Shown here: piece by piece, positions 1 to 64,000 of the stretch | Position numbering within the stretch: position 1 is the first letter of the stretch | Layout of the letters: each line of letters starts with the position of its first letter | IMG/VR virus record: IMGVR_UViG_2531839524_000004 | DNA length: 64,000 nucleotides | Source: a virus | Taxonomy: Duplodnaviria; Heunggongvirae; Uroviricota; Caudoviricetes | Strand: one strand, 5' to 3' | Translations under genes and position numbers: made by a program | The notes under the pieces: generated by a model | Database searches by the model: none | Told to the model about the DNA's origin: nothing | Seen by the model: the letters and a program-made list of their open reading frames with translations, nothing else

Positions 1-310
1 CCTCTGTTATTACAGTGATGACGGTCTGGCGGAGGCGGATAATAATGCTGCGGAAAGAGCGCTTCGTGCAGTCTGTCTCGGAAAGAAAAACTTTATGTTC
101 TTTGGCAGCGATCACGGCGGCGAGCGTGGAGCACTGTTGTACGGGCTGATCGGCACCTGCCGTCTGAACGGTATCGATCCGGAAGCGTATCTGCGCCATA
201 TCCTGAGCGTACTGCCGGAATGGCCTTCCAACCGAGTTGATGAACTCCAGCCATGGAACGTAGTACTCACCAATAAATAAGCGTCAATACGGTGCTCCGT
301 TGACGCTTAC
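1..310 (+). mobile_element. IS66-family insertion sequence, 3' end (element continues upstream of window)
   Basis: Window opens inside a transposase ORF with an IS66 TnpC-like C-terminus; its stop (278-280) is followed by an inverted-repeat hairpin (281-310) consistent with an IS terminus. Confidence 0.7.
2..280 (+). CDS. IS66-family transposase, C-terminal fragment (5' end outside window)
   Basis: Frame open from position 2; translation ...AERALRAVCLGKKNFMFFGSDHGGERGALLYGLIGTCRLNGIDPEAYLRHILSVLPEWP... resembles the conserved IS66 transposase C-terminus (from memory, not searched). Confidence 0.85.
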   Translation, partial: LCYYSDDGLAEADNNAAERALRAVCLGKKNFMFFGSDHGGERGALLYGLIGTCRLNGIDPEAYLRHILSVLPEWPSNRVDELQPWNVVLTNK

Positions 311-568
311 GATAAGTCCAGCCTAATCTACGAAGTTAATGTAGGCGGTAATACATGGGTCGAATGCACAAGAGCTGCATACGTAAGAGCAAAAGACAAG
401 GGTGAATTAACCAGAGTTGTTACCCATCACCCAAATAATGAGCTTAAAGATCACCAGATTAGAGAACTGGTGAACGAGTTGCGGGATATTGCGGTTCAGT
501 ACCACGGAGCGCAGCAATTGCGGGAGAAGATTGCCAGAGCAGTGAACAACTCAGTCCGTAAAAAATAA
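311..568 (+). pseudogene. start-less 3' remnant of a gene apparently interrupted by the IS
   Basis: Same frame stays open from the IS boundary to TAA 566-568 (…YEVNVGGNTWVECTRAAY…QLREKIARAVNNSVRKK) with no start codon; product not recognised. Confidence 0.3.
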
Positions 569-586
569 GCAATAGTACGATAAAGA

Positions 587-611
587 GGCCCCATGCTCTT
601 GATGGGGCCTG
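587..611. terminator. GC-rich hairpin between convergent small ORFs
   Basis: aggccccat-gctcttg-atggggcct, 9-bp stem; lies just 3' of both the + strand remnant and the - strand small peptide ORF. Confidence 0.4.
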
Positions 612-623
612 TAGCAACTAGCG

Positions 624-707
624 TTATGGACGCTGGTTTACGTACTCAATGATCGCTTTGATAATCGCGAACATCGGCGGCACGATTTTGAACAGTAAGT
701 TAACCAT
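624..707 (-). CDS. small hydrophobic peptide, 27 aa (type I toxin-like)
   Basis: Own translation of the minus strand: MVNLLFKIVPPMFAIIKAIIEYVNQRP; GAGG Shine-Dalgarno about 9 nt upstream; below the 60-aa cut-off of the ORF track. Confidence 0.3.
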   Translation of the reverse strand: MVNLLFKIVPPMFAIIKAIIEYVNQRP

Positions 708-949
708 AACAGGCCTCACTTAGTGTTATCGCGCCTAGCTGCAAATACCTTTGGGCTTGCCTTTGCAGTTGCAATATCTGTAGTCGCCAGATACTTACGG
801 CACGATTTCGAGTTAAGGTAAGGTTTTAGAGTCACCAAAAACCTGGACTTAAATCTTCTTTGAGAACAACGATGTTTAGTAAATGGTCATTATTACCTGG
901 TATGACCACTCAACGTTTCTTGATGAATCCAGTACATTCGGTTAATCTT

Positions 950-1038
950 AATTCAGTCGCCAGATACTTATGGCTCAGGAACAGAGCCGCAAACTCTGTT
1001 TCCTTTTAAAAAGCCCAGCCTAGTCAACTGGGCTTTTT
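950..1038 (+). ncRNA. candidate small RNA ending in an intrinsic terminator (antitoxin-like); 5' end not defined
   Basis: Hairpin agcccag-cctagtcaa-ctgggct (1013-1035) followed by TTTTT; region contains a 19-nt repeat (955-973) nearly identical to 782-800, which would lie in the 5' UTR of the divergent small-peptide mRNA. Confidence 0.25.
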
Positions 1039-1333
1039 AATGTCTATTTTTAACCCAACATACCCTCAATACTGCAACATCAGTGTCTTGCGAATTAAGA
1101 TAGTGTGAATAGATTTTTCATGCAAGTGCATAAGCCTGTGGATAACTCAGGAAGGAAAAAGTGACTTCTGCGCACTTTAGACCGGACAAGGCGTTCGAAA
1201 AAGTCAATGGGAAGAAAAAATTTGTTAAAAATAACGTTTGTTTGAATTGTATATATTTATGCCTTTCAATAGTTAGCATCTTATTAACATCTTTTTTAAG
1301 AGATAGAGTTCAAAAATATATAGCTTCAATATA

Positions 1334-1353
1334 TACTGTATGTGTATACAGTA
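1334..1353. promoter_or_regulatory. LexA (SOS) box
   Basis: TACTGTATGTGTATACAGTA fits the CTGT-N8-ACAG LexA consensus; sits in an AT-rich promoter 16 bp upstream of the UmuD'-like start. Confidence 0.7.
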
Positions 1354-1369
1354 TTAAGAGGCGAGTATT

Positions 1370-1759
1370 ATGGGCTTCCCTTCTCCTGCGGCGGATTATG
1401 TTGAGAGCCGTATTTCTCTTGATCAGCAGATAATTAGACATCCTTCAGCGACCTACTTCATGAGGGCAGCTGATAGTCATCATCGTGAGGGAATATTACA
1501 GGGGGCATTGCTGGTGGTCGATTCCTCACTTACCCCGGTTGATGGTTCTCTGCTTGTATGCGCTCTGGATGGGGAATATCGCGTAAAAAGATACCGGAAG
1601 TACCCACGTCAGCATCTGGAGGATTTAAGAACCGGTAAGAAGGAAGCATTGCCAAAGGATGACGATGGATGCACGGGCAGCAATGCCGTGTTTGGTGTGA
1701 TCACTCACATTATCAACGACGCAAGAAGTGGCGAGTTTGATGATTGTCCCGTGATGTAG
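1370..1759 (+). CDS. UmuD'-like S24 (LexA-type) peptidase-family protein
   Basis: MGFPSPAADYVE...HPSATYF...VFGVITHII resembles UmuD; the ORF begins at the position equivalent to the first residue of processed UmuD' (in-frame stop 4 codons upstream); AAGAGG RBS. Confidence 0.8.
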   Translation: MGFPSPAADYVESRISLDQQIIRHPSATYFMRAADSHHREGILQGALLVVDSSLTPVDGSLLVCALDGEYRVKRYRKYPRQHLEDLRTGKKEALPKDDDGCTGSNAVFGVITHIINDARSGEFDDCPVM

Positions 1760-1771
1760 GAGAACTGATTA

Positions 1772-1795
1772 GGCGGTGCAATGCACCGCCTTTTT
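1772..1795. terminator. intrinsic terminator between the UmuD'-like gene and apbC
   Basis: ggcggtgc-aat-gcaccgcc hairpin followed by TTTTT on the + strand. Confidence 0.6.
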
Positions 1796-1796
1796 A

Positions 1797-2897
1797 TCAC
1801 ACTGCGCGGAATGCGATTTCGCCAGGTATTACTTCACCTTGCCAATACATTTGGGCAGCAACGCGATCTGCGAGGTCACGATAAATAGCTGTAAATTCGC
1901 TATCTGGACGACTAATAACGGTTGGTGTTCCGTTATCCAGATCTTCACGAAGAGAGATATGAAGTGGCATTTGGCCTAACAACTGCGTGTTGTATTTCTC
2001 GGCCAGTTTCTGTGCGCCACCGGTGCCAAAAATTGGCTCGTGATGACCGCAGTTACTGCAAATATGCACACTCATGTTTTCAACGATACCCAGTACCGGC
2101 ACTTCGACTTTTTCGAACATCACAATGCCTTTCTTCGCATCGATCAGCGCGATGTCTTGCGGCGTAGTTACCACAACAGCACCAGTTACAGGAATGTTCT
2201 GCGCCAGCGTCAACTGAATATCACCAGTGCCCGGCGGCATATCGAGAACAAGATAGTCCAGATCAGGCCACAATGTTTCCTGCAACATCTGCATCAGCGC
2301 CTTGCTGGCCATCGGTCCACGCCACACCATTGCATTGTCGTCGGTGACCAGATAACCAATAGAGTTGGTTGCCAGGCCATGAGACATGATAGGTGCCATG
2401 TGAGTACCGTCAGGTGAGGTTGGACGTTGGTTTTCCGCGCCCAGCATGGTTGGAATTGATGGACCATAGATATCGGCATCCAAAATACCAACTTTCGCAC
2501 CTTCAGCAGCCAACGCCAGTGCCAGGTTTACCGCCGTGGAGGATTTACCCACGCCGCCCTTGCCTGAGCTGACGGCGATAATGTTCTTAACGCCATTAAT
2601 GCCTGGTTGGTTTTTGACACGCTTAAGCGTGGCAATGTTGTACGACAGCTTCCAGTCAATAGCCTTTGCGCCAGTGATACGGAGCAGATCACCACTACAT
2701 TGCTCTTTCAGGTCTTCAAAAGGCTTATTCCACACGAAAGGCATGATTAGTTCGACATGCAGTGTGTCATCCATCAACGCAACATGGTGTAACGCTTTAA
2801 GCGTAGTCAGGTTGTGTTTCAGGGTTGGGTGCTGAAAATTAGCCAGCGTACCGGCTACCATTGCTCTCAGGGCATCCGGCGATTTGGACTCGCTCAT
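1797..2897 (-). CDS. apbC: Fe-S cluster carrier ATPase ApbC/Mrp
   Basis: 366-aa ORF with P-loop SGKGGVGKS and C-terminal CSNCGHH motif; near-identical to my recollection of E. coli Mrp; divergent from metG as in E. coli. Confidence 0.95.
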   Translation of the reverse strand: MSESKSPDALRAMVAGTLANFQHPTLKHNLTTLKALHHVALMDDTLHVELIMPFVWNKPFEDLKEQCSGDLLRITGAKAIDWKLSYNIATLKRVKNQPGINGVKNIIAVSSGKGGVGKSSTAVNLALALAAEGAKVGILDADIYGPSIPTMLGAENQRPTSPDGTHMAPIMSHGLATNSIGYLVTDDNAMVWRGPMASKALMQMLQETLWPDLDYLVLDMPPGTGDIQLTLAQNIPVTGAVVVTTPQDIALIDAKKGIVMFEKVEVPVLGIVENMSVHICSNCGHHEPIFGTGGAQKLAEKYNTQLLGQMPLHISLREDLDNGTPTVISRPDSEFTAIYRDLADRVAAQMYWQGEVIPGEIAFRAV

Positions 2898-3054
2898 CCC
2901 GTCTCCTTTATTTTAATTTGCGCAATTGTCGCCTTGTAGTGTACTCCAGCTACGACATTTAATCATTTATGAGAAATGCTGTTATCACATGGCAGACATA
3001 AGGCCATTTTGTTACTATCAAGCCCCTTTTCACTACAAAGAAGTAATGCCTACT

Positions 3055-5088
3055 ATGACCCAAGTCGCGAAGAAAATTCTGGTGACGTGCGCGCTGCCGT
3101 ACGCTAACGGCTCAATCCACCTCGGCCATATGCTGGAGCACATCCAGGCTGATGTCTGGGTTCGTTACCAGCGAATGCGCGGCCACGAGGTTAATTTCAT
3201 CTGTGCCGACGATGCCCACGGTACGCCAATCATGCTGAAAGCACAGCAGCTTGGTATCACACCGGAACAGATGATTGGCGAAATGAGTCAGGAACATCAG
3301 ACTGATTTCGCAGGCTTTAACATCAGCTATGACAACTATCACTCGACGCACAGCGAAGAGAACCGTCAGTTGTCCGAGCTTATCTACACTCGCCTGAAAG
3401 AGAACGGTTTTATTAAAAACCGCACCATCTCTCAGCTGTACGATCCGGAAAAAGGCATGTTCCTGCCGGACCGTTTTGTGAAAGGCACCTGCCCGAAATG
3501 TAAAGCACCGGATCAATACGGCGATAACTGTGAAGTCTGCGGCGCTACTTACAGCCCGACTGAACTGATCGAGCCGAAATCGGTAGTTTCTGGTGCTACG
3601 CCGGTAATGCGTGATTCCGAACACTTCTTCTTTGATCTGCCTTCTTTCAGCGAAATGTTGCAGGCATGGACCCGCAGCGGTGCGTTGCAGGAGCAGGTGG
3701 CAAACAAAATGCAGGAGTGGTTTGAATCTGGCCTGCAACAGTGGGATATCTCCCGCGATGCGCCGTACTTCGGTTTTGAAATTCCGAACGCACCGGGCAA
3801 ATATTTCTACGTCTGGCTGGACGCGCCGATTGGCTACATGGGTTCCTTCAAGAATCTGTGCGACAAACGCGGCGACACTACCAGCTTCGACGAATACTGG
3901 AAGAAAGACTCCACCGCCGAGCTGTACCACTTCATCGGTAAAGATATCGTTTACTTCCACAGCCTGTTCTGGCCTGCCATGCTGGAAGGCAGCAATTTCC
4001 GCAAGCCGACCAACCTGTTTGTTCATGGCTATGTGACGGTGAACGGTGCGAAGATGTCCAAGTCTCGCGGCACCTTTATTAAAGCCAGCACCTGGCTGAA
4101 TCATTTTGACGCTGACAGCCTGCGTTACTACTACACTGCGAAACTCTCTTCGCGCATTGATGATATCGATCTCAACCTGGAGGATTTCGTTCAGCGCGTG
4201 AATGCCGATATCGTGAACAAAGTGGTTAACCTGGCCTCCCGTAATGCAGGCTTTATCAACAAGCGTTTTGACGGCGTGCTGGCAAGCGAACTGGCTGACC
4301 CGCAACTGTACAAAACCTTTACTGATGCTGCTGAAGTGATTGGTGAAGCATGGGAAAGCCGCGAATTTGGTAAAGCGATTCGTGAAATCATGGCGCTGGC
4401 TGATCTGGCTAACCGCTATGTCGATGAACAGGCTCCGTGGGTGGTGGCGAAGCAGGAAGGGCGCGATGCCGATCTGCAGGCGATTTGCTCTATGGGCATT
4501 AACCTGTTCCGCGTGCTGATGACGTACCTGAAACCGGTACTGCCGAAACTGACTGAACGTGCAGAAGCATTCCTGAATACAGAACTGACCTGGGATGGTA
4601 TCCAGCAACCGCTGCTGGGCCATAAAGTGAATCCGTTCAAGGCACTGTATAACCGCATCGACATGAAGCAGGTTGAAGCACTGGTGGAAGCATCCAAAGA
4701 GGAAGTAAAAGCCGCTGCCGCGCCAGTAACTGGCCCACTGGCAGATGATCCGATTCAGGAAACCATCACCTTTGACGACTTCGCCAAAGTTGACCTGCGC
4801 GTGGCTCTGATTGAAAACGCGGAGTTTGTCGAAGGTTCTGACAAACTGCTTCGCCTGACGCTGGATCTCGGTGGCGAAAAACGTAATGTCTTCTCCGGCA
4901 TTCGTTCCGCTTATCCAGATCCACAGGCACTGATTGGTCGTCACACCATTATGGTGGCCAACCTGGCTCCGCGTAAAATGCGCTTCGGTATCTCCGAAGG
5001 CATGGTGATGGCTGCTGGCCCCGGCGGGAAAGATATCTTCCTGTTAAGCCCGGATGCTGGTGCTAAACCAGGCCACCAGGTTAAGTAA
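3055..5088 (+). CDS. metG: methionine--tRNA ligase
   Basis: Class I aaRS motifs ([16 protein letters not shown]) and Zn knuckle CPKC...CEVC; start taken at MTQVAKKIL (3055) rather than the upstream in-frame ATG at 2926. Confidence 0.95.
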
Positions 5089-5108
5089 TTAAGCAACCAT
5101 TCTTCACA

Positions 5109-5136
5109 ATGCCCGGCAATACGCTGGGCATTTTCA
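5109..5136 (+). terminator. metG terminator
   Basis: atgcccggc...gctgggcat hairpin followed by TTTTC, about 20 bp after the metG stop. Confidence 0.5.
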
Positions 5137-5171
5137 TTTAGACACAATCCCTTCTGATTTACACATACCCT

Positions 5172-5186
5172 AAAACAATTTGTTTT
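5172..5186. promoter_or_regulatory. operator-like palindrome AAAACAA-T-TTGTTTT
   Basis: First copy of the recurrent motif; about 65 bp upstream of the first prophage gene (5250). Confidence 0.5.
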
Positions 5187-5221
5187 CTGCCTTTTGTTGA
5201 TTGAGATAATAAACCACATAA

Positions 5222-5237
5222 GAAAACAACTTGTTTT
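5222..5237. promoter_or_regulatory. operator-like palindrome GAAAACAA-C-TTGTTTT
   Basis: Second tandem copy, 13 bp upstream of ATG 5250. Confidence 0.5.
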
Positions 5238-5249
5238 GGAGTGGTTTAA

Positions 5250-5549
5250 ATGTTGAACATTACCCAAGCCTACCAGGTGGCATTGATCAGCTCATCTCAT
5301 ACATCAGAGGAAGATGCTCGCCGATTCATGATCGCAAGCAATGAGCTGGATTGGGTTTCACAAATTGAGTACGGTTGCATTGTCCACGCCGGGTTACAGG
5401 ACGATGACTGGAAAGATGAGTTGCGTCGATATGGTATATCCGAGGGCGCGATTGCGAACATTCAGAAAGTACTTGATGTAGGCTTTGACTCTGTACATTT
5501 TGATTGTGGCGCACCGGTCGTTGAAGGGCTTGAGTGCTGGCAATGGTAA
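5250..5549 (+). CDS. hypothetical protein (first gene of the prophage early region)
   Basis: ORF track, 99 aa, acidic; preceded by two operator-like palindromes. Confidence 0.5.
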   Translation: MLNITQAYQVALISSSHTSEEDARRFMIASNELDWVSQIEYGCIVHAGLQDDDWKDELRRYGISEGAIANIQKVLDVGFDSVHFDCGAPVVEGLECWQW

Positions 5550-5585
5550 TCCGGCAATCGCTTCATACTAGATAACGGAGAATTT

Positions 5586-5771
5586 ATGCTTAAAGAAGAC
5601 TCATATCTACTAAAGGCGCTTGAAATGCGTGGCGTTGAACCTACAGTGAAAAACGCCCACGATATCTACCTTCAGTTTTCACCGGAGCTGAAACGGCTCA
5701 TAAATCAATACGGGGTTAATGACTCAAGTGTTAAAGCGATGATAGATGATGAATTAGACCATCTCATCTAA
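5586..5771 (+). CDS. hypothetical small protein
   Basis: ORF track, 61 aa; GGAG RBS 7 nt upstream. Confidence 0.4.
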   Translation: MLKEDSYLLKALEMRGVEPTVKNAHDIYLQFSPELKRLINQYGVNDSSVKAMIDDELDHLI

Positions 5772-5923
5772 TCGTTATCCTATGATAATGGTTTCACTTT
5801 GAGATTGTTATTTTTCATAGCCAAAGCTGATGTTTGTGGAAGGTGGATTGATAAACGGATGCGTATTTAGGTTATACAAGTGAGAAAATTGATAATATAT
5901 AAACGCGATTTTTATGTGATGGA

Positions 5924-6493
5924 ATGGATGTGATGGAAACCCAGAACCAACAAACAAAACCTCTGAATAACATTTATGCGTGGATTCTAGCGTTCATGCC
6001 TTTCTTCTTTGGAGTATTGCCGGAAGAGTATACCAATTACGCTATTATAATTGGGGGTGTAACTACCATCGGTTTGTTAGTAGCTGACAGAATGGCTCTA
6101 TCGGAGTCTGGCTGTGAACCACCTTCAATTCTATGGGGGGTATTCCTCCTGCCTGTCTATCTCTGGAAGCGCGCGACTATTACAAAAGGCAGCAGAGTGC
6201 CATTTATCATAATCGTTGCGTCGCTGGCTTGGATTATCTTCATCGGCATCCCACACAAGGACGAGGTTGCTCTTGAAGAAGCAGCCTGCCCTCTCGTGAC
6301 AACTATTCTGAAAGAGAATAACGGTTCGACTGCACCAAAATGTATGAAGGTGACAATAGAGGACAAGGTGACGGATAAGTTCTATAGAGCAACGGCTACA
6401 CTAGACAATGGTAATGACATTAACATTACTCTGGAACTTACCGGTGACAGGAACTTCTACGTCCGTGTTCCAAATGTTTATCTGAACAACTAA
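5924..6493 (+). CDS. hypothetical integral membrane protein
   Basis: ORF track, 189 aa; three to four hydrophobic segments followed by a soluble C-terminal domain. Confidence 0.5.
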   Translation: MDVMETQNQQTKPLNNIYAWILAFMPFFFGVLPEEYTNYAIIIGGVTTIGLLVADRMALSESGCEPPSILWGVFLLPVYLWKRATITKGSRVPFIIIVASLAWIIFIGIPHKDEVALEEAACPLVTTILKENNGSTAPKCMKVTIEDKVTDKFYRATATLDNGNDINITLELTGDRNFYVRVPNVYLNN

Positions 6494-6599
6494 CGGTTGC
6501 AACTTATTGATAATGGCGGTCACAATTTGATTCTTTTCTATAAGAATCCGTTGATCGCCACTACTCTCCTTCCATACCCGCAATCACATCCTTAAATAT

Positions 6600-7457
6600 C
6601 AATAAGTTATAGTTGTTTATACAATCAAGAAAACAACTGAATAACAGATCAACGAAACATCAACGCTTTCACCCGATTTGGTCTAAAAAATTGACGTTTT
6701 CACACATCACTGCTTATACCCGTAACTCTACGCAGCAGACAGCGCCACAGAGTCCAATTTTCACCACAGACGACTCAACACACTACCAACAAAAACACAC
6801 GCTCAAAATCGCTCCCGTTGCGTTACACAACCATATAAACAACATATTTTCAGGTATAACAAAACAACTAAATAACACATATGCCATTACCCAAAACAAC
6901 CAACCTCTTTATGGCAGGCTACCGAAAAGACCCACCTCTTCTCCCCAGGCTACCGGACAACCAACCTAACTTTCACAGGCAATCCGAAAACATTCATACG
7001 CGCGATACCCACGACACGCCATTACCCAAACAGCGAAGAAACACCTGAACCGCTGAAACCCCAACGAAGCCTGTAACCGCAAGGTTTCTCTCAATCCCAA
7101 AAGACACGAAACATAACAATCACGGGAAACGCCATTACCCAATACACGAATAACTACAAAAGCCTTTCACACACTCCAGACAAACAACTCAAACACAACA
7201 ACGAAAGGAATCGCCCACCTGCCATTACTCCATACACGGAGAAGAACAATCACCAAAACGACGAGAACACCCCATAGAAGAACCACCGCAAAACGAACGA
7301 AACCACATACACCGACAGAGAAAACAACACACCCAATTCACCAACAGAAATAGTCGCCGTATAGGACATTCTGGAAGGAGTGAGCATTAACGCCTATAGA
7401 GAGGTTGAGACAGATAAAACACAACATGTATAGCGAAGAAGCCAGGTATGTATAAGT
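6600..7457 (+). repeat. A+C-rich, G-poor non-coding region with four GCCATTAC(C/T)C-initiated repeat units
   Basis: Units begin at 6883, 7018, 7131 and 7221; the only ORF (6613-6969) translates to low-complexity T/Q/N/P/H sequence; strong strand asymmetry visible by eye. Confidence 0.6.
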
Positions 7458-7480
7458 GGGGAGGGAAGGAGGGGTGTCGC
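7458..7480 (+). terminator. intrinsic terminator closing the A+C-rich region
   Basis: ggagg-ggtgtcg-cctcc followed by TTTTT. Confidence 0.55.
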
Positions 7481-7553
7481 CTCCTTTTTCGTATTTATTC
7501 AACTCCTGATTTTATCCCCCCGTAACACCCCTACGGTCAGCCTTCGGTCCATA

Positions 7554-7696
7554 CAGGGAAAAGGCTGCATCCCGCTACAGAAACGGCTGGGTTGCCTTCG
7601 GGGAACGGCTGGAGGTTTTCAGGGAAACGGTCGAGTTGCCTGTGTGGATTTCGGGAAAAGGCTCGATGCCGGTTCAGGAACGGTGGCGTACCGGTA
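7554..7696. repeat. tandem array of about six degenerate 20-25 bp direct repeats (core GGGAAA(A/C)GGCT)
   Basis: cagggaaaaggctgcatcc / cagaaacggctgggttgcc / ggggaacggctggagg / agggaaacggtcgagttgcc / cgggaaaaggctcgatgcc / caggaacggtggcgtacc. Confidence 0.6.
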
Positions 7697-8017
7697 TAGC
7701 GAGAGGGAGAGTTGCGGCTACCCACCTGTAATGTGCGGGAAGAAGAGAGGCGCTCACGTAGGCGGACTTGCTTACCGCTGGATTCCCTCTGAATGCCCAG
7801 CTACAGCGTAATTGTGCCAGACAGCCAACGGGTCACAATCGATTTCAGTAGGTTTTTGGGGAGAGGATTACTCTGCCACCAGCCACTTTCGGCCACTAAA
7901 TCAGAATAATGTAAAAAGTGTACTCGGTACTGAACCTGAAAACTCACTGCCAAAACCACATTCACCGGAATAAAATCCTTTTTCGCCTGTGCGTTATTGC
8001 GATAATAACACCATCAA

Positions 8018-8032
8018 GAAAACATGTTGTTT
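8018..8032. promoter_or_regulatory. operator-like palindrome (variant GAAAACA-TG-TTGTTT)
   Basis: Immediately upstream of the RBS of gene 8045. Confidence 0.45.
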
Positions 8033-8044
8033 AAGGATTGCTTT

Positions 8045-8374
8045 ATGTTTACAAATATCGACATCAACCAAATCAAGAAATTAACTCAAAAAGAGTTTGA
8101 TCAGTTTTATGAGTTAGAAGGTTGGTCTTCCACTCTGATCAATTCAAGATGGGTGCTGGAACTGATGACTCGTGATGACGCACCTGCTTTGATGATCAGC
8201 GACCTGGGTGAAGATGCTGACTTTATGGATATGAGCGAATTTTGTGTGGACACATACAACCGCAGCCAGAAGTACTACTTCACATGCGATAGCGAAAATG
8301 ACGTGATTTCTAAGGTCTATCTTCACCTCGTCCAGCATTGGAACGTTCAGGAGTTTCTTGAAGTATTCGAGTAA
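8045..8374 (+). CDS. hypothetical acidic protein
   Basis: ORF track (8024-8374); start moved to MFTNIDI because ATG 8024 lies inside the operator motif and AAGGA RBS precedes 8045. Confidence 0.5.
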   Translation: MFTNIDINQIKKLTQKEFDQFYELEGWSSTLINSRWVLELMTRDDAPALMISDLGEDADFMDMSEFCVDTYNRSQKYYFTCDSENDVISKVYLHLVQHWNVQEFLEVFE

Positions 8375-8383
8375 CCCCAACCA

Positions 8384-8410
8384 AAGCCAGCATTGCTGGC
8401 TTAATTTCTC
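8384..8410 (+). terminator. hairpin after gene 8045-8374
   Basis: aagccagc-att-gctggctt followed by AATTTCTC (weak U-tract). Confidence 0.4.
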
Positions 8411-8501
8411 TATAGCCGCAGGGAAGAACCTGCATATAGCTCATGCACCTGATCAATATGCTTTGTAGCCGTTTTCTTACTGGTATTATTTACGCCATTG
8501 A

Positions 8502-8516
8502 GAAAACAAGTTGTTT
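8502..8516. promoter_or_regulatory. operator-like palindrome GAAAACAA-G-TTGTTT
   Basis: Abuts the RBS of gene 8528. Confidence 0.5.
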
Positions 8517-8527
8517 ACGGAGTTGTG

Positions 8528-8839
8528 ATGAAAAAATCATTGGTTCTTGGTCTGGACAAAGACCAGAAGAGAAAAGAGAAGCCTGCGCTGGTTGCTCAAT
8601 TAACTTTGCTGGACATCGTTGCCAATGGGACCTCTATTCGTCTGTTCCGTGAAACAGCGGTGTCTTTCGATAAAAACACCTTTACTCGTTATGTAATGAA
8701 TGTTCGTCGCCAGCGTGGAAAAGGCTGGGTGGCATTTCAAAGAATGTGGCCGGAACATCAGCTCGAACTTGCTTTGATGGAAGTTAACCGCGTGGCCCAG
8801 CAAGAGATTCAGAGAGCATCAGTGATGGCAATAGCCTGA
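8528..8839 (+). CDS. hypothetical basic protein
   Basis: ORF track (8498-8839); start moved to MKKSLVLG after RBS ACGGAG; lysine/arginine-rich. Confidence 0.5.
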   Translation: MKKSLVLGLDKDQKRKEKPALVAQLTLLDIVANGTSIRLFRETAVSFDKNTFTRYVMNVRRQRGKGWVAFQRMWPEHQLELALMEVNRVAQQEIQRASVMAIA

Positions 8840-8873
8840 TAATGTGCAAGTGGTAATTAGTCGACCGTACGAC

Positions 8874-8902
8874 AGCCCCGCCATCCTTACGGGGCTTTTT
8901 TG
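8874..8902 (+). terminator. intrinsic terminator
   Basis: agccccg-ccatccttac-ggggct followed by TTTTTT. Confidence 0.6.
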
Positions 8903-8965
8903 TATTGTAAGTACATACTTACGATCATAGAATAGAAAAATAACCAATACACTACGGAGAGTGAA

Positions 8966-9361
8966 ATGACCGCTAAACGCGAAAAACTGACAGTTGATGT
9001 TTACTATGCCTCTGAAACCGCCGAAGGTAAGAATGTGGCAAAAATCACCGTTGTTACGTACAACACCGAAACTGGTGCCGAAGTCCAGGCCAGTACGATC
9101 GTGCGTAAAGGTGATGCCTCCGGCGGCGAGTACGCGACTCAATACCAGTCTATTTTCGATGCAACTGACCCGCTGCTGCTGAAAATCGAGAACTACTTCC
9201 GCCAGGTTGATGAAGAGGTGTTTGAAACCATGATGAATATGGTTAACACCGTATTCGCCTCCAGCCTGAATACCAACACTACCTGGATTGGTCAGTACGG
9301 CCTGCGCATTACCTCCGGCATTCCTGCTGACACCTTAATCCCTGAAAGCGTATTCGCTTAA
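8966..9361 (+). CDS. hypothetical protein
   Basis: ORF track, 131 aa; RBS ACGGAGAG upstream. Confidence 0.55.
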   Translation: MTAKREKLTVDVYYASETAEGKNVAKITVVTYNTETGAEVQASTIVRKGDASGGEYATQYQSIFDATDPLLLKIENYFRQVDEEVFETMMNMVNTVFASSLNTNTTWIGQYGLRITSGIPADTLIPESVFA

Positions 9362-9370
9362 TCCTCTTTG

Positions 9371-9398
9371 AATGGCGCGTAAACCGCGCCATTTTCTT
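9371..9398 (+). terminator. intrinsic terminator
   Basis: aatggcgcg-taaac-cgcgccatt followed by TTCTT. Confidence 0.55.
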
Positions 9399-9405
9399 AT
9401 GCCCG

Positions 9406-9420
9406 ATAACAATTTGTTTT
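9406..9420. promoter_or_regulatory. operator-like palindrome ATAACAA-T-TTGTTTT
   Basis: Shares the extended sequence AACAATTTGTTTTCTGCC with the 5172 copy. Confidence 0.5.
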
Positions 9421-9478
9421 CTGCCTTATCTGATTTGTGAAAATGATTTCACTGAAGCAACTTAATAAGGAAACCATC

Positions 9479-9853
9479 ATGGGACTTGATATCTATATCG
9501 AGACACAGCCTAAAAACGATCTGAATAACGAGGCATCCAGAAAGCAGGTTGCTTACTTCCGTAAGTTCAATGCGCTCGTTGGGTGGATGGAGCGCAACGT
9601 AGGTGAAGTCGAAAATTGTGAGCTTTTAGAATTAACGATGAATGACATTTGTTTTCTGAAGGCTCATTTGATGCACATAAACGAAAGTAATTGCGAAGAG
9701 TACTTGCCTACCCGGGAAGGTTTTTTCTTCGGCAGTCAGGAGTACGATGAAGGTTACTGGCATGATGTGGGGCAGTTGAAAGAGCTTGTGGAAGATCTGA
9801 TTAAGAACCACGACTTTCACAATAACAGACTGACCTTCTGCGCCTGGTGGTAA
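9479..9853 (+). CDS. hypothetical protein
   Basis: ORF track (9437-9853); start moved to MGLDIYIETQ after RBS AAGGAAACC. Confidence 0.5.
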   Translation: MGLDIYIETQPKNDLNNEASRKQVAYFRKFNALVGWMERNVGEVENCELLELTMNDICFLKAHLMHINESNCEEYLPTREGFFFGSQEYDEGYWHDVGQLKELVEDLIKNHDFHNNRLTFCAWW

Positions 9854-9855
9854 AT

Positions 9856-9999
9856 ATGGGCGATTTCAAGAAACGCCTGAAGGAAAGAGCCGAGATGGTC
9901 AGAAAGCAAAACGCCTCTTCTGTCATCAGATACGCAAGGCAGTTTAGTCGCAACAACAAATCAGTTGAGGAAAAGATCCTTAGCGTAATCGGGCGATAA
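9856..9999 (+). CDS. hypothetical small basic protein (47 aa)
   Basis: Own translation MGDFKKRLKERAEMVRKQNASSVIRYARQFSRNNKSVEEKILSVIGR; starts 3 nt after the previous stop; below ORF-track cut-off. Confidence 0.3.
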   Translation: MGDFKKRLKERAEMVRKQNASSVIRYARQFSRNNKSVEEKILSVIGR

Positions 10000-10049
10000 T
10001 TATTAAGGCCATCAGCATTGGTGGCCTTAAATGACCATCTTGTTTCCCG

Positions 10050-10134
10050 CAGGCTAAAAACACCAACCTCTTCCCTCCAGGCAACCGACAAACCCACCTG
10101 TTCCCGTCCGGCTACCGTAACTTTCCACTTTGAC
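10050..10134. repeat. second, shorter copy of the A+C-rich element seen at 6893-6990
   Basis: Shares ...aaaacaccaacctctt..caggc.accg..acccacct.ttc..c.ggctaccg... blocks with 6893-6990. Confidence 0.5.
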
Positions 10135-10168
10135 GCCTTATTCGTACAACGATAATTAACGCCAACAA

Positions 10169-10183
10169 GAAAACAATTTGTTA
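10169..10183. promoter_or_regulatory. operator-like palindrome GAAAACAA-T-TTGTTA
   Basis: 20 bp upstream of ATG 10204, RBS AAGGAA between. Confidence 0.5.
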
Positions 10184-10203
10184 TTTACGATAAGGAATTA
10201 ATC

Positions 10204-10686
10204 ATGAATTTTATCGCTACTGTAAACGCACCCGCACATGGCAATATCGCTGTAACGTTCTCTGACATTGAAAAACGAGTACTTGGTGCATGGCGCGACA
10301 ATGAGACGGTAGAACTGTCAGCACAAGAAAAATGCATTATTGCACGCGACATCATTGGCAATCGTCGTTACTCGCGGGTATTTGAGAAAGCGTATGTGGT
10401 AAATTCTGGATTCGGAACGTTCGTCTTTCCGGTGCGCTCCGGGCGATTCTGCCAGTCCAAGCTGATTGAGTTCGCTACGCAGATTTCTGTCTGGATTAAA
10501 ACTCAATCGTCGTTCAAATTTTCCGACGATGAAGCAGTATCGCAGGGGATGCGGATCGCCAACAATGCAATTAAATGCAAAAACATTACGTATACCGCTG
10601 GCGTTGATACATGGAAACTGTTTTGCGCTAACTTTATGCTGAATGTATACGCAAGCAACCGCATCCACATCCTTGATGGCGTGTAA
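10204..10686 (+). CDS. hypothetical protein
   Basis: ORF track, 160 aa. Confidence 0.55.
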   Translation: MNFIATVNAPAHGNIAVTFSDIEKRVLGAWRDNETVELSAQEKCIIARDIIGNRRYSRVFEKAYVVNSGFGTFVFPVRSGRFCQSKLIEFATQISVWIKTQSSFKFSDDEAVSQGMRIANNAIKCKNITYTAGVDTWKLFCANFMLNVYASNRIHILDGV

Positions 10687-10694
10687 CTGAGAAG

Positions 10695-10850
10695 AGGGCC
10701 AGAAACGGCCCTTTATCTATAGCCACCAGCTGCCGCAGGGAAATTTTCAGAAACGGCGAGGAACGTATTCATGAGCCGACGGGAAACGGCCAGGATTTTT
10801 TTCGGGAAACGGCTGCATTCGCCTTTATGTAGAAAAAACATCGGGAAGCT
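10695..10850. repeat. second array of GGGAAACGGC-type direct repeats
   Basis: ccagaaacggccc / cagggaaattttc / agaaacggcgagg / cgggaaacggccagg / cgggaaacggctgc; first unit doubles as a terminator-like hairpin (agggcc-agaaac-ggccct). Confidence 0.5.
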
Positions 10851-11278
10851 GGTGGAATCCAACCAGCGGTTGTCGGACAGGTGAGCGGGGAAAATTATGA
10901 TGACTTTCGTCGCCTGAGACATCCAGATTTCTTTCGTAGCATAATCACATACGTGATTAAGTGGTGTGATTATGTGAAAAATCACGCGCACATAATACGC
11001 GAGCGGATACGGAACAAAACAAAATGCCGATCCGCGCCGACAAATAAACGCGGATCACATAGCAAGACTAAAAGCCAATGATTAACCATATTCTATAGCG
11101 CAATATAACGCGTTTTAAGCGCGTTAATGTGTTAAGTAATGGGTATGTACTGGCAAGGATATAAAAGCGCGTCTATGGCGTCATTTTGGCGCTTATTTTT
11201 ATGTTGTTGGAGTGAGTTAAAGACAATAAAAAACGCGCCAATGATGGCGCGTTATGGTGGGAGTATTGGAAACGAAAA

Positions 11279-11297
11279 AGCGCCCATAGTGGGCGCT
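11279..11297 (-). terminator. hairpin AGCGCCCA-tag-TGGGCGCT, copy 1 (end of the minus-strand operon)
   Basis: 8-bp stem; on the minus strand it is followed by TTTTTCG; sits directly 3' of the 76-aa gene. Confidence 0.55.
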
Positions 11298-11302
11298 CGA
11301 TT

Positions 11303-11533
11303 TTATTTGTGTAAACTGATTTTAAATCCCATTTCTACAAACGCTTTTAACATTAAAAATATATCAGCGTCGTTCACGTCTGCTTTTTTTCGCTCCTGGT
11401 CGCTCAATAAGTCAATTTTGCGCGTCGTTTCATCTATAAGCTCGACTGAACGCCCAGCGTAACCAGCGATCCCAGCGATGCGATTAACATAATATTCATT
11501 GTGGACGTTAACGTCAGCGATAAGAACAAACAT
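11303..11533 (-). CDS. hypothetical protein (third gene of an AT-rich operon)
   Basis: ORF track, 76 aa. Confidence 0.5.
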   Translation of the reverse strand: MFVLIADVNVHNEYYVNRIAGIAGYAGRSVELIDETTRKIDLLSDQERKKADVNDADIFLMLKAFVEMGFKISLHK

Positions 11534-11553
11534 GATTAAGCTCCTTAAAAAAA

Positions 11554-11757
11554 TTAAATAGAATTTTGAAGTTTTCCGATTAATGCGCTTAAACGTAAGT
11601 ATTCACGTTTGCGCTTGCAATCTCGCTTGCTGTTAAGCAAATCAGAAAACGTAAAATTTAATTGGTCGCGTTGCGCGATCAAATCATCGATTAATTCCAG
11701 TTTATAAGCGCGATACTTTGCGCGATATTCCGCGCGGATCTTGTCATAGCTGACCAT
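11554..11757 (-). CDS. hypothetical basic coiled-coil protein (67 aa)
   Basis: ORF track gives 11554-11802; start moved to the internal ATG (MVSYDKIRAEY) because AAAGGAG RBS precedes it and the annotated N-terminus is encoded by the hairpin repeat. Confidence 0.45.
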   Translation of the reverse strand: MVSYDKIRAEYRAKYRAYKLELIDDLIAQRDQLNFTFSDLLNSKRDCKRKREYLRLSALIGKLQNSI

Positions 11758-11778
11758 TTTTAAAGCTCCTTTAAAGCG

Positions 11779-11797
11779 CCCATAGTGGGCGCTTGAT
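11779..11797 (-). repeat. hairpin AGCGCCCA-tag-TGGGCGCT, copy 2 (intercistronic)
   Basis: Identical 19-bp hairpin plus shared flanks (aaagcgcccatagtgggcgct.gatt) between the 216-aa and 67-aa genes. Confidence 0.55.
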
Positions 11798-11805
11798 TCC
11801 ATTAA

Positions 11806-12456
11806 TTACGCTTTGAAAGCATCAGCTAAATAATTGTAGAAATCATTTTTAATGAAGCGATATTGCTGAGTACCAGCTTTGGCGCTCCCAGCTCCTTTGA
11901 CTTTTTCAACAAGTCCAAGACGTTCGCAAAGATTGATCAACTGGTTGGCTTGAGTATAGCCAGCGTCCAATTTAATTTCGCACGCTTTTTTAGCTTCATT
12001 CATTAAATCGAAAACAGCGCCATTGGTGAACGTGTCGATCTCGTCGTTAATCATATCGATTAAAGCGAATACACGAGATCCTGACATATCAGCGACGGAA
12101 TAAACACATTTACCAGCTTTAATGGATTTAACCAGATAAACCAGTTTTTCCAGTGAATAACTATTAGTCATTGCATCACGAAAAAATACTTCTGGCGCTT
12201 GTTTGCTTGCTTTAATCGCATAGTAGAAAACAGAGCATAATTTATCGTCTTCTACTGCGTTTACGACGTTGTTGATGAAGTAAGCAAGTTTAGTGGTCGC
12301 AGCTTGCATATTTGCTTTGTCTGCTTTAGTGTGCGTACCATTTTTATAATGTTCGTTATATGTTTGAGTTGCCAGATCTGCTTTTTCGCGCAGTTCATCG
12401 GATACAATGGATGCAGCTTCAATGATGGATTTTTTAGAAATGATAATGTTAGCCAT
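11806..12456 (-). CDS. hypothetical protein (first gene of the AT-rich operon)
   Basis: ORF track, 216 aa; AT-rich relative to neighbours; AT-rich promoter region 12457-12690 upstream. Confidence 0.6.
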   Translation of the reverse strand: MANIIISKKSIIEAASIVSDELREKADLATQTYNEHYKNGTHTKADKANMQAATTKLAYFINNVVNAVEDDKLCSVFYYAIKASKQAPEVFFRDAMTNSYSLEKLVYLVKSIKAGKCVYSVADMSGSRVFALIDMINDEIDTFTNGAVFDLMNEAKKACEIKLDAGYTQANQLINLCERLGLVEKVKGAGSAKAGTQQYRFIKNDFYNYLADAFKA

Positions 12457-12696
12457 GATAATTTTTCCTTATGTAAATTTAAAATTTATTGTCGTTAGCG
12501 TCTTCGCTTTCGACGAGTTCAATTATCGATACGCGAAAAAAGATTGCAAGTGTTTTTTTAAAATTTTTTGCAGGGATGAAAGTCCTAGAAATAAAAGCGA
12601 GATCGTCGAAGGTGTTCCCTAAATAAATAATCGATTCCGGCTTTCGACCTTATATATATTTAGATTATTTGATTTATAGATATAAAGAAGTGATGT

Positions 12697-12726
12697 GAAA
12701 AATAATAACCGGACTTAGCCGGTTAT
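12697..12726 (-). terminator. intrinsic terminator ending the helicase-side minus-strand operon
   Basis: ataaccgg-acttag-ccggttat; on the minus strand followed by a T-run. Confidence 0.6.
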
Positions 12727-12739
12727 TAACCTTATAGAT

Positions 12740-13048
12740 TTATTGAACAGACTCTACAGCCTTACGATTGGTGTCAAATAGCGCATCAACGAACTGTGCC
12801 GATGACTCGCTAGATTCGCAATCCAACATTGCCCGTTCTTCATTTGCCACTTTCTTACACAGTTCCACATTCTCACCTATCGCTTTTCCTGCTTTTACGG
12901 CTGCCGAAAATTGATACATGCAAACTGATACATTCTGAGACGTTGAGCACACGTCATTCATCAGCGACTGAATGACAGGCTTATAGTCCATTGCATTTGC
13001 CGCAACTGAGCAAAGTAAAAATAATGGTGGTAACAATATCGATTTCAT
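12740..13048 (-). CDS. hypothetical secreted/periplasmic protein
   Basis: ORF track, 102 aa; N-terminal signal-peptide-like MKSILLPPLFLLCSVAANA; several cysteines. Confidence 0.55.
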   Translation of the reverse strand: MKSILLPPLFLLCSVAANAMDYKPVIQSLMNDVCSTSQNVSVCMYQFSAAVKAGKAIGENVELCKKVANEERAMLDCESSESSAQFVDALFDTNRKAVESVQ

Positions 13049-13051
13049 AAC

Positions 13052-13576
13052 TCAAAAAGGCAAAATTCGTTCAACCCAATCGAACAAAACAACTATTTTT
13101 CTACCGTTCTCGACACGTAGTGTAACCTGACAAGCATCTGCGCCTGCTGACACCCCCTCAATTTCACGGCCATCCGCCATGTACACCCTTATAGATTTGT
13201 TTGCTTTGTAGGCTTGGTTGCAAATTGCAAAAAAATCGCGGCGTGATGGCCGATTATCGACATAATCAGGGTGAACTGTTAGTCGACCTTTGAAATCGTG
13301 TGCGATACTGTCAACCACACCTGATTCAATTGTACTAATGCGTTCAAGTGGGAGCCTTATACGATTTTCTTTGTCAAAAGGGGCTGGGCAAAGGTCAACT
13401 TTGTTACGAGATGGCATGAGGCCATAAACGTACATGCAAAACGCCTGGCCATCTTCGAGAGTGACCCTTACAGGAATTTGTTCTCTGCGCCAGAACATCA
13501 GTAGTTTTTCAACGTTAGTGTAATCTCGCGGCCAGAGTTCAGCTTGGATACCGTAGGTAATATCTTTGGTTGTCAT
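13052..13576 (-). CDS. hypothetical protein
   Basis: ORF track gives 13052-13654; start set at the internal Met (MTTKDITYG) to avoid overlap with the upstream lipoprotein gene. Confidence 0.45.
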   Translation of the reverse strand: MTTKDITYGIQAELWPRDYTNVEKLLMFWRREQIPVRVTLEDGQAFCMYVYGLMPSRNKVDLCPAPFDKENRIRLPLERISTIESGVVDSIAHDFKGRLTVHPDYVDNRPSRRDFFAICNQAYKANKSIRVYMADGREIEGVSAGADACQVTLRVENGRKIVVLFDWVERILPF

Positions 13577-13580
13577 GTCA

Positions 13581-14003
13581 TCACAGAGTTGTTGGCAGAA
13601 TGTCGATGTCACCAGAATTGCTGGTGAACACCCTGAACGCTTTTGTGTCTCCATTCTTCAGAGTCGTTTCTCGCTCTTGACGAGCGGGGTTTAGAGCACA
13701 TAAACCTGCACCTTCAAGAGATGCACCCACAATTAATTCTCCGGCATTTAAATGGAAAGTCGCTTTTTCGCCTGTAGCCAGTTTTGCGACAGTTTCGCCG
13801 TTGATGAAAATGGAAGCATCACATCCAGCTCCTACAAAACCTGTGTCTCTCATTACCACCAACGTAGCTGGCGCTGCGCTTTGATACTTGAACACTTTGG
13901 CCTGCGGTGCTGGTTTGGCGTCATGGATTGATATTGGGCGTGATTGGCACGCGGTAAGCATCAACACTGGTAACGTTAGTAGAGGGAGAAGCGAGTATTT
14001 CAT
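13581..14003 (-). CDS. putative lipoprotein
   Basis: ORF track (13581-14045); start at MKYSLLPLLTLPVLMLTAC gives a signal peptide ending in lipobox LTAC. Confidence 0.55.
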   Translation of the reverse strand: MKYSLLPLLTLPVLMLTACQSRPISIHDAKPAPQAKVFKYQSAAPATLVVMRDTGFVGAGCDASIFINGETVAKLATGEKATFHLNAGELIVGASLEGAGLCALNPARQERETTLKNGDTKAFRVFTSNSGDIDILPTTL

Positions 14004-14071
14004 GATAGTTTTAGAACAGAAAGTGAACAGTATGGGAGACTTCATCTTTGTCTCCCTAATTGATAGCGTGA

Positions 14072-14350
14072 TTATTTTAATCTGCTTAATAGCGTTTCGA
14101 GATCTTCCTTTGTCATATTAGAGTTCTCATAGATACGCATGATTTTCTCACGAGTCTTAGCGGAAGCCCCGACAGAAGATATAACCTTGTCAAAGTCGGC
14201 CATTGTCAATTGTTCCAGAATGGTATTTATGACTTCAGCCTTAGACATTTTGATATTTTTTTCTTTTAGTTTCACTTGAAACTTTCCAAGTTTGTCATTG
14301 GCCTTATCAGACAATGCTACCTGACAATAAGTTGTTTTCTTTTCGCTCAT
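14072..14350 (-). CDS. hypothetical protein
   Basis: ORF track, 92 aa; starts 3 nt after the helicase stop. Confidence 0.5.
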   Translation of the reverse strand: MSEKKTTYCQVALSDKANDKLGKFQVKLKEKNIKMSKAEVINTILEQLTMADFDKVISSVGASAKTREKIMRIYENSNMTKEDLETLLSRLK

Positions 14351-14352
14351 AA

Positions 14353-15912
14353 CTAATCTCGTTTCAGAACTCCAAAATCGAATGCTCCATCAATAGGCAA
14401 TACACCTTCTGCAAAGCCAGGTGTGGTGTCGATGATGTGTTTTCGCTCATAAGAGTGAGACAACAGGTATTTGTTGCTAATGTCAATGAAATCAGTGATA
14501 AAACACACGTTTGCCTGATTTTTTTTGGCTCGTAAGCCACGACCGACACGCTGCCTCATTTCAACTTCTGCTTTCCCACCACCAGCAAGAATGACCGCAC
14601 CAACGCTTGGCACATCAACACCGACATCCAGAATAGTCGAGCCTATTAAAACATCTATTTCTCCAGACGCTAAACTGTTCAGCTTTGCTTGCCTTGTCGT
14701 CTGGTTAGATTCCCCATAGATGAAATCAACTTTAAGACCTGACTCCTTCATCATCTCCATCAGGATTTGCCCGTGGCGTTTAAGACGAACCAGAGTCATG
14801 CAGTTGAGTGAATGTTGCTTATAAAGCAATGCCTCGCGCACTATGGCCTCGTTACGTCCCAAATTATACACGATCCCCAACTGATAAGCCTTTTGGTAGG
14901 CGGTGCTCATACCAACTCTAAAATTGAGGTGTTTGTTGGCAAGTTCGGCCTTGATTCTGGCCTCGTCTGGCTTGTAGGCAACTTTATGATAAAGGAAGTA
15001 CGGCTTTGCCAGAATGCCTCGATCAATCAGGTACTTTTCTGTGACTTTAATTTCAATTCGCCCGGCCACCGCCATCAGGCGCATGTTGGCTTCCGTCGAA
15101 TCCTTCATGAACGGCGTGGCTGTAAGCGCCAGACGATAGTCTGCGTTCACACATAATCTGGCAATGTCATAGAAATTAGAGCCTGAAGACTCATGCGCTT
15201 CTTCCAGAATAAGCAGAGACACACTTGAAAGGAAGCGTTTCACCAACTCCCGACGTTTGAGGTGGTAGCTCTTTTTATCTGGTGTTGCATCGCGTGGTGG
15301 TTCTTCAAGGAAACTTGCCAGAGTTTGAACTGTAGCGACGTTGATATGTCGTGATACCTGGAACTCACCCGAGCCAATGACTCCAACCTTTTGGTCTTTT
15401 AACCACGGTTCGCCATTTTCGGCGCGGTAGTCGATGGATCTCTGGAAGTTTTCGGCCATTTGAAACATCAGAACAGAGCGGGTTGTTAAAAATAATGTCA
15501 TTCGACCGATACGAGCAGCTGCTTTGCAGGCAACGTTAGATTTCCCGCCACCAGTAGCGATCTGCGCAATCATCATTCCCTCTCGAACCAGTGTTTCCAC
15601 AGTCTGATCCTGATACGCATAATCAGGATTGTATGGGAATGGGTTAACCGCAGGATTTGGTTTACCAAGCGCCGGGGCTTTGTCTTTGCGGATATGAACA
15701 CATTTGATGCCCGCCTTGTTCAAGTTCGCCGCTACAGGCTTGGCAAAGCCAGCAGGGAACGAGTTTTTACTCCAGTTGAACATCGTGCTTGTGCCCTTCC
15801 AGTCGCCAGTCTCGACTTCGTAGCTCAACATCTGTTGCACCATTTGCTTTACCTTGTCATCTGCGCCAGAAATAAGCGCATTAACTGCGTTAGATACAAT
15901 CCGAACAGTCAT
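14353..15912 (-). CDS. superfamily 2 DEAD/DEAH-box helicase
   Basis: Walker A ATGGGKS, Walker B/DEAH-like LILEEAH, motif III LALTATP; 519 aa. Confidence 0.8.
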   Translation of the reverse strand: MTVRIVSNAVNALISGADDKVKQMVQQMLSYEVETGDWKGTSTMFNWSKNSFPAGFAKPVAANLNKAGIKCVHIRKDKAPALGKPNPAVNPFPYNPDYAYQDQTVETLVREGMMIAQIATGGGKSNVACKAAARIGRMTLFLTTRSVLMFQMAENFQRSIDYRAENGEPWLKDQKVGVIGSGEFQVSRHINVATVQTLASFLEEPPRDATPDKKSYHLKRRELVKRFLSSVSLLILEEAHESSGSNFYDIARLCVNADYRLALTATPFMKDSTEANMRLMAVAGRIEIKVTEKYLIDRGILAKPYFLYHKVAYKPDEARIKAELANKHLNFRVGMSTAYQKAYQLGIVYNLGRNEAIVREALLYKQHSLNCMTLVRLKRHGQILMEMMKESGLKVDFIYGESNQTTRQAKLNSLASGEIDVLIGSTILDVGVDVPSVGAVILAGGGKAEVEMRQRVGRGLRAKKNQANVCFITDFIDISNKYLLSHSYERKHIIDTTPGFAEGVLPIDGAFDFGVLKRD

Positions 15913-15976
15913 AAACCTCTTTCCTTAGTGCCTTTTGTATGTTATTTGGCTATTATAATAAGTAAGTGATTACTTA

Positions 15977-16675
15977 GTGGATTGTAGCAATAAAATGGAT
16001 GTAAAAATCACGATTTTGCAGGTTGATGTTGCCAACCTTCGCCCGAATACCTGGAACACCAATTCGGTTGGTGCGCAGAATTTTGAAAAACTGAAAGGTT
16101 CTATCGAAAAATTGGGCTTTTTTAAGCCAATTTTGGCTCGTGAACTTGAAGATGGATTTTTTGAAATCCTCGGCGGCGAACATCGCTGGCGTGCTGCTAT
16201 TGAGCAAGGAATTTCAACGGTTCCGGTGCTTTCTGTGGGCAAAATTAGCGATGTCGTAGCTAAACAGATGTCACTGGTGGACAACGAGCGATACGGTGAA
16301 GACGACCAAATCGCATTGCAACGCTTCATTGAAGAAATTCAGTCAGAACTTGACTATCAACTGTCTGAAATCGCCCCGTATGACGACGAAATCTCGATGG
16401 TTTTAGCAAAAGAGGCGGCAATCGACCTTGAAGCACTGGAGGCGTTGTCTCGTGGTAGTGATGAGCCTGTCGATACCGACAAACGAGAGAAAACCGAACG
16501 TGTGGGTGCGGAACATCAGACCATGCGCTTCAAAGTAACTTTCGATGCGTCAGATCGTGTTGCAGAAACCATAAAAAACATCATCAAAGAGCAGGCTATT
16601 AACACCGGTAATGAAATGGAGAACGCTGGTGAGGCTCTGGTGTGGCTGGTCGACTACTACAAGGAGCGTATGTAA
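15977..16675 (+). CDS. ParB/Srx-fold nuclease-like domain protein 1
   Basis: N-terminal ParB-like core ...FKPILARELEDGFFEILGGEHRWRAA...; acidic C-terminus; start could be 15995. Confidence 0.7.
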   Translation: MDCSNKMDVKITILQVDVANLRPNTWNTNSVGAQNFEKLKGSIEKLGFFKPILARELEDGFFEILGGEHRWRAAIEQGISTVPVLSVGKISDVVAKQMSLVDNERYGEDDQIALQRFIEEIQSELDYQLSEIAPYDDEISMVLAKEAAIDLEALEALSRGSDEPVDTDKREKTERVGAEHQTMRFKVTFDASDRVAETIKNIIKEQAINTGNEMENAGEALVWLVDYYKERM

Positions 16676-17343
16676 TGACCAAAAAGTTTGAAATCGTATA
16701 TCGCGACCCGGCAGATCTTATTCCCTATGAGATGAATGCCAAAAAGCATGATGAACAGCAGATCCGAGATCTGGCCGCAGCCATTAAAAAGCGCGGATTT
16801 GACCAGCCAATTACGGTCGATAAGAACGACGTAATTATTACTGGCCACGGCCGCCGTGAGGCTGCAATTTTTGCTGGACTTGAGCGCGTACCGGTTATTG
16901 TTCGCGATGATCTCAGTGATGACGAGGTTCGTGCGAAGCGCCTTGAAGATAACCGACTTGCCAGCATTGATTACGATGCAATTAAGCTACAGAAAGAGCT
17001 TGAGTCGCTCGTTCTGGACGATATCGAGGTTTTCGGCTTTGAAGAGCGTGAGTTGAATGTTCTCGTTGGCAGTATGACAGAAGAAATGGACACCGACTCG
17101 CTAGTTATCGATCTTGGCGAAGAAACTAAACGACAGAAGGATGAACACACCGAGATCAGTCGTGAAGTTGCAGCGGAAGAAGTACGTGTTGTCGACGTAT
17201 TGGGCTTTAAAACGCTCCCTGCTGGCTCTGCCATTGTTGTTGGTGATTTGCTTGCCCACATGGAAGAAATGACGGGAGAAAGCGGGGTAGACGCATTTGT
17301 GGCATATGCGGAGAAGATCTCTTCCGGGGAGATGGCTGCATGA
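16675..17343 (+). CDS. ParB/Srx-fold nuclease-like domain protein 2
   Basis: ...FDQPITVDKNDVIITGHGRREAA...; start at MTKKFEIVY overlaps the upstream stop (TAATG), implying translational coupling. Confidence 0.7.
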   Translation: MTKKFEIVYRDPADLIPYEMNAKKHDEQQIRDLAAAIKKRGFDQPITVDKNDVIITGHGRREAAIFAGLERVPVIVRDDLSDDEVRAKRLEDNRLASIDYDAIKLQKELESLVLDDIEVFGFEERELNVLVGSMTEEMDTDSLVIDLGEETKRQKDEHTEISREVAAEEVRVVDVLGFKTLPAGSAIVVGDLLAHMEEMTGESGVDAFVAYAEKISSGEMAA

Positions 17344-18005
17344 GCAAATACATCATCAACGTATCGTTTCAGACACGCGTAAATAAAACCACGCGCACGT
17401 TGGAAATCGCTGAGTCGTTCGGGCTTGGCCTGGACGAAAAAGAGTGGACGCTTTACGACAATCTGGAGCTGGAAGTGAAGCAGGGCGATGTGGTGTACAT
17501 CACCGGCCAATCCGGTTCCGGCAAATCCGTTGTGCTGCGCGAGTTGCAACGACAGATGAAGGATGAAGGGCTGTCTGTAGCCTCCATCGATGATTTTACC
17601 TTCGATAATGAGGTTAACGTCATCGATCAGTTGGGCAAAACGACCAGTGATGCGCTTGGGTTGTTATCTATGGCTGGTCTGAACGATGCATATCTGTTTG
17701 TTCGCAAGCCTTCTGAAATGTCAGACGGCCAGAAATATCGTCTCAAGATTGCCAAACTGATTGAGTCAGGCGCTAAAGTGTGGGCTGCTGACGAGTTCGG
17801 CGCTGTTCTCGACCGTGTAACCGCTCAGGTTGTGGCGTCTAACCTCCAGCGTGCCGCGCGAAAGGTTGGTGCGACGGTAATGGTGGCGACGACTCACGAA
17901 GACCTGAAGAACGCGCTGCGCCCGGATATGCAGATCACCAAGCACTACAAAGAACGCGTGAAGGTGGAATATCACAATGGTAGTCATGATGAGGTCCATT
18001 CATGA
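17340..18005 (+). CDS. small ABC-type ATPase
   Basis: Walker A GQSGSGKS, signature-like MSDGQKYRL, Walker B VWAADEF, H-loop TTHE; start overlaps upstream stop (ATGA). Confidence 0.65.
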   Translation: MSKYIINVSFQTRVNKTTRTLEIAESFGLGLDEKEWTLYDNLELEVKQGDVVYITGQSGSGKSVVLRELQRQMKDEGLSVASIDDFTFDNEVNVIDQLGKTTSDALGLLSMAGLNDAYLFVRKPSEMSDGQKYRLKIAKLIESGAKVWAADEFGAVLDRVTAQVVASNLQRAARKVGATVMVATTHEDLKNALRPDMQITKHYKERVKVEYHNGSHDEVHS

Positions 18006-18892
18006 CGGACATCATCATTAAACGCTACCGCCCTGAAGAGTTTCCGCGTCATCTGGACTTTCTGGAGCGAATGACTGTTACAAAGGGAACTGTAGAGGAC
18101 TGGCACGCTCTTAAGTCGCTTCACTACAAAACAGACGGCAAACCTTTCGCGCCAACTTACTATCGCTGCGAACTTGATGACCGTCTGGTGGGCGTCGTGG
18201 TTATGGCTTACCCGAAACTACTGTTGGCACCTCGCCACCGCATGTTTCCTAAGTTGAAACCAACCACTAATACCACCGTGGCTAACCAGTACTGGGGTCG
18301 GTACGTGAATAACAACTTTGCGGTGATCAGTCGCTCAGTTGTGGATACTCAGTATCGTGGCGTAGGCGTCTCTTATCGAATGATTAACCTGGTTAGCAGG
18401 ATGCATGACCGGCCAATCATTGAGATCCAGTCCTCGATGAGCAAATACAATCCCTTCGCCATGAAAGCAGGGTTTAAGTTCATCCGCCCTGAGCGACCGA
18501 AGAGCTATGAAAGTGCACTGCGTGTATTCCAGCGCCATTTTCGTTCCGACCCGGGTGATAACGAGGCGATCGTCAAAGAGTTGTTCGCAATGAGCGAGTC
18601 TCGTCGTCGCCGTGCACTGCGTGATCTGGTGGCGGACTACCATAAGAACAGTTCCCTGGCAAAAGCTGGGCGGAATCGTGGCACGACGATTCAGGACATT
18701 GCCGACAGTCTGGTGGACGAGGCCAGCATTGTGAAGTTGCTCAAGGACATTCACAACCTGAGCTTTACGTCTCCGTTGTATGGGGTGTATCGAAACCCTG
18801 ACTTTGGTCGTCGACTGCCTGACACGCTGCCACTGCTGGCATTCGACAAACAACCTTTGGATAAACCGTTAGAAATTGCTTTACCGGCATAA
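18002..18892 (+). CDS. hypothetical protein, possible GNAT-type acyltransferase fold
   Basis: 296 aa; motif-A-like QYRGVGVSYRMINLV; assignment is weak; start overlaps upstream stop (ATGA). Confidence 0.4.
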   Translation: MTDIIIKRYRPEEFPRHLDFLERMTVTKGTVEDWHALKSLHYKTDGKPFAPTYYRCELDDRLVGVVVMAYPKLLLAPRHRMFPKLKPTTNTTVANQYWGRYVNNNFAVISRSVVDTQYRGVGVSYRMINLVSRMHDRPIIEIQSSMSKYNPFAMKAGFKFIRPERPKSYESALRVFQRHFRSDPGDNEAIVKELFAMSESRRRRALRDLVADYHKNSSLAKAGRNRGTTIQDIADSLVDEASIVKLLKDIHNLSFTSPLYGVYRNPDFGRRLPDTLPLLAFDKQPLDKPLEIALPA

Positions 18893-18901
18893 GGATTTGC
18901 C

Positions 18902-19168
18902 ATGACGTTAACCGATAAACAAAAGGACATCATCAAAACGCTCAATCTCGGTTATGAGCGAGGTCATCTACTTGATCTGGACGAATTGCTTGAAGTTTTG
19001 CCGTACAAGACAACCAAGCAAAGTATCCAGTTCTCAATTCGCGCTCTGATAAAAAAGGGGCTTGTGGAGAAAGGGCATACGCGCCAACGCAGTGACAATC
19101 GCTATCACCGCCGAACTCTTGGGTTAACCACTTTAGGTCGAGCCAAAGCGAAGTTACTGGTGATGTAA
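18902..19168 (+). CDS. hypothetical small protein, possible winged-helix DNA-binding fold
   Basis: ORF track, 88 aa, basic C-terminus; fold assignment is a guess. Confidence 0.35.
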   Translation: MTLTDKQKDIIKTLNLGYERGHLLDLDELLEVLPYKTTKQSIQFSIRALIKKGLVEKGHTRQRSDNRYHRRTLGLTTLGRAKAKLLVM

Positions 19169-19192
19169 TCGGTCTGGGAGCTTATTTAAAGA

Positions 19193-19249
19193 CCTGCTTC
19201 TGTATATATAAATAATAAGTAACTTATTAAATATATATACGGAAGCAGG
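19193..19249. repeat. 57-bp AT-rich palindromic repeat, copy 1
   Basis: cctgcttctgtatatataaataataagtaacttattaaatatatatacggaagcagg; identical copy at 50746-50802. Confidence 0.8.
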
Positions 19250-19286
19250 CTTAATAAGACATGCCCAGACCTAATTAAACAACCCA

Positions 19287-19301
19287 GAAAACAAGTTGGT
19301 T
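19287..19301. promoter_or_regulatory. operator-like palindrome GAAAACAA-G-TTGGTT
   Basis: First of two copies ahead of the small terminase gene. Confidence 0.45.
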
Positions 19302-19312
19302 AGAAAATGCAG

Positions 19313-19328
19313 TAAACAAGTTGTTTTA
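19313..19328. promoter_or_regulatory. operator-like palindrome TAAACAA-G-TTGTTTTA
   Basis: Second copy, about 40 bp upstream of ATG 19367. Confidence 0.5.
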
Positions 19329-19366
19329 GAGCGCATGGACGCGCTCTGTGTGTTTTAGAGGGATCT

Positions 19367-19999
19367 ATGACGGTCGAAAAAGACGAGGTAAAAACTCGCC
19401 TGACACCAGCGGAGTGGGCCGAAGCTGAAGCCAAATGGACGTCAGGCGAATATACACTCTCAAAGCTGGAGGAAGAGTACGGCATTCGTCGTGAAACACT
19501 CTCCAGACATTTCAAAAAGCGAGGATTAGAGAAAGGCGCGGACTCTGTTGGGAAGATGGTTCGTGAGTCTCTTAAATCTGACGCAGAGCTTCGCGCTAAA
19601 GCCCGTGCGGAAAAGATAGAAGAACGTCGTACACGTTATGACGGCTGGGCGTATGCGTTGGGGCAGATGGTGATGGTCGAAGTCACTACGGCCAAACGTG
19701 AGGGTAAGCCTTTAGGGGCGATTGAGGATTCTCTCAAGAGCTTACAGAGAGCCAGTAATACCCTTGCAAAATGCTTTGAAGTTTCGTCCAAAGCATTGGG
19801 CATGGATCATGCGGAAAATGACGAGGAAGAAATTCCGAACCTGGTATTTGGTGAGCTTACGCCTTCCCAGGTGGCGAAATTACGTCAGGAAGACGACGAG
19901 CCTGAAATCATCGATGACGAATTGCTTGAGACGTTGGAAGAAGAAGCTCTAAGCGAATTTGATGCGACAGATGATGGAAGTGAAGGGGAGGACGAATAA
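19367..19999 (+). CDS. terminase small subunit (putative)
   Basis: 210 aa directly upstream of the large terminase; N-terminal HTH-like region and acidic tail; call by position. Confidence 0.6.
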   Translation: MTVEKDEVKTRLTPAEWAEAEAKWTSGEYTLSKLEEEYGIRRETLSRHFKKRGLEKGADSVGKMVRESLKSDAELRAKARAEKIEERRTRYDGWAYALGQMVMVEVTTAKREGKPLGAIEDSLKSLQRASNTLAKCFEVSSKALGMDHAENDEEEIPNLVFGELTPSQVAKLRQEDDEPEIIDDELLETLEEEALSEFDATDDGSEGEDE

Positions 20000-21255
20000 T
20001 GGCAATCCCGTCCTCGCTCAGTCTTGTGCAACTGCATTCTGGACAGATGAAAGTCTTCCAGTCTCCGCATCGATTTAAAGTTGTTTGTGCTGGTCGACGC
20101 TGGGGAAAATCCCGGTTGTCGATCTCCACTATTATTCGTGCGGCGGCAAAGGAAAAAAAGCAAAGGGTCTGGTATGTCGCTCCTACTTACCAGATGGCTC
20201 GCCAGATTTTGTGGGACGATCTACAGGAAGTTCTGCCTCGTAAGTGGGTTAGGAAAAAGAACGACACCACGATGACAATCGTGTTGAAGAACGGTTCGGA
20301 GATCGCCCTCAAAGGTGCTGATAAGCCTGACACTCTGCGCGGCGTAGCGTTGCATTTTGTAGTGCTTGATGAATTTCAGGATATGAAGGCTGACACCTGG
20401 TACAAGGTGTTACGACCTACTCTTTCATCGACACGCGGCGGTGCACTGATCATTGGTACGCCAAAAGGTTTCTCGGAATTTCACAAACTGTGGACTATAG
20501 GCCAGAACGTAGAGCTGCAAAGAAAGGGACAGTGGAAGAGCTGGCAGTTTGTAACTGCCGATTCTCCGTTTGTGCCTACGGCGGAAATTGAAGCTGCTAA
20601 GAACGATATGGACCCGAAATCGTTCGCTCAGGAGTACCTGGCGAGCTTTGAGAACATGTCCGGGCGCGTTTACTACCCGTTCGATCGTAACGTGCATGTA
20701 AAACCGCTTCAGTTCAACCCTCGGTTGCCTATATGGGTAGGGCAGGACTTCAACATTGACCCGATGTCTTCAGTAATTTTGCAACCTCAGCCAAATGGTG
20801 AGCTATGGGCAATTGATGAATTGGTGCTCTTTTCCTCTAACACGGCAGAGGTTTGTGATGAGCTTGAGAGACGCTTCTGGCGCTGGAAATCACAGATAAC
20901 GGTATTTCCAGATCCGGCAGGTGCTTATCGCCAACATGCTCGCGGGGAGTCTGACGTCGACATATTCAAAGAGAAGGGATTCTTACGTGTCGATTATTCG
21001 AAAAAGCCCCCGCCAATTGCGGATCGTGTTAATGCTGTTAACCGAATGCTGATGACCGCATCTGGAGATATCCGGTTGTATATCGATCCGAAGTGCAAGC
21101 ATTTGATTGATTCACTGGAAAAAGTCATCTACAAGCCTGGAACACGAGATATGGATAAGACAGGTGGCATTGAGCATAGTGCAGACGCATTGGGCTATCC
21201 AGTACATCGTAGGTATCCAGTCAAAAACCGTGTTATTCTTGGTGGTTCTCGATAG
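19999..21255 (+). CDS. terminase large subunit
   Basis: Walker A VCAGRRWGKS, Walker B HFVVLDEF, C-terminal nuclease-like acidic residues; 418 aa. Confidence 0.9.
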   Translation: MAIPSSLSLVQLHSGQMKVFQSPHRFKVVCAGRRWGKSRLSISTIIRAAAKEKKQRVWYVAPTYQMARQILWDDLQEVLPRKWVRKKNDTTMTIVLKNGSEIALKGADKPDTLRGVALHFVVLDEFQDMKADTWYKVLRPTLSSTRGGALIIGTPKGFSEFHKLWTIGQNVELQRKGQWKSWQFVTADSPFVPTAEIEAAKNDMDPKSFAQEYLASFENMSGRVYYPFDRNVHVKPLQFNPRLPIWVGQDFNIDPMSSVILQPQPNGELWAIDELVLFSSNTAEVCDELERRFWRWKSQITVFPDPAGAYRQHARGESDVDIFKEKGFLRVDYSKKPPPIADRVNAVNRMLMTASGDIRLYIDPKCKHLIDSLEKVIYKPGTRDMDKTGGIEHSADALGYPVHRRYPVKNRVILGGSR

Positions 21256-21281
21256 GTAAGTAATTATCTAAGGTTATTCAA

Positions 21282-22856
21282 ATGGAATTGAACGACAAAC
21301 AAATTAAGGATCTGGTGGCGCGACGCCACCCGGAATACGAAAAGAAAAAAGAACATTGGGACTTCCTCGCCAGCACTTACGCTGGCGGGCGTGGTTGGTT
21401 TACAGACAATATCTTTCGTTACTTTAAAGAGGGAGATCAGGAGTTTAAGGAGCGAGTTGAGCGTGCTTATCGCTTCAACCACACTCGTGAGGTGGTAAAC
21501 CTCATCAACAAATATCTCTTTAAAGAAGACATTCATAGAAATATCGAAGAGGCACCAGAGCAGATCCGCAATTTCTGGAAACGTGCGACTCGCCAGAATG
21601 CCTCTATTGACTCATTTATGGCCGCTATTGATTTGCAGTCGTCTATTTACGGTCGCATATGGGTTGTTGTCGATAGCACGATGAGTGGTGATGTTGAGTC
21701 AGTAGCTGACGAGAAAAAGAAAGATGCTCGCGCCTACGCCTACTGGATTTCACCTCAGCAAATGCTGGATGTGGCATGGGACGACGACGGGAATATGTTG
21801 TGGGCGTTAATTGTGGAAGTCGCTCGTGATGACGCAGATCCTTTTACTTCTACAGGTCAGGAATACCAACGTTATCGTCTGTGGACACAAAACGAGTGGT
21901 ATCTGTTCCGTGAGGAAGTGAAGAAGGGCGCTGGTGGAGCAGGTCGCCGTCAGGCAAAAGTTATTTTAGAGGATAGCGGTGAGCATAATCTCGGCGTAGT
22001 TCCTGTGTTTCCTGTTGATTGTATTGGAGAAAGTGAATCACCGTATTTCAGCCCATCGTTGATCGATGATATCGCTTATCTTGATCGTGCGGTTGCAAAC
22101 TATCTGTCAAACCTTGATGCCATTATTCAGGATCAGACATTTAGCCAGTTGGCTATACCGGTACAGTCGCTTTTACCTGGTGATGAAAACCACACTAAAG
22201 TGCTTGAAATGGGCACAAAGCGAGTCTTCACCTACGATTCTGAAGGTGGAAACCAGCCGTTTTATCTGTCACCAGACCCGAAACAAGCTCAGATGATCAT
22301 CACTACGATTAAGACGGTGATTAACGAAATCTACCATTCAGTTGGTGTAGCTGGTGAGCGAACGAAGCAGGACAACGCACAGGGAATCGATAATTCATCT
22401 GGTGCCGCAAAAATGTATGACTTCCAGCGTGTAAATAGCTTGCTTGTCACAAAAGCAGAGCGTCTGGAAAGGGCTGAACGCCAAATCATGCTACTGGTTG
22501 CGAAATGGATGGGGGTAGATCTGGACGAAGACCACTCTTTAATTGCGTATCCAGAAAGTTTCGATATTCGTGGCCTTACTGATGAATTTTCTGTTGCCGA
22601 GAAACTGTCATTACTTCAGGCACCGGACTCTGTACGTCGTCACCAGATGGAAATGCTTATTGAGAAGATTTTCCCGAACATTACTGAGGCGATGAAAAAG
22701 GAATTTGATAAAGATCTCTTGAATTTTCCTCCAAAAAATGATCTAAATACCCTTGAAAATAAGTCAGTACTTACTTATGATCGTGGTGCAGCCCAAGAAA
22801 GCGGGCAAGATCAACCCCGAGGGAATGGGGACTCATCTACTCAAGAGAACGAGTGA
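21282..22856 (+). CDS. portal protein (putative)
   Basis: 524 aa immediately after the large terminase; call by size and synteny. Confidence 0.7.
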   Translation: MELNDKQIKDLVARRHPEYEKKKEHWDFLASTYAGGRGWFTDNIFRYFKEGDQEFKERVERAYRFNHTREVVNLINKYLFKEDIHRNIEEAPEQIRNFWKRATRQNASIDSFMAAIDLQSSIYGRIWVVVDSTMSGDVESVADEKKKDARAYAYWISPQQMLDVAWDDDGNMLWALIVEVARDDADPFTSTGQEYQRYRLWTQNEWYLFREEVKKGAGGAGRRQAKVILEDSGEHNLGVVPVFPVDCIGESESPYFSPSLIDDIAYLDRAVANYLSNLDAIIQDQTFSQLAIPVQSLLPGDENHTKVLEMGTKRVFTYDSEGGNQPFYLSPDPKQAQMIITTIKTVINEIYHSVGVAGERTKQDNAQGIDNSSGAAKMYDFQRVNSLLVTKAERLERAERQIMLLVAKWMGVDLDEDHSLIAYPESFDIRGLTDEFSVAEKLSLLQAPDSVRRHQMEMLIEKIFPNITEAMKKEFDKDLLNFPPKNDLNTLENKSVLTYDRGAAQESGQDQPRGNGDSSTQENE

Positions 22857-22877
22857 TAAGTAACAAAAGGAATTTTT

Positions 22878-23765
22878 ATGAATCTGTGGCAAATGCTTTT
22901 GGCCCGTCGTGGTCTGATGGATGTCGCTGAAGCGCATGAGCGTGGAGGCGCTGGCGGTGTAGCTGCTGATAATGAGCAGAGTACACAAGATCCTGACAAA
23001 CAGGGTGAACAAAAAGAGCAGCCGAAGGGCGATGACGAATACGCTGGCATGACTCAGGAAGAGTTACTGGCCGAACTTCGTAAAACCAAGAAAGCTGGTG
23101 CTGAACTGCTGAAGGAGAACATGAAGCGCAAAGAGAAAGAGCGCACATTGGCCGATCAGCTTGCTCAGTACGGTGATATCGATCCGGCTCGTGCTCGCCA
23201 GCTTTTAGAAGCTGAACAGGCCGCAGAAAACGCACGTCGTGAGGCGGAGCAAGCTGAACTGGAGCGTCGTGGGGAGTTCGATGCTGTTAAAAAACAGATG
23301 ATCGAAGCACACCAGGCAGAGCTGGCACAGCGTGACGAACGTTATGCAGCACTGGAAAGTGAAAACGCATCACTGAAATCTCAATTAGTCGAGATGACCG
23401 TGGGCGCTTCCTTCAGTAACTCTCTCTTCCTACGTGACAAAGTTCTGATGACCCCGGCAAAAGCCCGCGTGATCTACGGTTCTCATTTTGAAGTGGGTGA
23501 AGACGGTAGCGTAGTGGGTTATGACAAACCGGCAGGTCATAACGAACGAGCTGTTCTGGTTGACGGTGAAGGTAAGCCGTTGCCGTTTGAATCCGCGATT
23601 GAACGCATTGTGCGGGCAGATCCGGAAGCTGACGCATTGATGCGTAGCGAAGCCAAGCAGGGTGTAGGCTCACATTCCAAATCGACCTACACAATATCCC
23701 AACCGAAGAACAAGTCGACTATGGATAAGTTGGCCTCCGGTCTGGGGAAAATTGGACTTAAGTAA
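22878..23765 (+). CDS. scaffolding protein (putative)
   Basis: 295 aa, charged coiled-coil-like core (...AELERRGEFDAVKKQMIEAHQAELAQRDERYAALESENASLK...) between portal and capsid. Confidence 0.6.
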   Translation: MNLWQMLLARRGLMDVAEAHERGGAGGVAADNEQSTQDPDKQGEQKEQPKGDDEYAGMTQEELLAELRKTKKAGAELLKENMKRKEKERTLADQLAQYGDIDPARARQLLEAEQAAENARREAEQAELERRGEFDAVKKQMIEAHQAELAQRDERYAALESENASLKSQLVEMTVGASFSNSLFLRDKVLMTPAKARVIYGSHFEVGEDGSVVGYDKPAGHNERAVLVDGEGKPLPFESAIERIVRADPEADALMRSEAKQGVGSHSKSTYTISQPKNKSTMDKLASGLGKIGLK

Positions 23766-23790
23766 CATCTAAATCAAAGGGAATTGATAG

Positions 23791-24666
23791 ATGCCATTAC
23801 TGCGTGAAGAAGCTGAAAAGCTGTCTAACAACGAACTTGAACAGGGTGTGATCGAAACTATCATCGATCGCGATGACCTGTTTGCCATCCTGCCTTTTAT
23901 GAAAATTAATTCAAAGGCATATCTGTACAACCGTGAAAAAACGCTGAGTGAAGCTACCTTCATCGACGTTAACGACACCATCCCTGAAGGTGCGGCAACC
24001 TTCGAAGAATGCGTTGCGAAACTGCGTATTCTGGCTGGTGACGTAGACGTTGATAAATTCCTGGCGACCACTATGGCCGACACCAACAACCAGTTGGCTA
24101 TTCAGGTTCGTCAGAAAGTTAAAGGTCTGGCTCGTGCGTTCCGTCGCAACCTGATTTTGGGTGACTCCAGCTCCAACAACAAGGCGTTTGACGGCATTCC
24201 ACGCCTGATGCACGCAGATCAGAAGATCGATATCGCCGGTGCATCTATGACTTTCTCTATGTTCGACGAACTGGTCGATGCGGTGAAAGATCTTGGTGCT
24301 GACTGCATCATGATGCGTTCAGAGCACCTGCGTGCTTACCGTGCGCTGCTGCGTACAGTAAACGTAGGTCCGTCTGAAATCATGATGGAGAACTTCGGTC
24401 GTCCGATGCTGTGTCATAACGGCGTTCCGTTCATCATCAACGACTTCATCCCGACCGATTCTGGCAAAGCAAGCATCTACTGCCTGCATCTGTCAGAAGA
24501 GAACGGCGTTACTGGTCTGTATGGCGGCGACAACGCAGGTATCGTTGTTGAAAACATTGGTACTGTACAGAACAAAGACGCAGTACGTACCCGTGTGAAG
24601 TGGTACTGCTCTCTGGCGAATAAGCACGATAAGGCTATCGCTGCACTGACCAATGTAAAAATTTAA
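23791..24666 (+). CDS. major capsid protein (putative)
   Basis: 291 aa after scaffold; followed by a strong terminator; call by synteny. Confidence 0.6.
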   Translation: MPLLREEAEKLSNNELEQGVIETIIDRDDLFAILPFMKINSKAYLYNREKTLSEATFIDVNDTIPEGAATFEECVAKLRILAGDVDVDKFLATTMADTNNQLAIQVRQKVKGLARAFRRNLILGDSSSNNKAFDGIPRLMHADQKIDIAGASMTFSMFDELVDAVKDLGADCIMMRSEHLRAYRALLRTVNVGPSEIMMENFGRPMLCHNGVPFIINDFIPTDSGKASIYCLHLSEENGVTGLYGGDNAGIVVENIGTVQNKDAVRTRVKWYCSLANKHDKAIAALTNVKI

Positions 24667-24698
24667 TCAGTGTAGTAGATAAGTAGTTATCTATGTTA

Positions 24699-24727
24699 AA
24701 GGGTGGGCTATACGCCCACCCTTTTTG
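24699..24727 (+). terminator. intrinsic terminator after the capsid gene
   Basis: gggtgggc-tatac-gcccaccc followed by TTTTTG. Confidence 0.7.
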
Positions 24728-24739
24728 TAGGAGCGAGAA

Positions 24740-25660
24740 ATGCCAGAACAAAAGATGAAGATTACGGAAGAGGCATTTTCGGATTTTACGGGGCATATGT
24801 GCCGTGCCGGATTTACCAATTCTATCTCCGATGAACCTTTAACCGAGCGGCAACAAAGTCAGCTATCTGCTTGTTTGCAGGCGGTTCCCCTCTCCCAATC
24901 CGTAAACATAACCCCGGCTTCACCGTCAGTTTTGGTTGGGAAAACTGTTCAACTTAGTGCAGGTATTAGTATGGGTAAGAGTGCCAGTTCATTCACCTGG
25001 AAGTCAGCCAATGACCAAATTGCAACCGTTAACGGCACTGGATTAGTAACTGGCGTAGCCCCAGGCAAAGTAAAAATTACTGCAACTGATCAGGAAACCC
25101 AGCTTTCCGCTTCAGTGGAAGTCACCGTAAATCCGGTAGCCGTTCAATCCGTAACGGTAACGCCAGACTCAACCTCTGTTGAGAAAGGAAAATCAGTCAG
25201 TCTGAAAGCGAATGTTCAGCCGTCAAATGCGACGAATAAGGCTGTTACCTGGTCTTCCAAAAATGAAGATAAGGCAACGGTAGACCAGAGCGGGAACGTA
25301 ACTGGTGTAGAAGTTGGCACTGCGACGATTGAGATCGTTTCCCAAGATGGTAGCAAAAAGGCAACTGCAACGGTGGAAGTAACTGCGCCTGTTGTGGCTG
25401 TTACCGGCGTCGAAATCGACCCAAATAGCACAACCGTTGAGGCAAACAAAACTGTTCAGCTGACAGCAAATGTCGAGCCGGCAGGAGCCACAAATAAAAC
25501 CGTTACTTGGGAATCTAAAAATACCGAGTTTGCAACGGTTGACAGCGAAACCGGTGTTGTAACTGGTGTTGCGGCTGGTACTGCCACAATCGAGGTTACT
25601 ACCCAAGATGGTAGCCACAAAGCGACAGCGACCGTAGAAGTCACTGCTGCACAGGAATAA
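24740..25660 (+). CDS. Ig-like (Big_2-type) repeat protein, likely head decoration/fibre
   Basis: Three tandem about 85-aa repeats each ending ...ATVD.(S/T)G.VTGV..G.A.I...; same repeat type recurs at the C-terminus of the major tail protein. Confidence 0.7.
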   Translation: MPEQKMKITEEAFSDFTGHMCRAGFTNSISDEPLTERQQSQLSACLQAVPLSQSVNITPASPSVLVGKTVQLSAGISMGKSASSFTWKSANDQIATVNGTGLVTGVAPGKVKITATDQETQLSASVEVTVNPVAVQSVTVTPDSTSVEKGKSVSLKANVQPSNATNKAVTWSSKNEDKATVDQSGNVTGVEVGTATIEIVSQDGSKKATATVEVTAPVVAVTGVEIDPNSTTVEANKTVQLTANVEPAGATNKTVTWESKNTEFATVDSETGVVTGVAAGTATIEVTTQDGSHKATATVEVTAAQE

Positions 25661-25704
25661 TCAATATTGGGCGGCGAAAGCCGCCCATGTAGAGAGAATG
25701 CGTT

Positions 25705-26139
25705 ATGAAACCAGCAAAAATTGTTTTATTAGAACCGCAATTTTCCGGTTATTCGGGAATGTTGTGCGGCGTTCAGTTCGAGAACGGGGTGTCCGTAGCG
25801 GAGTTGCCTTTTATCGATCAGCAAAGGATTTGTGCCTCAATGCGAGCATCAACAGTCGAGGGCAAAAATGTTTCTCCGTCTGCCGCATACAGTGATCGTG
25901 GCGAGTTGACCGCAGACCTGATTACCGAGCCAGCAGCACCTGACATTGTGCCAATGAAACGTGGGACACCAGATGAACCGGCCAAACAGATCCAGACTTT
26001 CACACGAGAAGAGTTGGAGTCAATTGCAGACAATGAAGGCATTGCCGGTCTACGTGTGATTGGTAATCAGGTTGGTGTCAAAGCGAAAGGAATTGTCGAG
26101 ATGATTGAAGGCATCCTGAAAGCACAAGGCGGTGAGTAA
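25705..26139 (+). CDS. hypothetical head-module protein
   Basis: ORF track, 144 aa. Confidence 0.4.
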   Translation: MKPAKIVLLEPQFSGYSGMLCGVQFENGVSVAELPFIDQQRICASMRASTVEGKNVSPSAAYSDRGELTADLITEPAAPDIVPMKRGTPDEPAKQIQTFTREELESIADNEGIAGLRVIGNQVGVKAKGIVEMIEGILKAQGGE

Positions 26140-26972
26140 TGGCGCAGATCGACTCGTATCGCAGCGGTGAAGCTGTTTCCCTTTCATTTGCCTTCAACGT
26201 GCTGGATATCGAATCTGCTACCTACACAGTAAAGGACAGCACCGGGGCTATTCTCGTTGATGGCGAGCCGCTAGAAATTACCAGCGGTCAAATGTCGATT
26301 CCGGTTGTCGTGTCGGCTGAATATAACCAGCTCTCTGAGAAAGAGCGAGATCTGCGGTACGTCATTGTGAAGGCTGTTGCATCGGGTCTGACGCATGAAG
26401 AGCGGCAAATGTATGTTCTGCTGAATAGTTTTGAACTGTCGATACCAGAACAGTCGTTTGCAACTGTCGCTGATGCTCAAATGCAGGCGATCGATATGCT
26501 GAATGGGGACACTTTGCTGTCGGATGGTGAAGGCTTAATGCGCAAGCGTCTCATTGAGGCTACCAGACGAATTAAAACTTTACCGTTCTCAATCCGCAAA
26601 ATTCTACGTATCGACTTTGACCGATACGATCGCCCTCAAAATATGCTGAATGTGTATGACATTCCGTGGGGAGCAGATGGAGCGTACCGGCATGATTTAG
26701 TCGATTGGGAAAAGATGACGCAGGAGAAGTTTGAAGAGTTCCCTGACTACTTCAAAGAAGCGTTGATGCTTGCCGTTGTCAACGAAGCGTGTGAGATCGC
26801 AAATGGCAATGATGTAGCCGCAGCACGAGAGGATGGCATTTTGTCAGAGTCCATCGGTGAAACAACCAACATGTACCGTACCGGTAAAGCTGCAAACGTG
26901 CATGTGGCTCGTAGTACCTGGCGCTTGCTGGTCAGTTACATCAACAACCGTATGATTGTTCGCCGTGCGTAA
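26139..26972 (+). CDS. hypothetical head/connector-module protein
   Basis: ORF track, 277 aa; start overlaps upstream stop. Confidence 0.4.
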   Translation: MAQIDSYRSGEAVSLSFAFNVLDIESATYTVKDSTGAILVDGEPLEITSGQMSIPVVVSAEYNQLSEKERDLRYVIVKAVASGLTHEERQMYVLLNSFELSIPEQSFATVADAQMQAIDMLNGDTLLSDGEGLMRKRLIEATRRIKTLPFSIRKILRIDFDRYDRPQNMLNVYDIPWGADGAYRHDLVDWEKMTQEKFEEFPDYFKEALMLAVVNEACEIANGNDVAAAREDGILSESIGETTNMYRTGKAANVHVARSTWRLLVSYINNRMIVRRA

Positions 26973-27051
26973 CGCCAGTCGCATTATTTACTTTTGGTCG
27001 AAAGGGTTTTTGGCCAGTAATGAGAGCGACCGACAACAACAGGGAGAGAGC

Positions 27052-27396
27052 ATGAATATTTCATGGCAAACAGAAATTGCGATCTACCGCTTTGGCGCAA
27101 AGAACGTATACGGCGAGGCGCAATTACAATTCGTCAGGAAGACGAATGTCGGCGTGGTTAAGTTCGAACAGAGTAATGAGAAATCGTCAGTTCGTGCTGA
27201 TAGCTCTGGTAGTCGTGGTAAGGCGAGTCTGGAGCTGTTTGATGCTGTGTTAGTTGTCCCTTTAGAAGCGGCTGTACAACTTGATGATGTGCTGATCCTT
27301 GAAGGTCAAAAATTAAAGGTGTCCAGTGTTCATCGCCGCTGGGGGCTACGAGGAAGACCTGGGCATCTTGAAGTGGGGGCGAATATATGGGTCTGA
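27052..27396 (+). CDS. hypothetical head-tail joining protein
   Basis: ORF track (26956-27396); start moved to MNISWQ after RBS GGGAGAGAG. Confidence 0.4.
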   Translation: MNISWQTEIAIYRFGAKNVYGEAQLQFVRKTNVGVVKFEQSNEKSSVRADSSGSRGKASLELFDAVLVVPLEAAVQLDDVLILEGQKLKVSSVHRRWGLRGRPGHLEVGANIWV

Positions 27397-27860
27397 AATA
27401 CGATGCGCATCAGTTCAAACGTGCGGGGAATAGACTCAATAACAGCCAGAAAGCATTTAAGCGATATCTTATTCGGGACATGGAAAAGCTGGCGCGTTTG
27501 GTTGAGCGTCTCAGCCGTGCAATGGCCCCGCTGGAAACCGGATCTCTGGAGACAGCCATCTTTGCCAGGGTGATTAAAGAAGGTTATTCAGGGCTGCGCA
27601 TTGAGCTTTCTGTGTCTGGAGCAAAACCACGTCAGGGGCATCCGGGCGTAGAAGTCGGTGACTATGCTAAGTACATGGAGCTGGGTAAATACCGACTCGG
27701 TTATCTTTCTCGAATGAAGAACGTGACAAACCCACCAATTGCCGGTGTTAAACCTCGTGTTGGGCCACACTTTCTGGAAAGAGCGGTGGAAATTAGCGAG
27801 AAGCAGTTCTCAGAAGCGATTCTTGAGGCTGCCAGAAAAGCCGGTTTTACGAGAGGTTAA
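27387..27860 (+). CDS. hypothetical head-tail joining protein
   Basis: ORF track, 157 aa. Confidence 0.4.
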   Translation: MGLKYDAHQFKRAGNRLNNSQKAFKRYLIRDMEKLARLVERLSRAMAPLETGSLETAIFARVIKEGYSGLRIELSVSGAKPRQGHPGVEVGDYAKYMELGKYRLGYLSRMKNVTNPPIAGVKPRVGPHFLERAVEISEKQFSEAILEAARKAGFTRG

Positions 27861-27861
27861 T

Positions 27862-28245
27862 GTGTTTATTGAAGCGTTTGCAAGTTTGATGCAGAAGGCA
27901 AAGATTGGCACGGTCGGGGCTGACATTTTCTGTCACTACTTGCCTGCCAATGTGAAATCTGGCGTCCTGCTTATTAACCCAAATACCGGTATCAGCATCG
28001 ATCATGAGCTACAGGGCTTTTACCACGAATCATTCACAATAATTGTGCGTGGTTCGTCAATTACTACGACGGTTGAGAAAGCCAATAAAATCATTGAGAT
28101 GTTTCCAGTAGAGGAAACGGAATCTGGTGGTGTTTATTTTCGACTGGTACGACCGATGGCGATGCCAATCATTTATCCCAAAAATGATGGAGCATTAATA
28201 GAAGCAGGCATTCCTGTTGAATTTGCTGGCTATTTATTGAATTAA
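27862..28245 (+). CDS. hypothetical tail completion protein
   Basis: In-frame GTG right after the upstream stop (VFIEAFASLMQ...); the ATG at 27739 would overlap the preceding gene. Confidence 0.4.
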   Translation: MFIEAFASLMQKAKIGTVGADIFCHYLPANVKSGVLLINPNTGISIDHELQGFYHESFTIIVRGSSITTTVEKANKIIEMFPVEETESGGVYFRLVRPMAMPIIYPKNDGALIEAGIPVEFAGYLLN

Positions 28246-28319
28246 GTTAATCGGTAAGTATATACTTATTGTTAGCGCAATGAATGCGTAGAATTAACGG
28301 AAAAAGGAGTTTTCCATCA

Positions 28320-29066
28320 ATGTCTAATACCCATGTAAAAAACATCAAACTTGGTGCCTGTAAGGTGTCGTTTGGTGGTGTGGATTTGGGTTACACCAAA
28401 GGTGGGGTTCAGGTTGAAGTAGCCACTGAAACGCTGAAAGTCACCGTCGATCAGTTGGGGCAGACCGTAATTTCCGAATTAGTTCAGGGGCGCAACATTA
28501 CCATCACCGCGCCTCTGGCTGAGTCTGTACTCCAAAACATGGTTGACCTGATGCCTGGTTCTACTCTGAGCGAAGATGACAACTCTGTCACGATCACATC
28601 TGCACAGGGCGTTAATCTGATTGATGTGGCGAAGGAGCTGGTTCTGACTCCGCAGGACACCACCGACTATGTGTTGACCATCCCGAAAGCGGCAACCGCG
28701 GGCAACTTCACTATGACCTACCAGTCTGATGATGTTCGTGTGTTCTCTGTTCAGTTCAGCGCATACCCGGATGATGAAGGCGTTCTGGGCAAAATGAGCG
28801 GTCCTAAACCGGTAAAAACTGTGTCGATCTCACCGGAATCTCCAACCGTAAAAGCTGGAGAAACTGTGCAACTGACAGCCGAAATCACTCCAGCTGATGC
28901 CGCAGACAAAACCGGTGTTTGGGAATCCGAAGACCAGGAAAAGGCCACGGTAGATCAAACGGGTCTGGTACGTGGTGTGGCGCAGGGTTCTACAAATATC
29001 TCCTTCACCAGCAATAGCGGTGGTAAGAAGGCAACTAAGTCAGTAACGATTAACTCCGCAGGTTAA
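28320..29066 (+). CDS. major tail protein with C-terminal Ig-like domain (putative)
   Basis: Start at MSNTHVKN after RBS AAAAAGGAG; C-terminal about 85 aa repeat of the Big_2-type domain; precedes chaperone and tape measure genes. Confidence 0.65.
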   Translation: MSNTHVKNIKLGACKVSFGGVDLGYTKGGVQVEVATETLKVTVDQLGQTVISELVQGRNITITAPLAESVLQNMVDLMPGSTLSEDDNSVTITSAQGVNLIDVAKELVLTPQDTTDYVLTIPKAATAGNFTMTYQSDDVRVFSVQFSAYPDDEGVLGKMSGPKPVKTVSISPESPTVKAGETVQLTAEITPADAADKTGVWESEDQEKATVDQTGLVRGVAQGSTNISFTSNSGGKKATKSVTINSAG

Positions 29067-29079
29067 TCAGTAATTAAGC

Positions 29080-29106
29080 AGAGGCTCAGGATGAGCCTCT
29101 CTTTTA
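29080..29106 (+). terminator. hairpin after the major tail gene
   Basis: agaggctca-gga-tgagcctct followed by CTTTTAAAA. Confidence 0.5.
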
Positions 29107-29121
29107 AAAGGATTTTAACCA

Positions 29122-29439
29122 ATGACCAAATTACTCGATCTCGATTCCATTCTGCCTCCGAAGAAAAGCATCAAATTTGGCGGTCAGGAATATCCCATCG
29201 TTGAAATGACGGTAGGTCTGTTCGTTTCCATCAAGCAGATGGAAGGCAAAGATCTCATGAACATGTCTCCTGTTGAGCAAGTGACAGCTTATGCAGATCT
29301 GGTTCGTAAGGTTATCCCTTCAGTACCTGACGAAGTTCTTGAAAAACTGACTGTTCCGCAACTCCAGCAGATCTTCACCTTCGCTATGGAAGTGATTGAT
29401 GAAGAAAACGAAAAAGCGGCTGGCGAAGGGGCAAAGTAA
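29122..29439 (+). CDS. tail assembly chaperone (G-like, putative)
   Basis: 105 aa, acidic, immediately upstream of the tape measure gene. Confidence 0.55.
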   Translation: MTKLLDLDSILPPKKSIKFGGQEYPIVEMTVGLFVSIKQMEGKDLMNMSPVEQVTAYADLVRKVIPSVPDEVLEKLTVPQLQQIFTFAMEVIDEENEKAAGEGAK

Positions 29440-29789
29440 TTTCCCGCGATGAATCCGGGACAAGGACCGTCTCAATAGATCTCGGATTCTATTTCAGTCG
29501 TGTAGTTGCTCACTACGCCGTGTCGCCATTAGAGCTACTGAACGTTCCTCTCACGATGTTCTGGATGCTCAGTCGCAATATAGACCGTCTGCGTGCGGAA
29601 GAGGATGTCCGCAACTTACAAGTCGCTCGTGCGTCCCAGGCGGATGGCGAGGCTGTGAAGGCGTTCATGGAGGGTTTGCAACTCAGGATTGGAAGACCAG
29701 TCGTAACAGATAAAGTCTACGATCCAAGCCAGGATAAGGCAGACCCTGACGCCAAAGAGCAACTGATGCAAATATTTGGCAGAGGATGA
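29403..29789 (+). other. possible -1 frameshift extension of the tail chaperone (GT-like)
   Basis: The -1 frame is open from 29403 to 29789 and bridges chaperone and tape measure genes; A-run GAAAAAG at 29410-29416 near the chaperone 3' end could be slippery; alternatively an independent GTG-initiated ORF from 29520. Confidence 0.3.
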
Positions 29790-32700
29790 CAAGGGAATGT
29801 CACAAAACGTAGAGTTTATCCTGTCGCTGGAAGACAAACAGTTTACAGCGTCAATCGATCGTGCGGGGAAACTGCTTACTCGATTTGGTGAGCAGGTAAC
29901 AAAGCCTGCTCAAAAAATCCAAACCTTTGAACGCTCTTTGGGTTCGGTCGCCCGTATCATTGGCGTTCTGGAAAGCAAGCTCGATTCTACGGCAGATAAA
30001 CTACAGGATGTAGCTGCCTGTTTTGAGCTTGCTTCAGATGCTACGCGTAAAATGCGTGGCAACATCACCAGCCTCAATTCTGGTCTTAAAGCCCTGATTG
30101 AGCGCGTCGATACGACAACTTCTTCAGTAGATAAACTCACCGCGTCATTACGTAAAGTGCAATCAGAGCTAAATGATTTCTCTGATTGGGCGCCCTATGC
30201 AAGCAAAAGCGCAAGCCGCTTTGGTACGGAGGTCAAAGAAGCCTCTGCGTCCGTGAGTGGCATGAATACGCGCCTTAATACCACGACGAAGCGACTCAGT
30301 AATTGGGGTGTCACAACGAGTCAGGCTGCCGAGGGACTGAAAAAGGTTCGTGAGCAGATGGACGAAGTTATCGGACGTCAGCAACTGATTAGCAAGCCGG
30401 TACGCGTTCGTACATCTGGAAGTGGTGATGGTGGTAGCGGGCGGCGTAGCGGCGCTTCTGGCCATAGCGGTAAAAGTAACGAAGGAGGTATGTTCTCTGG
30501 CCTGCGTGGCAACATTTTCCTGCTTGGCGAGATCGGAGATGCAGCCAGAACGGTTACTGACATCATGTTTGGGTGGCAGAAGCCTATTGTTGAAGCTGCG
30601 GCCGAAATGGAACGTATGCGGGTGATGCTTCGAGGGTTGAATAAGGAGAAGTCCAACCCGGGCCAGGCTGCCGCTGATGATATGAAGTACATCGTAGACA
30701 TGGCTCAAAATGCGCCGTTCGCGATGCAGGCGTTAACAGACTCCTTCGTGAAGTTTCGTTCTGCTGGCTTAGATCCAACCGATGGTTCTCTGAAGGCGCT
30801 GGTGGACTCCGTTGCTCGTTTTGGTGGTGATAGTGAGCTGTTGAAACGTGCGGCTGTGGCCGTTCAGCAGATGTCCGGTAAGGGCGTTGTGTCAATGGAA
30901 GAGCTACGTCAGCAATTAGGTGAAGCAGTTCCTAACGCGATGCAGGCAATGGCAGACGCCGCAGGCATCACTATGGGGGAACTGACTAAAGCCGTTGCCA
31001 GCGGTACGGTTGAGGCAAAACAGGCGTTGTCTCTGATGTTTGTTGGTCTGCGTGCGGAGAATGAGAACGCAGCGAAAGACATGATGCAAACCTACACAGG
31101 TGCGCTGGCGCAACTTCAGACGTCATTCACGTTATTTGCTGATCGGGTTGGTCAGGCCGGATATCTGGATTCTCTATCGAAGGGGATGAAAGAACTGGCT
31201 TCAATCATGAATAGCGCCGAAGGGATTTCGTTTGCCAATTCTGTAGGTTCGGGGTTAACAACGGCAATCGATGGGTTGCGTCAGCTTGCTCAATGGTTAG
31301 CAAAGAACCAAGAGCTGGTAATTAATCTCGGTAAGGTCGTGGCCGCGATGGTTGCGTTCAAACTGATGCGAGCAGGGATCATGGGGGTAGTTGGCGCTGG
31401 GAGCCAGATGGTTAGCACCTTTGCCACGATGGCGACCGCCATACAGACTCCATTTAACCTCGGCGCTACAGCAGTAACTCGATTCAATCGTGCGGCACGT
31501 ATGGGGCTGGCTCCGATCCCCTCTCTTATTTTCGCCATCCGTGGGGCGATTACGGGGCTTAAAGGCGCTTTTGCTGGATTAACGGCGTTCATTGCAGCAA
31601 ACCCTATAGGGGCAGCATTTACAGTTGCCACTGTAGCTGTTGCTGGCCTAATCACGTACATGACCATGCTCCGCAGCGAAACTTCAAAGGTCGTTGACGA
31701 GATTAGGAAAATACCAGAAGCGATGACAGCGGCCAAACGTGCACAAATGGCCGACCGCGCAGAAAAGCTCGAAAAGCAGATTCTTGCTGATCAACGAGCA
31801 TTAAAAACTGGTGAGGGTGTTAATTACGTATCTAACTCTGCCGGTGTTATTACTCACAAAGAGTCGAAGGCTGACATCGAAGCACGCCTGAAAAAAAATC
31901 AGGAGGAGTATCAAAAGATAACCGGCACGATAGCTCTTGGTGACGGCGCTGTAGCAAAGCGTTTGGCTAAAGAGGCTGCCGAATCTCAGATTGAGAAAAT
32001 TCGAGCGGAAAACCAGATTTTCGCGGCAACATTCGTGAAAGCCCGGCAAGAGGCTCTGGATAAGATCCAGAAAATCAATGATGACGGTTCACTTTCAGAT
32101 GACGAAAAGAACAAGCTATTGGCACCGTTACGTGAAACGGTAAACAAAAGCTATCTGGAGCCTGCGCAAAAACTGGTTGATTCACTTTCTTCTCGTAAGA
32201 ATGCGACCGAGAAGCAAATTGCGACTCTTAATGATCAGCTTGAAAAAGCCAAAAAGGATGGAAATACCGAGCAGATCCAGAAACTGCAAGGCAGTATTCG
32301 TGGTTATCAGGAGCATTTGGAAGCCGTTGCTCAGGAGCTGACTCAGGCAGAGTTCGAGAGAGATAACGCGGCCAAAACTGGTAAGGGCGTAATGTCAAAC
32401 CAGGGGACTGTTCTTGGGTTAGGTACAACTGATAAAGCTGCTCAGAAGGCGCTGGCGCAATATATGCGAAACCAGATGGATTCTGCGACTTATCAACGTA
32501 CTTTGCCTGACGGCACTCCGATGATGGACTTCGAAGGTAAGCCGATTATTGGGCCTAAACAACTCAAGACGCAGCTTAATTTGCAGAAAGCATCCAGCGC
32601 CAGCTCTCTGGAGAAAATGAGCGATGAAGAGCGTGCCGCAGCCATTGCTGCACTGACTAAAGCTCGTGAACAGGATGCCGCAGCCGCCGAGAAAGCAGCC

Positions 32701-34368
32701 CAACGATCAGCTAACGCCTCGCAGCGTGCGGCCAAGAAGGAACAGGCAGCGCAACAGAAACTGGCAGCCGGATACCAGAAGGCTCTGGACAAAGCCGATC
32801 AGCTTATGGGGCAAATGGGGGAAAGCTCTAAGGCTACGGTATCGTTTGATCAGTCTCTTCGCGATACAACGAAATCGCTGACAGATTTGGCTAATGCGGT
32901 TCCTAACGAGTTCATCACTCAAGAGATGATCGACAAGGCGAAAAAACGTCTTGAAGACCTCAAAAATGCGACACCTGAATATCGCGAGATGTTTAATCGC
33001 CGCAATGTTGAGCAGATGATCTCCACCTGGGCGCCGGAGGCGGATTCCATTATTAGTGCTGGCTATACGCCGTCTCGCGAAGAGAAAGTTGCTGATTTCG
33101 AAGACACCTACAACCGCAATCTCAAAGCGTTGATAGAACTTCGTGATAAGGCGTCTGATCCTAAAGTTGTGGCGCTTTATACAAAGAAAATCAATCAACT
33201 GATTGCTGCTGGCAATACCGCGCTTATTAAAGAGACGGGGACTGCGACGCAGAAGTTGGCACTGGAATACGAAAACCTGGCAGAGCAGATCGAAAGCACC
33301 TGGACTGATTTGTTTAGTGGCTTAACTGATGTCCTGACTGATTTCGTTATTAACGGGAAGATGAGCTTCTCCAGCCTATCTCAGTCCATTTTGAAAGATA
33401 TCACCAATATGGTCGTGAAGTCGCAAATCACGCTGCCTCTAATGAACATGTTGGGGATGGGAACCACCGCAGCTGGTAGTTCACAGAGTGGCAATTTGCT
33501 CACTGGAGTTGCTTCTGCCGTTGCCAATCAAGGTGTACGAATGGGCAACACTGTTAATGGCGACAAGTCGGTAGGAGAAGCCACGAAGGAGACGTCCAGT
33601 TCGGGAACTGGATTGGGGCAAACAACACAGCAGACCACCAGCGCAATTGGCACAGCAACAAATGCGATTGGTAGCTGGGTATCGGGGCTATTTGATAGCA
33701 CCGAAGCCAAAGATGCTGAGACAAAAGCAGTGAAGGACTCCATCTTCTCGATGCAGAACCTCAGCTCTGTTACCGGCGCTCTGTCTGCCGCGTTTGCAAT
33801 GCTTGGAGCTAATGCTTCCGGCTCTGGTAATAAGTGGTTGAATTTCGGCGCGACAGTTGCATCTGGTTTGGTTTCAGTATGGGCTGGTGGTGGATTCGAT
33901 GGATTGATGTCCGGTTCTTCTGGCTCAACTTCCGGGTTCAACAATCTGACCAGTTCTGCTGCCGATGGCACGAATGGTATTCCTGCAATTCCGAAGTTTG
34001 CAAATGGTGGCATATTCGGAAAAGACGGCGTGATCCCGCTCCGGGCATACCAGAAAGGCGGTATCGCCAACTCACCTCAATTGGCGTTGTTTGGGGAAGG
34101 CGATATGAATGAGGCGTATGTTCCATTGCCTGATGGTCGAACAATCCCTGTAACGCTCAGTACCGATGGTATGAGTGGAGGAGGAAATGTTCTTTCTCCG
34201 GTATCAATTGAGATCAACGTCCATAGTGACGGTAGCACAACTGAATCCGGCGATACAGAAAGCATATGGAACAATGCCGCTCAACGGATGAAAGCAATCG
34301 CGCTTGAGACTATCGCTCAAGAGAAACGCCCTGGCGGATCACTCAACCCAAACACTCAACGTAACTAA
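29776..34368 (+). CDS. tail tape measure protein
   Basis: 1530 aa, long helical regions and glycine-rich C-terminal stretches, placed between chaperone and M/L/K/I/J-like genes. Confidence 0.9.
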   Translation: MAEDDKGMSQNVEFILSLEDKQFTASIDRAGKLLTRFGEQVTKPAQKIQTFERSLGSVARIIGVLESKLDSTADKLQDVAACFELASDATRKMRGNITSLNSGLKALIERVDTTTSSVDKLTASLRKVQSELNDFSDWAPYASKSASRFGTEVKEASASVSGMNTRLNTTTKRLSNWGVTTSQAAEGLKKVREQMDEVIGRQQLISKPVRVRTSGSGDGGSGRRSGASGHSGKSNEGGMFSGLRGNIFLLGEIGDAARTVTDIMFGWQKPIVEAAAEMERMRVMLRGLNKEKSNPGQAAADDMKYIVDMAQNAPFAMQALTDSFVKFRSAGLDPTDGSLKALVDSVARFGGDSELLKRAAVAVQQMSGKGVVSMEELRQQLGEAVPNAMQAMADAAGITMGELTKAVASGTVEAKQALSLMFVGLRAENENAAKDMMQTYTGALAQLQTSFTLFADRVGQAGYLDSLSKGMKELASIMNSAEGISFANSVGSGLTTAIDGLRQLAQWLAKNQELVINLGKVVAAMVAFKLMRAGIMGVVGAGSQMVSTFATMATAIQTPFNLGATAVTRFNRAARMGLAPIPSLIFAIRGAITGLKGAFAGLTAFIAANPIGAAFTVATVAVAGLITYMTMLRSETSKVVDEIRKIPEAMTAAKRAQMADRAEKLEKQILADQRALKTGEGVNYVSNSAGVITHKESKADIEARLKKNQEEYQKITGTIALGDGAVAKRLAKEAAESQIEKIRAENQIFAATFVKARQEALDKIQKINDDGSLSDDEKNKLLAPLRETVNKSYLEPAQKLVDSLSSRKNATEKQIATLNDQLEKAKKDGNTEQIQKLQGSIRGYQEHLEAVAQELTQAEFERDNAAKTGKGVMSNQGTVLGLGTTDKAAQKALAQYMRNQMDSATYQRTLPDGTPMMDFEGKPIIGPKQLKTQLNLQKASSASSLEKMSDEERAAAIAALTKAREQDAAAAEKAAQRSANASQRAAKKEQAAQQKLAAGYQKALDKADQLMGQMGESSKATVSFDQSLRDTTKSLTDLANAVPNEFITQEMIDKAKKRLEDLKNATPEYREMFNRRNVEQMISTWAPEADSIISAGYTPSREEKVADFEDTYNRNLKALIELRDKASDPKVVALYTKKINQLIAAGNTALIKETGTATQKLALEYENLAEQIESTWTDLFSGLTDVLTDFVINGKMSFSSLSQSILKDITNMVVKSQITLPLMNMLGMGTTAAGSSQSGNLLTGVASAVANQGVRMGNTVNGDKSVGEATKETSSSGTGLGQTTQQTTSAIGTATNAIGSWVSGLFDSTEAKDAETKAVKDSIFSMQNLSSVTGALSAAFAMLGANASGSGNKWLNFGATVASGLVSVWAGGGFDGLMSGSSGSTSGFNNLTSSAADGTNGIPAIPKFANGGIFGKDGVIPLRAYQKGGIANSPQLALFGEGDMNEAYVPLPDGRTIPVTLSTDGMSGGGNVLSPVSIEINVHSDGSTTESGDTESIWNNAAQRMKAIALETIAQEKRPGGSLNPNTQRN

Positions 34369-34410
34369 CTATCGACTGCCCCGGTCGGGGCAGTCTCACA
34401 AGGATGTGAG

Positions 34411-34746
34411 ATGGAAAGACAAACGTTTAATTGGTATCCAGATTACGAATCTGAAAAAAGCGTAAAACCGAATGTAACGGTACTTAATTTTGGTGATGAC
34501 TACGAGCAGCGACAGGCTCAAGGTCTTAATCGTATTAAAGAAGAATGGTCGTTAACCTTTACCAGATCATACAACGAAATTAATGCAATCGATGACTTCC
34601 TGACTGAGCGATCAGGCGTTGAATCGTTCTATTGGGTTAATCCAAGAGGCAAGCAGATTGTAGTTGTATGTGACAGTCATACGGTCAAGCGATATCAGGG
34701 GTACTGTGTCTTAACTGCTACATTCAGACAAGTATTTGAGGCTTAA
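34411..34746 (+). CDS. minor tail protein (lambda M-like)
   Basis: 111 aa, first gene after the tape measure; size and order as in lambda M-L-K-I-J. Confidence 0.65.
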   Translation: MERQTFNWYPDYESEKSVKPNVTVLNFGDDYEQRQAQGLNRIKEEWSLTFTRSYNEINAIDDFLTERSGVESFYWVNPRGKQIVVVCDSHTVKRYQGYCVLTATFRQVFEA

Positions 34747-34825
34747 GTATCTGGATAAGTAAGTACTAATTTACTATCATTGTGGCGCTGACAGGATGTT
34801 AGCGCCTACTTATTTCAAGGATGAA

Positions 34826-35527
34826 ACAATGGGAATTAAAGCTGATATTCAGAGCTTATCTCCCTCTGCACTCATTGAGTTGTTCGTACTGGATATGTCG
34901 AACACAACTTCAGGGGGGAAGCTATTCTTCCACGCCGGAACAAACGAACTGATGCAACCGGTCGTCTGGCAAGGAGTGACATACGAGCCGTGGCCAATAA
35001 AAGCATCAGGCTTTGACAAAACGGGCCAGGGAACGTTGCCACGTCCAAAAATTCAGGTATCGAACTTTGCCGGAACCGTCTCTGCGGAAGTTCAGGCAAA
35101 CGACGATCTTGTTGGCTGCCGCATTATTCGCAAGATGACGCTGGCTCGCTTCCTCGATGCCGTTAATTTTAAAGACGGTAATCCAACAGCAGATCCAAAC
35201 CAACATTTCCCGGATGAAATGTGGTTTATCGAACAGAAAACGCTCGAAACTCATCAGGTTGTCGAGTTTGAGTTGTCCAGTGTGTTCGATTTGATGGGGG
35301 TGCAACTGCCGTATCGTCAGATCATTAAAAACACCTGCCCGTGGAAATACCGAGGGCCAGAATGCGGCTATACCGGTCCATATTTCGACAAAAATAACCA
35401 GCAGACGTCTATGTCTGGTGCTGATTACTGCACAAAACGTTATGACGCCTGTAATGCGCGTCGGAATTATTTTGCCAACGGAGTGATCCATTTTGGCGGG
35501 TTTATTGGAGCTACGCGATATGGGTAA
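34826..35527 (+). CDS. minor tail protein (lambda L-like)
   Basis: ORF track (34796-35527); start at MGIKADIQ after RBS AAGGA; C-terminal cysteine cluster CPWKYRGPECGY as in L-type proteins (from memory). Confidence 0.7.
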   Translation, partial: TMGIKADIQSLSPSALIELFVLDMSNTTSGGKLFFHAGTNELMQPVVWQGVTYEPWPIKASGFDKTGQGTLPRPKIQVSNFAGTVSAEVQANDDLVGCRIIRKMTLARFLDAVNFKDGNPTADPNQHFPDEMWFIEQKTLETHQVVEFELSSVFDLMGVQLPYRQIIKNTCPWKYRGPECGYTGPYFDKNNQQTSMSGADYCTKRYDACNARRNYFANGVIHFGGFIGATRYG

Positions 35528-36317
35528 TAAAGCAATCCCTGAGCTTGGCTCTGATGTTATGCAGCAAATCTATCTCTGCGCCATAAATCGCTACCCTAAT
35601 GAAGCGTGTGGCTTTCTGGTGAGAACTAATGGCGACAAATATCGCTTTATGGAAGCGCGAAATGTTTCGGAGAACCCGCAGAACACTTTTGTAATGCACG
35701 TTGACGACATTATAGCGGCAGAGGATGCAGGTGACGTAATCGCAATCTGGCATTCACATACTGATGAATCAGCAGAAGCATCTGATGCCGATCGTGCAGG
35801 CTGTGAAGCGACGGAAGTTCCGTGGATGATTCTGGCTATTCGCAAGAATGTTGAGGGAGATGCCCCTTTCCATTTTAGCGAGATGAATGTGATCACACCT
35901 GATGGTTTCGAAATGCCATACCTGGGTAGACCGTATGTATTTGGCGTATTCGATTGCTGGATGTTGTGTCGGGACTATTTGAAGCGTGAGTTTAACGTCG
36001 AGCTTAACCCGAACGCACACCTGCATATTCCATCGTGGTACACCGGCGATAACGACATTCTCGACCAGAACTACCGAAACGAAGGGTTGGTACGGCTTGC
36101 GCCTGGAACAGAGCCTCAACGTGGGGACGTCTTCTTTATTCAATACGGGAAAATGCCAGATCACTGCGCGGTTTATATCGGCGATGGAATGATTCTTCAT
36201 CACCAGATCGACCGTCTTAGTTGTCGTGCTTATTACGGCGGAATGTATCAGAAACATACGACGCATCACTTGCGTCACAGAGACTTGCTCAAGGGAGATG
36301 AGACGTGTCTGAGTTAG
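35520..36317 (+). CDS. tail assembly protein (lambda K-like; JAB/MPN plus NlpC/P60-type)
   Basis: HSH..ESAEASDADR metalloprotease-like motif and downstream Cys/His (CWMLCRDY ... HCAVYIGDGMILHH); start uncertain (35493/35520/35562). Confidence 0.65.
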   Translation: MGNKAIPELGSDVMQQIYLCAINRYPNEACGFLVRTNGDKYRFMEARNVSENPQNTFVMHVDDIIAAEDAGDVIAIWHSHTDESAEASDADRAGCEATEVPWMILAIRKNVEGDAPFHFSEMNVITPDGFEMPYLGRPYVFGVFDCWMLCRDYLKREFNVELNPNAHLHIPSWYTGDNDILDQNYRNEGLVRLAPGTEPQRGDVFFIQYGKMPDHCAVYIGDGMILHHQIDRLSCRAYYGGMYQKHTTHHLRHRDLLKGDETCLS

Positions 36318-36898
36318 TTCATGTGCAGCTTGGCGGACCTATGGCTAAACATTTTGGTCGCCACTGGCATCTAAAGGTGCGCAATACAAAACAGGCTCTG
36401 GATTTAATTGAAGCCAACAAGCCTGGGTTTAAAGCATGGATGAAGCGCAATATCAAAACCTATGACAGTTACCACATCCAGATCACCAATAAACAGGGCC
36501 ACAAGTGGTCTGTTGACGAAAGTGAATATCAGATGATGGGGCAGTCTGACAACATTGCCAAAATCCGCATTACACCTGTTCCGCGAGGAAGCGGTGGATC
36601 TGCTTTTGGGTGGTTTCAGACGGTAGTAGGGGCCGCTTTGTTGGTTGTATCGGCGGTAGTGATGCCTGCTTTAGCACCTCTCGGTTTGTCACTGATGATG
36701 GGCGGCATATCACAAATCATATCGCCGCAAGCCACTAACGAAAGTGTGAGACAGGCAGATAACTCGAACTCTTATTATTTCGACGGCCCTCAAAATACAG
36801 AAAACCAGGGCAACCCAGTACAACTTATCTATGGCGAGGAAATTCTGGTTGGCTCACAGGTTGTGAGTTCTTCAATCACGATTGACCAGCTAATGTAA
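36305..36898 (+). CDS. tail assembly protein (lambda I-like)
   Basis: 197 aa with C-terminal hydrophobic segment, between K-like and J-like genes. Confidence 0.6.
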   Translation: MSELVHVQLGGPMAKHFGRHWHLKVRNTKQALDLIEANKPGFKAWMKRNIKTYDSYHIQITNKQGHKWSVDESEYQMMGQSDNIAKIRITPVPRGSGGSAFGWFQTVVGAALLVVSAVVMPALAPLGLSLMMGGISQIISPQATNESVRQADNSNSYYFDGPQNTENQGNPVQLIYGEEILVGSQVVSSSITIDQLM

Positions 36899-36909
36899 AC
36901 AAGGATTTT

Positions 36910-39900
36910 TTGAACATGGAACAGTTCAAGAAGAAAAAGCTACCGCTGTTTATTGCCGGTGCGGGTGGTAAAAAAAGCAGCAAAAGCTCCAGTCGTACAC
37001 CGGTTGAAGCCGACGATACCGTAAATTCTCGTGCAATGGCCGCTATCCTCGATCTTCTTGGGGAAGGGGTAATTGGCGGCTTAGTAAATGGCGCAAGATC
37101 TATTTTTATCGACGATCTGCCGATTGTAAATGAAGACGGTTCCTCCAACTTCAGCGGAATCACATGGGATTTTCGCGACGGTTCACAAGACCAGACTCCA
37201 ATGTCTGGCTTTGATTTCGTTGAAACGCCTAAATCCGTCAATATCCAGTTAAAAAAAACACATTATGTAACGGTTTCAATCGATAACGATGAAGCTGATC
37301 GGGTTCGTGTCATCATGAAGTTTCCTTCTTTGCGAAGCATAGATAAAAAAACTGGTGACACGAACGGTACGACTGTTGAGTACAAGTTCCAGATAGCAAA
37401 TGGCGACTCAACATTTGTAGATGTGGTCGCGGAAGGGGAAAAAAGCGTTGGCATTAAGCTAACAGCAAAGAAGACCGGCGTTTATTACCGTAGCTATGAG
37501 CTGAAGCTGCCTAAGCCTGGACGCGCATACAAGGTTCGTGTAGTCCGTATTACCGATGATAACAGTAGCCAGTATCTCTATAACGATACATGGGTGGATT
37601 CAATCGGGGAAATTGTCGATACACCGATGAACTATCCAAACTCTGTTTTGGTTGGATTGAAGGTAAACTCTGAGCAATTCGGCAGCACCATGCCATCTCG
37701 CTCTTATCTGGTGCGTGGCCTAAAAATTCGAGTACCTTCAAACTATAACGAGTCCAGTAACACTTACGCTGGGGTATGGGATGGCACTTTTAAGCTGTTG
37801 TCTTCTTCGAACCCCGCGTGGATTCTCTTTGATTTGCTGACCAATGCTCGATATGGCCTTGGTCAGTATGTGTCGGAATCTATGATTGACCTTGGCCAGT
37901 TGTACCAGATTGGTCGATATTGTGACGAAGAGGTCGATGATGGCTTTGGTGGCAAAGAGAAACGCTTTGCAATCAATACGCAGATCACCAGTCGACAGGA
38001 CGCATACCGGCTAATTCAGGATATTGCTGGAGCATTCCGCGGCATGGTGTTTTGGGCTGGTGGGATGGTTAACATCATGCAGGATAGCCCATCAGATCCG
38101 GTAATGATGTTTACCAACTCTAACGTCAAAGATGGATTGTTTACCTATAAAGGTTCTGCGCGTAAAGATCGCCCATCCGTTGCGCTCGTAACCTACAACA
38201 ACAAGGAGGACGGTTATAAGCAAAACATCGAGTACGTTGAAGATCAGGACGCAATGCGCCGTTATGGTGAGCGTAAGACAGAAGTCGTAGCATTTGGCTG
38301 TACAAGCCGAGGGCAGGCTCACCGAGTTGGTTTATGGCTTTTATATACCGCCAGAATGGAGTCGGATGTAATTACATTTACTGCCGGCTTAGACGCGTCA
38401 TTTCTGATGCCTGGTGAAACCGTTCTGATTCAGAACAAATATCGCGCAGGCAAACGTAACTCAGGTCGAATTGTGGCGTTTACCAAAAACAGCGTCACAC
38501 TCGATGCGCCTGTGTCGTTAGCCAAAGGCGGCTGCTTTATTCGAATACTGAATCAGGAAGGCAAAATCGTTGAACGCGATGTTCTTGAAACTGGCGAAAA
38601 TATAACAAAAGTTACGTTTTCAAAAGCCCTGTCTTCGGCTGAAACGCCTGTTTTGAACGGCGTCTGGACTATTACAGAACCAGACCTCGAACCTATGCGC
38701 GTTCGCATCGTTAACATCGCGCAGGGGGAAACGCCGGGTAGCTTTGACATCACCGCTGTTGAGAACAATCCGTCTAAATATGAGGCGATCGACAATGGTG
38801 CAACGCTTATCCCGCAAAATACGACGGTATTGGACCCGACTTACTCCAAGCCGTCTAATTTGCAAATCACCGAAGGGACTTATCTCTCAAGCCCTGGCAA
38901 CCTGTCAGTAAAACTGACTGCAACATGGGAAGGGAAATCTCCAGAGTATTGGATCAGTTGGCGACGTTCTGATGAAAACAATGTATCGAACTGGCAATCG
39001 GCGCGTGTAACCGAAGAGCAATACGAAATCGTTAATGTTGCGGAGAATGGACGCTACGACTTCCAGCTGTATGCGGTTTCATTCAACGGTAAAAAAACAG
39101 AGATTATCAGTACCGTTTATCAGGTGCTGGGCACAATGACACCGCCAGATGCCCCAACGTCATTAACGGCCGTTGGAGACTATCGTAATGTGATACTGAA
39201 TTGGGTTAATCCAGATTCGGTAGACCTTGATCACATTAATGTTTACGCGTCCCAGACCAATAATCTGGATACGGCGAAACTGATCGCAGAGTCTGCAAGC
39301 ACCACCTTTACACATGCTGGTCTTGGGGATAGCGAAACGTGGTATTACTGGGTTCGAGCATCGAACAAGCGAGGTATGTTAAGTCCTCCGAACTCAAACT
39401 TGGGTACAGAGGCGACAACTCGCGATGTACTGTCGTTCCTGACTGGCAAAATTACATCTTCCGAGCTTGGTCAGGCTCTGCTTGAGGACATCAACAGCAA
39501 AGCCTCTCAAGAAGCCGTTGACGAGTTAAATGAGCATATCAACCAGAGCGTCGAATCTTTGGAGGGGGCGGTAAACGACGTTAAGGAAGATATAGCTGAA
39601 TTAGATAAGCAGTTCAGCGATAACCTCGCGGATTTTGAAATAAAATTCAACGAGCGTAGCGATGCTTTGGAGAACGCACAAACCGAGCTTAAAGGGGAGG
39701 TTTCGGCAACGATCGACAAGGTCAATGAAGCGTTTGAAAAAATTGATGCTACTGATGCTGCAATTGTTGAAATCGAAAATACAGTATCTGAACACGATAA
39801 AGCTCTCGCTAATACAGTCGAGGCAATAAAGGCTGCAAGAGATGAAGCGGCGGCTCTTATTGCTAAGGAAAGCGAGGCTCGTGTTGAAGGCGATGCTGCA

Positions 39901-41643
39901 AACGCTAAACAACTGGAAGTGTTGCAGTCAACGGTAGAGGAAAGCTCCGCTGCCGTTGAAGAAATGAAAAAGACGGTTGCAGAGGTCGATCGTGCAAGTG
40001 CAGAACTGACTACGAACATTGAGGCGTTAGCCAAAACAAATATTGACCTGGCTCTTCGTCAAGATGAAGACCAGCACAAGCAGATGGTCAATAACGCGAA
40101 GATCGCAACAACACAGAAAACCTTTGCTGATGATATGTCTGCAATGGCTACGAAGGTTGAAGAAATTCGCGTAGAAATTGGCGAAGACATTAAGGCCAGT
40201 ATTCTGGAAGAGTCCACCGCGCGTGCCGATGGCGATGAAGCGTTAGCAAAGCGTGTCACTCAGCTGCAATCTAAGTTTGAAGGAGATATCAGCGCGGCGA
40301 TTAGTACAGAACAGGAGGCTCGTACATCTGCCGATGAAGCTTTGACGAAACAAATAACTCAGCTTGAGTCGAAAGTAAGCAACGATATTGTCGCAGCCAT
40401 TAAGGAAGAGCAAGAAGCCCGAGCAACGGAAGATTCGGCTCTGGCAAGCCAGATCACCCAACTTCAGGCAAAAGTTGATGATGATATTTCTGCTGCAATA
40501 CGCAGTGAGCAGGAGGCTCGTGCGAGCGGAGACTCTGCGTTAGCTAAACAAATAAACCAGCTTCAAGCAAAGGTTGACGGTGATATATCCGCCGCCATCA
40601 CTCAGGAGCAGGAGGCCAGAGCAAGTGCTGACGAGGCGCTCTCACGAGAAATTAACAGCCTGCGGGCGCAGACCGGAACTGACATTGCCGCAGCCGTTGC
40701 TGTAGAGACAAAGGCAAGGACTGACGCTGATAGTGCATTGTCCAGCCAGATTACATCTCTTACAGCAAAAGCTAATGATCTCGAGGCGTCTCTTGCCAAA
40801 GAAACAACGGCTCGTGCAGATGGGGATACCGCTTTAACAAAAGAGGTTTCAAGTTTAAAAGCACAGACTGCGAAAGATATTAGTGCGGCCGTTGCAGTGG
40901 AAACGCAGGCTCGAACTGATGCTGACTCGGCGTTGTCATCTCAGATCACCAAGCTGACCTCTCAATACAAAGAGGATATTAAAGCGGCTGTGGCAACCGA
41001 AACGAAAACGCGTACAGAGCAAGATGCGGCATTGGCGACCCAAATCACAAACTTAGAGTCTCAAACAGCAGCCAACATTTCTGCGGCGGTCACAACTGAA
41101 ACGACAGCGAGAACGCAGGCAGATAATGCTCTAAGTGGGCGAATCGATACTCTGAAAGCAGAGGTGGATGGAAATACCGCGACAATTCAACAGCAGGCAA
41201 CAGCTATTGCTGATACCAACAAAAAAGTGTCAACCGCGTGGACGTTGAAAATGGAGACTTCAACGAGCGGAGGGCAGAAGTATGTTGCCGGTATTGCGCT
41301 TGGTATTGACACCACTGGGCTATCTCAGTTTTTGGTTCAGGCGGACAGGTTTGGTTTGGTCAACTCTGTCAACGGGAAGATCACCACGCCATTTGTTATC
41401 GAAAACAGTATTGCCTATATGAATGGTGCTTATATCAAGGATGGCACAATCACCAATGCAAAGGTAGGCGATCTGCAATCTACCAATTTTGTTAGCGGTA
41501 GATCTGGATGGCGATTCGGTAAAAATGGAACGCTTGAAATAAACGGTAATAGCGGCGGCAATGGGCGATTGGTCATTAATGGTCAGCGGATTGACGTTTA
41601 TGACGATAACAACGTCCTACGAGTAAGAATTGGCCGTCTGTGA
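36910..41643 (+). CDS. tail tip / host specificity protein (lambda J-like) with internal tandem coiled-coil repeats
   Basis: 1577 aa; conserved J-like N-terminal two-thirds by order and size; residues about 1115-1420 hold nine or more tandem about 30-aa repeats (DISAAI..EQEARA..D.AL..QITQLQAKV). Confidence 0.8.
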   Translation: MNMEQFKKKKLPLFIAGAGGKKSSKSSSRTPVEADDTVNSRAMAAILDLLGEGVIGGLVNGARSIFIDDLPIVNEDGSSNFSGITWDFRDGSQDQTPMSGFDFVETPKSVNIQLKKTHYVTVSIDNDEADRVRVIMKFPSLRSIDKKTGDTNGTTVEYKFQIANGDSTFVDVVAEGEKSVGIKLTAKKTGVYYRSYELKLPKPGRAYKVRVVRITDDNSSQYLYNDTWVDSIGEIVDTPMNYPNSVLVGLKVNSEQFGSTMPSRSYLVRGLKIRVPSNYNESSNTYAGVWDGTFKLLSSSNPAWILFDLLTNARYGLGQYVSESMIDLGQLYQIGRYCDEEVDDGFGGKEKRFAINTQITSRQDAYRLIQDIAGAFRGMVFWAGGMVNIMQDSPSDPVMMFTNSNVKDGLFTYKGSARKDRPSVALVTYNNKEDGYKQNIEYVEDQDAMRRYGERKTEVVAFGCTSRGQAHRVGLWLLYTARMESDVITFTAGLDASFLMPGETVLIQNKYRAGKRNSGRIVAFTKNSVTLDAPVSLAKGGCFIRILNQEGKIVERDVLETGENITKVTFSKALSSAETPVLNGVWTITEPDLEPMRVRIVNIAQGETPGSFDITAVENNPSKYEAIDNGATLIPQNTTVLDPTYSKPSNLQITEGTYLSSPGNLSVKLTATWEGKSPEYWISWRRSDENNVSNWQSARVTEEQYEIVNVAENGRYDFQLYAVSFNGKKTEIISTVYQVLGTMTPPDAPTSLTAVGDYRNVILNWVNPDSVDLDHINVYASQTNNLDTAKLIAESASTTFTHAGLGDSETWYYWVRASNKRGMLSPPNSNLGTEATTRDVLSFLTGKITSSELGQALLEDINSKASQEAVDELNEHINQSVESLEGAVNDVKEDIAELDKQFSDNLADFEIKFNERSDALENAQTELKGEVSATIDKVNEAFEKIDATDAAIVEIENTVSEHDKALANTVEAIKAARDEAAALIAKESEARVEGDAANAKQLEVLQSTVEESSAAVEEMKKTVAEVDRASAELTTNIEALAKTNIDLALRQDEDQHKQMVNNAKIATTQKTFADDMSAMATKVEEIRVEIGEDIKASILEESTARADGDEALAKRVTQLQSKFEGDISAAISTEQEARTSADEALTKQITQLESKVSNDIVAAIKEEQEARATEDSALASQITQLQAKVDDDISAAIRSEQEARASGDSALAKQINQLQAKVDGDISAAITQEQEARASADEALSREINSLRAQTGTDIAAAVAVETKARTDADSALSSQITSLTAKANDLEASLAKETTARADGDTALTKEVSSLKAQTAKDISAAVAVETQARTDADSALSSQITKLTSQYKEDIKAAVATETKTRTEQDAALATQITNLESQTAANISAAVTTETTARTQADNALSGRIDTLKAEVDGNTATIQQQATAIADTNKKVSTAWTLKMETSTSGGQKYVAGIALGIDTTGLSQFLVQADRFGLVNSVNGKITTPFVIENSIAYMNGAYIKDGTITNAKVGDLQSTNFVSGRSGWRFGKNGTLEINGNSGGNGRLVINGQRIDVYDDNNVLRVRIGRL

Positions 41644-41736
41644 TGGTGGAAAAAAAATTTTATATCGGTAAGAATAGGTAAGTACTTACTTAATGGCGGG
41701 CAAGGATAGCCCGCCAAATCAAGGAGCATATTCAAC

Positions 41737-44700
41737 ATGTGGTACAGGGAAGGTACTATCACATTTACACAGGGTAGCAATACTCTGGTTGGGGCAGGGA
41801 CAGCCTGGAACGTAACAGCTAATGGGGTGTTGCCTGGGATGATCGTCATTGGCCCCGACAACAAGCTGTATGAGATCAAGCGCGTAACCAGTGATACGAA
41901 CATTGTTCTCTCAGAACCTTATACCGGCGAAACTCAGTCTGAAGTTCCGTGCCGAATCATTACGACCTATGAAGGCGACTTAACACAGTTTAGCGCGCGC
42001 TTTACTGCACTAATGTCGCGTATGTCGGCTGATTCCAAGTCCATGCGCAGTTGGTTGACTGCTCTGGATGAGGTGACAATCGAGCGTGAAGACGGTACAG
42101 AAGTGACCGTTAAGCCGCTAATGCAGATCGTCAACGAGCACAACGAAAACGTTGAGTGGTATAAAAATAACACTGACGCGATTGATGCTGCTGGCGACAA
42201 AGCTCGTGAGGCGGCGGCCAGTGCTGCCGCAGCAGCAGAAAGCGCCAATACCGCTGGAGAAAAAGCCTCTCAAGCGTCTCAAAGTGCATCCGCTGCGGCA
42301 TCCTCACAAAGTGCTGCAAGTGCGAGCGCAACTGCTGCGAAAAAATCTGAAACGAACGCACAAGCCGCAAAAGAAGCGGCAGCAGAATCAGCATCTTTAG
42401 CGTCGGCCAAAGCATCGGAGGCAGCAACATCTGCGTCCAGTGCCTCTGCATCTAAGGATGCAGCCAAAGCATCAGAGACTAACGCTTCATCGAGCGCAAA
42501 CGCGGCAGCATCATCGGCAACAGAAGCTGCAAATTCGTCTAAGGCAGCAAAAACGTCAGAGGCAAACGCAAAAGCATCTGAAACGGCAGCCGAACAGAGT
42601 GCATCGTCTGCAAACAGTTCGAAATCTGCGGCAGAAGCGTCAGCAAGCGCAGCCTCAGCAAGTGCGGATAGTGCTTCATCAAGTGCAACAGCGGCAGGAA
42701 AATCTGCGGATAGCGCATTGTCATCAGCGACAACAGCTACCACAAAAGCGACAGAGGCGACGAGTCAGGCTACAGCTGCTAAAAATTCAGCATCTGCAGC
42801 AAAAACCTCTGAAACAAATGCAAAGACTTCAGAAGACAATGCTGCTTCCTCTAAGGCGGCAGCTGCTGAATCTGCAAGTTCTGCGTCTGCATCAGCCTCC
42901 TCAGCATCCGCTTCAAAAGATGAGGCGACCAAGCAGGCATCAGAAGCGAAGGGCAGTGCTTCAACGGCATCCACGAAAGCAACAGAGGCGGCAGGCAGTG
43001 CGACGGCTGCATCTCAGAGCAAAACTGCTGCTGAATCCGCTGCGACCCGTGCGGAAGCTGCTGCTGATCGTGCTGAAGAGATTGCCGGTGCAGTTGCGAT
43101 GGAAGACGCAAGCCTTACAACTAAAGGTGTTGTGAAACTTAGCAGTGCTGTCGATAGCACCAGTGAATCGCTGGCCGCAACGCCAAAAGCAGTTAAAGCA
43201 GCCAATGACAATGCGAATAGCAGGGTGCCATCTAACCGAAAAATTAACGGAAAAGCACTGACTGCGGATATAACATTAACGCCGAAAGATATTGGTACTT
43301 TAAATTCAGTAACGATGTCTTTCTCTGGCGGGGCTGGGTGGTTCAAACTGGCTACGGTTACCATGCCACAAGCGAGTTCCATCGTTTACATCACATTGAT
43401 TGGTGGTGCTGGATATAATGTTAACTCCCCTATGCAGGCTGGTATATCTGAACTTGTTCTTCGTGCGGGAAATGGAAATCCAAAAGGTCTTACTGGTGCG
43501 TTATGGCGAAGGACATCGGTTGGATTTACTAATTTTGCATGGGTGAATACATCCGGCGATACATATGATATTTATGTTGAGATTGGCAATTATGCGACGA
43601 GTGTAAATGTCCACTGGGATTGTACTGCAAATGCGTCAGTTTCTATTTATACATCGCCAACATATTCAGCGAGTAAGCCTGCCAGCGTTACCGATGGTGT
43701 TGTTTATACGATGTATAGCTCACATCAGAAACCTACGCCATCAGATATTGGAGCACTGCCAACAACCGGAGGAACAGTTTCTGGTCCGTTGTCTGTTACA
43801 GGCGGATTAACTGGTTCATTGAATGGTAATGCAAGTACAGCAACGAAATTACAGACGACAAGAACTATCGGCGGCGGGAGCTTTGATGGTACTGCAAATA
43901 TTAATTTGCCAGGTGTTAATACGACTGGTAATCAGAATACAACAGGTAATGCGGCTACTGCTACGAAGTTGCAGACTGCGCGTACTATTAATGGGGTGTC
44001 GTTTGACGGTTCGGCAAATATTTCCTTGTCACCAGCAAATATAGGTTGCCCGGCATCTCCTACTGGTTGGTTAACTACAGGAAGTAATGGCGGAGCAATA
44101 ACAACAGCCCAGTTAGTGACGTTATTGCAAAATAATGGAGCCTTTAACACAAAGGCATGGATTGCTCGATGTGCGTGGGCCTATGCCAATAGCGCAACCA
44201 TACCAAATAGTGAAACTGGTTGTGGCGTTATTCCATTGGCAGGAGCTGTTATAGAAGTATTTAATAACGGTAGTAGTTCAAATAATTATACGATCCGCAT
44301 AACAACGGCCACAACGACAAGTGTTTCCGGTGCTCTCACTAATGCGGAGTTTATCTATGTATTTAATGGCACAGATTATTCTCCAGGATGGCGAAGAGTA
44401 TATAACACGAAAAACAAACCAACTGCATCTGACGTTGGTGCATTACCTCTTACCGGTGGTACATTATCTGGAGGTTTGACATCTTCTGGTGAGATCGTTT
44501 CAAAATATGCAAATGGTTTCCGCATTGCTTACGGTAGCTTTGGGTTCTTTATCCGTAATGACGGCGGCAGCACATATTTCATGCTAACAGCATCAGGAGA
44601 TACGTTAGGTTCATGGAACGGCTTGCGACCGATTACAATTAATAATACTAGCGGGGTTGTGTCTATTGGTAATGGACTAAATGTTACTGGTGGCGTAAAT

Positions 44701-45645
44701 GGTAGTTTGAACGGTAATGCTTCAACAGCTACGAAGTTGCAAACAGCGAGAAACATCAATGGTGTTAAGTTTGATGGCTCAGGCGATATCAACATTAATA
44801 CATTGGTATCTCGTGGCCGAGTTACGGCGTTAAGCGGCTCTACTCAAGGCACTGCTGGCATTCAAATGTACGAGGCGTACAACAATAGCTATCCGACCAC
44901 GTATGGCAACGTATTGCACATGAAAGGTGCGAGTGCTGCTGGCGAGGGTGAGTTGCTTATTGGCTGGAGTGGTACGAGCGGTGCACATGCGCCGGTTTTC
45001 ATTCGCTCCCGAAGAGATACCACTGATGCAGCATGGTCAGCGTGGGCACAGGTATATACCGCTAAGGATTCAATCCCTGGTGTGAATACAACCGGTAATC
45101 AGAACACTACTGGTAATGCTGCCACCGCCACAAAATTGCAGACAGCAAGGAAAATTGCTGGTGTGGCGTTTGATGGCTCTGCCGATATTACTTTGACTGC
45201 GGCTAACCTTAATGCCTATACGAAAACAGAGGTAACAAACCTTCTAAGTTCCTATGTGAAGAGCAGTTCTCTTCCAAGCATGACTGTGCGAACTTCCTCT
45301 GTTTCAGGTGGGGATATGGGCATGAGTTTGTCCGCATTCATTAGCCACCTTAAATCAAATGGGGCGTTTAGCAAAAGTTATTGGATTGGCTTTGGCGATG
45401 CTATGGGATTCAATGCTGGCAGTATCAACAATATAACGGGATTTGGTGCTGTAGAATTAGCAGAATCCATAATCGAAGTTTTTAATCTACCTAATGGTGA
45501 TTATACAATTCGTTTAACGACGTCACACAAAGCTGACTACGGTGGGATTACAAACGCAATCCTCGTTTATCACTACCGCAGTAATAGAAACCCGGCAGGT
45601 CAATGGCTTAAATTTGCCGGTACTCTTGGGGCTACAAACAACTGA
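41737..45645 (+). CDS. tail fibre protein
   Basis: 1302 aa; about 300-aa Ala/Ser-rich repeat region and four copies of GN(A/S)(A/T)TATKLQT(A/T)R.I.GV.FDGS. Confidence 0.8.
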   Translation: MWYREGTITFTQGSNTLVGAGTAWNVTANGVLPGMIVIGPDNKLYEIKRVTSDTNIVLSEPYTGETQSEVPCRIITTYEGDLTQFSARFTALMSRMSADSKSMRSWLTALDEVTIEREDGTEVTVKPLMQIVNEHNENVEWYKNNTDAIDAAGDKAREAAASAAAAAESANTAGEKASQASQSASAAASSQSAASASATAAKKSETNAQAAKEAAAESASLASAKASEAATSASSASASKDAAKASETNASSSANAAASSATEAANSSKAAKTSEANAKASETAAEQSASSANSSKSAAEASASAASASADSASSSATAAGKSADSALSSATTATTKATEATSQATAAKNSASAAKTSETNAKTSEDNAASSKAAAAESASSASASASSASASKDEATKQASEAKGSASTASTKATEAAGSATAASQSKTAAESAATRAEAAADRAEEIAGAVAMEDASLTTKGVVKLSSAVDSTSESLAATPKAVKAANDNANSRVPSNRKINGKALTADITLTPKDIGTLNSVTMSFSGGAGWFKLATVTMPQASSIVYITLIGGAGYNVNSPMQAGISELVLRAGNGNPKGLTGALWRRTSVGFTNFAWVNTSGDTYDIYVEIGNYATSVNVHWDCTANASVSIYTSPTYSASKPASVTDGVVYTMYSSHQKPTPSDIGALPTTGGTVSGPLSVTGGLTGSLNGNASTATKLQTTRTIGGGSFDGTANINLPGVNTTGNQNTTGNAATATKLQTARTINGVSFDGSANISLSPANIGCPASPTGWLTTGSNGGAITTAQLVTLLQNNGAFNTKAWIARCAWAYANSATIPNSETGCGVIPLAGAVIEVFNNGSSSNNYTIRITTATTTSVSGALTNAEFIYVFNGTDYSPGWRRVYNTKNKPTASDVGALPLTGGTLSGGLTSSGEIVSKYANGFRIAYGSFGFFIRNDGGSTYFMLTASGDTLGSWNGLRPITINNTSGVVSIGNGLNVTGGVNGSLNGNASTATKLQTARNINGVKFDGSGDININTLVSRGRVTALSGSTQGTAGIQMYEAYNNSYPTTYGNVLHMKGASAAGEGELLIGWSGTSGAHAPVFIRSRRDTTDAAWSAWAQVYTAKDSIPGVNTTGNQNTTGNAATATKLQTARKIAGVAFDGSADITLTAANLNAYTKTEVTNLLSSYVKSSSLPSMTVRTSSVSGGDMGMSLSAFISHLKSNGAFSKSYWIGFGDAMGFNAGSINNITGFGAVELAESIIEVFNLPNGDYTIRLTTSHKADYGGITNAILVYHYRSNRNPAGQWLKFAGTLGATNN

Positions 45646-45848
45646 TTTAGGGATTATTTATATGGCTGTGTGGTTTAAAAATGCGATTTCACAGCCGCAA
45701 TCATAGGGATATATTAGTGAGTTACTAGATGCGAATATGAACAACCGTTAAACGGTATATGTATAGGTAGGTAAGTATATACCTACAATTAAAAGGAGAA
45801 GTGTGATATAAATCCGCCATCCCGATTTGACTTTTCACGGAGGAAAAC

Positions 45849-46172
45849 ATGTCGAACGAGATGGCGGGCGTTACAACAGAGCAAGTTGAGCGTATTGCCG
45901 CGATCGTTGCTCGGGAGGTTGTTGGCAAATTAGGCAAAGAGCTACGTGAAGAAATTGGCCAGGAGGTCAATGATCAGCTGAAAACCTACTTTGGTGATAT
46001 GACCCCGGCGCAACATAGTATTCAACACTCCAACCTGGACAAGCTCCTTAACCGGTTAGATTCCATCTCCAGTGGGTTCTTTGGCGGCATTGTTTCTAAA
46101 ATAACGTCGTTCATTATTACTGCACTGCTTTTGGGGTTAGCCGCGTATGGCGTAAAAAATGGACTGCAATAA
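45849..46172 (+). CDS. hypothetical protein with C-terminal transmembrane helix (possible holin)
   Basis: 107 aa; single hydrophobic segment ITSFIITALLLGLAAYGV near the C-terminus; first gene of the apparent lysis cassette. Confidence 0.35.
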   Translation: MSNEMAGVTTEQVERIAAIVAREVVGKLGKELREEIGQEVNDQLKTYFGDMTPAQHSIQHSNLDKLLNRLDSISSGFFGGIVSKITSFIITALLLGLAAYGVKNGLQ

Positions 46173-46185
46173 CAGGAGATCAAGG

Positions 46186-46878
46186 ATGAAGACTCCGAGA
46201 GGCATTCGTAATAATAACCCCGGTAATCTTGATAAAGGATCACCGTGGCAAGGTCTGGTTGCGAATCCAGATGAACCGCGCTTTTGCACGTTTAAAGACC
46301 CTGTTTGGGGGATTCGTGCGTTGGCGGTGACTCTAATTACCTACCACGACAAACGTCGCGCAAAAGACGGCTCAAGTATCGATACCATTCGTGAAGTTAT
46401 TGAACGTTGGGCACCGCCGAATGAAAACAACACTGACGCCTACATTAATGAGGTGTCTAAAGCCGTTGGTGTAACCGCAGACATGATCATCGATCTGCAT
46501 GATTACGACATTCTTCGACCTTTGGTTGAGGCAATCATTCGCCATGAGAATGGGCGAGGTCCGCTAAAAACGCTGAACACCTGGTATGCGGCAGAAGTTA
46601 TTGAGGAAGGTCTGCGTCGAGCTGGCGTCGTTAAGCCGGTGAAAACCGTGAAGGCTGTTCCTGTAACTAAAGAAACAGCAGGCGCAACTGTCACAGCAGG
46701 TATTGGTCTGGCGCAGCTGGCCGATGTTATGCCGCAGGTTTCCGCTGCTATGGATAAAGCACAAGGTCATATCTCTAGCGGGGATACAGTACGCATCATC
46801 TTCGGTATTGCCACTATTGTTGTGGCTGGATTTATCGCCTGGTCGCAGGTAAGAAGACACCAGAAAGGGATGGTCTAA
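46186..46878 (+). CDS. hypothetical lysis-cassette protein, possible cell-wall hydrolase with C-terminal membrane anchor
   Basis: ORF track (46159-46878); start at MKTPRGIRNNNPGNL after RBS AGGAG; enzymatic family not recognised; C-terminal hydrophobic helix. Confidence 0.35.
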   Translation: MKTPRGIRNNNPGNLDKGSPWQGLVANPDEPRFCTFKDPVWGIRALAVTLITYHDKRRAKDGSSIDTIREVIERWAPPNENNTDAYINEVSKAVGVTADMIIDLHDYDILRPLVEAIIRHENGRGPLKTLNTWYAAEVIEEGLRRAGVVKPVKTVKAVPVTKETAGATVTAGIGLAQLADVMPQVSAAMDKAQGHISSGDTVRIIFGIATIVVAGFIAWSQVRRHQKGMV

Positions 46879-46879
46879 T

Positions 46880-47131
46880 ATGCTAGGCAGCCTGATGACA
46901 AAGCTCAAAGTTGCTTTGATTACGCTGGCTGCCGTTCTTTTCGTTCTGGTCGGCGCTTACACGATGGGCGGAAATGCGGCGCGACGAGCAATGGAAGAGA
47001 AGGCAAAACAGGAAGACAGGAAACGACTTCAAAGCACAGTGGACGTCAAAAATGAAACACTTGATGAGTTACGGCGCAAGGATGCTTCTACTGTTCATCA
47101 TGAGTTGCACAATAAGTGGTTGCGTGATTAA
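46880..47131 (+). CDS. i-spanin (Rz-like)
   Basis: 83 aa; N-terminal TM helix then charged coiled-coil region. Confidence 0.6.
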   Translation: MLGSLMTKLKVALITLAAVLFVLVGAYTMGGNAARRAMEEKAKQEDRKRLQSTVDVKNETLDELRRKDASTVHHELHNKWLRD

Positions 47132-47282
47132 GCCTCAATCCTCTGGTGTGCTTTTCTGCGATGCGGCTACACCGCTATACATCAGCCGTGATGATCTCAT
47201 GACCGAAGAGACTGAAAGGGAAGTACTTTTTCACAATATGATAGGGGAGCGATTGTGTGGATGGGGCAGAAAAGTGCCATAA
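47052..47282 (+). CDS. o-spanin (Rz1-like), overlapping the i-spanin gene in another frame
   Basis: MKHLMSYGARMLLLFIMSCTISGC: lipoprotein signal with lipobox; begins inside the Rz-like gene and runs past its stop. Confidence 0.6.
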   Translation: MKHLMSYGARMLLLFIMSCTISGCVIKPQSSGVLFCDAATPLYISRDDLMTEETEREVLFHNMIGERLCGWGRKVP

Positions 47283-47456
47283 TAAAAGCGGAATTTTCTA
47301 ACATAAAATTTGCATATTATTAGAGCACAAGGTAGATTTGAAGCATGGATGTCAAGTAAATCATACCTTGTTTTAATAAATCGACGCATACTCGTAGCCT
47401 CTAAACCGACAAGGTCGCCGCTATGACATAAAGTTATTACCGGCTAAGGTGGAAAC

Positions 47457-47855
47457 ATGCATACTGCACTTAACGCATCTCGTTCTATTCAGACGATAAG
47501 AGACTGTACCAAGATGATCGCATCGGTTCCGTTGCGACATTGGAATGACTCGCTCCAAATTCGTGAAATGAACAAACCGGGTATGCTTAAGGATCAGCGT
47601 TTCATCGTTAACCTTAAAAGTGACGTTGAAGAAGGCAAGTTTACCATCAAATTGTTTGCAGAAATGATGGTGCTCAACAATCGGTTACGTTTTCTTGTTA
47701 AGCCAGAAAAACAGTTTCCCGATGTTGTGCGTTGTGAACAGGATGCTTTCTATGAGATTGAAAGCAAAATAGCTAAATTTATCAAAGATAAATACCGCGT
47801 AGATGTTAAAATAGCGAAACTGGATTCATCTACGGATATGCGGCTTGCTAACTAA
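47457..47855 (+). CDS. hypothetical protein
   Basis: ORF track, 132 aa. Confidence 0.45.
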   Translation: MHTALNASRSIQTIRDCTKMIASVPLRHWNDSLQIREMNKPGMLKDQRFIVNLKSDVEEGKFTIKLFAEMMVLNNRLRFLVKPEKQFPDVVRCEQDAFYEIESKIAKFIKDKYRVDVKIAKLDSSTDMRLAN

Positions 47856-48632
47856 ATGTCACCATCATTCATAGCAGAGTATTCAAAAGTACTGTCTGGT
47901 TTCCCTGAATGTGAAGCAAGAGAGAAAATCAGAGTTGGCTACATGGTTAACTCTGATTTTTCTGTTTTACGGCTCACAGAGTGGTCCTTGATCGGGTCTA
48001 ATTATGATTACTGTTTGACAGTGTCATTTGTAGGCGACCCTGATGCAGATTGGCTTCAAGAACATGCAATGGATCTTGACGAGCAGGGGTATTCAGAAGC
48101 AGAGATAGTTCATAGTGTTCGTGAATTAGTTGGTGATGAGCAAGAAGATGATGACGGCATTCAGATCGCCAGGTTCGTCTACAAACGATTCCAGTTTCGC
48201 TCACAAAAAGGCTCTCATCTTGGGGTCCAGATTAAAGGGGCATTTGTAACCCCTTCAAAGGAACAAAAGGGACTTGCTAGAAGAGTTTACAATTTCCTTC
48301 TCAATTGGCATGACCATGTGGTATGTGATGACCATCAGACGGTTTACGGTGCCAGAATTTGGGCGGTCGGTATGCTTCTGGTCGGGCGTGTCCAAATCTA
48401 TGACAATTTAAACAAAGAATTTATAGATGTCCTTGTTGAAGGTGGTATTGGGCAGAATGGCGTCAAACCGTGGGACGCGCTGCTATTGAGCAGCGAGGCC
48501 CAGTTACGTCACTGGAACCCTATGGCCGTCAGCATAGACCCATCTAGTCAGATTCTCGCCATCATCTCCAAAGAAGACCGTCACATTGAAGTGGGCGTTA
48601 CAACTTTTGACGCCAGGTCTACCAACCATTAA
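47856..48632 (+). CDS. hypothetical protein
   Basis: ORF track, 258 aa; starts directly after the previous stop. Confidence 0.5.
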   Translation: MSPSFIAEYSKVLSGFPECEAREKIRVGYMVNSDFSVLRLTEWSLIGSNYDYCLTVSFVGDPDADWLQEHAMDLDEQGYSEAEIVHSVRELVGDEQEDDDGIQIARFVYKRFQFRSQKGSHLGVQIKGAFVTPSKEQKGLARRVYNFLLNWHDHVVCDDHQTVYGARIWAVGMLLVGRVQIYDNLNKEFIDVLVEGGIGQNGVKPWDALLLSSEAQLRHWNPMAVSIDPSSQILAIISKEDRHIEVGVTTFDARSTNH

Positions 48633-48637
48633 TTCCT

Positions 48638-48660
48638 AAACCCGCTTCGGCGGGTTTTTG
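48638..48660 (+). terminator. intrinsic terminator
   Basis: aaacccgc-ttcg-gcgggttt followed by TTG. Confidence 0.65.
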
Positions 48661-48737
48661 ATGTTTCAGTTTCTTTATCAACCTACTAATTAACCTTTAC
48701 ACCGCAGCCGTAGGCATTTAGGCTATATCACATATAA

Positions 48738-48753
48738 GAAAACAAGTTGTTTC
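48738..48753. promoter_or_regulatory. operator-like palindrome GAAAACAA-G-TTGTTTC
   Basis: 35 bp upstream of the parA-like start. Confidence 0.5.
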
Positions 48754-48787
48754 AGACGATAATTATATACGCAAAGGGAACTCTCCA

Positions 48788-49456
48788 ATGACCAAGATCT
48801 TTGTGGTTGGCGGCACAAAGGGCGGGCCTGGCAAATCCACCGTTGCCCAGCAAATTGCCGTTTGCCTGAAAGTCAAAAAGAAGAAGAAGGTTTATATCAC
48901 TGATATAGATATTCAGCGCACGACAACAAGCTGGTGTGAAGACCGTCGACAGAACGAAGACCTTGAGCTGATTCCTTTTGCATACGTTCAGGATGACATC
49001 ATTAAGCACCTAAAATCGCTTCAGGGTAGAGCTGAGTTTGTAGTGGTAGATGCTGGTGGCTTTGACTCCGAAATTCAGCGACAAGCGATGCTGATGGCCG
49101 ACGTTATCATTATCCCGCTGCGTCCTAAGCGTCGTGATTTGAAATCTTTACGTGACATCGATCCTATTATCGACAATGTTCGTAATGTAAACGATAAAGT
49201 GAAGGTCCGCGCGGTCATGAACCAGTGCCCGGCTTTGCCATCACAAGTGTCTCGCATTTTGGCGGCTAAAGAGATTGTCGAGACGTTTGGCATCGAGTCT
49301 GCGCCAGTCAATTTATATAACCGCAACGTCTATGATGATGCGGAAGAGTCTGGTCGTTCTATCTTTGAAATGACCGGTAGCGAGCGCGACAAAAAGGCGG
49401 AAGCCGAGTTTGAAGAATTTGTAGATTATCTGTTGAGTCTGGAGGAAGAAGAATAA
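48788..49456 (+). CDS. ParA-type partition ATPase
   Basis: Deviant Walker A GGTKGGPGKST, Walker B-like FVVVDAGG; 222 aa. Confidence 0.85.
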   Translation: MTKIFVVGGTKGGPGKSTVAQQIAVCLKVKKKKKVYITDIDIQRTTTSWCEDRRQNEDLELIPFAYVQDDIIKHLKSLQGRAEFVVVDAGGFDSEIQRQAMLMADVIIIPLRPKRRDLKSLRDIDPIIDNVRNVNDKVKVRAVMNQCPALPSQVSRILAAKEIVETFGIESAPVNLYNRNVYDDAEESGRSIFEMTGSERDKKAEAEFEEFVDYLLSLEEEE

Positions 49457-49815
49457 TGTCCATGAAAATGGGTGACCTAGCAAAGCGCAAAGAGCCTGAT
49501 GCACCGGCTAAGAACACAACTCCTTTGCGCCAACCAGTCAGACCACAGGGACGCCCGACTCGTGGCAAAGAGAAAATTAAAAGCCGCACAATGTCACTGG
49601 AGGACGAATACTTCGAACTGCTGGAGATGATGAAGTTCATCCCTCGCTTCGAGAAGTTCACTCGTTCTGACGTGATTCGAGCAGCCATTTTCCATCTGGC
49701 AGAGAAGTCACCGCAGGAAATCGAGGACATCGTGAAATTGAATGAGGCGATCACCGCTGCCGATGTCACGATGCGTACCGATGAAATCAAACGAGAGTTG
49801 ATGAAGAAAGGTTAA
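49456..49815 (+). CDS. small partition partner, ribbon-helix-helix-like (ParG-type, putative)
   Basis: 119 aa translationally coupled to parA (TAATG); basic disordered N-terminus then RHH-like MSLEDEYFELLEMM...RSDVIRAAI. Confidence 0.55.
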   Translation: MSMKMGDLAKRKEPDAPAKNTTPLRQPVRPQGRPTRGKEKIKSRTMSLEDEYFELLEMMKFIPRFEKFTRSDVIRAAIFHLAEKSPQEIEDIVKLNEAITAADVTMRTDEIKRELMKKG

Positions 49816-49867
49816 AAATCATGCATTGGCGCGTACATTGCGCCAATGCATAACTACAGTGTCAGCT

Positions 49868-50635
49868 TTATGCCGCGCTAACACTATGTTCAGTCCTAAC
49901 CACCCCAACCTTCACAAAAGGGCTACCGTAGCTTGGTGGCTTCTTGATTAATTTGCCTACATACAGTTTTCTAATATGCTCATCGGCTATTCTGCCAACA
50001 AATTCATAACGTTTTGTGTCGGGGCCAAGAGCTATATCCCTTGTAAAGTACTGCTGAGAACCGGCTTTGACCCAGCATTCAATCTGATAAACTTCCATTA
50101 TCAGCCCACCATATGTAGCGTAGGCATATTTGAGATTCTCGTCTCTTGGAACCTTTGCCCATACGCCACGCGTAGCTTCATATAATGCCAGAGCGGACAT
50201 TCCTGACTTGTAGGTGCTGTTTAGCAGGAAGGCAAGACCGGCGTGCTCAGGAGCAATTTCAGTTTCCTCTTGCAGCACTAAGTGATGGTAGGCGTCCAGT
50301 GATATTCTGCCCATCATGGAACCACTTCCTCGTACCTTATTCGTAAGCTCTCCGACCCCCATAAGGTCGATGCATGTCGCCTCAACAAGTTTGGCTGTGG
50401 TTTCATCCATACCATGACGAAGTATATCTATGCCTAATTTTTTATTAGCCAAAAGTTCTTTGATCCGCATGGATTTGGGAGAGTCATCGGGATACTTGAT
50501 GTGATCGAGACAACGAGTCGATTTGCCTTTTCCTATGTAAAACGGTCTTTTCATCTTGTCTTCTGTATCATAGAGACAGTAAACATAGTATTTAGCCTTA
50601 TCCAATGATCTCGCGTATACCGATAAATCGTCCAT
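49868..50635 (-). CDS. GIY-YIG nuclease-domain protein
   Basis: N-terminal YYVYCLYDTEDK..KRPFYIGKGKSTRCLDH matches the GIY-(10-11)-YIG...R...H layout; 255 aa. Confidence 0.65.
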   Translation of the reverse strand: MDDLSVYARSLDKAKYYVYCLYDTEDKMKRPFYIGKGKSTRCLDHIKYPDDSPKSMRIKELLANKKLGIDILRHGMDETTAKLVEATCIDLMGVGELTNKVRGSGSMMGRISLDAYHHLVLQEETEIAPEHAGLAFLLNSTYKSGMSALALYEATRGVWAKVPRDENLKYAYATYGGLIMEVYQIECWVKAGSQQYFTRDIALGPDTKRYEFVGRIADEHIRKLYVGKLIKKPPSYGSPFVKVGVVRTEHSVSAA

Positions 50636-50745
50636 TATTGCATCTCTTTGCTACTGACTAATGCGTTCTATTTTACACATAAGTTTTTAATCAATTTAAC
50701 AGGCTCAAAGTGTAGAGCTTCTGGGCGTCTAAGACGACAAGTTAG

Positions 50746-50802
50746 CCTGCTTCTGTATATATAAATAATAAGTAACTTATTAAATATATATACGGAAGCA
50801 GG
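50746..50802. repeat. 57-bp AT-rich palindromic repeat, copy 2
   Basis: Identical to 19193-19249; lies in the divergent promoter region between the GIY-YIG gene and gene 50910. Confidence 0.8.
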
Positions 50803-50909
50803 TCTTTTAAAAGACACCACCAGAACAACTCCCTTCCGTTTCCACTTCCAAAAACTGCCACCAGTCGCTATCATCCGCTCATTGTGATAAGTAAGTAACT
50901 ACCTACCAG

Positions 50910-51659
50910 GTGAGCCACATGAGCCAAATCTTTTTCGATACCATCGACAACGACCAGTACGACTTCATGACAGAGTGGAATACCGCTGTTATGGACAAGT
51001 GGGTCGCTGAAAACATTGGTTTGTCGCGCTGTAAAGACGAGGCTGAACTCTTCGAGACGAAGTGGTTTGATTACCGCGACATGCATCCTCTCATGGCCAC
51101 CTGTCTTTTTACGGAGGCATACAAACGTCAGTACTCAAATATCATGCTGACGCACGGTCGCGAACACTTTGAAACAGCTCCGTTCACCACCGGGTTAAAA
51201 CGCCTGCCTTATCAGGAGTTGTCGACTGCCAATAAAACGTCGCTATGGAAAGCACGCCAGTTTGCGGATCGCTATTGCTGCTCATACGACTACTTTATCT
51301 CCACCGTTCTTTCCGCAGCTGCACGACGGCTGTGGGACAAGCTGCCGCGCCCACAGCATTTGTGGCAGCCAGAACTGATTGAGATATTTGAAGAGAAATT
51401 AGCCAGACGCGCAACAACCCGTCTGGATGACTCTCTGGTTAGCTTTAAGCATATGGGAGACATGCAGTTCAACCCGATTCAGGAAAGCTATTTTGAGTGG
51501 ATTCTGGAGCGTTTGCGCACCATCCCTCGCAGCAAGCGCATACGCGCAATTTTCTCCGCTATCTGGCTAATGGAAATCGTTCCAGAGCGCCTTATTTCCG
51601 CCCACTTTCCAGAAGAACTGGAAGAAGCACGGCGGTTTATTGATCCCCTATCTAATTAA
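50910..51659 (+). CDS. hypothetical protein (replication module; initiator or helicase loader is possible)
   Basis: ORF track, 249 aa, immediately upstream of the DnaB-like helicase. Confidence 0.45.
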   Translation: MSHMSQIFFDTIDNDQYDFMTEWNTAVMDKWVAENIGLSRCKDEAELFETKWFDYRDMHPLMATCLFTEAYKRQYSNIMLTHGREHFETAPFTTGLKRLPYQELSTANKTSLWKARQFADRYCCSYDYFISTVLSAAARRLWDKLPRPQHLWQPELIEIFEEKLARRATTRLDDSLVSFKHMGDMQFNPIQESYFEWILERLRTIPRSKRIRAIFSAIWLMEIVPERLISAHFPEELEEARRFIDPLSN

Positions 51660-51668
51660 CTAATACTA

Positions 51669-51684
51669 GAAAACAATTTGTTTA
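51669..51684. promoter_or_regulatory. operator-like palindrome GAAAACAA-T-TTGTTTA
   Basis: 19 bp upstream of the helicase start. Confidence 0.5.
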
Positions 51685-51702
51685 AAAAACAAAGGAAAGC
51701 AC

Positions 51703-53043
51703 ATGACCGAACTTTGCCATACAGGACGCGGGCTGTCCGAAGAGTTTGATGAAGATTTCCAGAACAGACTGACGGCATATTTTTGTCGTGATCACGAGTT
51801 TCTTACTCGTGCGGGAGATCTGGTTGTGCCTAGCCAATTTGCCAATGCGGCCAATGCCATATTGGTTAATATGGTTTCGGGCTATTACCGTATGTACAAG
51901 AGCGCGCCCTCTTCATCTGCAATTCTGGATATGCTTAAGCGTGCGAAACGCGATAAGACTATCCGTGAGGAACTATTCGCCGATGTTGTTGCTGCGTTTA
52001 AGCGCATTCTTGCAGAAAAATTGTCCGATACCTCGTACATGGTTGACCAGGTATCAACCTTCGCAAAAAGTGTAGCGTTTGATGATGCTCTGATTAAGGC
52101 TGCTGAACTGAAAGAGAAAGGCGACTTTCACGGGGCGATGGCAATCATGGCCAAGGTTCAGCAGATTGGATCGAACGAAGCGACCGGAATCTATGACTAC
52201 TACACCTCCGCAAGTGAGCGATTGAAAGCGCGTGAATATGAGGCTTCAGAGGAGTATGTACCAAACAGTATTACAACTGGACTCCCTCTTCTCGATAGGT
52301 TGCTGTACCAAAAAGGCTGGGCAAAGCGCGAAATGGTGCTCTTCATGGGGTTCGCTAAATCCGGTAAATCGACCGCAATGGGTGAGTTTTCCATAAACGC
52401 AACACTTGCTGGCTACAATGTTCTGTATCTCTCGCTGGAGGTTCACACCACCATTTTATCCGACCGTTTTGATGCAAGATTGTCGGAGACGGAAATGTCC
52501 AAGTTGGTGGAACGGCGCGATGAAGTTCATCGCAAGTTGGCAGAGTTGGGAGCTACGAAGGGTATTGGTAGTTTGTGGGTTGTTGAGCGTCCGTCAGGAA
52601 GTATGTCACCGGCAGATCTGGACCGTATGCTTAACAGCATGAAAGCCAACGGCATGGTGCCTGACATGGTTGTTGTCGACTACGCAGATTTGATGCGTGC
52701 CAGTTATGACCTTCGTGATGATCGCGCCAACATTCGTAGTATCTACACCGATTTACGTGCTCTTTATGACAAGCATAACGTTGCTGGGATCACGGCATCG
52801 CAGACAAACCGTGAAGGTGGCGCGTCAGAAGTTGCCACAATGATGCACGCTGCCGACAACATCGAAAAAGTACGTATTGCTGACCTGGTAATAACGATCA
52901 ACAAAACCGAAGAAGAAGAAGCGAAAGGAGAGGCTCGTCTCTACTTTGCTGGTTCACGTAACCAGCAGGGAGGGATCAGCATTCGCGTTAAACAAAACCT
53001 CGAACAAATGCGCTTCATTGAGCGAATCTTAGACGTTACCTAA
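51703..53043 (+). CDS. DnaB-like replicative helicase
   Basis: Walker A GFAKSGKST, Walker B MVVVDYADLM, SQ.NR-like ASQTNREG, as in DnaB C-terminal domains. Confidence 0.7.
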   Translation: MTELCHTGRGLSEEFDEDFQNRLTAYFCRDHEFLTRAGDLVVPSQFANAANAILVNMVSGYYRMYKSAPSSSAILDMLKRAKRDKTIREELFADVVAAFKRILAEKLSDTSYMVDQVSTFAKSVAFDDALIKAAELKEKGDFHGAMAIMAKVQQIGSNEATGIYDYYTSASERLKAREYEASEEYVPNSITTGLPLLDRLLYQKGWAKREMVLFMGFAKSGKSTAMGEFSINATLAGYNVLYLSLEVHTTILSDRFDARLSETEMSKLVERRDEVHRKLAELGATKGIGSLWVVERPSGSMSPADLDRMLNSMKANGMVPDMVVVDYADLMRASYDLRDDRANIRSIYTDLRALYDKHNVAGITASQTNREGGASEVATMMHAADNIEKVRIADLVITINKTEEEEAKGEARLYFAGSRNQQGGISIRVKQNLEQMRFIERILDVT

Positions 53044-53124
53044 AAAATAAGCGTGGAGAACACCTCCACGCTTGATTCATTGGTGAAACAACTTTTCTTT
53101 TGCCAAACCACAAAAGAAAAACAC

Positions 53125-54306
53125 ATGAGCCTTTATGTTATATCAACATTTAGGTTGGTCACAATATTGCCTGTTAAAAGTGGAATTATCGTGAGCGAGC
53201 TGAAAGAGCTAATTACCGAATTAGATTTTGAACAATGGTTGGATACTGAAGGTATCGTTTATCGACGTGGAGGCGTGAGTACTCGCGGTCGTGAAGTGAA
53301 TATCAAGGAGTGTCCGGTATGTGGCAGCTCCAACTGGAAGGTATATTTCAATCTGACCAGTGGCGTCGGTAAATGCTTCGCTGGTGATCATCCCGAAGAG
53401 ATTCAGTTCAATAAGCTGGTCTTCCTCAAGCACTACAGCGGCAAATCACGACGACAGTTCGAGGAATATGTGCAGAACGCCCTTCTTTCCCAGGGGTGGG
53501 CACCAAAGAAAGAAGAGCTAGTGCTTGCAAGCACAGTCGAGTTAGAGGGGCCAGTTGCACTCCCTCGTCATTACGAGCTTCCTATAGATGGTCGTCTTCC
53601 AGACTATCTGGTTGAACGAAACATATCGCCTGAAATGGCAAAGTATTTTGACCTACGATACTGCGTCGAAGGCAAGCACGCCTATGTAGATCCGTATACA
53701 GATCAGGTTAAAGGACAGATATTCGATATGCGAATACTGATACCGGTTTACGATCTGGATGGGGTAATGAAGACATTTCAGGGACGAGACATTACCGGTA
53801 CAGCAGAACGTCGCTACCTCTTTCCTATGCAGCTTCCAGCTTCAGGTAAGTTTCTCTACAACGGCCATAATGCAGTCGGCAAACAGACGGTAGTTGTCTG
53901 TGAGGGGGCGTTCGATGTTATGGGGGTCAAACGAGCTATTTTTGACGAAGAAACATTACGTGATTACGTGGAACCAATAGGAACGTTCGGGATGCATCTA
54001 TCTGGCAACACCACTCAGGATGCAGAAGATCAGCTGGGCGCGTTCCTGACGCTCAAGGCGCGTGGATTACGTAATGTGATCATGATGTGGGATAGTGAAA
54101 AGCAAGCTATACGCAACACTATGGCCGCAGCTAGGCGACTCACAAGTATTGGCCTTAATGTCAAAGTTGCGTGTTTGGGCGAGGAAGGACTCGACCCCGG
54201 CGATGCGACACCGGGGCAGATTATCAAAGCCTACTATTGCGCAAAACCTTATTCACGACAGCTTGAACTCTTAAGCAAGGTGAAAGGCATTGCAGCACTA
54301 GTTTGA
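53125..54306 (+). CDS. DNA primase (zinc-ribbon plus Toprim)
   Basis: Zn ribbon CPVCGSS...GKCFAGDH; Toprim-like VVVCEGAFDVMGV and MMWDSE; start uncertain (53053/53125/GTG 53191). Confidence 0.7.
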   Translation: MSLYVISTFRLVTILPVKSGIIVSELKELITELDFEQWLDTEGIVYRRGGVSTRGREVNIKECPVCGSSNWKVYFNLTSGVGKCFAGDHPEEIQFNKLVFLKHYSGKSRRQFEEYVQNALLSQGWAPKKEELVLASTVELEGPVALPRHYELPIDGRLPDYLVERNISPEMAKYFDLRYCVEGKHAYVDPYTDQVKGQIFDMRILIPVYDLDGVMKTFQGRDITGTAERRYLFPMQLPASGKFLYNGHNAVGKQTVVVCEGAFDVMGVKRAIFDEETLRDYVEPIGTFGMHLSGNTTQDAEDQLGAFLTLKARGLRNVIMMWDSEKQAIRNTMAAARRLTSIGLNVKVACLGEEGLDPGDATPGQIIKAYYCAKPYSRQLELLSKVKGIAALV

Positions 54307-55335
54307 ACCAGTATTAGTCACGTAAACATTGACCGAAAATGATTTAACTTCTGTGTTGAAGTTGTCAGTCATTACCGCGAGGTAGGCATTCTTGGTATCT
54401 CTGAATTGCTTCAGGATGATTTGAACGTTATCGGTGCAAACAAACGAGGTAGCCAGATTGCCTCCTTTCTCTGAAAAATCCTTTAGGAAAGTGCAGTCAA
54501 TTTTGCCATCATTAGCGGTGAAGGTGGCATCATCACCCTGCCAGGTAAATGTTGCGTTAACGCCTTTATCAATGGATTTAGCAATAAGTCGCTGAGTGGA
54601 GGATTTTGCTTTAGATCTTGCTGCTGATGGTTGGTATTTACCGCTTTCTTTTAGTTCTGCAATGTAATCACAGCCATTTTTATCTTCTTTATCGCAAGCT
54701 GCCTGATAAAGCTCAGCTGCTTTTTTATAATCTTTTTTAACCCCTTCACCATACTCATACATAATGCCAAGATTCGCCAATGCAGATGCACTGCCTAGTT
54801 CGATTCCTTTTTTATAATACTCTATTGCCTTTTTGTAGCTTTTTGGCACGCCTGCGCCAACATAATATAACTGTCCTAGATATGACGCAGATTCAGGGTC
54901 GCCAGCCTCTACTGCAAGTTTGTGATATTTCAGGGAAAGTTTTTGGTCTTTCTTACCCGCAAGTCCTTTATGATAAATAACACCCAGATTGTGATAAGAG
55001 TTGCCTCCAGCTGCATCACCAGCTTTCTTAAAGAGTTCCTCTGCCTTTTTGAAATTTTTATCAACCCCATACCCAAGGGCATACATTATACCTAGAGCAT
55101 TAAACGCTTCTTTGTTCCCCTTAGAAGTCGCCAGTTCAAGCCATTTTCTGGCTTCATCGTAGTTTTTTTCGACACCATGAATACCTTTCATATAGTCGAT
55201 ACCTAAAGCACTCTGTGACTCAACGTCGCCTGCTTTTGCCGCATCGATCAGCTTTTGTATTTCATAGGCATGTGCACTCCCCGAAACAAGTAATAGCGAC
55301 AACATAAAGAAAGATATTGGTTTGAAATGTTTCAT
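54298..55335 (-). CDS. secreted Sel1-repeat protein
   Basis: Signal peptide ...LLLVSGSAHA; at least six Sel1/TPR-like repeats (A..G...A.LG.MY..G.GV.K(D/N)YKKA...Y.KA); unrecognised about 110-aa C-terminal domain. Confidence 0.8.
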   Translation of the reverse strand: MKHFKPISFFMLSLLLVSGSAHAYEIQKLIDAAKAGDVESQSALGIDYMKGIHGVEKNYDEARKWLELATSKGNKEAFNALGIMYALGYGVDKNFKKAEELFKKAGDAAGGNSYHNLGVIYHKGLAGKKDQKLSLKYHKLAVEAGDPESASYLGQLYYVGAGVPKSYKKAIEYYKKGIELGSASALANLGIMYEYGEGVKKDYKKAAELYQAACDKEDKNGCDYIAELKESGKYQPSAARSKAKSSTQRLIAKSIDKGVNATFTWQGDDATFTANDGKIDCTFLKDFSEKGGNLATSFVCTDNVQIILKQFRDTKNAYLAVMTDNFNTEVKSFSVNVYVTNTGSN

Positions 55336-55516
55336 TTTTGGATTTTCACAAGATGGTTAGGTGGTTGTGGCTACTCGGTGTAAGGCTTTGTAATCACCGA
55401 TTGGTAAGGTTACTTCAATTTAGCTTAACTGTCAGCATACCCAATCGCCGAAAAGATAAGTAGATGATTACTTATTAGTGTGTAAGAATACTGCCATCTG
55501 TTAGCTAGGAGTTGGT

Positions 55517-56299
55517 ATGAAAGAAGAAATTAAGAGATTAGCCTGCAACATCATTGATAAAACTGGTTTAGAAATCAGCGAGAGCAATCGGCTAGACATC
55601 ATTGAAAAAGCCGTCAATACGGCAATGGATCATATCGCCACTCGTTTGGTCGAGATCCCGCTACCGGGGCTACCTTATCTGAAGGTTAAGTTGCGCGTAT
55701 GGGGCGAACCTGCACATGCACGACGTTCTGCATTAGTTGTTTTTGTACGCAAAGAAAACTTACGAACTCTAAAAGTGCAGGTTGGGGCGTGGTTTGATGG
55801 CAGAGTCATCTATACAGATACCATTATCTGTCCTCCAGGTGACGAACATATTGAAGCCGTCATTCGAGAATCAATTCGAGCTATGCGCAGTTTAGCTTTG
55901 CTGGAAGACAAGCAAAACTTTGAAGATTACTTGCTGTCGGTAAAAGCTGAACCAACATTGTCTCTGAAAGCCGATTTCGTCACCCCGACAAATCTGTTGG
56001 AGGTTTTGATTAATAAAGGGGCTAATGATGCTGTAAACCTAATCAGGGAAAGCGAATATTCGACTCTTTGCGACATGTGCAAAAGCCAGTTGGATCTGGT
56101 GCATATCGTTATTGATGCTGGGAAGGCATGTGATGGCGTAATGGCTGAATTTGCTGGGAAGATGGTCAGGATTGCTAACGAATTACCGATGATAGAGCAA
56201 GAGGCCAAATCATACGCCACCAATCATGTCACAGAGCTTCTTGCCCCCTATCGCTTAGAAAGCGATCAGCGCAAGATGATTAGCTGGGGAAGTTGGTAA
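55517..56299 (+). CDS. hypothetical protein
   Basis: ORF track, 260 aa. Confidence 0.5.
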   Translation: MKEEIKRLACNIIDKTGLEISESNRLDIIEKAVNTAMDHIATRLVEIPLPGLPYLKVKLRVWGEPAHARRSALVVFVRKENLRTLKVQVGAWFDGRVIYTDTIICPPGDEHIEAVIRESIRAMRSLALLEDKQNFEDYLLSVKAEPTLSLKADFVTPTNLLEVLINKGANDAVNLIRESEYSTLCDMCKSQLDLVHIVIDAGKACDGVMAEFAGKMVRIANELPMIEQEAKSYATNHVTELLAPYRLESDQRKMISWGSW

Positions 56300-56366
56300 G
56301 CTCTCTGTGTGTCGTTTTTTACGCAAATAATGATAGGTAAGCACAAGATTATTTCTGGCGGTAATT

Positions 56367-56837
56367 GTGAAAGCTGATTTGTCAAAAATCCCTTCTATTT
56401 CAGGAAATAACGGTTATTCACTTCGTTGTGAGGAAGTAAAGATAAACGGTGAGTCGGCATATTGCAGCTATTCCGTTTGCCAGCACACCATTCTTGCCTT
56501 CAAAGAAAACCGTCTTCCTCGAACTTCTTTCCAGTCGTGCGCAACCGCTATCAAAGCAGGCAAATGCAAGGCGTTAAAAATGATGGTTGAAGAGATTCGT
56601 AAAGGAGAATCTCTGTATTTCGAAGATATGACCGCGCTCATTAAGGAGGTTGAAGAACGGAATAAACAAGCCAGAACTATAAAACGAAAACGTGACAGTG
56701 TAACGATTAATAGCATGGTTAAGAAGAGCACCACATCACAAACAGCGATCACTGACGTGTATGCGGCGTTGCTTGAAGAAACAACAAAAGAAACACATGA
56801 GCAAATCGATCAACATATGGAGGCAAAACAACAATGA
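56367..56837 (+). CDS. hypothetical cysteine-rich protein
   Basis: ORF track, 156 aa (GTG start); C-x-x-x-C and C-x-x-C spacing near the N-terminus. Confidence 0.4.
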   Translation: MKADLSKIPSISGNNGYSLRCEEVKINGESAYCSYSVCQHTILAFKENRLPRTSFQSCATAIKAGKCKALKMMVEEIRKGESLYFEDMTALIKEVEERNKQARTIKRKRDSVTINSMVKKSTTSQTAITDVYAALLEETTKETHEQIDQHMEAKQQ

Positions 56838-58156
56838 AAAAGTTGATCGCACTTAAGCATAAGCTGGACGAAATGAAAGCTATGGGAACCAATGCAAAAA
56901 AAGAGGCATTGGCCAACATGGATGACTTCGAGCAAAGCATGGTTTCATTGATGCTCAACCCTTTCATCCGTTTTGGGGTAAAGAAATACAAAGTGGCAGA
57001 GCCGCTTAGTGAGTCCGTCCCAAGTGACGAAAAAGCCATTGATATACTGAATAAGCTGGCCTCTCGCGAGCTGACGGGGAACGCAGCAATAGCTGCTGTT
57101 GAGTCTATCGTGGCGTCAATGTGCGCCGATGGGCAGGACGTGTTCCGTCGTTTCCTCTTAAAAGATCCGAAAGCTGGCGTTGGGATTAGCCTATGTAACA
57201 AGGTTTTTGAAAATCCCATTCCGAAATTCGAGGTGCAGCTGGCGTCACCGTATAAAGAAAAAGGCGACAAATACCCCTTCAAGCCAAATCCTAAAGCCAA
57301 ATGGCCGATGATTGGCAGTCTTAAGCTCGATGGTTTGCGAGTAATTTGCGAGGTTATTGTTGACGAGGAAGAGGTTAACTTCCTTTCTCGTACTGGTAAT
57401 CCAATCACGTCTCTCGATCACCTAAAGCCAGCCATGCTCGAATTAGGCAAACTTTCAGGCCACAAACACATCTTCTTCGATGGTGAAGGAACTGCCGGTT
57501 CATTTAACCAGTCCGTATCTGCATTGCGCAAAAAGAACGTGCAGGCAATTGGCGCTATTTATCATGTTTTCGACTTCTTCCTACCGGAATGGCGAGCACA
57601 GGCTAAATCCAAAGAGTATGCAAAGACAGGTATGAAGCTGAAAGAGCGCCTGGCTATGCTGGTGGCGTTGTTCAAAAACGATCGCAGTGAAGGCTACACA
57701 CAAGACATTCACCTGCATCCGTTCTATATCATCCATAGCCACGAAGACTTCATCGAACGCTTCATGAAACGCCTGGACGATAACGAAGAAGGGGAGATGG
57801 GCAAAGATCCGAACTCTGTTTACGAGTTTAAACGTACCCGCAGCTGGTGGAAGTTAAAAGACGAAGATTCAGAAGATGGTGAAATTATCGACTTTGAGCC
57901 GGGCGACCCGGACTCTGGTTTTGCCAACACACTTGGAAAAATTGTTATTCGTCTTGAAAACGGCGTCATCGTTCGTGCGAGCGGTATTAAGCATAAATAT
58001 CTGGACGAGATCTGGAACAACAAAGAGAAGTACCGTGGTCGTATTGTTGAGGTTCATTGTCACGAGAAAACACCGGATGGCAGCTTACGCCACCCCCGAC
58101 TGAAATGGCCGCGTTGCTTACGCGATACAGAAGATCGAATCGGAGATAAAGAATGA
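56834..58156 (+). CDS. ATP-dependent DNA ligase
   Basis: Motif I KLDGLR, motif III-like FFDGEG, motif V WWKLK, C-terminal LRHPRL...R.D (motif VI-like); 440 aa. Confidence 0.75.
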   Translation: MKKLIALKHKLDEMKAMGTNAKKEALANMDDFEQSMVSLMLNPFIRFGVKKYKVAEPLSESVPSDEKAIDILNKLASRELTGNAAIAAVESIVASMCADGQDVFRRFLLKDPKAGVGISLCNKVFENPIPKFEVQLASPYKEKGDKYPFKPNPKAKWPMIGSLKLDGLRVICEVIVDEEEVNFLSRTGNPITSLDHLKPAMLELGKLSGHKHIFFDGEGTAGSFNQSVSALRKKNVQAIGAIYHVFDFFLPEWRAQAKSKEYAKTGMKLKERLAMLVALFKNDRSEGYTQDIHLHPFYIIHSHEDFIERFMKRLDDNEEGEMGKDPNSVYEFKRTRSWWKLKDEDSEDGEIIDFEPGDPDSGFANTLGKIVIRLENGVIVRASGIKHKYLDEIWNNKEKYRGRIVEVHCHEKTPDGSLRHPRLKWPRCLRDTEDRIGDKE

Positions 58157-58332
58157 TGCTCGGCTGGATGATTGCATTTTTAGCAGTTGGGTTTTTCATA
58201 GGTATTGTGGTGATGTCCAGTTGCATCAATGACTACATTAAAAGCGGTGTTATAGAAAGACGCGGTCGTATTTATCGCATTGTAGAAATAACCAACACCC
58301 TGAAGGAGATTAAGGATGATCGTATTAAGTAA
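58153..58332 (+). CDS. small membrane protein (59 aa)
   Basis: Own translation MMLGWMIAFLAVGFFIGIVVMSSCINDYIKSGVIERRGRIYRIVEITNTLKEIKDDRIK; start overlaps the ligase stop (ATGA). Confidence 0.4.
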   Translation: MMLGWMIAFLAVGFFIGIVVMSSCINDYIKSGVIERRGRIYRIVEITNTLKEIKDDRIK

Positions 58333-58531
58333 ACGGGAGAAGGAAACGCTTCATGAAATCAGTAAGTGGCCGGAGTTCCCTGAGTACTGGAAGCCTAAAA
58401 CGCGAGCTAAGTTAGAGCGTTTAGGGTTGGTTGCAAACGTTTCTGAAACGTGGTGTTCGGCCAACTACCAGTTAACTGATAAAGGGAAAGTATTGCTACA
58501 GCAATTAGTAGAATCAGGAGTGTTAAAATGA
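58316..58531 (+). CDS. hypothetical small protein
   Basis: ORF track, 71 aa. Confidence 0.4.
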   Translation: MIVLSKREKETLHEISKWPEFPEYWKPKTRAKLERLGLVANVSETWCSANYQLTDKGKVLLQQLVESGVLK

Positions 58532-58680
58532 TTCCATACATCTCATTAGCTTTTATGGGTGGCTTCCTTATCGGCTTCGGCATCTGTCGTGATTTAATTA
58601 AGCAGGAACTTAAAACCAAAACACTGTGCATCGGAAAGCGTGTGTATCGGGTAGTTCATGAAACAAAGGTGAAAAAATGA
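58528..58680 (+). CDS. small membrane protein (50 aa), paralogue of 58153-58332
   Basis: Own translation MIPYISLAFMGGFLIGFGICRDLIKQELKTKTLCIGKRVYRVVHETKVKK; shares TM plus G(R/K)R.YR.VE.T with the 59-aa protein. Confidence 0.4.
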   Translation: MIPYISLAFMGGFLIGFGICRDLIKQELKTKTLCIGKRVYRVVHETKVKK

Positions 58681-58967
58681 GCAATTTAACTTCTTGGGAA
58701 TGGTGGTTGGCCACCTATTTCTTAGCGGCCGGAGTCGCATTCGCCTTTTACGTAGGTCAGTTAGTCGTAAAACTGTTGCTGATTAAATTTGCTAGTCATA
58801 AACGTATCGATGATGGTCTGTGGCGTCTTGGCACCCTGGTGGAAACTCGCTACGGGCAACTTAAGGAGAACGAAACCATTACTATCCAAGCGAAACGATT
58901 CACTGCCACCATTACAAGAACACCTAGTCGTAGAGTGGCCTTGATCAAAAAAGTCACAACCGAATAA
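58677..58967 (+). CDS. hypothetical membrane protein
   Basis: ORF track, 96 aa; N-terminal TM helix. Confidence 0.4.
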   Translation: MSNLTSWEWWLATYFLAAGVAFAFYVGQLVVKLLLIKFASHKRIDDGLWRLGTLVETRYGQLKENETITIQAKRFTATITRTPSRRVALIKKVTTE

Positions 58968-59172
58968 AAACATATTGATAAGTATTTACTTACTTATCTT
59001 TTGTGTATAAGATGACTTTGTTTTCGTTGAGACGCGACTGTTTGAACTTAAATACAAGTGCAAACGAAGAAGTCTATCTGGCAGTAGCCTAATAAGCCAA
59101 ACACCAGCGAGGTCAGTTTCCAGCCTCGTTACCGAAATGGGACACACTGAGCGAGTGGGATTGCAGAACGCA

Positions 59173-59196
59173 GGAGGGAACATTCATGTTCCCTCC
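59173..59196. repeat. perfect 24-bp palindrome GGAGGGAACATTCATGTTCCCTCC
   Basis: 11-bp arms with 2-nt centre; first of three inverted-repeat structures upstream of the tRNA cluster. Confidence 0.7.
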
Positions 59197-59202
59197 GATG
59201 AA

Positions 59203-59280
59203 GTAACAGAATGGGCGGTTGGTATATTTTCAACTCCATATGACTCCCGGATTCTTAGCCACTGACCGCCCATTCTGTTA
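59203..59280. repeat. long-range inverted repeat AACAGAATGGGCGGT ... ACCGCCCATTCTGTT
   Basis: 15-bp arms separated by about 45 bp. Confidence 0.7.
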
Positions 59281-59745
59281 CGTCATTTTGTTCAATTATG
59301 TCGTTTATACTGGGTTAAAAAGCGGCGACGTAGCCCGGCTGGTATGGTTAGCCAGCACACAACGTTGAGGCCATTACATTTTTATCAATTCTAAGGTTCT
59401 ATTCACAGAGATACCGGCGAGCGTTGATATGTAACATGTTGGGCAAACATTCAATCGGAGTAGTGGCCTCAACGTTGTGAAGACGGGATTGTTGTGTAGG
59501 TTTAACCACTGTTGCCATTGGTGCCTGTTTTCACAACAAATGATTCCATACATCACATTGTATAAATTACAAAGTAGGTGCTGTCCTCAGAAACATCATC
59601 TACTTAAAGATTTTGCCTTCTACTATTGAGCGAAGTCGAAAGCGTCTGGCACTAACGAAAAGTGCAAGTAGCGGTGCGTTTCCTGGCAGAAACTAAACCG
59701 TCGCGATTGGCACTGTTGAGTAATAAATACTGGCAGTGCTGAATT

Positions 59746-59820
59746 GATGGTGTAGCTCAGCGGTAGAGCAGTTGGCTGTTAACCAACTGGTCGGTGGTTC
59801 GAATCCACCCACCATCGCCA
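59746..59820 (+). tRNA. tRNA-Asn (anticodon GTT)
   Basis: Manual cloverleaf: acceptor GATGGTG/CACCATC, D-arm GCTC..GAGC, anticodon loop CTGTTAA, T-loop TTCGAAT, 3' CCA. Confidence 0.8.
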
Positions 59821-59825
59821 ATTTA

Positions 59826-59912
59826 GGGGAGTTAGTCCGTAGAGGTAGCGGTGTAGACTGTAAATCTACTGTCATGGCGACTCGGGTGGTTCGACTCCAT
59901 CACTCCCCACCA
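59826..59912 (+). tRNA. tRNA-Tyr (anticodon GTA), long variable arm
   Basis: Acceptor GGGGAGT/ACTCCCC, anticodon loop CTGTAAA, long variable arm, T-loop TTCGACT, 3' CCA; D-arm non-canonical. Confidence 0.6.
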
Positions 59913-59916
59913 AATT

Positions 59917-59992
59917 GCCGGTTTAGCTCAGTTGGTAGAGCGCCTGCCTTGTAAGCAGGATGTCAGCGGTTCGAGTCCGTTAACCGGCACCA
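59917..59992 (+). tRNA. tRNA-Thr (anticodon TGT)
   Basis: Acceptor GCCGGTT/AACCGGC, D-arm GCTC..GAGC, anticodon loop CTTGTAA, T-loop TTCGAGT, 3' CCA. Confidence 0.8.
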
Positions 59993-60209
59993 ACACAACA
60001 GGAAAGAGCATTGAAACCCGCCGAGACTGCCCTGTTTTAAGCGTAAGTCCGTGCAAACGTCATACAGTGCTCTTTTCGTTGTGGTTGATGCGCAGACTGA
60101 TGCGCGGAAAGAAATGCCCCAGCGACACACGAGGCGAGTTCACACACTGCAATGCAGTCAGTAGCCGGGGTCGCTAAGCCGGAGATCAGTACCGGTAACC
60201 ACAACAATT

Positions 60210-60296
60210 GGAGAGTAGGGAGCATGGTGCTCAAGCGGTCTTGAAAACCGTCCCATTGTGCAAACGATGATGGTTCGATTCCATTACTCTCCGCCA
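60210..60296 (+). tRNA. tRNA-Ser (anticodon TGA), long variable arm
   Basis: Acceptor GGAGAGT/ACTCTCC, anticodon loop CTTGAAA, long variable arm, T-loop TTCGATT, 3' CCA. Confidence 0.65.
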
Positions 60297-60488
60297 GACA
60301 CAGCGTTGAGCGGTTTGGCCTTTTAATCAACTCGATTAAGACTCCGCTAACATAAACCAGACCGCTCAACGCTGTGATAGATAATTACGGCAGACGTTCT
60401 TAACCATAGCTTGCTAACATCCTAGCAACACTTTTTTCAGCGCAAAATTCAAAGGGGCTTCGGCCCCTTTTTTGTTGAACAGTGCAAT

Positions 60489-61751
60489 TTACTTTGCATA
60501 GTCGCCCAATTTTAATATTTCGCGCTTATATTCATTAACCATGCTACTGGATTCAGTATAAATTCGATTTAAAAGATTATCGTTATCTTTATTTTCATTT
60601 ATCTTAATTAGTGCTAATTTATATTCATAGTCATCAAATGCCACAATTAAATGGTGGCCTGGGATTATATCTTCGTCACTCTTAAAGTATATATCTTCAA
60701 GTATGTAATCTAGTTGATTAGATTTTCTTTTCTCGATGTAATCTTCAGCCATAGCTATTACATCATTCCTGTCATTTAACCTGTTTTTTTCGGAAGGCAC
60801 ATCTTCGTAATGTTGCACGATTGAACAACCAATAAGGCGTGGGATGTAAACGTCAAAATGAGTAACTCTATCATTCGCGGTTTTAAGTAGTTCCTCAAAG
60901 TAGTTTCTTACATGTAAAGGCAACTTCTCAAAGTAATCATTAATTATAGGAGAACAAGGAGTTTTATAATTCATAAGAACCGACGGTACGAGCTTTGGGT
61001 GTCGAAACATCCAGTCCCTTTTAACGTCCGATGGAACATAATAACTTTTAATGATATTATCAAAATAATTTATCATTCGAGATTTGAATATTTTGTTGAA
61101 TCTAAGGTTTATGAATGTATCCAGATAAGGCATATTTGAATAAGCATCATCAAAAAATATTTCATCATTGAAAAAATCATATTTATTCAATAAACAACAC
61201 AGTTTTTCCGAATTAATATGTTCACAATAATCGATTTTTAATCCAAAGATAGCAATGATCAACTTCATCTGAGGTGGGATTTTAAAAATTAATTGTGACA
61301 CATACGCTCTTTTTTCCTTGAGACATTCCCCATCAATATAAAATGAACCATCCACATACTCAAATATATTAATAATATGCTTCACATACTGTATTACCTC
61401 ATGCTGTCTTACCAATGGATAATATAGTCTATGTAACTCATCGCTGTTTAAATTAATTTTGTGTTTATCGATAATTTGTTTTGCAAGAAGACATAACTCA
61501 TCATGTTGATTTAATAAGGAATCAAACCATTGTTTAAATGCACTCTTTCGCATTTCGAACAATGATTCAGTTGTTAATTGAAGGGCTGAAAAAGCTGCTT
61601 TTGCACTTTTTCTCGCTTCGTAGGCATTCCATGCTGTTGCTATAAAAGCAAATGCTGTAGCCAATGTTCCAACAGTTTGACCATTTAAAACAACCCAATC
61701 CCAAAAAATGACGGTGAGCAGTAGTATAATAATGAAAATTAAAAAAGGCAT
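60489..61751 (-). CDS. hypothetical AT-rich membrane-anchored protein (cargo gene)
   Basis: ORF track, 420 aa; two N-terminal hydrophobic segments then a large soluble domain; markedly AT-rich versus flanking genes. Confidence 0.6.
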   Translation of the reverse strand: MPFLIFIIILLLTVIFWDWVVLNGQTVGTLATAFAFIATAWNAYEARKSAKAAFSALQLTTESLFEMRKSAFKQWFDSLLNQHDELCLLAKQIIDKHKINLNSDELHRLYYPLVRQHEVIQYVKHIINIFEYVDGSFYIDGECLKEKRAYVSQLIFKIPPQMKLIIAIFGLKIDYCEHINSEKLCCLLNKYDFFNDEIFFDDAYSNMPYLDTFINLRFNKIFKSRMINYFDNIIKSYYVPSDVKRDWMFRHPKLVPSVLMNYKTPCSPIINDYFEKLPLHVRNYFEELLKTANDRVTHFDVYIPRLIGCSIVQHYEDVPSEKNRLNDRNDVIAMAEDYIEKRKSNQLDYILEDIYFKSDEDIIPGHHLIVAFDDYEYKLALIKINENKDNDNLLNRIYTESSSMVNEYKREILKLGDYAK

Positions 61752-61925
61752 GTATGTATTTCACTCTACTAACTATAAAATATTAGGCTAATGTTAACCA
61801 AACAATGCCTTAATTAATAGATTGATCGAGGCTTTAATAGCTTTATAATGCAGACTGTAAAGATAAGTATGCACATACCTATCTTCTTTGTAAGTAAAGT
61901 TGCATATCAATTCTATGAGGTAACA

Positions 61926-62171
61926 ATGACGATCACTATCTACGGACGAGATAACTGCTCATACTGCAAACGTGCGGTCGAGCTGGCGAAGCAACTAAAG
62001 GGACATGGCTACGGTGATTATGAGTACATCGACATCACCACTGCCGGTATCGACAAGGAAAAACTAAGTGAAATTGTTGGTAAACCGGTAGAGACTATCC
62101 CCCAAGTGCTGATCGATGGCCAACCGATTGGCGGATACACAGAACTGGCTGCATACGTCAGCACCCTCTGA
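61926..62171 (+). CDS. glutaredoxin
   Basis: Active site CSYC and C-terminal ...GKPVETIPQVLIDGQPIGGYTEL resemble E. coli GrxA (from memory); start at MTITIYG after RBS GAGG; ORF-track start 61848 is an N-terminal extension. Confidence 0.75.
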   Translation: MTITIYGRDNCSYCKRAVELAKQLKGHGYGDYEYIDITTAGIDKEKLSEIVGKPVETIPQVLIDGQPIGGYTELAAYVSTL

Positions 62172-62180
62172 TTTTAACGG

Positions 62181-62203
62181 CTCACAGGAGCCGTTTTTAT
62201 TCC
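62181..62203 (+). terminator. intrinsic terminator after the glutaredoxin gene
   Basis: acggctc-acag-gagccgt followed by TTTTAT. Confidence 0.6.
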
Positions 62204-62251
62204 CACCAAACTCACTCCCGTTTCCCTTAAAATTCAAAAAACAACGTCAAA

Positions 62252-62282
62252 ATGATTCCATACCTACTATGTATGGAATCAT
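62252..62282. promoter_or_regulatory. perfect inverted repeat ATGATTCCATA-N9-TATGGAATCAT upstream of the integrase
   Basis: 11-bp arms; the half-site AATGATTCCATACA also occurs at 58527-58540 and 59539-59552. Confidence 0.5.
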
Positions 62283-62381
62283 TACTGAAAATGAGTTACT
62301 TTGACTCTTGATCCTATAAGAATCTATGCCTAATATACTGTTTACTTATACAGTGAATCGGCGTAACTCGGTGATTGTCAT

Positions 62382-63485
62382 ATGAAAAATAGCTTTGACA
62401 GAGCACGCGCTGCGGAGAACACCTCAAAAGAGGCGATTGAGTATCTCGAAAGAGCATCTCAAATGCAGGCCGTTATGATCTCGCAGGTTAGCAATGATAT
62501 GAGATTCTCGGACGCATTCATGTTATTTACTCGCTTATCTCTGCTGATAACAAGACGTCGGCCGGAGATCGCTGTTCATTGTATTTTGATACATGTTTTG
62601 CCGCACATTGCTGATGTAAAAGTAAGTGACATTAATAGGTTCATGGTGAACCAACTGGTCAACCCCCTAATACTGGATGGCAAAATTGTTATGGGCCGCC
62701 GCGTTTTCTCTCTGATGAAGCAGTTCCTTAGCTGGTGTGCCTTCCAGGGGATGATCGACGTGTCACCGTTAAACGATATGTCACTAAACAAAGTTGCCGG
62801 TGGCGCAAAGCCCACGCCTCGCGAGCGGAAGCTAACCGACGCAGAGGTATGGGTGTTCTGGAATATATGGGACTACTTCAATGTGTGCGCTGGTACAAAA
62901 TGGGCGGCCAGGCTATGTCTTGTATCCGCAAGACGACCTGACGAAGTACTGCGGGCTAAAAAAAGTGAGTTCAACCTCCAGCGTGGGGTTTGGAATCAAG
63001 GCAAGAGAAACAAATCAGCCCGTGAGCATTCTCTGCCTTTAAGCACATTAATGCGCACATGCATTGAAGAGTTATTCGAATATGGTAAAGGCAGCCAGTG
63101 GCTTGTGCCTTCGAATAAAAAAATCGGGAAAGATCTTCCGATGTCTAAAGTGGCAATAGCCCAGGCATTACGCCGTATCCTGGAACGACCAGAACTGATG
63201 GAGCTTGAGCCATTTACACCACGAGATTTGCGTCGTACTGCGCGTAGTTACTTCCCAGCATTAGGCATAAGCCAGGAGGTATCACGTAAAATCATGAACC
63301 ACAGTCTTGAGGGGATAGATCGGGTCTACGACCGGCACGATTATATGGACGAGATGCGAGACGCCTTAGAAAGTTTCTCGACGTACATCGCATCAATCGT
63401 AGAGCAACCGGATTTAGACGAAATTGACCACAAATTCAAGGGAGATCGTCTATCGACAGAGCTTATTCGTGTAAATTTTTCATAG
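62382..63485 (+). CDS. tyrosine-type site-specific recombinase (integrase)
   Basis: 367 aa; C-terminal catalytic-domain residues in expected order (...TPRDLRRTARS...HS...VYDRHDY...). Confidence 0.85.
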   Translation: MKNSFDRARAAENTSKEAIEYLERASQMQAVMISQVSNDMRFSDAFMLFTRLSLLITRRRPEIAVHCILIHVLPHIADVKVSDINRFMVNQLVNPLILDGKIVMGRRVFSLMKQFLSWCAFQGMIDVSPLNDMSLNKVAGGAKPTPRERKLTDAEVWVFWNIWDYFNVCAGTKWAARLCLVSARRPDEVLRAKKSEFNLQRGVWNQGKRNKSAREHSLPLSTLMRTCIEELFEYGKGSQWLVPSNKKIGKDLPMSKVAIAQALRRILERPELMELEPFTPRDLRRTARSYFPALGISQEVSRKIMNHSLEGIDRVYDRHDYMDEMRDALESFSTYIASIVEQPDLDEIDHKFKGDRLSTELIRVNFS

Positions 63486-63866
63486 AGACTTTATGGCCTC
63501 AACAACCTTTTGTGATGCGCCTTTCTCTTTACCGAATCGCTCGTTATATGCAGCAAGAACCTGTTTTTCGTCCTCGTTAAGAGGAGCAGTGCCTTCTTTG
63601 TATAAAAATGCTGCGAGTTCGGGTTGGCGTTCTTCCAGCACCATCATCATAAGACGACTTGGCTCAATACCCAGTGCCAGCGCCAGCGGACGAACCTTAT
63701 CGATAGGCAAAGGAATTTTGCCGCTTTTAATTAAAGAAAGGTTGTTGGCGTTTTTATACCCAATTGTTTTGGCTATCTGGGCCTGGCTCATAGGTGAGGA
63801 TTCAATCAACCCTGCGATAAAAGCAGCGTAGCGACTTTCTATAAATTCAATCTTGTTGTCAGACAT
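63480..63866 (-). CDS. XRE-family helix-turn-helix transcriptional regulator
   Basis: 128 aa; HTH ...MSQAQIAKTIGYKNANNLSLIKSGK...; convergent with and overlapping the integrase 3' end by 6 nt. Confidence 0.7.
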   Translation of the reverse strand: MSDNKIEFIESRYAAFIAGLIESSPMSQAQIAKTIGYKNANNLSLIKSGKIPLPIDKVRPLALALGIEPSRLMMMVLEERQPELAAFLYKEGTAPLNEDEKQVLAAYNERFGKEKGASQKVVEAIKSL

Positions 63867-64000
63867 TGTTACAACCTTTGCGCGTTCAATTCTCTCTGGT
63901 AAGTGCTTACCGATATTACATCAAAGGTTAGGGTTGTAAAGCTATTATCATTTTTTTCGATAGGCACTTAAAAGACCGGTTAAAGGCCATTGCACGGAGA

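Follow-up and report, generated by a model that had tools for sequence, protein, structure and literature searches.

A predicted type I toxin–antitoxin-like module with a divergent, non-overlapping antitoxin RNA on phage-plasmids and other mobile elements of Escherichia and other genera

A peptide gene and a divergent small RNA gene in an overlooked gap

The window, by which we mean the whole 64,000-nucleotide stretch of DNA that was analysed, derives from an E. coli phage-plasmid and includes a 460-base gap without annotation that contains a peptide gene and, divergent from it, a predicted small RNA gene (Table 1). The flanks match their earlier description, with the end of an IS66 element upstream and a UmuD'-like gene downstream. 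The gene cut by the IS66 end encodes 208 aa when intact in related plasmids, and base 311 is where the window becomes similar to the intact plasmid. The LexA box that precedes the downstream S24 peptidase gene is the only one in bases 501-1400, and the CTG-N10-CAG motif is absent from 501-1333, which leaves the module itself without a LexA box.

Table 1. Features of the module and of its downstream flank, in window coordinates
Feature	Position	Strand	Description and basis
Intrinsic terminator of the peptide mRNA	610-586	minus	AGGCCCCAUCAAGAGCAUGGGGCCU, then a U-rich tail; terminator scan
Putative toxin ORF	707-624	minus	27 aa, MVNLLFKIVPPMFAIIKAIIEYVNQRP; ORF list
Shine-Dalgarno sequence GUGAGG	719-714	minus	GAGG (717-714) lies 6 nt before the ATG; read from the sequence
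Leader hairpin CUGCAAA...UUUGCAG	770-738	minus	7 invariant pairs; consensus fold
Long-range stem, UCGUGCC with GGCGCGA	805-799 with 735-729	minus	Consensus fold
Predicted small RNA target site (repeat copy 1)	801-782	minus	75 nt upstream of the start codon
5'-proximal hairpin AGGUUUU...AAAACCU	844-821	minus	Consensus fold
Small RNA promoter	920-948	+	-35 TTGATG (920-925), 17-nt spacer, -10 TAATCT (943-948)
Putative antitoxin small RNA	955-1041	+	About 84-87 nt; consensus fold, covariance model, terminator scan
Candidate second small RNA	About 1090 to 1008	minus	Convergent; E. coli lineage
LexA box	1334-1353		Precedes the S24 peptidase gene
S24 (UmuD-like) peptidase gene	1370-1759		Downstream flank

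The original prediction had placed a minus-strand ORF for a 27-aa peptide, equipped with a ribosome-binding site, in this gap, and both are present there. An in-frame GTG at 719 would extend the product to 31 aa, but it overlaps the ribosome-binding site; in most relatives, a Shine-Dalgarno-like purine run precedes the first ORF. The peptide is hydrophobic (GRAVY 0.86) and of the single-helix type, with a Pro-Pro pair and two lysines in its helix. It is less hydrophobic than DinQ (1.79) and DqlB (1.60), an observation that counts against reading it as a toxin.

The peptide evolves as a coding sequence

We collected 29 distinct module sequences, which come from plasmids, phage-plasmids and prophages of Escherichia, Citrobacter, Enterobacter and Kosakonia. 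Conservation of the peptide ORF had been named in advance as a point on which the prediction could fall, and the ORF is intact in all 29, starting with ATG or, in one lineage, with GTG. It evolves under purifying selection, with pN/pS of about 0.05-0.2 in most pairwise comparisons and values up to 1.07 in those involving one divergent module (L010); between the window-type peptide and that of L022, 9 synonymous differences stand against 2 non-synonymous ones.

Relatives also hold a second, paralogous peptide type at the same position (for example, MQMLLLFLKLAHPVAVIIMTLLGYWKDR), which aligns with the window type along a common M..LL.K...P..II...EY...R pattern. The window has the first type only, two relatives (L004 and L007) have the second type only, and five (L003, L005, L006, L008 and L021) have both, one after the other, downstream of a single leader, an arrangement that would place two different toxin cistrons under one antitoxin RNA in relatives of other genera.

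No toxin family in Pfam or NCBIfam matches the peptide at E values up to 10, and this includes the models for the Fst/Ldr, Hok, TisB, ShoB and Ibs families. In PHROGs, only two marginal matches were found (E = 0.16 and 0.064), both to families of unknown function. A likeness to Fst/Ldr, suggested by the proline within the helix, was dropped as it had no Pfam support. An exact-sequence look-up returned the peptide under no other name than 'hypothetical protein', in a single viral metagenome-assembled genome, and neither the peptide nor the seed strings occur in the literature searched.

A structured leader on the peptide mRNA

The hairpin predicted to terminate the peptide mRNA also lies, when read on the + strand, after the truncated upstream gene, and relatives L003 and L005 have counterparts of it beyond their last small ORF. 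Upstream of the ORF, the consensus fold describes a leader with several helices. The pattern of the CUGCAAA...UUUGCAG hairpin is kept across genera and served to collect relatives, and the long-range stem between UCGUGCC and GGCGCGA shows G-U or A-U alternation among them. Within the predicted target site of the small RNA, GGCGACU is predicted to occupy the loop of a local hairpin, the stem of which co-varies with the target in L010. The pairs of the 5'-proximal hairpin alternate between AU, GC and GU and between UA and CG, with UA-to-UG changes in 4 of 11. Since these U-G pairs work only on minus-strand RNA, the minus-strand transcript probably reaches at least to about position 846. Minus-strand transcription that arrives from the right should be halted by the palindromic terminator at about 1010-1040, which probably puts the start between about 850 and 1010. 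Within the window, neither a dedicated tool nor a looser scan found a sigma-70-like promoter for the peptide mRNA, and the looser scan of 12 relatives gave only weak candidates at inconsistent positions.

The GGCGCGA element has an alternative partner in codons 7-10 of the peptide gene (AUCGUGCC in the window and CUCGCGC in the other peptide type), and folding indicates that this pairing would enclose the ribosome-binding site. A leader switch of the kind demonstrated for dinQ (PMC5066626) is conceivable on the basis of these models. When the target was forced open in partition-function folding, the accessibility of the ribosome-binding site did not change consistently, and the repression step is thus left without computational support.

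A small RNA gene conserved from promoter to terminator

The promoter hexamers of the small RNA recur in all 28 full-length modules as TTGA(A/T)G followed, after 17 nt, by TAATCT, TAAGCT or TAAGAT, with the hexamers and their spacing constant and the sequence of the spacer variable. On the strength of this conservation we place the start of the RNA at A955, the first base of repeat copy 2 (see below); a generic promoter scan did not list the promoter, because it matches the consensus at only 7 of 12 positions. The predicted RNA consists of a single-stranded 5' seed (955-974), a hairpin (977-1004) and a terminator hairpin with its U-tract (1006-1041), and in the consensus fold of the hairpin and terminator five pairs are kept via changes on both sides. 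The strong intrinsic terminator announced on the + strand at 1013-1038 is present, and our scan puts it at 1017-1034. The window reaches 92.7 bits against a covariance model made from the relatives. In the comparative sense, the small RNA gene is real.

The two repeat copies co-vary as the strands of an RNA duplex would

The seed belongs to the second copy of a 19-nt repeat, which lies, as first described, on the + strand at 782-800 (AGTCGCCAGATACTTACGG) and 955-973 (AGTCGCCAGATACTTATGG). With up to 3 mismatches allowed, these are the only two copies in the whole 64-kb window; shuffling leaves a mean of 0.03 matches, and none of 100 shuffled versions contains two. The proposed pairing of 18 Watson-Crick pairs plus one G-U is correct for the 19-nt duplex, but the repeat match is one base longer (C801 = C974), so the predicted duplex comprises 19 Watson-Crick pairs and one G-U. 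Between the first 24 nt of the small RNA and the minus-strand transcript, the predicted energy is -38.5 kcal/mol, against -16.5 +/- 2.7 for shuffled sequence (z = -8.0). Folding of the full-length RNA-RNA duplex was set aside, as shuffles reach similar energies and only the test restricted to the seed is informative.

For a co-variation test, the first 24 nt of each small RNA were joined to the reverse complement of its own copy 1, which gave 9 distinct pairs. The intermolecular helix has 24 pairs, and 96.8% of its cells are standard pairs; 9 of the 24 pairs have changed on both sides, a number reached by none of 500 shuffles, and pairing falls to about 30% when the register is slid. Examples of the paired changes are TC to CT (L006 and L008), A to G (L007), ATAC to TGTT (L010), and TTA versus ATT between the window lineage and all others.

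Direct repeats may also co-vary through gene conversion. A C in copy 1 with a T in copy 2, or an A with a G, would be read as a G-U pair only if + strand RNA from copy 2 pairs with minus-strand RNA from copy 1. Transitions between the copies run in this G-U-compatible direction in 22 cells (about 6 sites) and in the opposite direction in 2 cells (1 site, which is at the frayed end of the duplex), although the events behind these counts are few and not independent. The asymmetry argues for RNA pairing in the orientation originally predicted, over a repeat that acts at the DNA level, and the comparison favours the reading that the two copies co-evolve as an RNA duplex.

Carriers and distribution

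Bases 560-1360 of the window were found in 120 complete E. coli records, made up of 110 plasmids and 10 chromosomal sites, and the module is present in 119 of 5,426 complete genomes of the species (about 2%), mostly on SSU5-like phage-plasmids. The plasmid records are of about 100-120 kb and, like the window, have apbC and metG on them; as phages Cyrano and CMS-2020a are among these 110 records, we regard the carrier as a phage-plasmid. Carrier strains include E. coli LF82, whose phage-plasmid Cyrano (OV696614) is 98.9% identical to the window at this locus, and ETEC with a pN1131_1-like plasmid. At the one chromosomal site inspected of the ten (L002), the module lies inside a lambdoid/P22-like prophage, adjoining the integrase.

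Outside E. coli, the module occurs on plasmids of at least 4 other genera. In PLSDB it is present on 98 plasmids, including those of Citrobacter, Enterobacter, Klebsiella and Kosakonia. With search sensitivity raised, versions with 68-83% identity were detected on Kosakonia, Citrobacter and Enterobacter plasmids. The Kosakonia carrier is an F-type conjugative plasmid, with the module beside repA. A search with the conserved leader motif added 29 viral contigs and 2 genome contigs. The species-representative genome collection yielded 2 loci only, and most of the diversity was therefore drawn from plasmid and viral collections.

In every annotated record, the module lies in a stretch of about 800-1,900 bases without annotation, and the flanking genes vary between lineages, which together point to a self-contained mobile unit that moves as a whole.

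The layout is that of dinQ-agrB and dqlB-agrB

The suspicion that the locus has a described relative proved justified at the level of layout, which is equal to that of the closest systems, chromosomal dinQ-agrB and plasmid-borne dqlB-agrB, when the window, K-12 (L039) and pOXA-48 (L041) are read side by side. The match to annotated type I loci extends to this layout but not to the DinQ and DqlB models, the Rfam AgrB model or nucleotide searches. The window shows the organisation by which DinQ/Dql-AgrB systems are recognised: the small RNA gene diverges from the peptide gene without overlapping it, and the 5' part of the RNA recurs in the leader of the peptide mRNA, upstream of the ribosome-binding site. 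T1TAdb groups DinQ/AgrB by organisation with Zor/Orz, TisB/IstR1 and ShoB/OhsC. For dqlB-agrB, experiments published in 2025 showed that it is toxic, that agrB neutralises it through base pairing, as compensatory mutants demonstrated, and that it acts as a plasmid addiction module (PMC12365149; PMC12317039).

Like dqlB-agrB of pOXA-48 and pOXA-484, the window module combines the gene for a short helical peptide (31 aa for dqlB and 27 aa here) with a divergent, non-overlapping small RNA of about 80 nt that is composed of a 5' seed, a hairpin and a terminator. In both, the seed is repeated in the toxin leader, the locus occupies an overlooked gap of mobile elements, the terminator loop is similar, and the peptides begin alike, with MINLL in DqlB and MVNLL in the window. 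The complementary region, however, spans 35 nt there and 20-24 nt in the window module, the leaders cannot be aligned, the DqlB model NF041473 misses the window peptide, and some relatives in the window family, unlike dqlB-agrB, hold two tandem peptide cistrons. The carriers differ as well, being mainly SSU5-like phage-plasmids and prophages for the window module and IncL/M, IncN, IncX3 and IncF conjugative plasmids for dqlB-agrB. The function of dqlB-agrB has been demonstrated experimentally, whereas that of the window module is predicted from sequence.

With dinQ of K-12, the module shares a 27-aa peptide, a divergent small RNA and a structured leader that could plausibly adopt mutually exclusive pairings, with GGCGCGA able to engage an upstream or a downstream UCGUGCC-like element. 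In contrast to the window module, dinQ is under LexA (SOS) control, is accompanied by an agrA/agrB pair rather than a single small RNA, and resides at a fixed chromosomal site rather than on mobile elements. The distance from the repeat to the start codon is 76 nt in K-12 dinQ, 75 nt in the window and about 55-60 nt in pOXA-48 dqlB. More distant parallels are zorO-orzO, tisB-istR1 and shoB-ohsC, in which the small RNA also lies 5' of the toxin gene and diverges from it, and binds about 18-20 nt of a long structured leader at a site well before the ribosome-binding site, but these loci have no sequence relationship to the window module. The Rfam OrzO-P model (RF02083, gathering score 60) has a single match in the window, of 21.8 bits and on the opposite strand, and reaches 34.2 bits in L005; no toxin model in Pfam or NCBIfam matches the peptide.

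Sequence models of these systems and the module family

The DinQ (NF041472) and DqlB (NF041473) models give nothing for seven peptides of the module family at E values up to 10; as positive controls, they score their own peptides at 54 and 73.5 bits. In hhalign, the family profile aligns with DqlB at 32% identity over 25 columns with P = 0.006 and a probability of only 6.5%, and against DinQ the probability is 0.4%, with no alignment.

On the RNA side, the Rfam AgrB model (RF02891) scores the window at 27.6 bits (E = 0.03), below its gathering score of 40, and has no match in seven relatives. The agrB of pOXA-48 also fails this model, so that passing it is a narrower criterion than membership of the DinQ/Dql-AgrB family. 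As the wrong strand in K-12 gives 26.6 bits, such weak AgrB scores reflect a generic terminator shape, and with the relatives and pOXA-48 agrB unmatched, we rejected the 27.6-bit match as a sign of homology. In the reverse direction, the covariance model of the module family has one full-length match in 58.9 kb of pOXA-48 (L040 + L041), and this is exactly agrB (19.8 bits, E of about 0.004).

Kristiansen et al. 2016 defined the dql genes by their striking similarity to the dinQ leader (PMC5066626). Between the leader of the module and those of dinQ and dqlB, the only similarities that blastn (word size 7) and nhmmer recovered were a 15-nt loop and the terminator; dinQ and dqlB, by contrast, have several collinear segments in common. 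The terminator loops of the module RNA and agrB are alike (nhmmer, 8.6 bits). Together, the hhalign comparison, the RNA model and the terminator loops amount to faint hints of common descent with dqlB-agrB.

Discussion

What sequence comparison establishes at this locus is a coding gene, a small RNA gene and a complementarity that co-evolves. As in the definition of a type I system, the peptide is shorter than 60 aa, hydrophobic, provided with a ribosome-binding site and evolving as a coding sequence, and a separate predicted small RNA gene is complementary to the mRNA of the putative toxin. The central proposal of the original prediction, a divergent small RNA that pairs with the 5' UTR of the toxin mRNA, has gained support from the promoter, the covariation, the direction of the G-U changes and the conservation of the ORF. 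We consider it likely that the locus is a type I toxin–antitoxin-like module of the kind whose antitoxin RNA is encoded divergently from the toxin gene, without overlap. By the same comparisons it is probably a new type I family, one that has the layout of DinQ/DqlB-AgrB but is missed by their models.

Transcription, toxicity, the mode of repression and the biological role of the module we infer as follows. The minus strand would give rise to an mRNA that starts with a structured leader, at least about 140 nt long, encodes the 27-aa membrane peptide and ends at the 610-586 terminator. On the + strand, a separate promoter would drive an RNA of about 85 nt (955 to about 1040), whose unpaired 5' end would bind 20 nt of the mRNA leader (801-782), 75 nt before the start codon, with the first contact probably made by AGUCGCC of the RNA with the hairpin loop GGCGACU of the leader. 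On the model of dinQ-agrB, zorO-orzO and tisB-istR1, the duplex would block translation indirectly, because a ribosome standby site is occupied or the leader is refolded, and/or trigger cleavage by RNase III. If the carrier were lost, decay of the short-lived RNA would allow the peptide to be synthesised and the cell would be killed or arrested, and the phage-plasmid or prophage would thereby be stabilised. The location of the module and its validated relatives on plasmids make stabilisation of the carrier, by the killing of cells that lose it, the most likely role.

The same mechanism could also have come to the module by direct inheritance, as a very divergent but true member of the DinQ/Dql-AgrB family. 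The identical organisation, the near-equal spacing from repeat to start codon (75 versus 76 nt in dinQ), a peptide of 27 aa as in DinQ with the M-(I/V)-N-L-L N-terminus of DqlB, and the hhalign P value of 0.006 against DqlB would all fit such descent. So would the detection of pOXA-48 agrB by the family covariance model, the similar terminator loops, and the 27.6 bits of the window RNA against Rfam AgrB, with the hairpin loop AGAGCC-C-AACUC common to both. We nevertheless think this descent unlikely, if well worth keeping in mind: NF041472 and NF041473 miss all seven family peptides and the hhalign probability against DqlB stays at 6.5%, Rfam AgrB misses the other small RNAs of the module family, and the collinear leader similarity by which Kristiansen et al. 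defined dql genes is absent. A layout shared with DinQ/DqlB-AgrB in a family of its own remains our preferred reading.

That the small RNA regulates the peptide, but that the peptide is a non-toxic small membrane protein with a part in superinfection exclusion, the modulation of a host membrane protein or the timing of lysis, we judge to be improbable. Its moderate hydrophobicity, Pro-Pro pair and charged residues, and its failure to match any toxin family, would suit such a protein, as would the position of the E. coli module in an accessory-gene cassette by a LexA-controlled S24 peptidase, on phage-plasmids and in a P22-like prophage. The helix of TisB, however, also holds charged residues, and the module is found beside replication genes on conjugative and other plasmids too, a placement typical of addiction modules. 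Moreover, all characterised loci of this kind, namely dinQ, dqlB, zorO, tisB and shoB, encode toxic peptides (PMC12365149; PMC5066626; PMC12317039; T1TAdb). It would be more surprising still, to the point of being scarcely credible, if the repeats acted as DNA, either as sites for the binding of a protein or as a relic of duplication whose copies gene conversion keeps similar. Although direct repeats can evolve in concert without selection on RNA, the first base of copy 2 is also the predicted start in a promoter-terminator unit that several genera have kept, and the differences between the copies are biased to transitions that are G-U-compatible in one strand combination only. In L010, the strand of the leader hairpin that pairs with the target has changed along with it, to CACUG/CAGUG, and there are only two copies, in a module that encodes no DNA-binding protein. 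A toxic peptide restrained by a pairing RNA thus remains the interpretation that we favour.

Type I modules are missed by annotation pipelines because they are small and quick to diverge. A main stability determinant of carbapenem-resistance plasmids, dqlB-agrB, was recognised as such only in 2025, and the module family described here is without annotation in every annotated record inspected and invisible to current DinQ, DqlB and AgrB models. Its mechanism would be a familiar one; the family itself appears to be undescribed and widespread. If our reading is correct, the module could help to explain the stable maintenance of SSU5-like phage-plasmids, and it could offer a target for plasmid curing by supplied antitoxin RNA. 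The natural compensatory variants of seed and target, together with the versions that carry one or two toxins, are material for the study of how the specificity of RNA antitoxins evolves.

The E. coli lineage holds, in addition, a candidate second small RNA, convergent with the antitoxin RNA. Its predicted promoter consists of the conserved hexamers TTGCAT and TATCTT on either side of a variable 17-nt spacer, its conserved 5' end is identical to the antitoxin seed at 14 of 19 positions, and its last 30 nt or so would be fully complementary to the terminator of the antitoxin RNA; neither the toxin mRNA nor the S24 mRNA is significantly complementary to it. One may speculate that the module of this lineage is a three-RNA circuit, in which the second small RNA serves as an anti-antitoxin that binds or destabilises the antitoxin, but we regard this as a long shot. 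Were it true, the anti-antitoxin RNA could set the timing of toxin release, for example on prophage induction.

Tandem peptide genes and a candidate second small RNA

In five of the related modules (L003, L005, L006, L008 and L021), the minus strand has two different small hydrophobic ORFs in tandem, which lie upstream of the leader hairpin. The ORFs are separated by about 24 nt, each with a Shine-Dalgarno sequence of its own, and the pair shares a single leader and a single target site for the antitoxin RNA, so that one small RNA would control two putative toxins. The window keeps only the distal ORF type, joined straight to the leader.

A candidate second small RNA runs convergent to the antitoxin RNA, the two having a palindromic terminator in common. 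Its promoter hexamers are kept in the relatives of the E. coli lineage, among which the 17-nt spacer between them varies (GAAAAATCTATTCACAC, GCATAACCTATACACAC, ATAGTCTCTATAAATCC). Also conserved is its 5' end, AAUUCGCAAGACACUGAUGUUGC, which matches the antitoxin seed at 14 of 19 positions, and the candidate scores 26.3 bits with the covariance model built from the relatives' antitoxin RNAs. Its complementarity to the toxin mRNA and to the mRNA of the S24/UmuD-like peptidase gene was not significant.

Surroundings of the module

In modules that are not of the E. coli type, the small RNA terminator is followed by a non-coding block, some 170 nt long and strongly conserved, with the pattern ...TATGGTGAGTATTCTAGTAAGGATTCTTTTCAGTACAAGAGTTGATTTTGAGGTTAAATTGAGGTTGCAAAAGGG...ATGTCAATAATTGAGAAAAAAAA...TTTGATCGAGTG, which is present regardless of the genes that adjoin the module. 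A short ORF inside it is not conserved, the block has no match in Rfam, and the window, at about 1150-1250, has no more than a vague resemblance to it.

Features of the window and of the related module loci (L handles)
Feature	Position	Strand	Remark
IS66-family element end	1-310		transposase C-terminus to ~280
-35 of candidate second RNA	1125-1120	minus	TTGCAT
-10 of candidate second RNA	1102-1097	minus	TATCTT
Candidate second small RNA	~1090 down to 1008	minus
LexA box	1334-1353		TACTGTATGTGTATACAGTA; near-perfect, 2 mismatches to consensus
S24/UmuD-like peptidase gene	1370-1759		129 aa; LexA box upstream
apbC/mrp	1797-2897	minus	full-length
metG	to 5088	+	full-length
~170-nt block	L003 ~2200-2400; L004 ~2850-3030		also L005-L008, L010, L021, L022, L029

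Two hypothetical genes, the RNA/peptide module and the S24 gene form a cassette common to phage-plasmids and a P22-like prophage; in the window the S24 gene stands alone, with no umuC next to it. In a gene that encodes 208 aa in related plasmids, the 5' part has been replaced by the IS66-family end, and similarity to the uninterrupted plasmid pN1131_1 begins at base 311.

Judging from its relatives, the window's carrier is a phage-plasmid of about 109 kb that is non-mobilizable, and not a chromosome. It bears the housekeeping-type genes apbC/mrp and metG as full-length copies.

Follow-up and report, generated by a model that had tools for sequence, protein, structure and literature searches.

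A fundamental question raised by this locus is how does a UmuD-type gene function when it begins at the residue that becomes the N-terminus after self-cleavage, lies beneath an SOS-type operator and has no polymerase subunit gene beside it? The locus sits near one end of a 64-kb stretch of DNA, the whole of which is referred to here as the window. The open reading frame at 1370–1759 is humD, the phage gene for a ready-made UmuD' equivalent, and on the overall evidence it very probably provides a LexA-controlled analogue of processed UmuD' that serves the UmuC protein of the host. The gene is already known and ordinary; it has been known since the 1990s and has its own NCBIfam model, and the P1 copy was reportedly characterised in 1999 by McLenigan et al. 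As a discovery the window humD counts for little, and its value is that of a calibration case in which the right biology was inferred from sequence alone. The first-pass annotation, made from the raw letters, read the biology of the gene correctly but did not recognise it as humD and missed its phage-plasmid context. What goes beyond routine annotation is the travel of humD and its LexA box as a cassette, a drift between Ser and Thr at the nucleophile position alongside a conserved tail, and a candidate module in the spacer upstream.

Identity of the 129-residue product

The humD coding sequence (1370–1759, plus strand) specifies 129 residues starting MGFPSPAADYVE, which make up a UmuD'-type S24 domain without an N-terminal arm and end in the C-terminal tail SGEFDDCPVM. 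Against the NCBIfam equivalog NF051876 ('HumD family translesion DNA polymerase') the product scores 221.7 bits, where the cutoff is 120, and the match covers positions 1–129 of 129. It also matches Pfam Peptidase_S24, is assigned in PHROGs as a UmuD-like protein, and is 99% identical to RefSeq WP_000506720.1, which is annotated HumD; a translation in 'Escherichia phage CMS-2020a' matches it at 100% identity. The model for full-length UmuD/MucA-type proteins (NF007621) gives 88 bits, under its cutoff of 110, and the LexA model gives 28.5 bits (cutoff 110.95) through model positions 90–166 only, which represent the C-terminal domain. The best matches among solved structures are UmuD' (1UMU, E 1.7e-23) and the UmuD chain of Pol V. 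An AlphaFold2 model derived from 66 family members had a mean pLDDT of 43 and was too poor for a fold search; for this reason the fold assignment rests on the sequence matches to UmuD' structures.

The reading frame had been described as starting exactly at the GFPSPAADYVE segment that follows the autocleavage site of full-length UmuD, and the alignments bear this out. Gly2 of HumD aligns with Gly25 of UmuD, both in the UmuD' crystal chains and in K-12 UmuD, and BLASTP against K-12 UmuD gives 43% identity over UmuD residues 25–139. In the alignments with UmuD and UmuD', a comparison that had been suggested as a check, HumD has neither the N-terminal arm nor the Cys24-Gly25 cleavage site, and its Ser36 and Lys73 align with Ser60 and Lys97 of UmuD. 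The further suggestion that such a product might act as a standalone S24-domain regulator did not hold up: Pfam and NCBIfam profile searches detected no N-terminal DNA-binding domain in HumD, with only the S24 part matching, and no evidence in support of a regulator was obtained.

Comparison with named systems places the gene more precisely. E. coli UmuD' (residues 25–139; PDB 1UMU, 1AY9 and 1I4V) shares the S24 fold with HumD at the sequence level and has an equivalent N-terminus, and HumD keeps Ser and Lys at the positions of the UmuD' catalytic dyad. However, UmuD' arises by cleavage of a 139-residue precursor encoded in an operon with umuC, whereas HumD is translated directly, and HumD differs further in having ADSH in place of GDSM and about ten additional C-terminal residues. 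HumD of phage P1 (P1_gp103) likewise has 129 residues, is 92% identical to the window protein and has the MGFPSP start and the identical C-terminal tail; its gene, too, has a LexA box about 20 nt 5' of the ATG, lacks umuC and is carried by a phage-plasmid. The two genes differ in their surroundings, since P1 humD is flanked by divergent lxr upstream and phd-doc downstream on a P1-like carrier, whereas the window gene has an 800-bp spacer without long open reading frames upstream, and a terminator and a captured apbC-metG segment downstream, on an SSU5-like carrier. The UmuD-like genes of N15 (gp26), phiKO2 (gp23), HK140 and HK639 are also of the short HumD type, with products of 127–129 residues at 65–72% identity, and are found on temperate phages or linear phage-plasmids; they are more distant and occupy other genomic neighbourhoods. 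The plasmid- or ICE-borne proteins MucA, RumA, ImpA and SamA resemble HumD as mobile, SOS-regulated Pol V-type accessory subunits (PMC7092418, PMC8460599), but they are full-length and dependent on cleavage, and each shares an operon with a polymerase subunit gene of its own (mucB, rumB and others). HumD itself has been described as an already-activated short UmuD (PMC7092418).

Control of humD and conservation of the short form

How would expression of this gene be controlled? A near-consensus LexA box over the promoter had been noted from the sequence, and such a box, TACTGTATGTGTATACAGTA, is present at 1334–1353 and covers part of the -10 hexamer in a promoter-like site. The box has perfect 8-nt inverted arms (TACTGTAT and ATACAGTA) and two mismatches, both central, against the 20-nt LexA consensus TACTGTATATATATACAGTA. 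Nowhere else in the 64 kb does a sequence come within three mismatches of that consensus, and 100 dinucleotide-preserving shuffles of the window yielded no such match; the looser pattern CTGT-N8-ACAG occurs three times in the window against 0.84 expected. The candidate sigma-70 promoter, located by a consensus scan at 1309..1337 on the plus strand, comprises a -35 element TTCAAA (1309–1314), a 17-nt spacer and a -10 element TATACT (1332–1337), and scores 9 of 12 against the consensus. Both hexamers are retained in seven relatives of 90–99% identity, and one relative has TTTAAA. Since the box falls on this promoter-like site, the operator would overlap the -10 hexamer together with the probable start site. 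Further downstream, a Shine-Dalgarno sequence AAGAGG (1356–1361) is found 8 nt 5' of the ATG, and the stretch between box and ATG is identical in seven relatives, except that in one of them (L005) AAGA ends in G instead of A. The gene had also been said to be followed directly by a terminator and the convergent apbC, and this arrangement is as described: a terminator scan identified an intrinsic terminator at 1771..1797 (plus strand), with a hairpin at 1771–1791 that has a 9-bp stem (seven G-C pairs) and a 3-nt loop and is followed by a T-run, placed between the stop codon of humD and that of apbC. The latter gene, which encodes a ParA/NUBPL-type P-loop protein, occupies 2897..1797 on the minus strand, and metG comes next.

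An alternative hypothesis is that the palindrome does not function as a LexA operator, humD being either constitutive or controlled by a phage repressor. Two observations could be read in this way, namely that some distant HumD loci have no box within 120 nt and that the P1 GenBank record predicts a humD promoter far upstream. However, the perfect arms, the two mismatches to consensus and the empty shuffles described above argue against a chance palindrome, as do the overlap with the -10 hexamer and the pattern of conservation. In every P1-like and SSU5-like locus surveyed, a CTGT-N8-ACAG box lies 18–21 nt 5' of the ATG, and more than a dozen central sequences occur among these loci, which indicates that the arms are kept while the core is free to vary. 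Moreover, a LexA binding site is annotated in P1 itself, 20 nt 5' of humD in the GenBank record, and humD is described as being under LexA regulation (PMC9603915). The absence of a working operator is thus very improbable. Among the more distant humD genes, in chromosomes or prophages, approximately half have no LexA box within 120 nt, and SOS control is for this reason a trait of the phage-plasmid clade and not a universal one in the HumD family.

A second question is whether the short reading frame is simply damage, that is, a local truncation or pseudogene in which a umuD gene recently lost its 5' end and its umuC partner in the present strain, with the nearby insertion sequence as one conceivable cause. 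An in-frame TAA stop does stand just ahead of the gene, at 1355–1357 (plus strand), where it closes the humD frame; four codons (GAG GCG AGT ATT) then lead to the ATG at 1370, as the first-pass annotation had stated. In addition, an IS66-family element ends about 1 kb upstream of humD. This right end spans window positions 1–310, comprising the transposase C-terminus and a terminal inverted repeat that ends ...GACGCTTAC at 310, and the element interrupts the phage gene phrog_21749, of which the last 85 codons are left (311–568). The insertion is absent from otherwise identical plasmids that carry an identical humD region. Because it lies about 1 kb away, in an unrelated gene, and is missing from those plasmids, the element is irrelevant to how humD arrived. 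The earlier suggestion that the adjoining element marks acquired DNA was therefore right as to its presence but has no bearing on humD, which is native phage cargo.

The distribution of the short form argues against truncation. A protein search with HumD returned 564 relatives at E ≤ 1e-10, of which the best 120, as cluster representatives, were examined. Nearly all of these 120 are 126–130 residues long, and they come from Escherichia, Citrobacter, Klebsiella, Enterobacter, Salmonella, Kluyvera and Trabulsiella. An MGFPSP-type start is found in 107 of the 120, the first two residues differing in a few; the motif is internal in seven longer proteins, and the other six, which were partly inspected, fall outside the motif pattern. 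Could the longer homologues be forms with an intact arm? Seven of them (136–223 residues) were inspected and this possibility was rejected: in five, the residues that precede an internal MGFPSP-type start are not UmuD sequence, so that these N-terminal extensions are unrelated to the UmuD arm, and the remaining two differ at the C-terminus or internally. The extra N-terminal sequence in several of the five is read-through of the LexA box, and these extensions point to miscalled start codons.

A survey of loci, 71 from species-representative genomes and 80 from IMG/VR, gave the same picture. In all of the P1-like and SSU5-like loci the ATG leads directly into GFPSP or a form of it with one residue changed, and no UmuD-type arm was found in more than 100 related loci that start MGFPSP or a one-residue variant. 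A longer reading frame with an intact arm in related strains, which had been named in advance as the sign of a local truncation, appeared neither among the inspected homologues nor in the surveyed loci, and close relatives have no 5' extension that encodes an arm. The 129-residue architecture recurs in more than 100 loci of P1-like, SSU5-like, N15-like and lambdoid type across many enterobacterial genera, and the curated equivalog model has exactly 129 positions. Estimates of dN/dS range from 0.046 to 0.058, with a value of 0.046 against P1 humD at a dS of 0.83. Such a ratio of about 0.05 relative to P1 humD indicates that the short form is a conserved design and not a local truncation, and the truncation hypothesis retains almost no credence.

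How then did the short form originate? When the window, P1 and K-12 umuD are aligned, the LexA box, the Shine-Dalgarno region and the ATG line up in all three, and a single clean 69-nt gap in humD stands opposite umuD codons 2–24, after which the alignment resumes at GGC TTC CCT TCT CCT (G-F-P-S-P). We infer from this alignment that humD is probably a umuD-type gene that lost codons 2–24 in frame and retained its LexA box, ribosome-binding site and ATG. A tblastn search with UmuD does reach upstream of the humD ATG, matching UmuD residues 11–24 to window positions 1313–1369, and a vestigial arm was considered on this basis. It was rejected, since the stretch reads through the TAA stop and the AT-rich LexA box, and the match is taken as spurious.

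The surveyed loci also show recurrent downstream contexts, humD-phd-doc in P1-like elements and humD-apbC in SSU5-like ones, and one SSU5-like locus (L080) has the P1 lxr gene upstream of humD. These contexts, together with the lxr gene in L080, indicate that the LexA box and humD move as a cassette between unrelated phage-plasmid lineages. Just upstream of the cassette, window positions 1118–1307 contain a DnaA-box-like sequence, TGTGGATAA (approximately 1136–1144), and are homologous to a P1 segment annotated with two predicted DnaA boxes. In some P1-like contigs (L110, 2304–2545) the homologous stretch terminates in a half LexA box, together with the Shine-Dalgarno sequence of humD and a humD 5' end that has suffered a deletion. 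A junction of this kind looks like a recombination scar and suggests that the humD operator region may be a recombination hotspot.

The carrier element and a proposed partner supplied by the host

Window positions 311–1800 are 99.7% identical to a set of 106–120-kb E. coli plasmids that share the gene order humD, apbC (reverse) and metG, and positions 311–64000 are colinear with plasmid NZ_CP195946.1 at 97–98%. The structural-gene block matches Escherichia phages CMS-2020a and Cyrano at 98–99% identity and Salmonella phage SSU5 at 82%, and the window also encodes terminase, a DnaB-like helicase, primase, ligase and integrase. Based on the plasmid colinearity, the phage structural block and this gene content, the carrier is not a chromosome but an SSU5-like phage-plasmid, whose genes include those for terminase, portal, capsid and tail. 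SSU5-like phage-plasmids are a well-described group (PMC7969092, PMC3999498). Among complete E. coli genomes, a match to window positions 300–1800 that contains humD is found in 806 of 5,426.

The segment downstream of humD has a different character. The apbC and metG genes span 1797–5088, and over 1801–5089 this block matches the chromosomal locus of E. coli at approximately 90% identity; it recurs at 224 plasmid places in complete E. coli genomes. Its homology begins exactly at the apbC stop and ends at the metG stop, and both captured genes are full-length, metG encoding a methionyl-tRNA synthetase of 677 residues. The block has the look of housekeeping DNA that SSU5-like elements took from a host, and humD, not apbC, is the native phage cargo. 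Since homology to the E. coli chromosome begins only at 1801, the terminator hairpin of humD lies outside the captured segment.

Outside the region covered by the window, NZ_CP195946.1 (L196) encodes its own RecA and DnaE (Pol III alpha), at 13103–14176 and 18209–21727, respectively, along with NrdAB, thymidylate synthase, DfrA51, ligase, primase and helicase; with this gene content, HumD sits in an element that is itself well supplied with genes for DNA metabolism. A second LexA-like box, TACTGTTTACTTATACAGTG, is located at 62335–62354 of the window, with four mismatches to the consensus and the CTGT-N8-ACAG pattern intact. It lies 27 nt 5' of the ATG of a tyrosine recombinase/integrase (ORF 62382–63485), and this recombinase may be SOS-regulated.

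Which polymerase subunit, then, would HumD serve? As had been remarked of the immediate neighbourhood, no umuC gene accompanies humD: tblastn with E. coli UmuC returned no match at E ≤ 10 anywhere in the 64-kb window and none in the complete plasmid NZ_CP195946.1, which is 97–98% identical, and no UmuC homologue lies within 4 kb of any enterobacterial humD locus surveyed. The sole surveyed locus with an adjacent umuC is L048, at 4001–5595 of a Chitinophagaceae MAG contig (JAKFCE010000020.1). Its UmuD'-like reading frame has 117 residues, is 41% identical, starts MGFPSPAA and is preceded by a stop three codons upstream; the UmuC homologue begins just ahead of the UmuD'-like stop codon (tblastn match from 4354). 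This arrangement would be a pre-processed UmuD' with its cognate polymerase in Bacteroidota.

We hypothesize that in an uninduced lysogen or plasmid carrier the host LexA protein would occupy the operator over the -10 hexamer and likely start site and keep humD off. DNA damage would then generate RecA*, LexA would cleave itself and humD would be transcribed. As HumD begins where cleavage creates the N-terminus of UmuD', it would be made directly in the active form and would skip the slow RecA*-dependent cleavage that delays mutagenic translesion synthesis. By analogy with the 92%-identical P1 protein, a HumD dimer could combine with host UmuC and RecA* into a Pol V-like translesion polymerase, and such a complex would help to replicate damaged phage-plasmid or host DNA. 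Having no umuC itself, the element would rely on the host copy. LexA binding, induction and partnership with UmuC are properties that we infer for the window allele from its P1 counterpart.

What is known of that counterpart agrees with this model. McLenigan et al. 1999 (J Bacteriol 181:7005) are said to have found that a recA430 lexA(Def) strain regains mutagenesis with P1 HumD and that a delta-umuDC recA718 lexA(Def) strain survives UV better with it. HumD also reportedly forms dimers and binds both UmuC and RecA filaments, according to the same study. The P1 GenBank record states that the protein 'functionally complements E. coli UmuD''. Functional replacement of UmuD' is known only for P1 HumD, and by extension the window allele would be expected to do the same. 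The proposal made from the raw sequence, that such a product would not need RecA-stimulated self-cleavage and could act on host translesion synthesis, thus coincides with what has been published for the P1 protein. Lytic growth of P1 does not require humD, as judged by a CRISPRi screen (PMC10695390).

A further hypothesis is that HumD works mainly without UmuC, either on the replication and recombination proteins of the element or as a decoy or checkpoint factor that heterodimerises with host UmuD, perhaps by means of its family-specific C-terminal tail. The products of umuD bind Pol III subunits, and UmuD/UmuD' heterodimers form. Moreover, the related complete plasmid encodes recA and dnaE, the surveyed enterobacterial humD loci are all without umuC, and the tail EFDDCPV[MI], which is not in UmuD, is conserved in almost all family members. 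However, the reported ability of the P1 protein to complement UmuD' and bind UmuC speaks against this hypothesis, and nothing positive links HumD to the RecA or DnaE of the phage. The P1, N15 and lambdoid carriers of humD have no dnaE of their own, and for this reason a role linked to DnaE or RecA cannot explain the whole HumD family. A mainly UmuC-independent role is therefore unlikely, and service to host UmuC remains the preferred reading.

The nucleophile position, the C-terminal tail and the upstream spacer

The HumD family was further surveyed residue by residue in 121 sequences, consisting of the window HumD and the 120 cluster representatives. The position equivalent to UmuD Ser60 (Ser36 in HumD) is occupied by Ser in 75 of the 121, by Thr in 44 and by Ala in 2, and the GDSM motif is replaced across the set by x-[ST]-H-[FYH]-R, represented by ADSH in the window protein. 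Lys73, the equivalent of UmuD Lys97, is retained in 118 of the 121. The C-terminal extension [SG]-[GA]-E-F-D-D-C-P-V-[MI] (HumD residues 120–129) is nearly invariant in the same sequences and absent from UmuD. This pattern fits relaxed selection on the chemistry of self-cleavage combined with a conserved, HumD-specific surface. Given the degenerate GDSM motif and the conserved tail, HumD may do something that UmuD' does not. One could imagine, for example, that on SSU5-like elements the EFDDCPV[MI] tail couples the replisome of the element, or the RecA filament, to damage tolerance, or that it titrates host UmuD; if so, HumD would be more than a simple substitute for UmuD'. A partner or role of this kind beyond host UmuC is a quite doubtful prospect.

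The 800-bp spacer upstream of humD (570–1330) carries no RefSeq annotation, yet positions 770–1040 are nearly invariant among relatives that differ elsewhere by up to 10%. Within it lies a candidate small RNA at 955–1041 (plus strand), 87 nt long, which has a fold z-score of -5.6, ends in a terminator and is preceded by TTGATG-17-TAATCT. In Rfam, positions 960–1041 give a full-length match to AgrB that is sub-threshold, at 27.6 bits against a gathering score of 40; AgrB is the antisense RNA of the SOS toxin dinQ. The first 16 nt of the candidate RNA (955–970) are the sequence AGTCGCCAGATACTTA, and a second copy of this repeat is found at 781–796. As the repeat is present in both places, a minus-strand transcript through 781–796 would be complementary to the 5' end of the RNA, and 16–22 nt at that end are complementary to the putative toxin mRNA. 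The corresponding small reading frame, at 707..624 on the minus strand, encodes a 27-residue hydrophobic peptide, MVNLLFKIVPPMFAIIKAIIEYVNQRP, with a Shine-Dalgarno sequence GAGG and a terminator on its 3' side, and the substitutions that it shows in relatives are conservative. The module, at 624–1041 in the window, is unannotated in 116 E. coli records. Searches of NCBIfam, Pfam and PHROGs gave no significant family match for the small peptides, and blastn detected no real homology between the spacer and the E. coli dinQ-agrAB locus.

Is this module tied to the SOS control of humD? A minus-strand promoter-like site overlaps the humD LexA box, and the possibility was considered that the box also controls a divergent dinQ-like toxin, much as the P1 box is shared with lxr. 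The link is probably incidental, since a diverged copy of the module, with the peptide MVSLLLKILPPLVAIITTIIDYINKR and a paralogue, is present on plasmid L157 without a LexA box and without humD nearby, and the module is on this evidence autonomous from humD. The RNA of L157 matches the OrzO-P model at 34.2 bits against 60, likewise sub-threshold. Both repeat copies of L157 are changed in parallel, from ACTTA to ACATT, and in 37 IMG/VR contigs the same two repeat alleles occur and are always matched within a locus. Taken from its sequence features, the spacer looks like it holds a candidate toxin-antitoxin module of type I, comparable to zorO/orzO or dinQ/agrB.

Follow-up and report, generated by a model that had tools for sequence, protein, structure and literature searches.

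A metG-carrying SSU5-supergroup phage-plasmid of the E. coli lineage with a putative Cre-like recombinase and a candidate 12-7-12 site

The viral DNA analysed here, a stretch of 64,000 nucleotides referred to as the window, is about 60% (~64 kb) of a ~110-kb SSU5-supergroup phage-plasmid of the E. coli lineage, of the kind of pECOH89, pLF82/phage Cyrano and p09EL50. Taken as a whole, it is very probably an E. coli-lineage phage-plasmid that carries its own metG and, most likely, a Cre-like recombinase acting on a candidate 12-7-12 site. The original prediction, made from the sequence letters, correctly recognised a phage that has plasmid-type maintenance genes and replication genes of its own. 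The genes that it named (lambda-like tail genes, ParA, DnaB-like helicase, primase, ATP-dependent ligase, GIY-YIG nuclease, four tRNAs and a tyrosine recombinase) are all real.

From position 311 to 64000 the window aligns colinearly, at 95-99%, with circular E. coli plasmids ~108-115 kb in size, and also with phages Cyrano, CMS-2020a and PhiR41_1, all of them SSU5-supergroup phage-plasmids; nucleotide matches to these phages are at 94-98%, and SSU5 itself matches at 81%. Positions 1324-64000 align colinearly to 84867->17881 of NZ_CP062814.1, a circular plasmid of 114,826 bp that also encodes RepB, DnaE, RecA, NrdAB and ThyA. The colinear conserved backbone by which supergroup membership is judged is found at 81% identity to the SSU5 structural and replication modules and at 95-99% to the E. 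coli members. The latter (pECOH89, pLF82/Cyrano, p09EL50, CMS-2020a, PhiR41_1) share with the window the order of the structural, lysis, ParA, helicase-primase-ligase, tRNA, recombinase and repressor genes, and most carry the same apbC-metG cargo. The window differs from them in an IS66-family insertion, whose 310/311 junction is present in no complete E. coli genome, and in its own mix of variable cargo, namely the tail-fibre allele, the Sel1 gene, the 420-aa hot-spot allele and tRNA-Tyr. Over the structural and replication modules (~19.2-59.4 kb of the window), Salmonella phage SSU5 shows ~81% nucleotide identity; for the recombinase region, the metG block and everything left of ~19 kb, tblastn and megablast found no equivalent in this phage. 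E. coli-lineage phage-plasmids are called the pHCM2 family in the ETEC literature, and the kinship of pHCM2 to this plasmid family is taken from published papers. From the listed hosts, our guess is that the label pSLy3 applies to the E. coli lineage.

Coordinates of the features in the window (64,000 nucleotides) are collected in the table.

Table 1. Features of the window, with the basis of each assignment.
Feature	Position	Strand	Basis or remark
IS66-family transposase gene, 3' end, and element end	1..310	+	sequence reading; insertion specific to this copy
Phage-plasmid hypothetical gene, C-terminal part, cut by the IS	311..568	+	maps within WP_000108704.1 of NZ_CP024264.1 (62344-62970)
LexA box (1336-1351), then humD/UmuD-like S24 peptidase gene (1370-1759)	1336..1759	+	CTGT-N8-ACAG; PF00717 E=1.5e-9
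apbC (mrp), element-borne	1797..2897	-	PF10609 E=2e-102
metG (methionyl-tRNA synthetase), element-borne, intact	3055..5088	+	PF09334 E=5e-166
A+C-rich tract (72% A+C), apparently non-coding	6640..7360	+	composition
FljA-like 'repressor of phase-1 flagellin' gene, cargo	13052..13654	-	PF03614 E=2.5e-84; phrog_1444
DEAD/DEAH (UvsW-like) helicase	14353..15912	-	Pfam; PGAP and Cyrano names
Two ParB_N-domain proteins, ABC-type ATPase, 296-aa ORF; terminase downstream	within 14353..18892		Pfam; PGAP and Cyrano names
Head/tail-shaft module: large terminase, portal, scaffold, major capsid, Ig-domain proteins, major tail protein	19999..29066	+	PHROG, PGAP
Tape measure, lambda M/L/K/I/J-like tail tip genes, tail fibre	29776..45645	+	PHROG
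Lysis genes (holin, endolysin, Rz)	45849..47131	+	positional equivalents of Cyrano CYRAN_22-24
ParA ATPase, 222 aa, deviant Walker-A	48788..49456	+	MipZ/AAA_31/CbiA; phrog_164 E=4e-51
ParA partner, 119 aa	49456..49815	+	phrog_5111 only
LEM-3-like GIY-YIG nuclease	49868..50635	-	PF22945 E=5.5e-7
Replication block: DnaB-like helicase, primase, ATP-dependent ligase	51703..58156	+	Pfam
DnaB-like helicase	51703..53043	+	Pfam
Primase	53053..54306	+	weak Pfam matches; 'primase' per PGAP in relatives
Sel1-repeat gene, antisense insertion in replication block	54298..55335	-	Pfam
ATP-dependent ligase	56834..58156	+	Pfam
tRNA array: Asn(GTT), Tyr(GTA), Thr(TGT), Ser(TGA)	59746..60296	+	ARAGORN
Membrane-anchored ORF, 420 aa, GC 31%, hypervariable, cargo hot spot	60489..61751	-	sequence
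Glutaredoxin (grxA-like)	61848..62171	+	PF00462 E=7e-11
Candidate recombination site AATGATTCCATAC-CTACTAT-GTATGGAATCATT, perfect 12-nt arms, 7-nt spacer	62251..62283		comparison of lineages
LexA box TACTGTTTACTTATACAGTG	62335..62354	+	29 nt before recombinase start codon
Tyrosine recombinase (annotated integrase)	62382..63485	+	PF00589 E=6e-10
HTH regulator, convergent with recombinase gene	63480..63866	-	phrog_8 E=1e-11; equivalent of Cyrano CYRAN_45

The first 310 nucleotides encode what we take to be the C-terminus of IS66 TnpC, and relatives match from 311 onward only, with 311-700 at 100% identity to NZ_CP024264.1. The counterpart of the peptidase gene that follows is named 'HumD family translesion DNA polymerase' by PGAP. 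The metG gene itself stood as predicted, with a terminator-like hairpin (5108-5132) behind it; its 677-aa product has both the HLGH and KMSKS motifs and is 99.0% identical to that of K-12 (94.6% in nucleotides, dN/dS 0.02). Element apbC is 82% identical to K-12 apbC in nucleotides and 94% in amino acids, again with dN/dS 0.02, and the exact protein occurs in 12,090 collection blocks, mainly on contigs of 50-200 kb. Chromosomal homology is confined to exactly 1801-5089. In NZ_CP024264.1 and pRes13, too, metG and apbC have humD on one side and element genes on the other, rnhA, dam, thyA and nrdAB lying still further to the left, and the apbC-metG block is found on 208 PLSDB plasmids, pECOH89 among them, of which 203 are non-mobilizable. 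The two genes are a captured 3.3-kb chromosomal block, carried as cargo with element genes on both sides. The supposed switch from chromosome to phage at 5140 does not exist, as apbC, humD and the gene cut by IS66 to the left of metG belong to the same element.

To the right of this block, the A+C-rich tract corresponds to 1.5 kb in relatives that carries no annotated gene. The siphovirus morphogenesis and lysis set is complete; its capsid and lysis genes were identified from their positions in annotated relatives. PHROG matches identify the terminase (4e-63), portal (6e-141) and scaffold (2e-54), and the other head and tail-shaft names come from the PGAP annotation of the 98% identical pRes13. 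In the tail region we found the tape measure (phrog_1292), minor tail proteins (phrog_18, phrog_30), the central fibre J (phrog_31) and tail fibre families.

The original prediction named a ParA/RHH partition pair, and inactive remnants in its place would have spoken against it. ParA is intact, with the Walker A motif GGTKGGPGKST, and is supported by both Pfam and phrog_164. The RHH assignment of its partner was not recovered: searches gave no Pfam or PDB sequence match, and a single-sequence AF2 model (pLDDT 67) shows a disordered N-terminus followed by three helices, for which Foldseek returned no match. In layout the pair resembles the type Ib partition system ParF/ParG of TP228: the gene for a 222-aa ParA overlaps a small downstream gene encoding a protein with a basic, disordered N-terminus. 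The partner differs in lacking detectable similarity to ParG and other RHH proteins, and a search for a centromere repeat array found none. Of the predicted self-sufficient replisome, helicase, primase and ligase are present in the window, whereas DnaE and the other implied genes lie beyond it and are seen only in relatives. The Sel1 gene that interrupts this block is shared with pRes13 and is absent from Cyrano and AVS0968. The plasmid initiator RepA/RepB, which according to reviews is of the IncFIB type, lies outside the window and was found in the colinear relative NZ_CP062814.1. The window stops short of RepB, DnaE and both physical ends of the molecule, its left end being an IS.

The region right of about 59 kb is no separate island, which would have counted against the original prediction: the recombinase, repressor and CobT/DnaE genes there form a conserved backbone in E. 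coli and Klebsiella relatives. Rfam recovers three of the four tRNAs, and plasmid relatives have the same array. Between tRNA-Ser and the palindrome lies a slot (60.5-62.25 kb) that ends 0-23 nt from the left arm in every comparison and in different relatives is filled by defence-like or toxin genes unrelated to one another. Alleles at the locus of the 420-aa ORF are only 30-35% identical in relatives, or are replaced by AbiGi and a 403-aa ORF. This ORF, which lies beside tRNA-Ser and has no match in Pfam or PADLOC, is not an integrase; the recombinase is the gene at 62382-63485.

That gene, annotated as an integrase, does encode a tyrosine recombinase, but the chromosomal state implied by the name integrase was not found. 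The recombinase is 100% identical to Cyrano CYRAN_44, and the neighbouring regulator is the equivalent of CYRAN_45, listed as the putative (lysogeny) repressor of Cyrano (PMC9928086). Together these genes occur 254 times in 5,426 complete E. coli genomes, in all 254 cases on plasmids, and no contig >200 kb occurs among the 1,009 blocks that contain the exact recombinase allele. In an alignment of the family, which spans 44-100% identity, R185, K211, R284, H307 and Y316 are conserved and the first catalytic His position is occupied by Arg (R281). Its closest outgroup are the P4/CP4-57-type island integrases (24-34% identity), which have the same PF22022 core-binding and PF00589 catalytic domains. 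These have PF13356, an arm-DNA-binding domain, at their N-terminus and insert into chromosomes, whereas the recombinase family is found on contigs of ~100-125 kb; PF13356 has no match in the window recombinase, and the alignment shows that an N-terminal extension of ~80 columns in the outgroup is missing from the family. The protein reads as a probable arm-less, P4-derived tyrosine recombinase.

The perfect palindrome upstream of this gene is its candidate site. It was found in seven lineages at 44-100% recombinase identity, with symmetric arm changes and a spacer of constantly 7 nt. A set of 120 IMG/VR sites falls into two arm types, which are never mixed, and shows at least 20 different spacers; in 113 of these sites the recombinase gene begins 42-102 nt downstream. 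The arms co-vary with the recombinase, while the spacer sequence is free and differs between elements of the same host species. As read from these alignments, the arrangement is Cre/lox-like: a single core site with inverted arms and a 6-8 bp spacer, adjoining a gene with which it co-varies. P1 Cre/loxP, Dre/rox, Vika/vox, VCre, Nigri and Panto likewise consist of a phage-plasmid tyrosine recombinase that lacks an arm-binding domain and has one perfect inverted-repeat site adjoining its gene, and in nature only the spacer of the site varies. The window recombinase differs in having no close sequence kinship to them, its nearest relatives being P4/CP4-57-type integrases, in a spacer of 7 rather than 8 nt and in the LexA box of some lineages. 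Co-variation of arms and recombinase around a free spacer resembles Cre/lox and points to multimer resolution and not to chromosomal integration. Plasmid multimer resolution is most likely the role of the recombinase, which would act on the palindrome ~100 nt upstream of its own gene as Cre does on loxP, and may perhaps also circularise incoming DNA. The LexA box is kept, with a differing N8, in the E. coli, pTB212 and Klebsiella lineages, and the recombinase would be under LexA control in E. coli and Klebsiella.

In a rather unlikely alternative, the palindrome would serve solely as an operator in transcription, of use to the recombinase or another regulator, and the recombinase would have a different role or no current one. 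The site is promoter-proximal, its dyad symmetry and free spacer suit a dimeric DNA-binding protein, recombinase autoregulation included, and single exact copies of the AATGATTCCATAC arm at 58527 and 59539 fit an operator and are not explained by a simple lox model. Against this, the site accompanies the recombinase gene in an Erwinia-like locus (L119) from which the HTH and CobT neighbours are missing, and its dimensions match the canonical core-site geometry of lambda/P4-type tyrosine recombinases, 12-13 bp arms around a 7-bp spacer. Furthermore, catalysis is under selection, given that the catalytic residues are conserved over 44-100% identity. We regard as improbable a wider reading suggested by the cargo slot that ends beside the left arm and by its changing contents: the arm-less recombinase under LexA control, together with its 12-7-12 site, would go beyond resolution and serve for SOS-induced exchange of cargo, with an integron-like logic, and in parallel the captured metG could let the element enter and leave the chromosome in a RecA-dependent way.

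A prophage integrated by its own integrase directly downstream of chromosomal metG, possibly excising to a plasmid, was the original reading, and the phage genes that follow metG and its terminator, as well as the tyrosine recombinase, speak for it. It is nevertheless scarcely credible. Element DNA lies on both sides of metG in place of a host junction at 5140, apbC is of the plasmid type, humD and further element genes lie to its left, and hundreds of circular plasmids share the arrangement. Among the 5,426 genomes the recombinase is never chromosomal, and its spacer varies within a host species. In these genomes the region 56000-64000, where the recombinase gene lies with the DNA on either side, matches chromosomes at only 13 places, so no conserved chromosomal sequence of at least 28 nt corresponds to it. 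It is very unlikely, if less so, that this or some copies became joined to a chromosome or another replicon without the integrase, by RecA-dependent recombination of the plasmid-borne with the chromosomal metG or by IS-mediated cointegration (e.g. through the IS66 element at the left end of the window). In a few draft or Mb-size contigs element apbC is joined to, or embedded in, chromosomal DNA: in L090 (483 kb) and L093 (371 kb) element genes give way, by way of plasmid-type apbC and metG, to a chromosomal DUF4132 gene, their metG changing from plasmid-type to chromosome-type SNPs, and element apbC also occurs on contigs of 2.7-5.6 Mb. Tracts of host-type SNPs in plasmid metG alleles, and the closeness of metG to K-12 when adjoining apbC is so much more distant, fit such exchange. 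However, metG in the window is in the unrecombined arrangement, the metG junction is in no complete E. coli genome (the best query coverage, 81%, is a normal chromosome), L090 and L093 are draft contigs that could be assembly chimeras across a 2-kb repeat, and no contig >200 kb carries the exact recombinase or DnaB allele.

The phage-plasmid reading is retained, and extrachromosomal lysogeny is read from relatives (the plasmid copies above and Cyrano) rather than from the ends of this molecule. Cyrano is a plasmid of 5.5 copies per cell that is induced by genotoxic stress and produces siphovirus particles (PMC9928086). By analogy, the lysogen would replicate as a low-copy plasmid from a RepB/RepA initiator beyond the window and be segregated by the ParA system; SOS induction would lead to replication by the element's own set of helicase, primase, ligase and DnaE and to siphovirus particles. 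The element is an ordinary one of an already known kind, and its recombination site, mosaic plasmid-borne metG and hypervariable cargo slot are modestly interesting by-products.

Megablast against phage records matched the window to the Escherichia phages CMS-2020a, PhiR41_1 and Cyrano at 94-98% identity, with Klebsiella relatives at ~79% and SSU5 at 81%. When each part of the window is compared with 5,426 complete E. coli genomes, plasmids of ~100-120 kb always match best. Window 1324-64000 is colinear with 84867 to 17881 of NZ_CP062814.1, a circular plasmid of 114,826 bp whose remainder encodes a RepB-family initiator, DnaE, RecA, a 5'-3' exonuclease, NrdAB, ThyA, DfrA51, RNase H and Dam. 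Homology to bacterial chromosomes is limited to window 1801-5089, exactly apbC and metG, and in both NZ_CP062814.1 and NZ_CP024264.1 this pair is flanked by humD and small element genes, with the backbone resuming beyond. The pair therefore lies inside the element, and position 5140, originally predicted to be the point downstream of metG where an integrated phage begins, is not a boundary; element DNA occupies both sides of apbC-metG and no chromosome/element junction is present in the window. Window positions 1-310 belong to one end of an IS66-family element that interrupts a gene of the phage-plasmid, since window 311 falls inside WP_000108704.1 of NZ_CP024264.1. The junction at 310/311 was found in none of the 5,426 complete E. 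coli genomes.

Nor is the proposed integrated state borne out. The recombinase and its neighbouring HTH gene (62300-63900) occur together at 254 places in 251 complete E. coli genomes, all of them on plasmids, and the relatives are circular plasmids. In a larger assembly collection the exact recombinase protein was on a contig of >200 kb in 0 of 1,009 blocks, and the exact DnaB allele was likewise on no contig of this size. A chromosomal match in strain PK6 proved to be a P22-like prophage whose similarity is confined to the module adjoining humD. Cyrano, which has a recombinase 100% identical to that in the window, is maintained as a plasmid (5.5 copies per cell); genotoxic stress induces it, and it produces siphovirus particles (PMC9928086). 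The suggested dual lifestyle stands for a phage living as a plasmid and in no other sense. As to integration through metG, two draft contigs pass from element DNA through a hybrid metG into the neighbour of the chromosomal metG, and the element's apbC also lies on a few contigs of Mb size. The metG junction of the type seen in one of these drafts (L090, 483 kb) is missing from all complete E. coli genomes, in which the recombinase module is confined to plasmids, so integration through metG is rare, transient or an assembly artefact. The element belongs to a known kind, recorded hundreds of times and covered by several papers, in which the SSU5-type family is described as phage-like plasmids or phage-plasmids (PMC3999498, PMC7969092, PMC8085198, PMC12977533); the family is present in ~4.6% of complete E. 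coli genomes (251/5,426).

The gene inventory of the original prediction was borne out by ORF listing, tRNA search, composition and profile searches. Pfam, a search of PDB sequences, Foldseek and an AF2 model built from the single sequence gave no information on an RHH fold in the ParA partner, and a search for a centromere or iterons around parA gave nothing convincing. For ten accessory ORFs PADLOC returned nothing beyond generic helicase matches, and an Rfam scan returned tRNAs only.

Features of the window, with positions, strand where given and basis of assignment
Feature	Position	Remarks	Basis
FljA-like gene	13052-13654 (-)	'repressor of phase-1 flagellin'	PF03614, E=2.5e-84
A+C-rich tract	6640-7360	720 nt, 72% A+C on + strand	
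GGGAAAAGGCT...AACGG repeats	7556-7683	three copies, after A+C-rich tract	
Large terminase	19999-21255	head/packaging	profile search
Portal and scaffold		head/packaging	profile search
Capsid			PGAP names in a 98% identical relative
Tape measure	29776-34368		profile search
Lambda L/K/I/J-like tail tip genes	34796-41643		profile search
Tail fibre		1302 aa	
Lysis genes			position relative to phage Cyrano
ParA	48788-49456	with 119-aa partner	
GIY-YIG nuclease, DnaB-like helicase, primase, ATP-dependent ligase		maintenance/replication	
Sel1-repeat protein gene	54298-55335 (-)	antisense between primase gene and next backbone gene	
Single arm copies	58527-58539, 59539-59551	both + strand	
Four tRNAs	59746-60296		
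Hot spot	60489-61751 (-)	between tRNA-Ser and grxA	
Second slot	62172-62250	between grxA and candidate site	
Candidate recombination site	62251-62283		
LexA box	62335-62354		
Tyrosine recombinase	62382-63485 (+)	convergent with HTH regulator gene	
HTH regulator gene	63480-63866 (-)	putative lysogeny repressor gene	
112-aa ORF	63493-63831	antisense, inside repressor gene	

The FljA-like gene, here carried by a phage-plasmid, is 78% identical to its pRes13 counterpart and could alter host flagellin expression. The Sel1-repeat gene is an insertion present in pRes13 and in the compared locus L106 and absent from Cyrano and AVS0968. The A+C-rich tract, ~7 SD over the window mean in 400-nt windows, contains loose 29-31-nt repeats and no annotated gene and is conserved in E. 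coli relatives. Outside the window, dnaE of pRes13 is split by an HNH endonuclease gene (L005 9521-13833), and another compared locus (L107) has an HNH/NUMOD3 gene after a truncated dnaE.

Window 1797-5088 holds a second, intact apbC-metG pair, whose metG protein shares 99% identity with that of the host. In PLSDB, 208 plasmids carry the block (191 Escherichia, 6 Shigella, 5 Salmonella and 5 Klebsiella), 203 of them non-mobilizable, and in 194 of 5,426 complete E. coli genomes it occurs besides the chromosomal copy. Both plasmid genes are intact with a dN/dS of 0.02, indicating strong purifying selection. The two genes diverge discordantly from K-12, with nucleotide identities of 94.6% for metG (dS 0.26) and 82% for apbC (dS 1.55); as calibration, K-12 itself gives 94% and 90% when compared with another Escherichia species and 88% and 84% when compared with Citrobacter. 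The plasmid apbC is ~80-82% identical to every sampled genus, and no close donor of the block was found among 80 species loci. Plasmid metG alleles of different isolates contain tracts of chromosome-type SNPs, which shows, as judged from these alleles, ongoing exchange of metG sequence between the phage-plasmid and the host copy on the chromosome. We found no literature on metG, apbC or fljA on SSU5-type plasmids; a multi-copy phage-plasmid with a second, strongly conserved metG and apbC could matter. Separately, the chromosome record L008 (CP170191.1), listed as Enterobacter hormaechei strain B56, matches the window's apbC and metG at percentages identical to those of K-12 and is probably a mislabelled E. 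coli record.

The recombinase, of 367 aa, is 82% identical in Klebsiella phage-plasmids, and tblastn gave no match in SSU5. Homologues of 42-87% identity are spread across Enterobacterales, mostly on ~100-125 kb contigs; below 42% identity falls abruptly to <=34%, the relatives at this level being P4/CP4-57-type integrases that carry an arm-DNA-binding domain, PF13356. These integrases have an N-terminal extension of ~80 alignment columns, whereas the phage-plasmid family lacks it. Alignment shows R185, K211, R284, H307 and Y316 to be conserved in the family.

About 100 nt upstream of the recombinase start codon lies a candidate site, AATGATTCCATAC-CTACTAT-GTATGGAATCATT. Its arms are invariant in three E. 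coli/Klebsiella lineages in which the flanks are only ~70% identical and the spacers differ (CTACTAT, TTGGTAG and TTGTAAG). In a Nissabacter-like element (60% protein identity) these arms flank TTATATA. For Xenorhabdus, Providencia and Erwinia-like elements (42-46% identity) the site reads TGACTCCAGAC-N7-GTCTGGAGTCA, with two substitutions that both recur in the opposite arm. A degenerate scan of IMG/VR returned at least 120 contigs with one site each; these comprise only two symmetric arm types and at least 20 different 7-nt spacers, with a recombinase homologue starting 42-102 nt downstream in 113 cases. In the Erwinia-like locus, site and gene are present without the usual HTH and CobT neighbours. 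Spacers that differ among elements of one host species argue against a conserved chromosomal attB. Symmetric 12-13-bp arms, a spacer fixed at 7 bp but free in sequence, one site per element and a recombinase without an arm-binding domain make up, taken together, an architecture like that of simple tyrosine recombinases of the Cre/loxP kind. Given this architecture and the variety of spacers, we read the gene, from sequence comparison, as a putative self-site recombinase, most likely for multimer resolution. The additional exact 13-mer arm copies of AATGATTCCATAC sit at the start (MIPY...) of tiny ORFs and are conserved in E. coli relatives, and pRes13 has another inside dnaE; a simple lox-like model does not account for these single arms.

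In the E. coli and Klebsiella lineages alone, a LexA box (TACTGT-N8-ACAGT) precedes the recombinase start codon by 29 nt, which suggests SOS control of the recombinase in these lineages. The recombinase and putative repressor genes overlap by 6 nt, and SOS-induced read-through of the former would be antisense to the latter.

Two cargo slots lie near the site. The tRNA-Ser/grxA hot spot holds a low-GC (31-38%), membrane-anchored family of 395-432 aa, whose alleles are only 30-35% identical; some relatives carry AbiGi with a 403-aa ORF, or other genes, here. The comparison of this hot spot covered the loci L098, L105, L106 and L102. We considered whether the 420-aa ORF beside tRNA-Ser might be a P4-type integrase, marking an islet lodged in a tRNA of the element itself, and rejected this because the ORF lacks an integrase domain and its family, though hypervariable, keeps to one locus. 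The second slot is empty in the window; Cyrano has CYRAN_43 in it, pRes13 a 307-aa ORF and pTB212 a YafO toxin pair. CYRAN_43 is reported to reach 723x background in lysogen transcriptomes (PMC9928086). Homology between relatives resumes 0-23 nt from the left arm of the site.

The candidate recombinase site, putative LexA control, mosaic metG and hypervariable slot are worth noting and leave the classification unchanged. When a housekeeping gene such as metG lies beside phage genes, this does not by itself prove that the chromosome ends there. Natural spacer variants of the lox-like site would offer new orthogonal recombination tools and, if the reading is true, the site would explain why a tyrosine recombinase is kept by elements said to "lack integrases".
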